Source: an uncultured virus (IMG/VR IMGVR_UViG_3300028552_000008) (taxonomy: Duplodnaviria > Heunggongvirae > Uroviricota > Caudoviricetes). Taken from it: a stretch of 20,000 nucleotides of DNA. The stretch lies in the IMG/VR virus record IMGVR_UViG_3300028552_000008; one strand, 5' to 3'. Shown here in pieces: positions 1 to 20,000 of this stretch. Under the pieces are notes generated by a model. That model ran no database searches and was not told the DNA's origin. It worked only from the letters and a program-made list of their open reading frames with translations. Every line of letters starts with the position of its first letter. The first letter of the stretch is position 1. The position numbers and the translations under genes are program-made.

Positions 1-1
1 G

Positions 2-163
2 CCAGATTTACCAGGAACTACAATTAGTAGAATACTTTATAAGAAGAAAGGGTTTGGCTGGACTGTAGGAGTTGGAGCAATGCATTTATCTAGAATATGG
101 TTTCATGCTAAAACTATAGAATCAGCACTATCCAAAGCTGAAAAACACTTTAAAATAAAATGA
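2..163 (+). CDS. Partial hypothetical protein (5' end outside window), ...HAKTIESALSKAEKHFKIK
   Basis: Frame 2 is open from base 2 to TGA at 161-163, overlapping the ligase ATG (ATGA). Confidence 0.6.
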   Translation, partial: PDLPGTTISRILYKKKGFGWTVGVGAMHLSRIWFHAKTIESALSKAEKHFKIK

Positions 164-1308
164 CTAAATTTAATACACTTTATAAGCGGGCTAGTAATGG
201 GAAGATACAGGAATGGACCATAGTTGTAGATGATAATTCTTACATAGTTACGGAAGGCATGAAAGATGGAAAGCTAACTACTACCGCTCCTCATACATGT
301 GAAGGTAAGAATCCTGGAAAGAAGAATGAAACTTTAGCAACAGAACAAGCTCTGAAAGAAGCCAAAGCAGTTTATGATAAGAAACTTCGTAGAGGTTATG
401 TAGAAAGTATTGGTGACGTTGATAATACTACTTTTGAAAAACCTATGAAAGGTTCTAAGTTTCAGGATTATGAAAACGAAGTTGAATACCCTGTAGGTTA
501 TGACGATAAAATTAATGGGGTGAACTTTAGAATTAAGGCTAAAGGGATTGAAAGTACGGGTGGGGAATTCTTTTTAACTGCTCCTCACATCATTAATAGC
601 CTAAAACCTTTATTCACTAAGTATCCAAATCTAGTATTGATGGGTGAAGGTTATAATCCTAAAGCTGAGTTCCTTCATCAAATAACTGAGATTCTTACAG
701 TAACTAAGAAAAACAAAGACATTACACCAGAATTATTAGCATTAAGTGAGAAAGTTTGTGAATGCTGGTTATTTGATGGGTACGGCTTTGATAATATTGA
801 TGAAAATACTAATTGGATGAAGAGGAGAGAAGCAGTTAAAAAATTAGTCAAAGGTTATAAGTATGTTTATGTTTTGCCTTATAAGACAGCTAATAATAAG
901 GCTGAGTTGGATATTGCTTTGGCTGAAAATAAGACTAGAGGTGGTGAAGGTCTTATGGTTCGTTGGAAAAATTGTGAGATAAAACATGGTAAAAGCAAAT
1001 ATCTACTCAAGCTAAAACATTGGGAAGATGAGGAGTTTGAATTGGTGGATTTCGCTCTAGGGAACGGAAATTGGAGCACATTTCCTAAAAAAGCAATTTT
1101 CAAATTACCTGAACCTTGTAAAGATAGAGATGGTAATATCTTAACTACTTTTGCATCCAATATAGAAGGAGGAGAAGAATATCTTGCTAAATTATGGAAA
1201 GACCGTAAAGACTTGATAGGTAAGAAATTTACTGTGAAATACCAGCTTAAAAGTGCTTATGGTATTCCTCAAATTCCTTGGTTAATTGTACCTAGAACAT
1301 ATGAATAA
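160..1308 (+). CDS. lig: ATP-dependent DNA ligase (phage type, with N-terminal WGR-like domain)
   Basis: Motif I-like KING, motif III MGEGY, motif IV GGEGLMVR, motif V LLKLK, C-terminal OB-fold-like region (TVKYQ...GIPQIP). Confidence 0.85.
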   Translation: MTKFNTLYKRASNGKIQEWTIVVDDNSYIVTEGMKDGKLTTTAPHTCEGKNPGKKNETLATEQALKEAKAVYDKKLRRGYVESIGDVDNTTFEKPMKGSKFQDYENEVEYPVGYDDKINGVNFRIKAKGIESTGGEFFLTAPHIINSLKPLFTKYPNLVLMGEGYNPKAEFLHQITEILTVTKKNKDITPELLALSEKVCECWLFDGYGFDNIDENTNWMKRREAVKKLVKGYKYVYVLPYKTANNKAELDIALAENKTRGGEGLMVRWKNCEIKHGKSKYLLKLKHWEDEEFELVDFALGNGNWSTFPKKAIFKLPEPCKDRDGNILTTFASNIEGGEEYLAKLWKDRKDLIGKKFTVKYQLKSAYGIPQIPWLIVPRTYE

Positions 1309-1483
1309 ACAAATAATGAAACAAGCAGGGTTTACTGAAGAACTTAAACAAATAGAAGTAGGTAATTGTCCTATCTGTCGTAAACCGATAAATTTAGAAG
1401 ATTTCAGAAATGCTTTGTCTAAAAGAGAATATGAGATCTCGAAAATGTGTAATGCCTGTCAGGACTTAATCTTTGGCCCATGA
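1301..1483 (+). CDS. Small zinc-finger-like phage protein
   Basis: CPIC...CNAC cysteine pairs; ATG at 1301 preferred over the upstream TTG at 1286. Confidence 0.7.
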   Translation: MNKQIMKQAGFTEELKQIEVGNCPICRKPINLEDFRNALSKREYEISKMCNACQDLIFGP

Positions 1484-1486
1484 TTT

Positions 1487-1792
1487 ATGTGGATAAAATG
1501 GAAATATAATGATCATGGCTGGCCTGATTTTAAAGAACTTGAGATCCCTGATGATTTTGATGGTTGTGATTCGATAGAGGATTATCTTTGTGAGCGCGGA
1601 TATGTTCCAATAGGTATTAAAAGATTTCTGTCGAGTAAGATAAAGTGGGAGAAGATAGACCTTACTTCTCAAGAAATTAAAGCTAGAAAGATAACTTCAT
1701 TAAAGAATGAAATCCACTATCATACAATGTGTTTAGCTGACTATAAGAAAGAATTAGAGGAATTACTTAGAGATGATGTCAAAACCACTTAA
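1487..1792 (+). CDS. Hypothetical protein with C-terminal coiled coil
   Basis: 101-aa ORF packed between neighbours. Confidence 0.7.
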   Translation: MWIKWKYNDHGWPDFKELEIPDDFDGCDSIEDYLCERGYVPIGIKRFLSSKIKWEKIDLTSQEIKARKITSLKNEIHYHTMCLADYKKELEELLRDDVKTT

Positions 1793-2120
1793 AATGTATA
1801 TCTTTGTGAGAAAATCGCTACCGTCCCACAAAGTAATTAGTGTAGCTCATGGTGTATTAATAGCGCATTTAAAATTCAGTCCACTCACACCTTTAGTATA
1901 TAGTAATGAAAACCAGAGAGTATATAATGAATGGCTTAATACCTCATTTCGCAAAGTAGTATGTGAAGTGACTGATGCGGAGTTTACGGAGCTAAAGAAG
2001 GAATCTGATTATATAACAGTAACAGAATCAGCCTTACCTGGAGAAGAATTAACACTGGTATTCTGTCCTAGATATGAATGGCCGGTAAAGTTTAAAACTT
2101 ACCCTTTATTCAATATATGA
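1773..2120 (+). CDS. Peptidyl-tRNA hydrolase, PTH2-like
   Basis: KMYIFVRKSL...VAHG...EWL...RKVVCEV...TLVFCPR follows the PTH2 motif layout. Confidence 0.7.
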   Translation: MMSKPLKMYIFVRKSLPSHKVISVAHGVLIAHLKFSPLTPLVYSNENQRVYNEWLNTSFRKVVCEVTDAEFTELKKESDYITVTESALPGEELTLVFCPRYEWPVKFKTYPLFNI

Positions 2121-2350
2121 TAAAAGTAACTATAATATACGTGGATAGCTGGTTACAAGGAAGTCATATGGTAAATTTAACTAAAATGGCTAGGGTTGAA
2201 GCCTCATCTATCAAAGCTATAATGGAATCTAAATATAGAGATTCGATTGTCTATATGTTTGAAGGTTGGCCGCTTATGGTAGGTGAAACGATAGAAGACT
2301 TAAACAAATCTGAAATTATAACAATAAACGAAGACAGTACTAAAATATAA
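2117..2350 (+). CDS. Hypothetical protein
   Basis: 77-aa ORF with ATGA overlap. Confidence 0.7.
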   Translation: MIKVTIIYVDSWLQGSHMVNLTKMARVEASSIKAIMESKYRDSIVYMFEGWPLMVGETIEDLNKSEIITINEDSTKI

Positions 2351-2361
2351 ATAATTAACTT

Positions 2362-2438
2362 GGGTGAGTAGACCAGTGGAAGGAGTCACATGTCTTAGGA
2401 ACATGGCAGGGTGGGTTCGAATCCCATCTCACCCACCA
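2362..2438 (+). tRNA. tRNA-Leu (anticodon TAG) with short variable loop
   Basis: Acceptor GGGTGAG/CTCACCC, anticodon arm CATGT-CTTAGGA-ACATG, T arm GTGGG-TTCGAAT-CCCAT, A73 plus encoded CCA. Confidence 0.92.
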
Positions 2439-2467
2439 AACTAATAACAACAATAATAACTAAACTT

Positions 2468-3178
2468 ATGGAACAAACATTACAATTACAACATTTAACA
2501 AATAATTCTGACAGCGCATTACCTTCTTTCTCTACTTTTACTGAACCAGGTATGTCACAATCAGAGCTATTACTAACTAGAATAGATACTCTGGAAGCTG
2601 GGATTAGGGAGATTAAAAATATAGGAGCAACTATAGATAAAACGTTAAATAGTATACTTGATTTGATTGAACTTAAAGAAGCTAATCAACCAGCTACTAC
2701 TGAAAACTTTACGCTAACTCCTACACCATCAACTAACGATGTAGCAGTTTCAATTATACCTACAGCAACTAAAAAATTGCTTAAGAAGGCAGAACAAGAA
2801 GGTGTTGTAGAAAAAATGCATGATGCTTTTTCAAATAATCCAATATTGAATGCTAATAAAAATAAATTGGTTCACGCATCTCTACATAAATTGTTTGTAT
2901 TGTCCTTGGTATTTGATGGCCGCTTTTCGAGTCAAGATGCTAAGAAGGCCTTGTTAGAATATGGCTTCAATTATGCTGAACAAAATGGACCTACCGCCTT
3001 ATTACATGATTTTGCTAAACGAGATTGGTTGACCGAAGTTGCACCTGGAGATACTACTCAGAATAAAAAACTTTCGTTCTATATCGTGAATCAAAAAATC
3101 CTCTCTGTTATTGCAATATTGTTAAACCCGGCTATTTTTATTGAATTGTATGATGATAGTAGAATAACTACTGCATAG
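2468..3178 (+). CDS. Hypothetical protein (N-terminal coiled coil, possible C-terminal winged helix)
   Basis: The ORF-track start at 2411 lies inside the tRNA; ATG at 2468 follows an A-rich leader. The fold guess is weak. Confidence 0.7.
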   Translation: MEQTLQLQHLTNNSDSALPSFSTFTEPGMSQSELLLTRIDTLEAGIREIKNIGATIDKTLNSILDLIELKEANQPATTENFTLTPTPSTNDVAVSIIPTATKKLLKKAEQEGVVEKMHDAFSNNPILNANKNKLVHASLHKLFVLSLVFDGRFSSQDAKKALLEYGFNYAEQNGPTALLHDFAKRDWLTEVAPGDTTQNKKLSFYIVNQKILSVIAILLNPAIFIELYDDSRITTA

Positions 3179-3223
3179 TTCTACATAATAGTGATTTAAT
3201 AATCGAAGACTAGACCCTTTCTT

Positions 3224-3631
3224 ATGACAATAACAAAAATAGCTAATAGATGGTATGACGAAAACAATAATAGCTGGTTATCAGAAGAAGCAGCTACTCA
3301 ATACTCACTTACCCTAACTAATTGTAGTAGGTGTAGTGATTGTAGTAATTGTATTGATTGTAGAGATTGTAGTAATTGGTGTAGTAATTGTAATAATTGT
3401 AGAGATTGTAGTTATTGTATATATTGTAGTGATTGTAGTTATTGTATATATTGTATTGATTGTAATATTTGTAGTGATTGTAGTAGTTGTATTAATTGTA
3501 GTAATTGTAGTGATTGTAGAGATTGTAGTAGTTGTATTGATTGTAGTGATTGTACTAATAATAAGAAGTATGAACCAGTAACTAGACCATTTATAGACTG
3601 TACTAACAGACTATTAGAACCAGATTTATGA
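3224..3631 (+). CDS. Cys-x-x repeat protein, paralog 1 (26 Cxx units), C-terminal tag NRLLEPDL
   Basis: Conserved N-terminal RWYDENNNSW...TLTNC head, 9-bp TGT-based repeat units. Confidence 0.85.
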   Translation: MTITKIANRWYDENNNSWLSEEAATQYSLTLTNCSRCSDCSNCIDCRDCSNWCSNCNNCRDCSYCIYCSDCSYCIYCIDCNICSDCSSCINCSNCSDCRDCSSCIDCSDCTNNKKYEPVTRPFIDCTNRLLEPDL

Positions 3632-3876
3632 CAAATATCACAGTACGAGATAAATATGACCAATCTATAGAAGTAGGAAATAATGTTATAGTAAAGTATT
3701 ATGGCAGTATTTATAAAGGAACTGTCATTAATATTAAACTAATAAATAGTACTGGGACTAGTACCAGTGATTTTTGTGCTCATTTAAGAGATTATTGGAT
3801 TAAAGTTATCATCCATTCACCTATTAGAGGAGATAAAGAGATAACTAGTAAATCAGGAGAAATAATAAGAATATGA
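3628..3876 (+). CDS. Small beta-barrel (SH3/KOW-like) hypothetical protein, untagged
   Basis: IEVGNNVIV...YKGTVINI pattern; ATGA overlaps at both ends. Confidence 0.7.
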   Translation: MTNITVRDKYDQSIEVGNNVIVKYYGSIYKGTVINIKLINSTGTSTSDFCAHLRDYWIKVIIHSPIRGDKEITSKSGEIIRI

Positions 3877-4145
3877 AATATAATCTAGTTCAAATTCGTA
3901 GTCATATAAAGAATCAACTTCGTGTTTCCTTTGAAGAAATTGAAATAGAAGGTGAAGTAATAGAAATCAGTTCACCAATGAATACTGGATTTTATTATTG
4001 CCTGGCTAAAAGAGGCAAGAAATATGCTTTTGATAGATTAAAGAAACATTTAATAAAAATGTATGATAAAGAAATTACAAAGATAACAAAAGAGTTAGAC
4101 ATGCTTAAAGCCGTAGAATATCCACATCGAAAAATAAGACATTAA
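3873..4145 (+). CDS. Hypothetical protein; a +1 frameshift near 4137 would append the tag DINDRKLEPDL
   Basis: 90-aa ORF; tag encoded out of frame at 4138-4173. Confidence 0.7.
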   Translation: MKYNLVQIRSHIKNQLRVSFEEIEIEGEVIEISSPMNTGFYYCLAKRGKKYAFDRLKKHLIKMYDKEITKITKELDMLKAVEYPHRKIRH

Positions 4146-4169
4146 TGATAGAAAGTTGGAACCAGACTT

Positions 4170-4601
4170 ATGACAATAACAAAAAGAGCTGATAGATGGT
4201 ATGACGAAAACGGTAATAGTTGGATAACTGAAGAACTAGCTACTACTGACTCTCCTACCCTAACTAATTGTTATAATTGTAGAGGTTGTAGTAATTGTAG
4301 AGATTGTAGTTATTGTATATATTGTAGTGATTGTAGTAATTGTATTAGTTGTATTAGTTGTAGTGATTGTAGTAATTGTAGTAATTGTTATAGTTGTATT
4401 GATTGTAGTAATTGTAGTGATTGTTATAGTTGTAGAGATTGTAGTAGTTGTATTGATTGTAGTAGTTGTAGTGGTTGTAGAGATTGTAGTAATTGTAATA
4501 ATTGTATTTATTGTAGTGATTGTACTAATAATAAGAAGTATGAACCAGTAACTAGACCATTTATAGACTGTACTAACAGACTATTAGAACCAGATTTATG
4601 A
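4170..4601 (+). CDS. Cys-x-x repeat protein, paralog 2 (29 Cxx units), tag NRLLEPDL
   Basis: Same head motif and repeat as paralog 1, identical tail. Confidence 0.85.
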   Translation: MTITKRADRWYDENGNSWITEELATTDSPTLTNCYNCRGCSNCRDCSYCIYCSDCSNCISCISCSDCSNCSNCYSCIDCSNCSDCYSCRDCSSCIDCSSCSGCRDCSNCNNCIYCSDCTNNKKYEPVTRPFIDCTNRLLEPDL

Positions 4602-5443
4602 AAGCACATTGGATCATAGAAAATTTTACAGATTCGGAGGATTACAGGGATTTAATTAAAGCAGTAAAAGATTTAGGCAAGGAATGCTTTGTAATAGATA
4701 AACGTAATCATTTTGATTTTAATCCTGCCTCATTTGTGGAAAATGAATGTGTAATAGTTCAAGGGTCAATTCAAATGGTTAAGAATATAGAATCTAGGTT
4801 ACCTAAAAATTGCTTTCCCATCAAATATTGCACCTTCAACAATTATCTTTGCTCGGTTTACTATCCTAAATTAAAAGACTTCCTATTTAATGATAAGTAT
4901 GTATTACTTCCGCTAAAAGAACTTAAAGAGAATAAGTTTGATTATTATCAGAAGTTTGGAAAAGAAGCACTTATATTTGTAAGACCGGATAGTGGAGAAA
5001 AGACATTTCAAGCCCAACTCTTAGATTTGCAGGATTTCGACAGATTTTGGACTAACTCTATAGCTTCCAGTACTTTAGATGATGATTTAGTACTAGTTTC
5101 TACGCCTAAAGATATAATAGGTGAGTGGCGTTTTATATGTTCAAAGTATAACGATGGGGAAATCATAACTCAATCTACTTATCGATATCAAGGCAAGTTA
5201 TGTTATATACCTGCTGCACCTGTTAAAGCAACTGAACTTTGTAAAAATATATTAAAGGTTCAATATTACCCAGACTCTGTTTTTTGCATAGATATCTGCC
5301 AGGCTGGGGATAACAAGTTCTATTTATTAGAATTAACCTCCTTTTCTAGTGCTGGTCTATATGCTACCGATAAAAAGAAGATAGCAACTAGAGTAAGTGA
5401 AATAACCGAATTTGAATATGGAAGAGAAATATTCTATAGGTGA
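4598..5443 (+). CDS. ATP-grasp domain protein (DUF4343/R2K-like)
   Basis: FVRPDSGEKTF, EWRF, CIDI and LLELTSFSSAGLY motifs typical of this ATP-grasp clade. Confidence 0.8.
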   Translation: MKAHWIIENFTDSEDYRDLIKAVKDLGKECFVIDKRNHFDFNPASFVENECVIVQGSIQMVKNIESRLPKNCFPIKYCTFNNYLCSVYYPKLKDFLFNDKYVLLPLKELKENKFDYYQKFGKEALIFVRPDSGEKTFQAQLLDLQDFDRFWTNSIASSTLDDDLVLVSTPKDIIGEWRFICSKYNDGEIITQSTYRYQGKLCYIPAAPVKATELCKNILKVQYYPDSVFCIDICQAGDNKFYLLELTSFSSAGLYATDKKKIATRVSEITEFEYGREIFYR

Positions 5444-5660
5444 TCTTGTTGAATTATTAAATTTAGGTGAAGGGGAGATCGTCTCTATAAAAAACACTTA
5501 TTATCATATGAGAATGTTGAATCATGTATCTATTGGTAAACGTGATTTAGATCCGGGAGATATACTTAATGTGTGGCCTGACGAAATAGTAAAAAAGATA
5601 GTAATTCTAAGACCTGATTATAGTAACTTAGATGAAAGAAGAATTGATATTGAATTATGA
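5418..5660 (+). CDS. SH3/KOW-like small protein, tag ERRIDIEL
   Basis: KYSIGDLV start motif; ATG at 5418 (TTG at 5412 also possible). Confidence 0.75.
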   Translation: MEEKYSIGDLVELLNLGEGEIVSIKNTYYHMRMLNHVSIGKRDLDPGDILNVWPDEIVKKIVILRPDYSNLDERRIDIEL

Positions 5661-5905
5661 ATGATTATAAGGTAGGTGATGTGATTGAGGCTTTTTATGT
5701 AGCATCTATTTATTGTACAGGTAAAATAGTAGAATTTAAGTTTAAGGGAGTTCTCATACGTATACTAGAAGACATGAATTACAATGATATAATATGTTAT
5801 CCTAGTAATACACAGTTATTTCTCCCATTTGAAAATATCATAGGGTTTAGTCAACTTATTAGAACAGAAAACATATATGAACGAAACCTTGACCCATATT
5901 TATAA
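5657..5905 (+). CDS. SH3/KOW-like small protein, tag ERNLDPYL
   Basis: YKVGDVI...GKIV. Confidence 0.75.
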   Translation: MNDYKVGDVIEAFYVASIYCTGKIVEFKFKGVLIRILEDMNYNDIICYPSNTQLFLPFENIIGFSQLIRTENIYERNLDPYL

Positions 5906-6155
5906 TATAGGTGATGAAGTTAGTGGGAATTATGCACAATTAGCTGAGTTTAAAGGATTTATAGTATCATATAAATTTTATTTCAATAAACCTTGGTATT
6001 ATGTACAGCTAACTGAACGCATATTTATACACAAAGAATTACCTATAGGTTGGATCATAGCTGTTTCAGAGATGGAAATTAAGGAAGTTAAAAAATTAAG
6101 AAAAGAAAACATATATGAGCGAAACCTTGACCCATATTTATAATATAGGTGATGA
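5866..6155 (+). repeat. 52-bp direct repeat (5866-5917 and 6104-6155, one mismatch) spanning gene junctions
   Basis: agaaaacatatatgaRcgaaaccttgacccatatttataatataggtgatga. Confidence 0.9.
5877..6143 (+). CDS. SH3/KOW-like small protein, tag ERNLDPYL
   Basis: YNIGDEV...FKGFIV. Confidence 0.75.
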   Translation: MNETLTHIYNIGDEVSGNYAQLAEFKGFIVSYKFYFNKPWYYVQLTERIFIHKELPIGWIIAVSEMEIKEVKKLRKENIYERNLDPYL

Positions 6156-6333
6156 GGTGGCATTTTATAGAGGTACTCATAGGTTTGAAGGTAGAATAAT
6201 AAATAGCGCAGCATTTCATGATCATTGGTGTGTTCAATTATTGAACTCTAAATTTATGTCAGTACATAAACAATGTTGTAATAAAATTAGAAAAGAAAAT
6301 CCTTTAGATAGGAAACTAGAGCTTGATTTATGA
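6115..6333 (+). CDS. SH3/KOW-like small protein, tag DRKLELDL
   Basis: YNIGDEV...FEGRII. Confidence 0.75.
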   Translation: MSETLTHIYNIGDEVAFYRGTHRFEGRIINSAAFHDHWCVQLLNSKFMSVHKQCCNKIRKENPLDRKLELDL

Positions 6334-6887
6334 CAATAACTAAAAGAGATAATAGATGGTTTGACGAAAACAATAATAGCTGGGATAGTGAAGAAGAAGC
6401 TACTCTATACTCACCTACCCTAACCGATTGTACTAGTTGTTTTAATTGTTATAGTTGTATTGATTGTAGTAGTTGTATTGATTGTAGAGATTGTAGTAGT
6501 TGTATTGATTGTAGTAATTGTAGAGATTGTACTAGTTGTGATAGTTGTAGTGGTTGCATTGATTGTAGTGGTTGTGTTGATTGTAGAGATTGTAGTGGTT
6601 GTAGTGGTTGTATTTATTGTATATATTGTAGTGATTGTAGTGAGTGTTATGGATGTAGAGATTGTAGTAATTGTAGTAATTGTTATAGTTGTATTGATTG
6701 TAGTAATTGTAGTGATTGTAGAGATTGTAATAATTGTAGAGATTGTAGTAGTTGTATTGATTGTAGAGATTGTAGTTATTGTAGTAGTTGTATTGGTTGT
6801 AATGACTGGACTAATAACATGAAATATGAACCGGTAATTAGACCATTTATAGACTGTACTAACAGACTATTAGAACCAGACTTATGA
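6330..6887 (+). CDS. Cys-x-x repeat protein, paralog 3 (42 Cxx units), tag NRLLEPDL
   Basis: Head RWFDENNNSW...SPTLTDC; longest repeat tract of the family. Confidence 0.85.
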   Translation: MTITKRDNRWFDENNNSWDSEEEATLYSPTLTDCTSCFNCYSCIDCSSCIDCRDCSSCIDCSNCRDCTSCDSCSGCIDCSGCVDCRDCSGCSGCIYCIYCSDCSECYGCRDCSNCSNCYSCIDCSNCSDCRDCNNCRDCSSCIDCRDCSYCSSCIGCNDWTNNMKYEPVIRPFIDCTNRLLEPDL

Positions 6888-7126
6888 CACAAAAGGAATA
6901 TAAAGTAGGAGATGTGGTTGATTTTGAGGTTAGTAATTTGAAAGGAATAGGAACTATAACACCATATAATGGAGACATAATGTATGCTGTAATTATAGAG
7001 GAATTTCCCGGTATACCTAGTAGAACTAAATGGCATATATTTCCTGATGAAATAACAGGTATACATGTTGAACCTAGAATAGAATTTGACATCACAAAAG
7101 ATAGAAGATTAGAGTTAGAACTATGA
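6884..7126 (+). CDS. SH3/KOW-like small protein, tag DRRLELEL
   Basis: YKVGDVV...GIGTI. Confidence 0.75.
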   Translation: MTQKEYKVGDVVDFEVSNLKGIGTITPYNGDIMYAVIIEEFPGIPSRTKWHIFPDEITGIHVEPRIEFDITKDRRLELEL

Positions 7127-7377
7127 ATGAATTTGAAGAAGGAATGAAAGTTATAGTTACTTTTTATAGCGGTAATAAAGCTGTAGGAATAATAATATGG
7201 TATGCTGATGATACTTCCTATGAAGTTGAAGTCTTGCATTATACAGAAATTAATGATAAAGAGAAAACGGTGGAGACATTTCCAAATCCTTATAGTAACA
7301 TTAACTTCATAAATACCGAAGCAATACCAAGTAGAACAGAGAATCCTTTTGATAGAAAATTGGAACCAGATCTATGA
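7123..7377 (+). CDS. SH3/KOW-like small protein, tag DRKLEPDL
   Basis: FEEGMKVIVTFYSGNKAVGII; apparent paralog of 8789..9055. Confidence 0.75.
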   Translation: MNEFEEGMKVIVTFYSGNKAVGIIIWYADDTSYEVEVLHYTEINDKEKTVETFPNPYSNINFINTEAIPSRTENPFDRKLEPDL

Positions 7378-7625
7378 GTGAATATAAAGTAGGAGATGTT
7401 GTAGTTTATTGGTCTATTAGTTCTAACTCAGAGGCAGTTGCTAAGATAGTCGAAACCGATTGGACTAGTTTTAATTATTTAAGGGTAATTATAATAAAAC
7501 ATGATCATCTTAGTGCAGGTACATCAATTTATTTAACAGAGAGTGAAATAATAAGATTGGACGGTCCCATTATAAAACACTGTTTTGATATTATGTTAGA
7601 TAGAAGATTAGATTTGGAACTATAA
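7374..7625 (+). CDS. SH3/KOW-like small protein, tag DRRLDLEL
   Basis: YKVGDVV...VAKIV. Confidence 0.75.
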   Translation: MSEYKVGDVVVYWSISSNSEAVAKIVETDWTSFNYLRVIIIKHDHLSAGTSIYLTESEIIRLDGPIIKHCFDIMLDRRLDLEL

Positions 7626-7757
7626 GTAACTGTTTTACCTTATATACCACATTCTCTACTCCAATCTACCACTCTCTCCCCATAATCCTCCCCATCACTC
7701 ACAATTTCAACTACTTACGAAACTTGTATTAACTCTATATAATAACTTTCCAACTAT

Positions 7758-8024
7758 ATGAATCCTAAAGTAGAACTAATAAAAATAAACAAAATCCCAA
7801 TTAGTATAGGTGTGGATAAATACGTATTCCCTATTAAAAATAGTATAGTACATCATAACCAAGACTCACTACTAGGCTCTACTATAGTATCAGATCCAGG
7901 TTATAGTGTATTAGGATTTCGCCGTGACCCTAAAGCTCTATCCAACCATAATCTAGCCTTTGAACTAGCAGAACTAGCCTGGAAAATACAAGAATTTGAT
8001 CTTATATATGAAAACACTAGCTAA
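7758..8024 (+). CDS. Hypothetical protein
   Basis: 88-aa ORF following a non-coding gap. Confidence 0.65.
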   Translation: MNPKVELIKINKIPISIGVDKYVFPIKNSIVHHNQDSLLGSTIVSDPGYSVLGFRRDPKALSNHNLAFELAELAWKIQEFDLIYENTS

Positions 8025-8241
8025 CTACCTCAATGACCCGGATAATGACTTAACTGTTGAACTTGATGCTGAATTATTAAAGAAGATTCAACTAGATACT
8101 CTTTATAGTCTATTAATTAAGAGTACTGAAGCCTTAAATCTGCCTGCTATCTCTAAGGAGCATACTGATATAATGGTAATTCATTTAATCCTTAATGAAA
8201 TAGAACTTTTGAAATATGGATTCAACATTAAAGAAGTGTAA
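8008..8241 (+). CDS. Hypothetical protein
   Basis: ATG at 8008 preferred over TTG at 7996. Confidence 0.65.
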   Translation: MKTLANYLNDPDNDLTVELDAELLKKIQLDTLYSLLIKSTEALNLPAISKEHTDIMVIHLILNEIELLKYGFNIKEV

Positions 8242-8264
8242 GAAACTAATAACCTGGGCTGAGC

Positions 8265-8465
8265 ATGAAATTAAAGATTGAATACTTGAAACTACTATAT
8301 AAAAGAGTACTTAACTGTATATACTATGCTTGTTTGACTGACCAATACTTAAGTTGTATAGTACTAATTATAGTTTATCCTATATCTCTTATTATAGTGA
8401 ATCTATATAACAAAGTTGTAATTAAAGATAGTAAACCTAATTGTTGGAATGATTTTTTCTTCTAA
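8265..8465 (+). CDS. Small putative membrane protein
   Basis: Hydrophobic stretch LSCIVLIIVYPISLIIVNL. Confidence 0.55.
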   Translation: MKLKIEYLKLLYKRVLNCIYYACLTDQYLSCIVLIIVYPISLIIVNLYNKVVIKDSKPNCWNDFFF

Positions 8466-8468
8466 GAT

Positions 8469-8792
8469 ATGACAATAACAAAAAGAGCTGATAGATGGTA
8501 TGACGAACGAGGTAATAGTTGGTTATCAGAAGAATTAGCTACTTTATACTCACCTACCTTAACTAATTGTAGTTATTGTGATGATTGTAGTAATTGTAGA
8601 AATTGTAGTAGTTGTAGTAATTGTAGTAGTTGTAGAGATTGTATTAGTTGTTATGATTGTAACGATTGTAAATATGTCTGTTGCCTGACAGACAGAACAA
8701 GATTTACTGCTCAATTCGAACCTGCTACAGAAGATACTATAATAAGACCTGAACTTGACATTAATAATAGAAGACTTGAAATTGAACTATGA
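8469..8792 (+). CDS. Cys-x-x repeat protein, paralog 4 (12 Cxx units), tag NRRLEIEL
   Basis: Head RWYDERGNSW...SPTLTNC. Confidence 0.85.
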   Translation: MTITKRADRWYDERGNSWLSEELATLYSPTLTNCSYCDDCSNCRNCSSCSNCSSCRDCISCYDCNDCKYVCCLTDRTRFTAQFEPATEDTIIRPELDINNRRLEIEL

Positions 8793-9055
8793 ATGAATTT
8801 AATATAGGTGACATTATTTCTGTAACATTTACTTTTTCTGGTAATCAAGCTATTGGTGTTGTAATTGACGATGATAATTTTATGATCACGTCTTATACTA
8901 AAGTACTTAAACCAGACTATGTAGTTAAAGGTTTATCAGACCGTGAACCTCTTTATGGATGTAATATAAGGAATATTCAACTAGTATCACGGAGTATTAG
9001 ACAAGAAGTTAGACAAGAAGACCCATTTTCCCGTAACCTAGACCCATATCTATGA
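8789..9055 (+). CDS. SH3/KOW-like small protein, tag SRNLDPYL
   Basis: FNIGDIISVTFTFSGNQAIGVV. Confidence 0.75.
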   Translation: MNEFNIGDIISVTFTFSGNQAIGVVIDDDNFMITSYTKVLKPDYVVKGLSDREPLYGCNIRNIQLVSRSIRQEVRQEDPFSRNLDPYL

Positions 9056-9501
9056 ATGAAGAATACCTTAAACTAGTTAAAGAACTGCAAACTACAGTAA
9101 AAATTGAATTGGACAAAGCTCCACTAAAAGATAATTACTCCCCAAACTATCCTGAAGCATCTGTTAATACCTTGGCAGTTAATATAGGTATTATTATAGA
9201 TGATAGATTTAGTGTTAATGACTTATCCAATACTAACACTATAAACCCTCCTATTAAGCTCTATTGGCTCCAGGTCACGTCCTATAATGATTTTGAAGTC
9301 TTCCTGTCTACTAGAGGTATTCCAGCCTATATCTCATTTGACGGTGATCTAGGCCCTAAAGTAAAGGATGGTGAGGATTGCGCCAAACTACTTGTAAAGG
9401 TATGTAAGGCCAATAAGTTGAAAGAACTACCTCAATACGAATGTCACTCCCCTACCCTCTCTAAGAAACAGAAGATAGAAGAGATACTATTAAACTATTG
9501 A
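9052..9501 (+). CDS. Cyclic-phosphate-processing receiver (REC)-like domain protein
   Basis: IIIDD...W..VTSYNDF...ISFDGDLG...DGEDCAKLLV...CHS resembles the ISFDHDLG...TGYD...HS family signature, with His replaced by Gly. Confidence 0.65.
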   Translation: MNEEYLKLVKELQTTVKIELDKAPLKDNYSPNYPEASVNTLAVNIGIIIDDRFSVNDLSNTNTINPPIKLYWLQVTSYNDFEVFLSTRGIPAYISFDGDLGPKVKDGEDCAKLLVKVCKANKLKELPQYECHSPTLSKKQKIEEILLNY

Positions 9502-9504
9502 TTA

Positions 9505-9804
9505 ATGAGAACAGAGCTTGAATGTAATAAGAGAGACTTGGAGGATCATCTATTATCAGAAGCTATTGAAAGCTTTAGTAATATTCTCTCTAATAATGGT
9601 TGTAATGATCTTTATATACCGAATACTGAGGAAGCTAGGCTACTTTGGGATGAATATCAAGCTTGGAACCTCAAAACTCCTTTAACCGAGCTTAAAGGAC
9701 ATGTAGATTACTGGCCACCCTACGTCGATTCCAAGAATAGGTTAGTAGTATATGATTCTTTATTCATATACTTATTGCGAAAACGTACAGGTTTGCTAGA
9801 TTAG
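9505..9804 (+). CDS. Hypothetical protein
   Basis: 99-aa ORF. Confidence 0.7.
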   Translation: MRTELECNKRDLEDHLLSEAIESFSNILSNNGCNDLYIPNTEEARLLWDEYQAWNLKTPLTELKGHVDYWPPYVDSKNRLVVYDSLFIYLLRKRTGLLD

Positions 9805-9811
9805 ACTTTAT

Positions 9812-9900
9812 GCCTATGTGGTGGAATTGCTAGACACCCGGGAATTAAGATCCCGTGACCTTCAAAAGTCGTGCAGGTTGAAGTCCTGCCATGGGCACCA
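9812..9900 (+). tRNA. tRNA-Leu (anticodon TAA), class II
   Basis: Acceptor GCCTATG/CATGGGC, anticodon arm CGGGA-ATTAAGA-TCCCG, long variable arm, T arm GCAGG-TTGAAGT-CCTGC, ACCA end. Confidence 0.9.
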
Positions 9901-9914
9901 ATTTAAATAACATT

Positions 9915-10112
9915 ATGGCTCAATTAATAATAAAGAATATTACCATGAATCAAGCCAAAGTATTAGCTAGTTACTACCAAAGACAAGGGGAACAACACGC
10001 TGAAGTATGGTTTGAAGACAGAAACGAAGAAACACCAATAGTAGATGTATCAAAATGTCCTTGGTTAATAGTAGATGAAAAAGAAGAAACTGTAACTATT
10101 ATTTGTAAATGA
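9915..10112 (+). CDS. Hypothetical protein
   Basis: The ORF-track start at 9891 lies inside the tRNA; ATG at 9915 used instead. Confidence 0.7.
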   Translation: MAQLIIKNITMNQAKVLASYYQRQGEQHAEVWFEDRNEETPIVDVSKCPWLIVDEKEETVTIICK

Positions 10113-10441
10113 AACTAACAAAACGAGAAAATGATAGATTCTATGATGAAAACAATAATAGTTGGATAACAGAACAACTAGCTACTGTATATTCACCTAC
10201 GCTGATTAATTGTAGATATTGTAGTGATTGTAGTAATTGTAGTAATTGTAGTAGTTGTATTAGTTGTTATATATGTGTTAATTGTAGTAATTGTAGTGAG
10301 TGTTATAGATGTAGAGATTGTATTAGTTTGTATAGACATTACAACGAAGAAAAATTAAAACCTCAGAAGTATGACACTGAAGATACTATAATAAGACCTG
10401 AACTTGACATTAATAATAGAAGACTTGAAATTGAACTATGA
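10109..10441 (+). CDS. Cys-x-x repeat protein, paralog 5 (13 Cxx units), tag NRRLEIEL
   Basis: Head RFYDENNNSW...SPTLINC. Confidence 0.85.
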   Translation: MKLTKRENDRFYDENNNSWITEQLATVYSPTLINCRYCSDCSNCSNCSSCISCYICVNCSNCSECYRCRDCISLYRHYNEEKLKPQKYDTEDTIIRPELDINNRRLEIEL

Positions 10442-11418
10442 CCACCAATAATTTAGAAGAATTTGGTACTAAACTACCAGAACATACAGCTAAATCTAAT
10501 CAGATTATGATACCTGATGCTATCCTTTATGCTGCACCAGAAGAAATCAATGTAGCTAATGGATCAGCTCAAACTCCTACTCAATGGACGGAGCCAGTTT
10601 CAGGAATGTTTTTATCCACACCTGAAACAATTAAGAAGTTACCGTCTAATGTATATAAGTATGTAGCTTATTCAGATAATAAATGGGGTTTTCTGAAAGT
10701 TAATATCAATGTTGACGAACTACTATTACTACCTGATAGTACTTCAGATCTAGTACTTCAAGAGATTCAAACCTTTCTAGACAATGCGGAAACCTTTAAA
10801 TACTATGATGTATTGCATAGAAGAGGGTTCTTATTCTATGGTCCAGCAGGTTCAGGCAAGACTTGCTTAGTACAACAAATCATTAAGAAGGTGATTGACC
10901 AGAATGGAGTGATTTTGCTTTGTGATAACCCACAAGCTATCGAACTAGGTTTAAGAGACCTTAGAGCAGTTGAGCCAGATAGATTCATAGTTTGTCTATT
11001 CGAAGATATTGATGCCTTGATTCAGAGATATGGAGAGAAGGAGATTCTTGCTATATTAGATGGTGAAAGTCAAATCAACAAAGTCTTGAATATAGGAACA
11101 ACTAATTACCCTGAAGTATTGGATAGGAGAATCATTAGACCTCGTAGATTTGATATGGTGATTAAGATTGACTGGCCTAGTGAAGCAGTTAGACGACATT
11201 ATTTTAAGAATAAGCTTAAGATTGATGACAAAGAACTGGGTAAGTGGGTTAACGCCACGGATAAGTTCTCCTTCGCTGCTTGTGCTGAGTTGATGATTAG
11301 TGTTAAATGTCTGGGTAAGGATTTTGAGAAAGCAGTGGAACATTTACGTGAATTAATGAAACATAAACCAGATAGCCGGGATTTTAACAGCCCTGCAGAC
11401 TTTAATATAGGACATTAG
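10438..11418 (+). CDS. AAA+ ATPase (classic clade, single AAA domain)
   Basis: Walker A GPAGSGKT, Walker B LFEDID, second region of homology TTNYPEVLDRRIIRPRRFD. Confidence 0.9.
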   Translation: MTTNNLEEFGTKLPEHTAKSNQIMIPDAILYAAPEEINVANGSAQTPTQWTEPVSGMFLSTPETIKKLPSNVYKYVAYSDNKWGFLKVNINVDELLLLPDSTSDLVLQEIQTFLDNAETFKYYDVLHRRGFLFYGPAGSGKTCLVQQIIKKVIDQNGVILLCDNPQAIELGLRDLRAVEPDRFIVCLFEDIDALIQRYGEKEILAILDGESQINKVLNIGTTNYPEVLDRRIIRPRRFDMVIKIDWPSEAVRRHYFKNKLKIDDKELGKWVNATDKFSFAACAELMISVKCLGKDFEKAVEHLRELMKHKPDSRDFNSPADFNIGH

Positions 11419-11425
11419 TTTTAAA

Positions 11426-11514
11426 GGATAGTTAACTAGTAAAGTTACTAGAACAGTTTACTAAACTGATTGCTCCTTAACTGGAGTGGGGAGCATTACC
11501 TCAGCTATCCTCCA
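11426..11514 (+). tRNA. Non-canonical tRNA-Ser (anticodon ACT)
   Basis: Acceptor GGATAGT/GCTATCC plus T-CCA, D stem CTAG/CTAG, anticodon arm CAGT-TTACTAA-ACTG, long variable arm CTCC/GGAG, T arm TGGGG-AGCATTA-CCTCA. Confidence 0.78.
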
Positions 11515-11522
11515 ATTTACTT

Positions 11523-11990
11523 ATGAAACTAACAAAAAGATATAATAGATGGTATGACGAAAATTATAATAGTTGGGATACTGAAGAATCAGCTACTCAA
11601 TACTCACCTACCCTAACTAATTGTAGTAGGTGTAGTGATTGTAGATATTGTAGTCTTTGTAATTATTGTAGTAATTGTAGTAATTGTAATGATTGTATTA
11701 CTTGTATTAATTGTAGTGATTGTACTCGTTGTATTAATTGTAGAGGTTGTATTTGTTGTAATCAGTGTATAAGTTGTAGTGATTGTAGTAATTGTAGTAG
11801 GTGTACTAGTTGTAATCGTTGTAGCGGTTGTAGCGGTTGTAGTGATTGTACTCGTTGTATTGATTGTAGTTGGTGTAGTTTACTTATAGATAGAATAAGA
11901 TTTTTCCCACAAACTGGCCCTGACAACTCGGAACTAATAACTAGAAAAGAAATAGCATTAACAGATCGAAATCTGGAACCATTTTTATGA
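11523..11990 (+). CDS. Cys-x-x repeat protein, paralog 6 (29 Cxx units), tag DRNLEPFL
   Basis: Head RWYDENYNSW...SPTLTNC. Confidence 0.85.
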   Translation: MKLTKRYNRWYDENYNSWDTEESATQYSPTLTNCSRCSDCRYCSLCNYCSNCSNCNDCITCINCSDCTRCINCRGCICCNQCISCSDCSNCSRCTSCNRCSGCSGCSDCTRCIDCSWCSLLIDRIRFFPQTGPDNSELITRKEIALTDRNLEPFL

Positions 11991-12316
11991 AAATAAAACC
12001 AGGCTTTGAAGAAGAATTTGAAGTAGCCAAGACTTTAATACATAAACATACTGATGCTATAATCAAATATGTTAATGATTGGAGTTTGGCGATGGAGAAC
12101 TGTATAGCTGAAGGTCAATCATTAAAAGATATAGCCATGCCTTTAAGTGAACAGATTTCTATTATAGATAGCAGGCCTGACCATGTTAAAGTTATGGCCG
12201 CTATACTATTAATGAACTGTTGGATTTATGGGGATGAGTTGACTGAGATATTTCATCCTAGCCACCTTAACTTTGAGCTGGAACTGCTAAAACAATTAAA
12301 GTTTGCTAATTACTAG
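11987..12316 (+). CDS. Hypothetical protein
   Basis: 109-aa ORF with ATGA overlap. Confidence 0.7.
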   Translation: MKIKPGFEEEFEVAKTLIHKHTDAIIKYVNDWSLAMENCIAEGQSLKDIAMPLSEQISIIDSRPDHVKVMAAILLMNCWIYGDELTEIFHPSHLNFELELLKQLKFANY

Positions 12317-12319
12317 AAT

Positions 12320-12395
12320 GAGGGTGTAGTGAAATAGCATATAATAACTCTTTCCTAAAGAGTAGTTACAGGTTGAAATCCTGTCATCCTTACCA
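12320..12395 (+). tRNA. tRNA-Arg (anticodon CCT), weak D arm
   Basis: Acceptor GAGGGTG/CATCCTT, anticodon arm ACTCT-TTCCTAA-AGAGT, T arm ACAGG-TTGAAAT-CCTGT, ACCA end. Confidence 0.82.
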
Positions 12396-12404
12396 AATTA
12401 AACC

Positions 12405-12497
12405 ATGAAACTAGACGATCAAACAAAAGACAACATTATTGAAATCTTATGGGCAGTATTCTTTGTATTATTGCTCTTAAAGATATTCATATTTTAA
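12405..12497 (+). CDS. 30-aa putative membrane peptide (not in ORF track)
   Basis: MKLDDQTKDNIIEILWAVFFVLLLLKIFIF. Confidence 0.55.
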   Translation: MKLDDQTKDNIIEILWAVFFVLLLLKIFIF

Positions 12498-12501
12498 CTT
12501 T

Positions 12502-12645
12502 ATGAAACTGCAAAAAATACTAGAAGCCTGTTTATGGATAACTCTTATTATCTTCATAAGTGCTATAGCGGCTCTTACACATCACTTTTTACTAACTATT
12601 CTGTTTTCGATTTTTTGTTTACTCTTTATTGGTTATAAAACTTGA
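12502..12645 (+). CDS. 47-aa putative membrane protein (not in ORF track)
   Basis: MKLQKILEACLWITLIIFISAIAALTHHFLLTILFSIFCLLFIGYKT. Confidence 0.6.
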   Translation: MKLQKILEACLWITLIIFISAIAALTHHFLLTILFSIFCLLFIGYKT

Positions 12646-12709
12646 AAATATCATTATCATTGTTGTATATAATAACACTATTCACAAAAACCTTGAATTT
12701 ACAAACTAA

Positions 12710-12874
12710 ATGAAACCAGACAAAAAGAAGAAAGACCTTTTAATGCTACTATGCGTTATTGGTGGGATGAGCTTGTTTGCAGGCATGACACATACCCCAA
12801 TACTATTAGTAGCAATTCCGGTTTACCTTTATCTCTATCTAGACGACCTTGATAAAGATATCAATGAAGATTAA
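12710..12874 (+). CDS. 54-aa putative membrane protein (not in ORF track)
   Basis: MKPDKKKKDLLMLLCVIGGMSLFAGMTHTPILLVAIPVYLYLYLDDLDKDINED. Confidence 0.6.
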   Translation: MKPDKKKKDLLMLLCVIGGMSLFAGMTHTPILLVAIPVYLYLYLDDLDKDINED

Positions 12875-12880
12875 CACAAA

Positions 12881-13465
12881 ATGAACAATAAACTAACTGT
12901 ATTTTTAGACTTGGATGGCACTATTGTAGACTGGTTGGATAAGATGAGAAAAGAATGTAAATTACCAATCAGTGCATTTACTCAATTTTATGAGAATCCA
13001 GACTCTCTAACTGAGGAAGCAATTACTGAATTATTTGGAGGAGAAAATAAATTTCGCAAACTAATGTATAACAGAAGTGCTAAATTCTGGTATACTCTTG
13101 ATAGCTTTTGGTGGATGGAATATCTGATAGTCCAGTTAAAAAATAACTTTAATGAAGTTGCCTTCTTTACTAGCCCTGGAGATAACCCTGAAGCTGGGAA
13201 GGGTAAGATTTTATGGCAACAAAAGCATTATCCAGAGATTCCTCTTATTATGGGGAAACACAAGCATTTATGTGCTGGTCCTAATAAAGTATTAATAGAT
13301 GATAACTATAGGAAGATTGGTAGGTTTATTGAATATGGAGGTTATGGCATTCTTTGGCCTAATCAGTTTCATGTAGCTAAGTTTAATGCCGGTAGAACGT
13401 ACTCACTTATTTCTGATATAGTAGCTGAAATTCTAGCTTACCAGAAATACCATACCTTGATTTAA
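12881..13465 (+). CDS. HAD-superfamily 5'(3')-deoxyribonucleotidase-like protein
   Basis: Motif I FLDLDGTIVDW, motif II FFTSP, motif III K, motif IV LIDDN. Confidence 0.85.
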   Translation: MNNKLTVFLDLDGTIVDWLDKMRKECKLPISAFTQFYENPDSLTEEAITELFGGENKFRKLMYNRSAKFWYTLDSFWWMEYLIVQLKNNFNEVAFFTSPGDNPEAGKGKILWQQKHYPEIPLIMGKHKHLCAGPNKVLIDDNYRKIGRFIEYGGYGILWPNQFHVAKFNAGRTYSLISDIVAEILAYQKYHTLI

Positions 13466-13466
13466 T

Positions 13467-14138
13467 ATGTCTGACCTCATTTTTAGTCGTGAAGTGCTTA
13501 AGTTGAATAAAAATCATTTACCTATAGGATTCTTCACGCCTAAAGATGTATTTACAGCTTTGGCTAATTATATGGTTGATAGAAGACAGAACTATATACT
13601 GGATGTTAAAGGTAATAAAATGCGCAAGATGCTGGCTTATGATATTACTTATGAACAGATAGATGATGACCTATACGACTTCTCCAAACTTCTTAATATG
13701 CGGGTAGTTGACTGGGATGAATGGATAACCTTGCCAGTAAGGAGTTATGATCTATTCGTACATACCCCTAACCTTGTAGTAAGAGTGCCTAGAGTAGTTG
13801 TAAGTCTGGCTTGTGAAGAAATGCCTAAAGTTCGATATAATACTAGCTTAAAATCTGTTTATAACCTGTATGAAGGTATTTGTCAGATAAGTAAGAAAAG
13901 ATTAACAATGAAGGAGGCTAGTCGTGATCATGTAATACCTGTCTCTAAAGGTGGCGAAAATAAGCTAAATAACATCATCTTGGTCGATAGATGTATTAAT
14001 AGCAGAATGGGTAATAAGTATAAACATGAGTTAGGATTGCCAGAGATTAAACCTAAAACCCCTAAAACCATGCCGGTAAAAGATACATTAAGAAATATTA
14101 AAGGTGTTCCGGAATGGGAATACTGGTTAAAAAGATGA
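13467..14138 (+). CDS. HNH endonuclease (McrA-like)
   Basis: N-terminal VLKLN..H.P, VPRVV, and SRDHVIPVSKGGENKLNNI...INSRMGN. Confidence 0.85.
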   Translation: MSDLIFSREVLKLNKNHLPIGFFTPKDVFTALANYMVDRRQNYILDVKGNKMRKMLAYDITYEQIDDDLYDFSKLLNMRVVDWDEWITLPVRSYDLFVHTPNLVVRVPRVVVSLACEEMPKVRYNTSLKSVYNLYEGICQISKKRLTMKEASRDHVIPVSKGGENKLNNIILVDRCINSRMGNKYKHELGLPEIKPKTPKTMPVKDTLRNIKGVPEWEYWLKR

Positions 14139-14512
14139 GTACTATATTAAAGAGTGAATATCTTTATAATGATAATGATAATCATGATAAAGTATATAAT
14201 GTGACGCTAAAAGAAGTGGAAGGACAAATCACAACAGGTACAGTTATTGATTTTGTAGTTACTGCCGAATATGGTAGGAGAGGTTCGGTTTTAAAGACCA
14301 TAACTAAATATGATGGCATTAGCTATGGTAAAGCTAAAGAAATTTATACATCTTTAATAGCAGAAAAAATAGCCAAAGGTTACAATAAAGGACCTAAAAG
14401 AAAGAAGGTCAAATCCGAACCTGAATTGAAACCTAAACTGAAACCAAAGAAGTTGGAAACCCAGGAGCTAAACGATGTACCTTTTAGAAGATTAGACTTT
14501 GGTGACTTATGA
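14135..14512 (+). CDS. WGR-domain protein with tag variant FRRLDFGDL
   Basis: DKVY...AEYGRRGS...EKIAKGY; ATG at 14135 overlaps the HNH stop. Confidence 0.75.
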   Translation: MSTILKSEYLYNDNDNHDKVYNVTLKEVEGQITTGTVIDFVVTAEYGRRGSVLKTITKYDGISYGKAKEIYTSLIAEKIAKGYNKGPKRKKVKSEPELKPKLKPKKLETQELNDVPFRRLDFGDL

Positions 14513-15015
14513 ATAACAACCTTACTCTTTTTAGTTATGTTGATAATACTACTTTAACTTTGGCTCAAGGTAGGTTAATTAGTAGTTTTGCCAGACATTT
14601 TGGGTATCCTAATAAAGTTATGAGAGGATTGATAGATATGGATAGGGCGGTACAGGAAAGACTTATTCACTTTGATTTGCCAAATTACGTTATTAGAGAT
14701 ACCTATTATGTAGTTAATGTTAAATTATCCATTAATAAGCTGTTTTCTGAGAAGTCTTTCTATAAAAGCGATCTGTATTGCCAGTATACCTTAAAAGCCT
14801 CAGACCCGGCTAAAACAGATTCGGTATTGGTTGTTTCCAGCCCAGATCTTTATATAGTTGTTCCTTATGATATTATAGTTAATGGTAAAACAGCTTTGGA
14901 TCTTTATGGAGGGGGTATATTTTTGAATTATGAAGGCTGTACTGGTCAGGTTCTTATACCTATTAAGCACTATTTAGATGGTAAGTTCCCAGACCCCTCC
15001 CCTCCCTCAGAATAA
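14509..15015 (+). CDS. Hypothetical protein
   Basis: 168-aa ORF with ATGA overlap. Confidence 0.7.
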   Translation: MNNNLTLFSYVDNTTLTLAQGRLISSFARHFGYPNKVMRGLIDMDRAVQERLIHFDLPNYVIRDTYYVVNVKLSINKLFSEKSFYKSDLYCQYTLKASDPAKTDSVLVVSSPDLYIVVPYDIIVNGKTALDLYGGGIFLNYEGCTGQVLIPIKHYLDGKFPDPSPPSE

Positions 15016-15176
15016 TGGTTTTTTTAGGTATAATAATCTGAATAGGAGTTTTTTGACTTGCAGATTCATTTTTAGTACCTAACAAGTACTGGTTTATCTT
15101 CAAATCATTAAACATGCCTGATAGACAAATTAGACAAACCAAACAAATTGGCCCAAAAGAGAAACGCTTCATATGA
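15015..15176 (+). pseudogene. Small membrane-protein frame interrupted by two in-frame TGA codons
   Basis: MVFLGIII*IGVF*LADSFLVPNKYWFIFKSLNMPDRQIRQTKQIGPKEKRFI*; TAATG overlap at the start and ATGA overlap at the end. Confidence 0.4.
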
Positions 15177-15820
15177 AATCTATATTTAAAACAAAAATCG
15201 AACCAACCCTCAAAATTGTCTCTTTCAGAGAGTTTGCTACTGAGGTTGTTCCAGCTATTATAAGGGAACAGCCTTCTTTCAAGTTCACTGATGGTTGGTG
15301 TTTAGGTGAAATTGAAAGAATCACATTGGATCGAGGAATTGATACGTTAATGGGTGGTGGAGATAATAACTATCATTATACTGAACTTGATCCTGATACC
15401 AAAGTGCATATTACTACTACAGGCTTTCGTGTATCTCAAGATAAGTTACAATTCATCCTTGTTCTTCCTACAAAAGCTCTTGGAAACTTTAGAACCCTCG
15501 CTGAATTGGCAGCATATCAGAAGGAAAACAGATTTCACATGTTGATTGATTGTAAGTTTAATGAGTCTGGAGATATGGCTTGGATTTTTGAAAAGACTAA
15601 GAAAGGCATTATTACTCATGTGTTAACTGCTTTTGAAGACTTTGACACTGATCCTACTGTAAATCTTAACAAACAACCAGTTCATTTTTTACGTTCTGGC
15701 AGTATCCAAATCGACTTGCAACTGAGTCAGCTAGATCAATATACATCCGGAGAAGGAATCTTCACATTTATGTCACCTCCTTCTTGGAATGCCTGGGAAG
15801 GAATCTTTAAACGGCTCTGA
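15173..15820 (+). CDS. Hypothetical protein
   Basis: 215-aa ORF. Confidence 0.75.
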   Translation: MKSIFKTKIEPTLKIVSFREFATEVVPAIIREQPSFKFTDGWCLGEIERITLDRGIDTLMGGGDNNYHYTELDPDTKVHITTTGFRVSQDKLQFILVLPTKALGNFRTLAELAAYQKENRFHMLIDCKFNESGDMAWIFEKTKKGIITHVLTAFEDFDTDPTVNLNKQPVHFLRSGSIQIDLQLSQLDQYTSGEGIFTFMSPPSWNAWEGIFKRL

Positions 15821-15975
15821 GATTAAGTTTTCTGAAAAGTCAAATTTGGTGGGGAAACATACTAATACTGAATAAAGTGTGAGCTTTGAGTAAGCTCTTC
15901 AGTGTTGGTGCTAGGTAGGTGATTGGTTGTTTGTTAGGAATTTTCCAATCACCTACCTTTAATATTTTTAGCTTT

Positions 15976-16155
15976 GAACTGGTGCTGTATTAAATCTGGC
16001 TTACTAGACTGAATAGCAATATGGCATGAGCTGTTTATGTTGTCCACTCTTAACCAACTGTCCCGAATTGTCAATACAAGGATAGTTCTGTTAAGACGAT
16101 TGAGTCAGTAAGAAGGGTTCCTTGGCCGGGAATTCTTCTGTTGCAGCATCAGTTC
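15976..16155 (+). ncRNA. Candidate structured ncRNA element A (180 nt, multibranch)
   Basis: 14-bp closing stem GAACTGGTGCTGTA/TGCAGCATCAGTTC with nested stems; G-U pairs indicate the + strand. Confidence 0.55.
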
Positions 16156-16163
16156 TTTAATTT

Positions 16164-16339
16164 AGGCAGCATTGCAATAATTTTTAACTAGAAAAGCTGG
16201 TAGAGCGCGGATTCTTGACTAGCTGTATGTAGAGTTGCAGGATTAAACCGTGATCGCTGCAAACCAATCAGTATTAGTTAAATGGACTAATTCTTGCTAG
16301 TTAGGCATTAAGATACCTCCTATTATTGCAGTGCTGTCT
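16164..16339 (+). ncRNA. Candidate structured ncRNA element B (176 nt, cloverleaf-like junction on a long stem)
   Basis: 18-bp closing stem AGGCAGCATTGCAATAAT/ATTATTGCAGTGCTGTCT; inner TAACTAG/CTAGTTA closes three hairpins. Confidence 0.55.
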
Positions 16340-16448
16340 TCTTTTAGTCTTCTTTTTTAAGCGGTGTGTAACAGGAACCTCTAGTTTTAAAGCAAAAAAC
16401 GGATTGATGAGGTAGTTGCATATTGGTGCTTCTTAAAGGAGAAGGCTT

Positions 16449-16480
16449 GCACCTAGTCTAGTACTAGGTGCTTCAATTTT
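16449..16480 (+). terminator. Possible intrinsic terminator or processing hairpin
   Basis: GCACCTAGT-CTAGT-ACTAGGTGC followed by TTCAATTTT. Confidence 0.45.
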
Positions 16481-16512
16481 AGTTAACATTAACAACCACA
16501 ATTACTTAAACT

Positions 16513-17955
16513 ATGCAAAAAATAAAAGCTATAATCTTAGTTGGATTGAACTATGGTGATGAGGGGAAGGGATCTGTAACTGATAGTCTAGTCCAACACT
16601 TCAAGTCAGATTTGGTGGTTCGCTATAATGGTGGATTCCAAGCTGCCCACAATGTCCACAATGAGACAGGACATCACACCTTCCATCAGTTCGGTTCTGG
16701 TACCTTGAGTGGGGCTAGGACTTATATAGGTAGTGAAGTTATTATCTCGCCTAAATTGATGATGGATGAGGCTGACAGCTTGTATAAGCTTGGAGTAGAT
16801 AAACCATTATCTCTCATACATATATCGCCTAACTGCAGGATTACTACGCTATACCATATAGCGTTGAATCAAATGAGAGAATTAGCTCGCACAAATGTAC
16901 ACGGCAGTACTGGAAATGGTATTGGAGTTACTGCAGAATTAGCTAGACAACGTAGTAGTTGGGTCTTGAGAGTAAGAGATTTAAGTAAACATAAAAGTGA
17001 TGTCCTCCAGATTCTTAATTCAATCTATGAATACTGTTTTTTGAAATGCGTTGAATTGCAACATGATTATAAATTGGAAAGTCAAGCAGTAGAGGACTTG
17101 ATGCTTACCTTTAACATACCTCAATTAAACAACCAACTATACGATATTTACCTTGAATGGTTAAATCAGGTCAACGTTTGCCATAGTCTTGATATTATCA
17201 AAGACAGTAACCTTCCTATTTTTGAAGGAGCACAAGGAGTATTGTTGGATAAACTTCATGGTTTTCATCCTTACACTACCTGGTCTGATACTACTCCTAC
17301 CTATGCTATGGATATGTTGTATATATTAGGTATCCCTATACAGAATACTTATAAGTTAGGCATTACCAGGACTTTTATGACTAGGCATGGTAATGGTCCT
17401 CTTCTGACTGAAACAAATGATTTGAATGCTTTAATAGCACATGATCATAATAAGACAGGTAAATTCCAAGGATGTCTTAGGGTAGGTAATTTAGACTTGA
17501 TGGCTTTGCAATATGCTATTCAAAAGTGCGGTGGTCTTAATGGTCTGGCAGTTACTCACTGTGATTATTTAAGTAATCGTGAAGTACGTACAGTTTGCTG
17601 GACTTATGCTGGTATAGATTTGCTTAGTTACAATTGCAAGGAAGAAGCTGGTTTGGAAGCCTGGAATCTTACTAAGGCCTACTCTAAGAATAAGGCCCTG
17701 CTATATGAAGTTCCAGATTTATTAGCTGAAATTCAAAAGGTTACGAAGTTACCTATAGTAATAACTTCACACAGTAAATTCACAAAAGACAAATTATATA
17801 TGGGACTAGAACAAAATGAACTCCCGGCAACGTATACTCCAGTTAAAACTGCAGTACCGATTGTTGAGGAAGTGAGCAATCCTGAAGAAATTCAGATTAA
17901 ACAAGCTGATACGTTTCAACAAACTGAAGCAGCAAAACCAACAACAACTAATTAA
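16513..17955 (+). CDS. purA: Adenylosuccinate synthetase (divergent PurA type, not PurZ)
   Basis: GDEGKG, RYNGGFQAAH, GSTGNGIG, FEGAQGVLLD, HPYTTWS, TRHGNGP. Confidence 0.9.
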   Translation: MQKIKAIILVGLNYGDEGKGSVTDSLVQHFKSDLVVRYNGGFQAAHNVHNETGHHTFHQFGSGTLSGARTYIGSEVIISPKLMMDEADSLYKLGVDKPLSLIHISPNCRITTLYHIALNQMRELARTNVHGSTGNGIGVTAELARQRSSWVLRVRDLSKHKSDVLQILNSIYEYCFLKCVELQHDYKLESQAVEDLMLTFNIPQLNNQLYDIYLEWLNQVNVCHSLDIIKDSNLPIFEGAQGVLLDKLHGFHPYTTWSDTTPTYAMDMLYILGIPIQNTYKLGITRTFMTRHGNGPLLTETNDLNALIAHDHNKTGKFQGCLRVGNLDLMALQYAIQKCGGLNGLAVTHCDYLSNREVRTVCWTYAGIDLLSYNCKEEAGLEAWNLTKAYSKNKALLYEVPDLLAEIQKVTKLPIVITSHSKFTKDKLYMGLEQNELPATYTPVKTAVPIVEEVSNPEEIQIKQADTFQQTEAAKPTTTN

Positions 17956-17957
17956 TT

Positions 17958-18905
17958 ATGGGTTTTTCACATTATGATGCAACTATAACTAGAAGTTACA
18001 TCTCTTCTAGAACTGCTGCTGGCGTATCTGTAATGGATCATGCCGTAGCAGTGAATGAAGGAAGAGCTGAAAATAAGGCTCATCCAACGCTTGATATGAG
18101 AATTCCTAACCGGGCTGGTAGGATAATTAGAGAGAGTCTTGATAGTGAGGCTCATCCTAATAGTTTGCCAATCGCTGTATGTCTTGATACTACTGGTTCG
18201 ATGAGCACAATACCTTCCAAAGTAGTTTTGCAGTTGCCTAAGCTGATGGATTTGCTAATTAAAGCAAAGTATGTCTCTGATCCTCATATTCTGTTCGGGG
18301 CTGTAAATGATGCAACTACTTATCCTGCAGCTGCTCTTGAAGTCGGCCAGTTTGAGTCCGGTAATCAGATGGATGGTTGTCTTACCAATATTTTAGTCTC
18401 CCAAGGTGGCGGAGGTGGTACTCAATGCGAAAGCTATGAGTTAATCATGTTTGTGCTGGCAAGATTGACTGAATTGGATAGCCTGAAAAAACGTAATAAG
18501 AAAGGCTACTGTTTTATTTTGGGTGATGAAAAACCCTATTCTTTTGTTAGTAAGCTAGAGGTTAAGGAGTGGATTGGAATTGACATTGAAGCTGACATTC
18601 CTACTACCACAATTTTGGAGGAATTGAAGCAGAAGTTCAATGTTTACTGGTTGTTCCCTAGTAATGCTCAGAATAGCCGAGATAGAGGAGTTAAGGCTCA
18701 TCTTCAAGGATTGTTTGGGCAGAATCTTATCATGCTGAAAGATGAAGAGACTATCTGTACTACCATAGCAGCTACTATTGCTATTAATGAAGGTAGAGAT
18801 CCCCGTACTGTAACCGAAGAATTGAAGGATGGATTTAAGGACAATCCTGATGATATCCAAGTCATCATTGACTCCATACCGCCTCGTAGATTTGATGACT
18901 TGTAA
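17958..18905 (+). CDS. von Willebrand factor A (vWA) domain protein with tag variant PRRFDDL
   Basis: MIDAS-like LDTTGSM, GQFES, GGGG...ESYEL, FILGDE. Confidence 0.85.
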   Translation: MGFSHYDATITRSYISSRTAAGVSVMDHAVAVNEGRAENKAHPTLDMRIPNRAGRIIRESLDSEAHPNSLPIAVCLDTTGSMSTIPSKVVLQLPKLMDLLIKAKYVSDPHILFGAVNDATTYPAAALEVGQFESGNQMDGCLTNILVSQGGGGGTQCESYELIMFVLARLTELDSLKKRNKKGYCFILGDEKPYSFVSKLEVKEWIGIDIEADIPTTTILEELKQKFNVYWLFPSNAQNSRDRGVKAHLQGLFGQNLIMLKDEETICTTIAATIAINEGRDPRTVTEELKDGFKDNPDDIQVIIDSIPPRRFDDL

Positions 18906-18955
18906 TTGAGCAATTCGTTGCTCTGGTGGAGGCTGGCTTTAACTAGTTAGCCCTG

Positions 18956-19000
18956 GTGCAGTATATTCTATGTTTCTGAGTGTACTGCACTTTTAATTTT
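18956..19000 (+). terminator. Hairpin plus T tract (terminator-like), preceded by two further hairpins
   Basis: GTGCAGTATATTC-9nt-GAGTGTACTGCAC followed by TTTTAATTTT. Confidence 0.5.
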
Positions 19001-19003
19001 GAT

Positions 19004-19075
19004 GGTGCTATAGCTCAGTGGTAGAGCAAGCTCTTTATAAGGGTTAGGTCGATGGTTCGAATCCATCTAGCACTA
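19004..19075 (+). tRNA. tRNA-Ile (anticodon TAT), CCA not encoded
   Basis: Acceptor GGTGCTA/TAGCACT, D arm GCTC-AGTGGTA-GAGC, anticodon arm AGCTC-TTTATAA-GGGTT, T arm GATGG-TTCGAAT-CCATC. Confidence 0.92.
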
Positions 19076-19121
19076 CTACTTTCCATACACTCCCGTATAG
19101 TAACTTTTACACAAAATAACA

Positions 19122-19439
19122 ATGTCCTTCCCTATAATAATTAATGGTGGTGTAATGGGTATTTCTACCCAAACATGTATAGTTTGTGGCTTTCTAGCTG
19201 ATGGTTTCAATGTTTTAGGTTCATTTTGTAGTGCTCATAAACACATTCTAGTAAGAGAATTCTTACTAGAAGAGGATCTGGTTGTGCTAGATATTATTCC
19301 AGATCAAGAACTTAGAGAACATATTAAGAATTATATCAGGAAAACCAGCATAGATGATAGTAATGCTGAATGGTGGTGTAAAGCATCAAATAAAGGTAAA
19401 AGAGAATTTCGAAAACAACATCCAGAACTATTTAAATAA
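19122..19439 (+). CDS. Hypothetical protein (possible CxxC...CxxH zinc site)
   Basis: 105-aa ORF, CIVC...CSAH. Confidence 0.65.
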   Translation: MSFPIIINGGVMGISTQTCIVCGFLADGFNVLGSFCSAHKHILVREFLLEEDLVVLDIIPDQELREHIKNYIRKTSIDDSNAEWWCKASNKGKREFRKQHPELFK

Positions 19440-19568
19440 CATATAATTCTATTCTTACCAAGCGAGAAATGTGATAATAGAGTAAGAGTACTTGCAATAG
19501 TACTCATTTTATTCATAGTAGTAGTTTTGACATTAGTAGTATTAGCTCCTCTATCTTCTATTAAAACA

Positions 19569-20000
19569 ATGAAAATAACATCAGATACCACGATAACAGC
19601 TAGTGAAGGTGAACTAGAAGTACGAATGGGTAAAGGTATGACTTCAGTTTATGTCAAGAAGCAAGAAAAACTTGTTTTGTATACTAATGAAGTATCAACT
19701 CTTATTCAACTTCTACAAACTGCTAACACTAATACTCCTGAAGCGAACAGGGATAGAGCATTATTACTACAAGAACTTGTAGCTACTGATCCTATTATAA
19801 GTAAGTTTCCTACTCATCATGTAGTAGATGCTTACCAACAAATGCTTAGAATTGCTCCAGAATTAAGTAGTGAGAAGGAAATTACTAGAGCATTCCTTAG
19901 ACAAGCTGGTGCGAGTCAGGCCATTTCACCATTTGAGGCAGCTGACTTAATTAAGGCGAATACAGGTTTATTTAAGCAACATCAACTACAAAGAGGACTA
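19569..20000 (+). CDS. Partial hypothetical protein (runs off the window)
   Basis: Open frame MKITSDTTITASEGELEVRMG...DAYQQMLRIAPELSSEKEITRAFLRQ...; the frame is open from 19440, so the true start is uncertain. Confidence 0.65.
   Translation, partial: MKITSDTTITASEGELEVRMGKGMTSVYVKKQEKLVLYTNEVSTLIQLLQTANTNTPEANRDRALLLQELVATDPIISKFPTHHVVDAYQQMLRIAPELSSEKEITRAFLRQAGASQAISPFEAADLIKANTGLFKQHQLQRGL

Follow-up and report, generated by a model that had tools for sequence, protein, structure and literature searches.

A C-terminal peptide tail shared by unrelated proteins of a peat jumbo phage: a candidate docking signal

Roughly an eighth of the proteins of a jumbo phage from peat (genome about 217 kb) end in the same short peptide, R-x-[LI]-[DE]-x-x-L, with the last Leu at the free C-terminus. 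The tagged genes fall into about 12 unrelated families, variant tails extra. The tail probably derives from the conserved C-terminus of the vWA protein of a kinase–vWA–PurA-like module, and an about even chance (roughly 50%) is given to the reading that it acts as a docking (address) peptide, which would bring some 47 small accessory proteins to one common receptor.

Occurrence and form of the tail

In the window (the whole 20,000-nt stretch of DNA that was analysed) the motif closes 14 of the 41 genes on the + strand, with 0.0038 expected from composition, and inside the proteins it occurs once over 5866 residues (0.55 expected). When all six frames were cut into stop-to-stop ORFs with a minimum of 40 codons, the motif closed 14/64 on the + strand and 0/79 on the − strand. 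The genome was assembled from several metagenome contigs, its circle being closed by a 127-nt overlap inside a duplicated gene, and genes were counted with a simple ORF caller; on this basis 46 of 351 called genes end in the motif (0.019 expected), all 46 on one strand, and 2 internal matches were found (3.8 expected). This comparison of termini with interiors had been proposed in an earlier sequence-only reading, which had listed 14 such C-termini; all were recovered at gene ends from 3631 through 11990, and its observation is confirmed and stronger than first described. Contigs from peat RNA libraries (four runs) covered 30, 28, 28 and 17 of 30 window bins; such contigs can contain DNA.

Tagged Cys-X-X repeat proteins are encoded on the + strand at 3224..3631 (135 aa, ending ...CTNRLLEPDL; core tag codons 3608-3628), 4170..4601 (143 aa, same ending; core 4578-4598; ATGA overlap with the R2K ATP-grasp gene), 6330..6887 (185 aa, same ending; core 6864-6884), 8469..8792 (107 aa, ...IRPELDINNRRLEIEL; core 8769-8789), 10109..10441 (110 aa, ...IRPELDINNRRLEIEL; core 10418-10438; ATGA overlap with the AAA gene) and 11523..11990 (155 aa, ...TDRNLEPFL; core 11967-11987; ATGA overlap with a Tad4-like gene). 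Tagged small beta-rich proteins are encoded on the same strand at 5412..5660 (82 aa, ...DERRIDIEL; core 5637-5657), 5657..5905 (82 aa, ...YERNLDPYL, TAA stop; core 5882-5902), 5877..6143 (88 aa, ...YERNLDPYL, TAA stop; core 6120-6140; it starts with 28 nt that overlap, in another frame, the tail of the preceding gene), 6115..6333 (72 aa, ...LDRKLELDL; core 6310-6330), 6884..7126 (80 aa, ...KDRRLELEL; core 7103-7123), 7123..7377 (84 aa, ...FDRKLEPDL; core 7354-7374), 7374..7625 (83 aa, ...LDRRLDLEL, TAA stop; core 7602-7622; 130 nt to the next gene) and 8789..9055 (88 aa, ...FSRNLDPYL; core 9032-9052). An untagged paralogue of the small beta-rich family (3628..3876, +, 82 aa) ends ...GEIIRI. 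The ligase, PurA-like, HAD, HNH, AAA+ and ATP-grasp proteins were checked and lack the tag, as had been stated.

The seven-residue motif stands, but the tag extends beyond it: position −8 is D, N or E in 42/47 tags and position −15 is R in 28/47. From −5 to the end the tag follows L-[DE]-[LIP]-x-L, with Pro at −3 in 25/47. Two variant tails were likewise found as described, on a WGR-domain protein (14114..14512, +, 132 aa, ...FRRLDFGDL; RRLDFDDI in the sister lineage) and on the vWA protein (17958..18905, +, 315 aa, ...PPRRFDDL), and further variants close a DUF3150 protein and a small membrane ORF. The spacing from Arg to the terminal Leu is 7 residues in the WGR and DUF3150 proteins and 5 in the vWA protein, as against 6 in the regular tag, which would be awkward for a reader measuring from the free carboxylate. 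The tag had not been recognised as a described signal, and no match was found among the signals tested or found in print.

Selection on the peptide and nature of the carriers

Codon usage and strain comparison indicate that selection acts on the peptide and not on the DNA, as had been argued. Synonymous codons vary at Arg −7 (AGA/AGG/CGA/CGG/CGT) and Leu −5 (TTA/CTA/TTG/CTT/CTG) and track genome usage, with 40 distinct 24-nt tails among 47. In 13 pairs of strain orthologues the last seven residues were changed at 0/91 positions and the protein bodies at 133/1364 (9.8%). In a 14-member small beta-rich family (17–38% identity to the first member) the only invariant columns are R −7 and L −1. The terminal Leu also precedes TAA stops (5905, 6143, 7625, 18905), and the tail is no mere by-product of ATGA overlaps: 9/41 tagged genes have no overlap, and untagged ATGA-overlapping genes end in any of eight residues (L, I, P, K, R, G, T, S).

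After removal of the tail, 52 tagged ORFs formed 21 BLASTP clusters, and no similarity was detectable between families, in keeping with the claim of unrelated carriers. Most tags are supplied by two expanded paralogue families, Cys-X-X (27) and small beta-rich (about 9). Among the best 150 representatives of the Cys-X-X homologues 4 bear the tag, and those 4 are near-identical to the phage under study; within its genome 25/26 paralogues are tagged. The tail is an add-on to its carriers. In IMG/VR the tag was found in this phage lineage only, so the tagged genes provide no independent evolutionary replicate. All carriers but one are devoid of a signal or membrane segment.

The vWA tail and the docking proposal

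The vWA and WGR tails had been regarded as variants; they are probably the older form. Relatives of the vWA protein keep conserved tails (PPRRLDDI, PPRHLDLDL, ARALDPDL); in the sister lineage the vWA ends ARALDPDL and RHLDLDL are exact tags, and distant homologues retain an acidic tail with terminal Leu (e.g. VERL, DDGVIKL). The PurA-like adenylosuccinate-synthetase homologue (16513..17955, +, 480 aa, untagged), a candidate partner, and the vWA gene belong to a neighbourhood conserved also in other jumbo phages, Bixzunavirus and actinomycetes: within the ~20 kb surrounding the vWA gene, a PurA-like gene was present at 68/78 other viral loci and adjoined it at those inspected, and Bixzunavirus carries a Ser/Thr-kinase – vWA – PurA-like triad (Wally gp258, gp259 and gp261). 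The vWA members of the triad have a conserved C-terminal tail whose last residue is Leu, Ile or Val. No kinase-like member was detected in this phage genome. The AF2 model of the vWA protein has a mean pLDDT of 94.7 but 58 for the last residues, in keeping with a free tail; its nearest solved folds, integrin beta I domains and the Ku80 vWA domain with the XLF Ku-binding motif bound, are peptide-binding vWA domains, and its MIDAS-like DTTGS motif (residues 77-81) is conserved.

The tail is a portable C-terminal short linear motif of ~15 residues, free of the folded domain behind a variable linker, of the form [IVT]-R-x-E, 3-5 residues, [DNE]-R-[KRLN]-L-[DE]-[PLI]-[DEYF]-L-COOH. As a docking peptide it may bind as an extended strand with a hydrophobic face (L −5, position −3, L −1) and an acidic face (−4, −2), Arg −7 and the terminal Leu, through its free carboxylate, also taking part. 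This lineage would have taken the tail from the vWA (and WGR) protein of the module and spread it onto the Cys-X-X, the small beta-rich and at least ten other families. Because the tag probably derives from the vWA tail, the receptor is most likely whatever binds that tail; it could be a host protein or part of the module, with the metal site of the vWA protein, the AAA ATPase and the PurA-like enzyme as candidates. The vWA protein is itself tailed and could equally be a client or a hub. Among 241 phage ORFs scanned with Pfam, no domain of the PDZ, TPR or sliding-clamp type was found, which speaks against the docking proposal.

Other readings and comparison with known systems

It is possible, though improbable, that the tail is a degron or unfoldase handle marking early accessory proteins for an AAA+ machine, which would time their removal or remodelling; the machine would be a host protease or the classical-clade AAA ATPase of the phage (10438..11418, +, 326 aa, untagged), with the bipartite ssrA tag as a parallel. 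The tail is unstructured, terminal and two-part with a final Leu, the AAA gene lies within the tagged array and overlaps the stop of a tagged gene, and the best NCBIfam matches of its product are PAN, Cdc48 and FtsH, weak and all far below cut-offs. However, the tail is also found on conserved enzymes and module proteins (vWA, WGR), its end is not LAA, and a 15-residue motif with an invariant Arg and acidic residues exceeds the needs of a typical degron; the AAA protein is linked to no protease domain and, when read by eye, seems to lack an aromatic-hydrophobic-Gly pore loop in the stretch from Walker A to Walker B.

Equally tentative is the idea that the tag is a loading signal, by which the small proteins would enter either the capsid, to be co-injected, or a compartment built by the phage. 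Many carriers are small, fast-evolving accessory proteins beside genes of counter-defence type (Tad4-like, cREC, PTH2-like), the peptide is terminal and set off by a linker, and giant phages are reported to package tens of different proteins (PMC7411985, PMC5694885). Against this, the tagged genes are grouped with genes for replication and repair, on the strand opposite the structural module. The tag is present in 0/62 called genes of the first 60 kb (structural and RNAP region), RNA polymerase pieces included, and related giant phages package such pieces. Moreover, the known phage capsid targeting sequence, that of T4, sits at the N-terminus and is removed by the prohead protease.

More doubtful still is a tag read by the R2K-clade ATP-grasp enzyme (4598..5443, +, 281 aa, untagged), a candidate tag-modifying or tag-binding enzyme that would bind or extend the free C-terminal carboxylate, which is the target of RimK and tubulin-tyrosine ligase. 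Its gene lies within the array, overlaps the stop of a tagged gene and, in another jumbo phage (L107), adjoins the PurA-like and vWA genes. PMC4431377 presents the R2K clade, phage members included, as predicted protein-peptide ligases, and PMC8844851 describes the C-terminus of eIF2-gamma as required for binding by Cdc123, the R2K archetype. In a near-identical strain (G006) that keeps 26 pattern matches, however, the gene is missing from the 41-kb contig syntenic with this region and from two more contigs, which weakens the conjugating-enzyme option of the sequence-only reading; the enrichment, unrelated carriers and peptide-level selection of its interpretation stood. Furthermore, relatives of 50–72% identity are widespread (445 matches) whereas the tag is confined to this lineage, and no R2K gene was found among the scanned neighbours at three actinomycete vWA loci, where the tail is conserved.

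Just as unlikely is mimicry of a host docking motif (beta sliding-clamp or PDZ ligand), by which phage proteins would converge on one host hub. The L-[DE]-[LIP]-x-L of the tag resembles the L-[SD]-L-x-L of the clamp hexapeptide (QL[SD]LF / QLxLxL), and the hydrophobic end with D/E or an aromatic residue at −2 fits PDZ class II/III ligands. Yet the clamp-motif Gln position is Gln in 0/47 tags (K16, R15, L10, N6), Pro is common at −3, and nothing obvious would make some 47 distinct small proteins rivals for a clamp; most bacterial PDZ proteins are periplasmic, and the carriers bear no signal or membrane segment save in the single exception.

A feature of the DNA or RNA (ribosome-binding site of a coupled downstream gene, recombination junction, or gene conversion among tandem duplicates) is largely refuted: the next start overlaps by ATGA in 32/41 tagged against 20/102 untagged genes of the same arm and many tagged genes are tandem paralogues, but synonymous codon choice follows that of the genome at large, the tag persists without overlap, tagged families share no DNA or protein similarity, no Shine-Dalgarno signal was seen in the genome (26/237 genes vs 13% of random 17-mers), and the tag DNA pattern occurs 13-33 times in each contig when the coding strand is searched, against 0-1 times for the reverse strand or control patterns.

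As a docking peptide the tail would have several counterparts. Encapsulin cargo-loading peptides are likewise short, C-terminal, behind a flexible linker and on unrelated proteins; they have one receptor and are in principle transferable, a single receptor being a proposal for the tag. Their Gly/Ser/Leu-rich consensus is unrelated to the tag, the carriers here are far more numerous (about 47), and Pfam scans of the phage ORFs gave no encapsulin shell gene. In ESCRT-III, MIM ends with Arg, Leu and acidic residues on paralogous and non-paralogous proteins dock on the AAA ATPase Vps4 through its MIT domain, and the phage too has an AAA gene within its tagged array; MIM1 is a helix, whereas the tag often has Pro at −3 and its carrier is a bacterial virus, and the Pfam scan showed no MIT domain in the AAA protein of the phage. 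The beta-clamp motif, often C-terminal, also brings many partners to one pocket and shares L-[acidic]-hydrophobic-x-L at the extreme C-terminus; the tag differs in having no Gln, frequent Pro, an invariant Arg −7 and an upstream R-x-E, and its carriers are not DNA enzymes. The ssrA/SspB degron is similarly two-part and unstructured with a hydrophobic end and free carboxylate, but is added by tmRNA, whereas the phage tag is gene-encoded and acidic. Known vWA ligands include integrin LDV/RGD, the integrin 'internal ligand' and the C-terminal XLF motif on Ku80, and the L-[DE] core could similarly give a carboxylate to the MIDAS metal; here, unlike in those systems, the vWA protein bears the tail itself, and tag–vWA binding is a proposal. 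The T4 sequence is a short transferable address sending small, partly anti-defence proteins to one place, whereas the phage tag is C-terminal with no sign of cleavage. The kinase–vWA–PurA-like triad elsewhere shares the neighbourhood and the conserved vWA tail, but only in this lineage has the tail spread to dozens of other proteins.

Occurrence, composition and conservation of the C-terminal tag

The plus-strand genes of the window were translated, and the tagged C-termini matched those listed in the sequence-only reading exactly, together with the variant ends of the WGR protein (RRLDFGDL; 14114..14512) and the vWA protein (RRFDDL; 17958..18905); the ligase, PurA-like, HAD, HNH, AAA and ATP-grasp proteins lack the tag, as that reading had stated. 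The motif R-x-[LI]-[DE]-x-x-L, with residues counted back from the C-terminus (L-1 to R-7), closes 14 of 41 window genes against 0.0038 expected from composition, and occurs once internally in the 5866 residues of the same 41 proteins (0.55 expected). Among six-frame window ORFs of at least 40 codons, 14/64 on the plus strand and 0/79 on the minus strand end in the tag. A degenerate DNA pattern made of motif and stop codon gave 13, 19, 33, 18 and 26 coding-strand matches on five contigs, 0 on the opposite strand and 0–1 in a reversed control. The suspected C-terminal enrichment also holds for the whole proteome: with genes called by our own ORF caller on the rebuilt genome, the strict tag is carried by 46/351 against 0.019 expected, and internal matches number 2 against 3.8 expected. 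Counted as ORFs with the tag or a variant end, the rebuilt genome has 52, 48 of strict form, one of which (end VIESRL) is probably a chance match; all are on the plus strand, a few at 74–119 kb and most at 145–210 kb, and none of the 62 genes in the first 60 kb (structural and RNA polymerase region) is tagged. The tag is real and its excess statistically overwhelming.

In the 47 tails compared, R-7, L-5 (46/47), [DE]-4 and L-1 (47/47) are near-fixed, partly through the selection of the 47 itself. Conservation reaches beyond seven residues, with D/N/E at -8 in 42/47, E at -13 in 19/47 and R at -15 in 28/47; position -6 is K (16), R (15), L (10) or N (6), position -3 is P (25), L (11) or I (9), and position -2 is D (24), E (14), Y (6), F (2) or N (1), which makes 38 acidic and 8 aromatic residues. 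Hydrophobic residues (-5, -3, -1) alternate with acidic ones (-4, -2), which suggests that the tail may adopt an extended strand. In the AF2 model of the vWA protein, confident at a mean pLDDT of 94.7, the last residues fall to 58, so this tail is not packed on the domain.

Selection acts on the peptide and not on the DNA, as had been proposed from the codons: synonymous codons at R-7 (AGA 34, AGG 7, CGA 4, CGG 1, CGT 1) and L-5 (TTA 21, CTA 10, TTG 6, CTT 5, CTG 4) mirror genome usage, and there are 40 distinct 24-nt tails among the 47. Across strains the tails are conserved: in 13 orthologous pairs 0/91 of the last seven residues and 4/208 of the last 16 have changed, against 133/1364 in the bodies.

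Phage genome and tagged protein families

Searching with the Cys-repeat family gave 28 loci on IMG/VR contigs that belong to a single lineage. The window and three contigs agree fully where they overlap (0 differences over 59,816 nt and 14,997 nt; 100% identity over 91,796 nt), and once joined they close as a 217,476-bp circle whose ends share 127 nt within a duplicated gene. A metagenome contig of 218,290 bp matches at 100% identity over 13.7 kb of its retrieved portion. The phage is a very divergent myovirus, with genes for a tail sheath, a head protease that contains an intein, and a split multisubunit RNA polymerase. Neither megablast with a 9-kb query nor tblastn with a Cys-X-X protein matched anything in the phage collection. 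The phage is present in 15 peat DNA runs (at least 0.93 of sampled words). RNA-library contigs from four peat runs cover 30, 28, 28 and 17 of 30 window bins, with DNA carry-over possible, and were unable to rank genes; a simple k-mer search found no clear promoter motif shared upstream of structural, replication and accessory-arm genes.

Pfam matches in the window comprise ligase, PTH2-like, R2K ATP-grasp, cREC, classical AAA, Tad4-like, NT5C/HAD, HNH, weak WGR and PurA-like. ORFs of counter-defence or RNA-repair type lie amid the tagged genes, namely cREC_REC (9052-9501), Tad4-like (11987-12316; Thoeris inhibitor family, 43.6 bits) and a weak PTH2-like match (1773-2120). Elsewhere on the rebuilt genome (locus L035:16987-19804, contig G002 136987-139804) three ORFs stand side by side that possibly form a ubiquitin-like conjugation set of the phage: a JAB-like peptidase (165 aa), one of 93 aa, and a ThiF/E1-like one (203 aa) that the PRTRC ThiF model matches weakly. 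Intein-type Hint/LAGLIDADG insertions were seen in the head protease region, RNA polymerase pieces, a SNF2 helicase and another large ORF (L031:783-3341, L031:10816-13155, L031:15485-17206, L032:1105-3960 and L035:5172-7583). At window 19028-19049 the RNA-library contigs of three runs break and continue with letters resembling a tRNA anticodon arm, and other strains may have an insertion there, possibly a tRNA gene. The last window ORF (19527-20000) has 97.8% protein identity over 93 residues (query 65-157) to a second copy, L031:4376-5767, in opposite orientation within the structural/RNA polymerase region; this repeat interrupts contigs, and in the RNA contigs of three runs position 19728 leads into other sequence.

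After removal of the last 18 residues, the 52 ORFs fell into 21 BLASTP clusters. Cys-X-X repeat proteins make up 27; about nine are small beta-rich proteins, spread over five clusters yet alignable as one family; the others are one pair of 140-aa proteins, about nine orphans and the variant-tail carriers (DUF3150, WGR, vWA and a 45-aa membrane ORF). In an alignment of 14 members of the small family, 17–38% identical to the first, R-7 and L-1 are the sole invariant columns; one paralogue, at window 3628-3876, is untagged. At window 5877-5905 and 6115-6143 the predicted starts of two small-family genes share 28 nt, in another frame, with the tail of the preceding gene, which would make those tails dual-coding; both genes could also begin at a later TTG. 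An 80-aa ORF at L034:13462-13704 ends in GEDRALDPFN, the tag with Asn for the terminal Leu, and represents a tag in decay or else a variant that is tolerated.

The Cys-X-X family, for which Pfam has no model, is very large: a profile search gave 2004 representatives at E up to 0.001. In the rebuilt genome, where the copy at window 3224-3631 is accompanied by 25 others, 25 of 26 paralogues are tagged, the exception being a minus-strand gene of 171 aa (L047:19397-19912) with the end LVEHIIKTKI. The N-terminal domain has 33 conserved residues, R-W-Y-D-E-N-x-N-S-W ... S-P-T-L-T-N-C, and one relative (P0125, 836 aa) contains an S-adenosylmethionine lyase domain. For a 107-aa member with 24 paralogues, AF2 gave a mean pLDDT of 57, with moderate confidence in the N-terminal 30 residues only. 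Compared with RiPP precursors, Cys-X-X carriers have the conserved 33-residue N-terminal domain followed by variable repeats, and the other carriers have no leader; no RiPP enzyme family adjoins the Cys-X-X genes, the nearest copy being more than 4 kb from a radical-SAM-like ORF.

Probable origin of the tail and its candidate readers

Among the best 150 of 2004 Cys-X-X relatives, four are tagged, all near-identical to this phage, and the others have unrelated ends. A DNA pattern with 15 specified bases, covering one codon subset of the tag, found 34 stretches in 2.9 million IMG/VR contigs, 32 of them on 11 contigs of this lineage and the other two as single matches elsewhere; across 78 further viral loci the surroundings of the vWA gene contained the tag pattern once. 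By these comparisons the tag is a lineage-specific add-on. The question whether WGR and vWA homologues lack the tail was answered in the negative for the sister lineage, whose metagenome contigs have the order HNH–WGR (RRLDFDDI)–167 aa–PurA-like–vWA (RHLDLDL) and also a vWA protein ending in ARALDPDL; the vWA and WGR tails therefore predate the tag expansion, some of them matching the tag exactly. For the vWA protein, without a match in the Pfam scan, 325 relatives were found at E up to 0.001. The closest end in PPRRLDDI, PPRRIDDF, PPRHLDLDL or ERLLDSDL, distant ones (mostly from actinomycetes and Ktedonobacteria) in VERL, GVDRL or TERI, and those of another jumbo-phage group in DDGVIKL. Its MIDAS-type motif DTTGS is conserved (D77, T79 and G80 invariant, S81 at least 90%, in 92 sequences), and the best solved Foldseek matches to the AF2 fold are integrin beta I, the Ku80 vWA bound to the Ku-binding motif of XLF, and NorD.

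Many jumbo phages have the conserved order kinase-like (some with a J-domain match) – vWA – PurA-like, after which a gene for R2K ATP-grasp, ligase, AAA or HAD often comes next; in actinomycetes the order is NUDIX/NrtR – J/kinase-like – vWA – PurA-like, and in Mycobacterium phage Wally (L251) it is Ser/Thr kinase gp258 – gp259 – PurA-like gp261. The neighbourhood (window 16513-18905, L107:8406-14115, L060:8867-13014, L135:5910-10426 and the Wally locus) is common to many jumbo phages, Bixzunavirus mycobacteriophages and actinomycetes, and its vWA members keep a conserved C-terminal tail. A PurA-like gene is found in 68 of 78 loci of about 20 kb around vWA, adjacent or near-adjacent in those inspected, and the vWA gene in 220 phage records, 201 of them mycobacteriophages. 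An HMM of 52 kinase-like vWA neighbours, run over every ORF of the rebuilt genome, found no such member even with E values up to 10 allowed. By phmmer, R2K was found in 0 of the 78 viral vWA loci, a search that is too insensitive since Pfam finds R2K in L107, another jumbo phage. The PurA-like protein (16513-17955) matches PHROG 1211 and carries about 60 extra residues at its C-terminus; PurA models score higher (177 bits) than the PurZ model of the 2-aminoadenine pathway (NF038379, 59 bits against a cut-off of 300), all of them below their cut-offs. For the two ORFs between WGR and PurA-like, the ESM Atlas gave weak leads (jelly-roll-like clusters, SUFU at 0.81).

We favour, with a probability of about one half, the reading that the tag is a shared docking peptide for one receptor and derives from the vWA tail. 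Integrins bind LDV-type ligands, and by analogy the metal site of the vWA protein could bind the L-[DE] core, but this protein is itself tagged. Complex prediction of AAA, vWA, a tagged 84-aa protein and Mg came to no verdict for or against a complex (runs at 0.56, 0.13 and 0.12; mark 0.32; without controls). A wider and more tentative form of the docking reading is a proteome-scale address code, by which a C-terminal zip code of 7–16 residues, co-opted from the docking tail of the vWA protein, might route about 47 accessory proteins to one phage-built destination. The cargo would be small, fast-diversifying accessory proteins amounting to 13% of phage genes, the destination an assembly based on vWA/AAA, a compartment or, for co-injection, the inside of the virion, and acquisition of the tail alone would recruit new cargo. 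If the tag is a docking peptide, the accessory proteome of a large phage is organised by a label that ties dozens of unrelated small proteins to one partner; the label of 7–16 residues would be a ready-made, genetically portable recruitment tag, a handle for assigning functions to about 47 proteins and to the Cys-X-X family, very large and so far undescribed, and the first functional clue to the kinase–vWA–PurA-like triad of jumbo phages, more than 200 sequenced mycobacteriophages and actinomycetes.

Rival readings and comparison with described signals

Use of the tag as a degron or unfoldase handle is unlikely. An AAA ATPase is encoded in the window (10438..11418); it is of the classical clade, with only weak resemblance to PAN, Cdc48 and FtsH, and no aromatic pore loop was seen in it by eye. 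Degrons of the ssrA type have an LAA-like C-terminal end, whereas all 47 tags end in [DEYFN]-L preceded by P, L or I. Loading into the virion or a compartment is similarly improbable. Like encapsulin cargo-loading peptides, the tag is a short C-terminal peptide behind a linker on unrelated cargo, but no encapsulin family was matched among 241 phage ORFs (Pfam); T4-type capsid targeting sequences are N-terminal with a prohead-protease cleavage site, unlike the tag, which is at the extreme C-terminus in all cases.

Mimicry of a host hub is rated lower still. PDZ ligands have a free hydrophobic C-terminal residue and a class set by the residue at -2; the tag resembles them in L-1 (47/47; -2 being D24, E14, Y6, F2, N1), but no PDZ reader, and likewise no TPR or clamp domain, was found among the 241 phage ORFs by Pfam, a scan confined to the phage. 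Equally doubtful is a role as substrate of the R2K ATP-grasp (4598-5443; PF18299 R2K_2, 33.9 bits against a cut-off of 26.2). The R2K clade is predicted to consist of protein-peptide ligases, phage members included (PMC4431377), and its archetype Cdc123 requires the C-terminus of its client (PMC8844851); however, a near-identical strain (G006) that keeps the tags has no R2K on its syntenic contig, and relatives of 50–72% identity are widespread whereas the tag is not.

The least credible reading, a DNA or RNA artefact, can practically be set aside: an ATGA overlap with the following start is indeed commoner in tagged than in untagged genes of the same arm (32/41 against 20/102), but nine tagged genes without overlap keep the tag, so that it is not a mere overlap product, as the sequence-only reading had argued, untagged overlapping genes have eight different terminal residues, and the tail cannot be a ribosome-binding site because the rebuilt genome has no Shine-Dalgarno signal (26/237 genes against 13% of random 17-mers), which suggests a host not reliant on Shine-Dalgarno.

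Two further motif classes were compared. The beta-clamp binding penta- or hexapeptide has Gln first, Leu at position 2 and hydrophobic residues at 4 and 5/6; the tag has no Gln at -6 in 47, and combines L-5 (46/47) and L-1 (47/47) with Pro at -3 in 25/47, and no sliding clamp was found in Pfam/PHROG scans of the phage. The MIM1 of ESCRT-III, bound by the MIT domain of Vps4, is an amphipathic helix, (D/E)xxLxxRLxxL(K/R), from which the tag differs in spacing and in that frequent Pro at -3. The judgement that this is not a described signal stands, no equivalent having been found in the literature or among the motif classes tested. Terminal targeting peptides are already known; what is new is that one phage places one on 13% of its genes, in a dozen families.

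Follow-up and report, generated by a model that had tools for sequence, protein, structure and literature searches.

Our results suggest that the gene-free gap upstream of the purA-like gene of an uncultured phage is a real, RNA-selected and uncatalogued structured region, which is best read as two or three small RNAs (units A, B and perhaps C in Table 1) accompanied by ordinary hairpins. The window, that is, the whole 20,000-nucleotide stretch of DNA analysed here, forms the last 20 kb of a virus record of 137,456 bases; the phage measures about 218 kb in total (the contig of locus L091), and record G017 holds the part of it that is missing from the window's own record. The sequencing runs containing the stretch are labelled as peat metagenome. 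The phage carries multi-subunit RNA polymerase genes. In the record, ARAGORN found 16 tRNAs and Rfam one more (17 in all), and outside the gap the RNA inventory of the phage is completed by a tmRNA and a YrlA-like RNA. Shine-Dalgarno sequences are avoided by the phage genes (7 of 181, against a background of 6.7%), which suggests a host that may itself be poor in them. Moraphages were considered as the lineage and ruled out, since moraphages, in the accessible part of PMC12619734, have no RNA polymerase. We found no mention of this locus in the literature; neither adenylosuccinate nor tmRNA occurs in the accessible part of PMC7824862, and the six supplement files of PMC10690425 (10,006 viral candidates) that were compared gave no match to it.

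Table 1. Features of the gap and its flanks, in window positions; z-scores compare predicted folding with shuffled sequences.
Feature	Position	Strand	Description
orf168, lineage marker gene	14509..15015	+	24 matches among protein representatives; 3' end bears the promoter
Predicted phage promoter	14994..15034	+	C-rich box, about 20 nt, then GGTATAAT; putative activity
orf215, orphan protein of variable cassette	15173..15820	+	Absent from L094
Bulged hairpin H0	15860..15910	+	13 bp, 8-nt bulge, 6 bp; z -4.3 (200 shuffles)
Hairpin T1	15913..15969 (stem 15913-15958)	+	Perfect 14 bp, U-rich tail; z -6.4 (200 shuffles)
Unit A, 180 nt	15976..16155	+	14-bp closing stem, three-way junction, long nested arm
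Unit B, 176 nt	16164..16339	+	18-bp closing stem, loosely determined interior; z -3.8 (200 shuffles)
Unit C, 102 nt	16346..16447	+	Extended hairpin of 16 bp + 11 bp + 5 bp; z -4.3/-1.3 (200 shuffles)
Hairpin T2	16449..16479 (stem 16449-16471)	+	9 bp, weak U tail; z -4.4; 41 nt before the purA-like start
purA-like adenylosuccinate synthetase gene	16513..17955	+	PF00709, E 1.6e-61; neighbour, regulation by the RNAs conjectural
VWA-type partner gene of the purA-like gene	17958..18905	+	phrog_2971; source annotations call its relatives VWFA domain protein

The gap (15821-16512, 692 nt) is, as the initial annotation had stated, the longest gene-free stretch of the window, the next ones measuring 564 and 561 nt, and its longest stop-free frame has fewer than 60 codons on either strand. 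Folding against shuffled sequences, a check proposed in that annotation, gave -226.5 kcal/mol for the + strand (z -10.1, with 0 of 20 shuffles as good) and -165.4 kcal/mol for the - strand (z -2.7). All the closing stems that had been named by eye were predicted, with a mean pair probability of 0.91-0.99, and the linkers between them, described as T-rich, are U-rich in the RNA, with most of their bases unpaired (p 0.76-1.0). The linkers look like the AU-rich leaders that precede the 17 tRNAs of the phage, a weak likeness in a genome of 35% GC. Moreover, G-U was the main imperfect pair on the + strand, as had been noted: it makes up 30 of the 199 predicted pairs, and a strand-neutral scan, with small numbers, gave 3 G-U and 0 A-C. 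Imperfect pairs of this kind on one strand point to selection at the RNA level.

In support of this, units A and B folded together gave z -6.2 on the + strand and -2.2 on the - strand, the same bias as that of the phage tmRNA (-4.5/+0.2), and only 1 of 14 random 364-nt windows fell below z -3 on the + strand. With DNA energy parameters the strand bias vanished (z -3.5/-2.7). The bias shared with the tmRNA and its loss with DNA energies are thus an RNA signature. An element acting as DNA (an origin, a cruciform or a packaging signal) could be proposed from the several near-perfect inverted repeats and the large gene-free gap, but its folding as DNA is weak and symmetric, and the gap has neither iterons nor a skew switch, so that we regard it as extremely improbable. 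Note that the best window of the gap ranked only 25th in a 160-nt scan of the record, and the gap is therefore distinct by the length and density of its structure, not by local stability. Similarly, the 137-kb record contains 42 long-range stems (at least 13 pairs) on both strands, so one such stem means little by itself, although the 18-bp stem of unit B is the longest of them; three long closing stems standing back to back in 470 nt, the longest included, are unusual. No internal repeats were detected among units A, B and C (p 0.32-0.56). From these folding models we are highly confident that the + strand would be structured, with the domain boundaries of Table 1, unpaired linkers and no protein frame.

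Unit A gave z -5.7 on the + strand and -1.9 on the - strand (200 shuffles), and its interior alone -2.9/-0.3. Its nested arm carries a CGAA bulge (16064-67), and a 12-bp hairpin presents a self-complementary loop (16122-28). The closing stem of unit A was confirmed; the register CTTACT.GACT proposed for its junction was not, the preferred pairing being 15996-16003 with 16101-16108 (p 0.68). In unit B the 18-bp closing stem likewise stood, whereas the four-way junction drawn inside it is only one of several near-equal folds: it competes with a 16214-16223:16296-16305 pairing (p about 0.5), and the interior alone is no more stable than shuffles (z -0.9). Two further ideas about unit B were discarded. 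Kissing loops between its hairpins could be drawn by eye equally well in the chance match L222 and were not counted, and an anti-Shine-Dalgarno role of its ACCTCCT was rejected on the grounds that this sequence occurs in one copy, is only partly unpaired, is absent from L094 and stands in a phage whose genes avoid Shine-Dalgarno sequences. The stem at 16362-16425 is real, but it is the inner part of the hairpin 16346-16447 and not a separate element; unit C as a whole is a candidate small RNA or RNase III-type processing stem.

The initial annotation had taken all the stems as one ncRNA cluster. This did not hold for T1 and T2, which are common simple hairpins of the phage. T1, likely a leaky terminator or a processing hairpin, is one of 28 simple hairpins (at least 11 Watson-Crick pairs) in the record, many of which lie just before genes, and its tail, TATTTTTAGCT, is identical to that of the terminal hairpin of L094. 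The TCACCTACC motif in T1 was dropped, since the genes of a Cys-rich repeat family carry it as coding sequence. T2, likely a leaky terminator or a 5' protecting stem, is among 2 terminator-like hairpins found where 1.3 are expected; forbidding it cost 13 kcal/mol and brought up no competing helix.

The gap lies behind a predicted promoter. The arrangement of a C-rich box, about 20 nt and GGTATAAT is probably the promoter of the phage's own RNA polymerase. The motif occurs 6 times in the record, with 5 of these sites at gene-free gaps, and the site listed in Table 1 is the sole one upstream of the RNAs; further sites were found in genome C1 (26439, 26476, 59207 and 59302), in the relative G001 and, at the same position, in L094. 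Homologues of orf168 occur in 6 of 19 records, with GGTATAAT directly after each of them; no family could be assigned to this gene, and a transcription factor is a guess. A search for relatives of orf215 returned orf215 itself alone among 53 candidates, with no match in PHROG or NCBIfam and a best Pfam E of 0.096, and a SUFU-like lead scored 0.81, below the Atlas bar of 0.9. The sequence that follows the promoter differs between related loci: here it is orf215 and the RNAs, in L091 two extra ORFs come first, and in L094 there is only a gene-free stretch of 536 nt. This varying content indicates that the RNAs sit in a swappable slot, in which they are probably co-transcribed with orf215. The L091 insertion (L091:2465-3213) adds 758 bases, which include a long hairpin and two ORFs of only 68 and 129 aa, to the promoter-to-orf215 interval of a phage that is otherwise identical.

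Such variability (758 extra bases with two ORFs in L091, no orf215 in L094) would also suit selfish or neutral inserts, MITE-like or intervening-sequence-like, that have settled in a slot that tolerates them, downstream of a strong promoter, and whose closing stems are inverted repeats without a role for the phage. Long terminal inverted repeats around a loose interior, as in unit B, resemble such elements, and no homologues were found elsewhere. Nevertheless, the sequence is present in a single copy in the record, with no paralogue in G016 or G017, it is not flanked by a target-site duplication, and its imperfect pairs are G-U on one strand, as described above (few in number); we consider this origin very unlikely.

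Instead, the explanation that we favour, with about an even chance of being correct as a whole, is that the gap forms the non-coding tail of a phage operon of variable content, and that cuts in the U-rich linkers between its three stem-closed domains release small stable RNAs serving as decoys or scaffolds. Transcription from the predicted promoter would read through orf215 and the leaky T1, host single-strand endonucleases would cut the AU-rich linkers as they do the precursors of phage tRNAs, and closing stems of 14-18 bp would protect the RNA ends. Small stable RNAs of about 180 (A), 176 (B) and perhaps 100 nt (C) would be released, while T1 and T2 would act as ordinary expression signals outside them. 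The initial annotation had offered either one large ncRNA or several processed RNAs of about 180 nt, and the latter is favoured; that the units exist as separate processed RNAs is, in our judgement, slightly on the probable side.

Public RNA libraries were searched for the locus. Five runs, from 5 studies, contain part of 15000-17000, and 4 of them (X1 to X4) were compared over 12000-20000, as contigs. One X3 contig covers 15989-16146, and two X4 contigs cover 15991-16150 and 16172-16315, the last ending at 16172 in adapter. The X3 and X4 contigs inside unit A, although coming from two studies, have both ends 2-4 nt apart, with no loose end among the pieces listed, and of the 31 pieces listed, out of 52, not one spans the A-B linker. 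Note that these RNA contigs are about one read long, with a depth of 3.8-8.5, that ends, strand and level cannot be read from them, and that DNA carry-over is possible; contigs lying inside A or B are thus a weak hint of separate RNAs. In X1 and X2, large parts of the coding DNA on either side are covered and contigs span the T1 hairpin at 15956, with no depth over 16005-16538. Absence of contig cover proves nothing; the RNAs are clearly not demonstrably abundant.

The stems could also be signals acting in cis (stacked RNase III-type stems, leaky terminators or stabilisers) that determine the amount of purA-like/VWA message and release no free RNA. The position of the gap between orf215 and the purA-like gene, with no promoter between them, fits this, as do the hairpin and U tract that both the studied phage and L094 have 25-41 nt before the purA start, the simple long hairpins (28 in the record) found before so many genes, and the 27 nearly continuous pairs of unit C. 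Against it, simple processing signals need 30-60 nt and not two branched domains of 180 nt, and most other loci carry the VWA gene upstream of purA and have no such leader. Moreover, no Rfam aptamer or riboswitch family matched, and no anti-terminator competes with T2, so that no riboswitch-like switch or attenuator of purA is evident; a fold that some uncatalogued ligand would stabilise is conceivable. This reading appears to us rather unlikely. RNase III processing stems and intervening sequences likewise have long closing stems that tolerate G-U and lie between the genes of a single transcript; A and B differ from these in their branched interiors of 140-150 nt, and cleavage is here a prediction. 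The purA-like product is nearer to purA models than to PurZ, and it falls under all NCBIfam cut-offs. The purA-like and VWA-type genes adjoin each other in most of 160 phage and metagenome loci (L013-L170), usually with VWA first; this order is reversed in the studied phage (16513-18905), in L094 and in L097. About 30 strain differences cluster at 16650-17097, in the first half of the purA-like gene, with nearly identical surroundings, and their distribution suggests that this may be a recombined tract.

Alternatively, the whole region could be one ornate RNA of about 620 nt with long-range and intermolecular contacts. ROOL and GOLLD, as described in the accessible part of bioRxiv 10.1101/2024.12.08.627333, are large structured phage RNAs of unknown function that lie near tRNA islands and carry palindromic kissing loops, and the size of our region, its location in a phage and a tRNA 2.5 kb away would fit them. 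In addition, 16262-16278 is complementary to 15861-71 (11 nt) and to 15920-28 (9 nt), but by our estimate about 1 complement of 9 nt and about 0.1 of 11 nt are expected by chance. Unit A carries a palindromic loop (GGCC), and co-folding a pair of A molecules brings a gain of 12 kcal/mol, a figure without a shuffled control. Yet the region as a whole is not closed by any helix, each high-probability helix stays inside a single domain, with no such pair crossing a linker, and a terminator-like hairpin lies within. The ROOL model (RF03087) gave nothing in 2 records at E<=1, here without a positive control, and was absent from the permissive scan; the GOLLD model (RF02032) gave nothing in 2 records at E<=1, with its control positive only below the cut-off. 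With no model match, and with modular domains in place of an overall closing helix, we think a single ornate RNA unlikely, and the processed small RNAs remain the preferred reading.

As the annotation had surmised, no known family could be assigned: Rfam gave nothing in the gap at gathering thresholds, and a permissive scan returned only chance matches (E 0.89 or worse). The models for 6S RNA (RF00013; 0 of 2 records, controls positive in 5 of 14) and type A RNase P RNA (RF00010; 0 of 2, controls 11 of 14) were negative, and units A and B are branched, unlike the unbranched rod of 6S RNA. A reverse transcriptase (PF00078), which a retron or another RT-linked ncRNA would have nearby, was found in 0 of 3 records (controls 3 of 14). 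Viral sgRNA/Racr elements are about 90 nt long and have homology to a host tracrRNA or CRISPR repeat, according to the accessible part of bioRxiv 10.64898/2026.06.01.729453; among the Rfam families, no tracrRNA or CRISPR repeat matched the gap. Neither ARAGORN nor Rfam detected a cloverleaf, a tRNA-like domain with a CCA end or a tag frame in the gap, and its similarity to the phage tmRNA was unconvincing (best p 0.012 of 8 tests).

The suggestion that the RNAs mimic tRNAs or Y RNAs found no support: the gap has neither a T arm nor a complete D arm, the GNCGAA motif is missing, and the phage has no Ro60 gene. The pattern scan for T and D arms found neither in the gap nor in that of L094, and both in the phage's YrlA-like RNA; the GNCGAAN0-1G motif is absent near the 5' end, the only CGAA (16064-67) following CC 88 nt into unit A; and Ro60 (PF05731), whose gene would be expected within 4 kb in the same orientation, was found in 0 of 3 records that jointly make up about the whole phage (controls 2 of 14). 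The Y RNA features used here, for YrlA (RF02553) and Yrl1/Yrl2 of phage phiLo, come from the accessible parts of PMC4201824 and PMC12135203. Units A and B do share with Y RNAs that their ends pair as a long stem around a branched interior, and B has a D-loop-like GGTAGAGC and A the unpaired CGAA bulge, but the YrlA-like RNA of the phage is a separate gene, unlike A, B and C in sequence (p 0.23-0.97). A likeness of the first hairpin of B to the vertebrate Y-RNA helix was considered and not retained, the published GGUCCGA strand being absent.

The YrlA-like RNA itself lies at L238:17099-17226 (- strand; G017:C1:124451-124578), 2.6 kb past the window end and 6.1 kb from the gap. It is a full-length but sub-threshold match (32 bits for a cut-off of 69, E 1.2e-4), and the YrlA model was positive only there; a T arm, an acceptor hairpin and a D arm follow in YrlA order inside a long closing stem, without a clear GNCGAA motif and in a phage that has no Ro60 gene. 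The tmRNA lies 6.3 kb past the window end (L238:13177-13588, - strand, 78 bits); its tag frame, at about 29 codons, is unusually long. Beside it stand a tRNA-Cys and two tRNA-like elements, one of them partial (13010-13067) and the other bearing a very long extra arm (about 13750-13880); the latter went unreported by Rfam.

Next, we looked for homologues of the gap. In a near-identical strain the gap differs by one change, C15956T in T1, which turns a G-C into a G-U and keeps the pair, a one-sided change and hence no covariation; orf215 has zero changes in the same comparison, so low variation is not specific to the gap. No homologue was found by blastn of the gap against 50,697 phage records (the L094 gap gave likewise none) or against 19 records (15 RNA-polymerase relatives and 2 of the same phage), and neither G016 nor G017 has a paralogue. 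Covariance models built from the single sequences of A and B recovered only themselves among 68 records and missed the L094 region, and the neighbouring genes used as bait in viral contigs brought up only the same phage or unrelated matches. This region is missing from G001, a fragment that represents the closest long relative (78% polymerase identity).

Among the 160 VWA loci there was one new syntenic locus, L094, the sole diverged one found, whose neighbouring genes are 27-54% identical. Between the same promoter and purA it has a gene-free gap, which ends in a 17-bp hairpin. Two motifs of unit B, GTAGAGCG (16200-07) and GTTAGGCATTAAG (16300-12), are colinear in the L094 gap; for the pair, p is 0.0055 (2000 shuffles) in a post hoc test, and a match as good as the 13-mer GTTAGGCATTAAG, also a post hoc choice, was reached by 13 of 1000 shuffles. 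Alignment tests against L094 gave p 0.03-0.73, no counterpart of the closing stems was present in L094, and without its terminator the L094 gap folds with a z of only -1.2. Scans for the motif pair gave 1 non-self match in viral contigs, 3 in genome contigs, 2 more and L222, all in reading frames (4 other one-mismatch matches were seen by their flanks alone); that similar pairs arise by chance in coding DNA counts against homology with L094. On these sequence comparisons, the chance that the core of unit B may be homologous with L094 is somewhat better than even. For A and C no homologue appeared in anything searched. L094:2715-3210 is itself a gene-free, transcript-like unit of about 490 nt, running from the promoter to the 17-bp terminator without an Rfam match, and is a candidate ncRNA.

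What the processed RNAs would do is a more tentative matter. They encode nothing, the search for antisense targets in the phage genome did no better than shuffles, no purA switch is evident and the slot behind the promoter is one of variable accessory genes; binding of a host protein would therefore be their most likely job. By a speculative last step, the released RNAs would titrate a host RNA-decay, RNA-repair or anti-phage protein. No candidate partner protein (neither Ro60 nor a reverse transcriptase) was found in the phage. A role as decoys for host RNA-binding proteins is, in our view, a rather doubtful proposal.

In working terms the closest known RNAs are T4 RNAC and RNAD, as small stable phage RNAs. 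These are processed from a polycistronic precursor. They come from a region rich in tRNA genes and their role is unknown (accessible parts of PMC3014915 and PMC9697503); the RNAs proposed here differ in their length of 176-180 nt and in lying behind a protein gene, 2.5 kb from the nearest tRNA, the sequence comparison having been made via Rfam and the phage collection only. The role of structured phage RNAs such as T4 RNAC/RNAD, ROOL and GOLLD is an old question, and RNA-based counter-defence has been demonstrated only recently. This locus, which remains a candidate, gives two compact, uncatalogued RNAs open to synthesis and direct probing, in a lineage that brings its own RNA polymerase along with a tmRNA and a YrlA-like RNA, but no Ro60. 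It is conceivable, if quite improbable, that A and B are the first members of a new class of phage decoy RNAs clamped by stems, and that with the tmRNA, the tRNAs and the YrlA-like RNA they form an RNA-only toolkit capturing host RNA quality-control or anti-phage proteins, swapped in the promoter slot like anti-defence genes.

Finally, two other parts of the genome deserve mention. A second promoter-proximal, gene-free structured region lies at 59345-59700 of genome C1 (L007:19345-19700; z -4.8 on the + strand and -1.2 on the - strand), without an Rfam match, and the matching gap of G001 holds a different structured sequence. The Cys-rich repeat gene family is represented in the window at 3224-3631, 4170-4601, 6330-6887, 8469-8792, 10109-10441 and 11523-11990. 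About 15 copies were counted in the record, with others in G017, and the family is the most variable DNA between strains; a short C-terminal motif is common to many of these genes and to neighbouring small ORFs.
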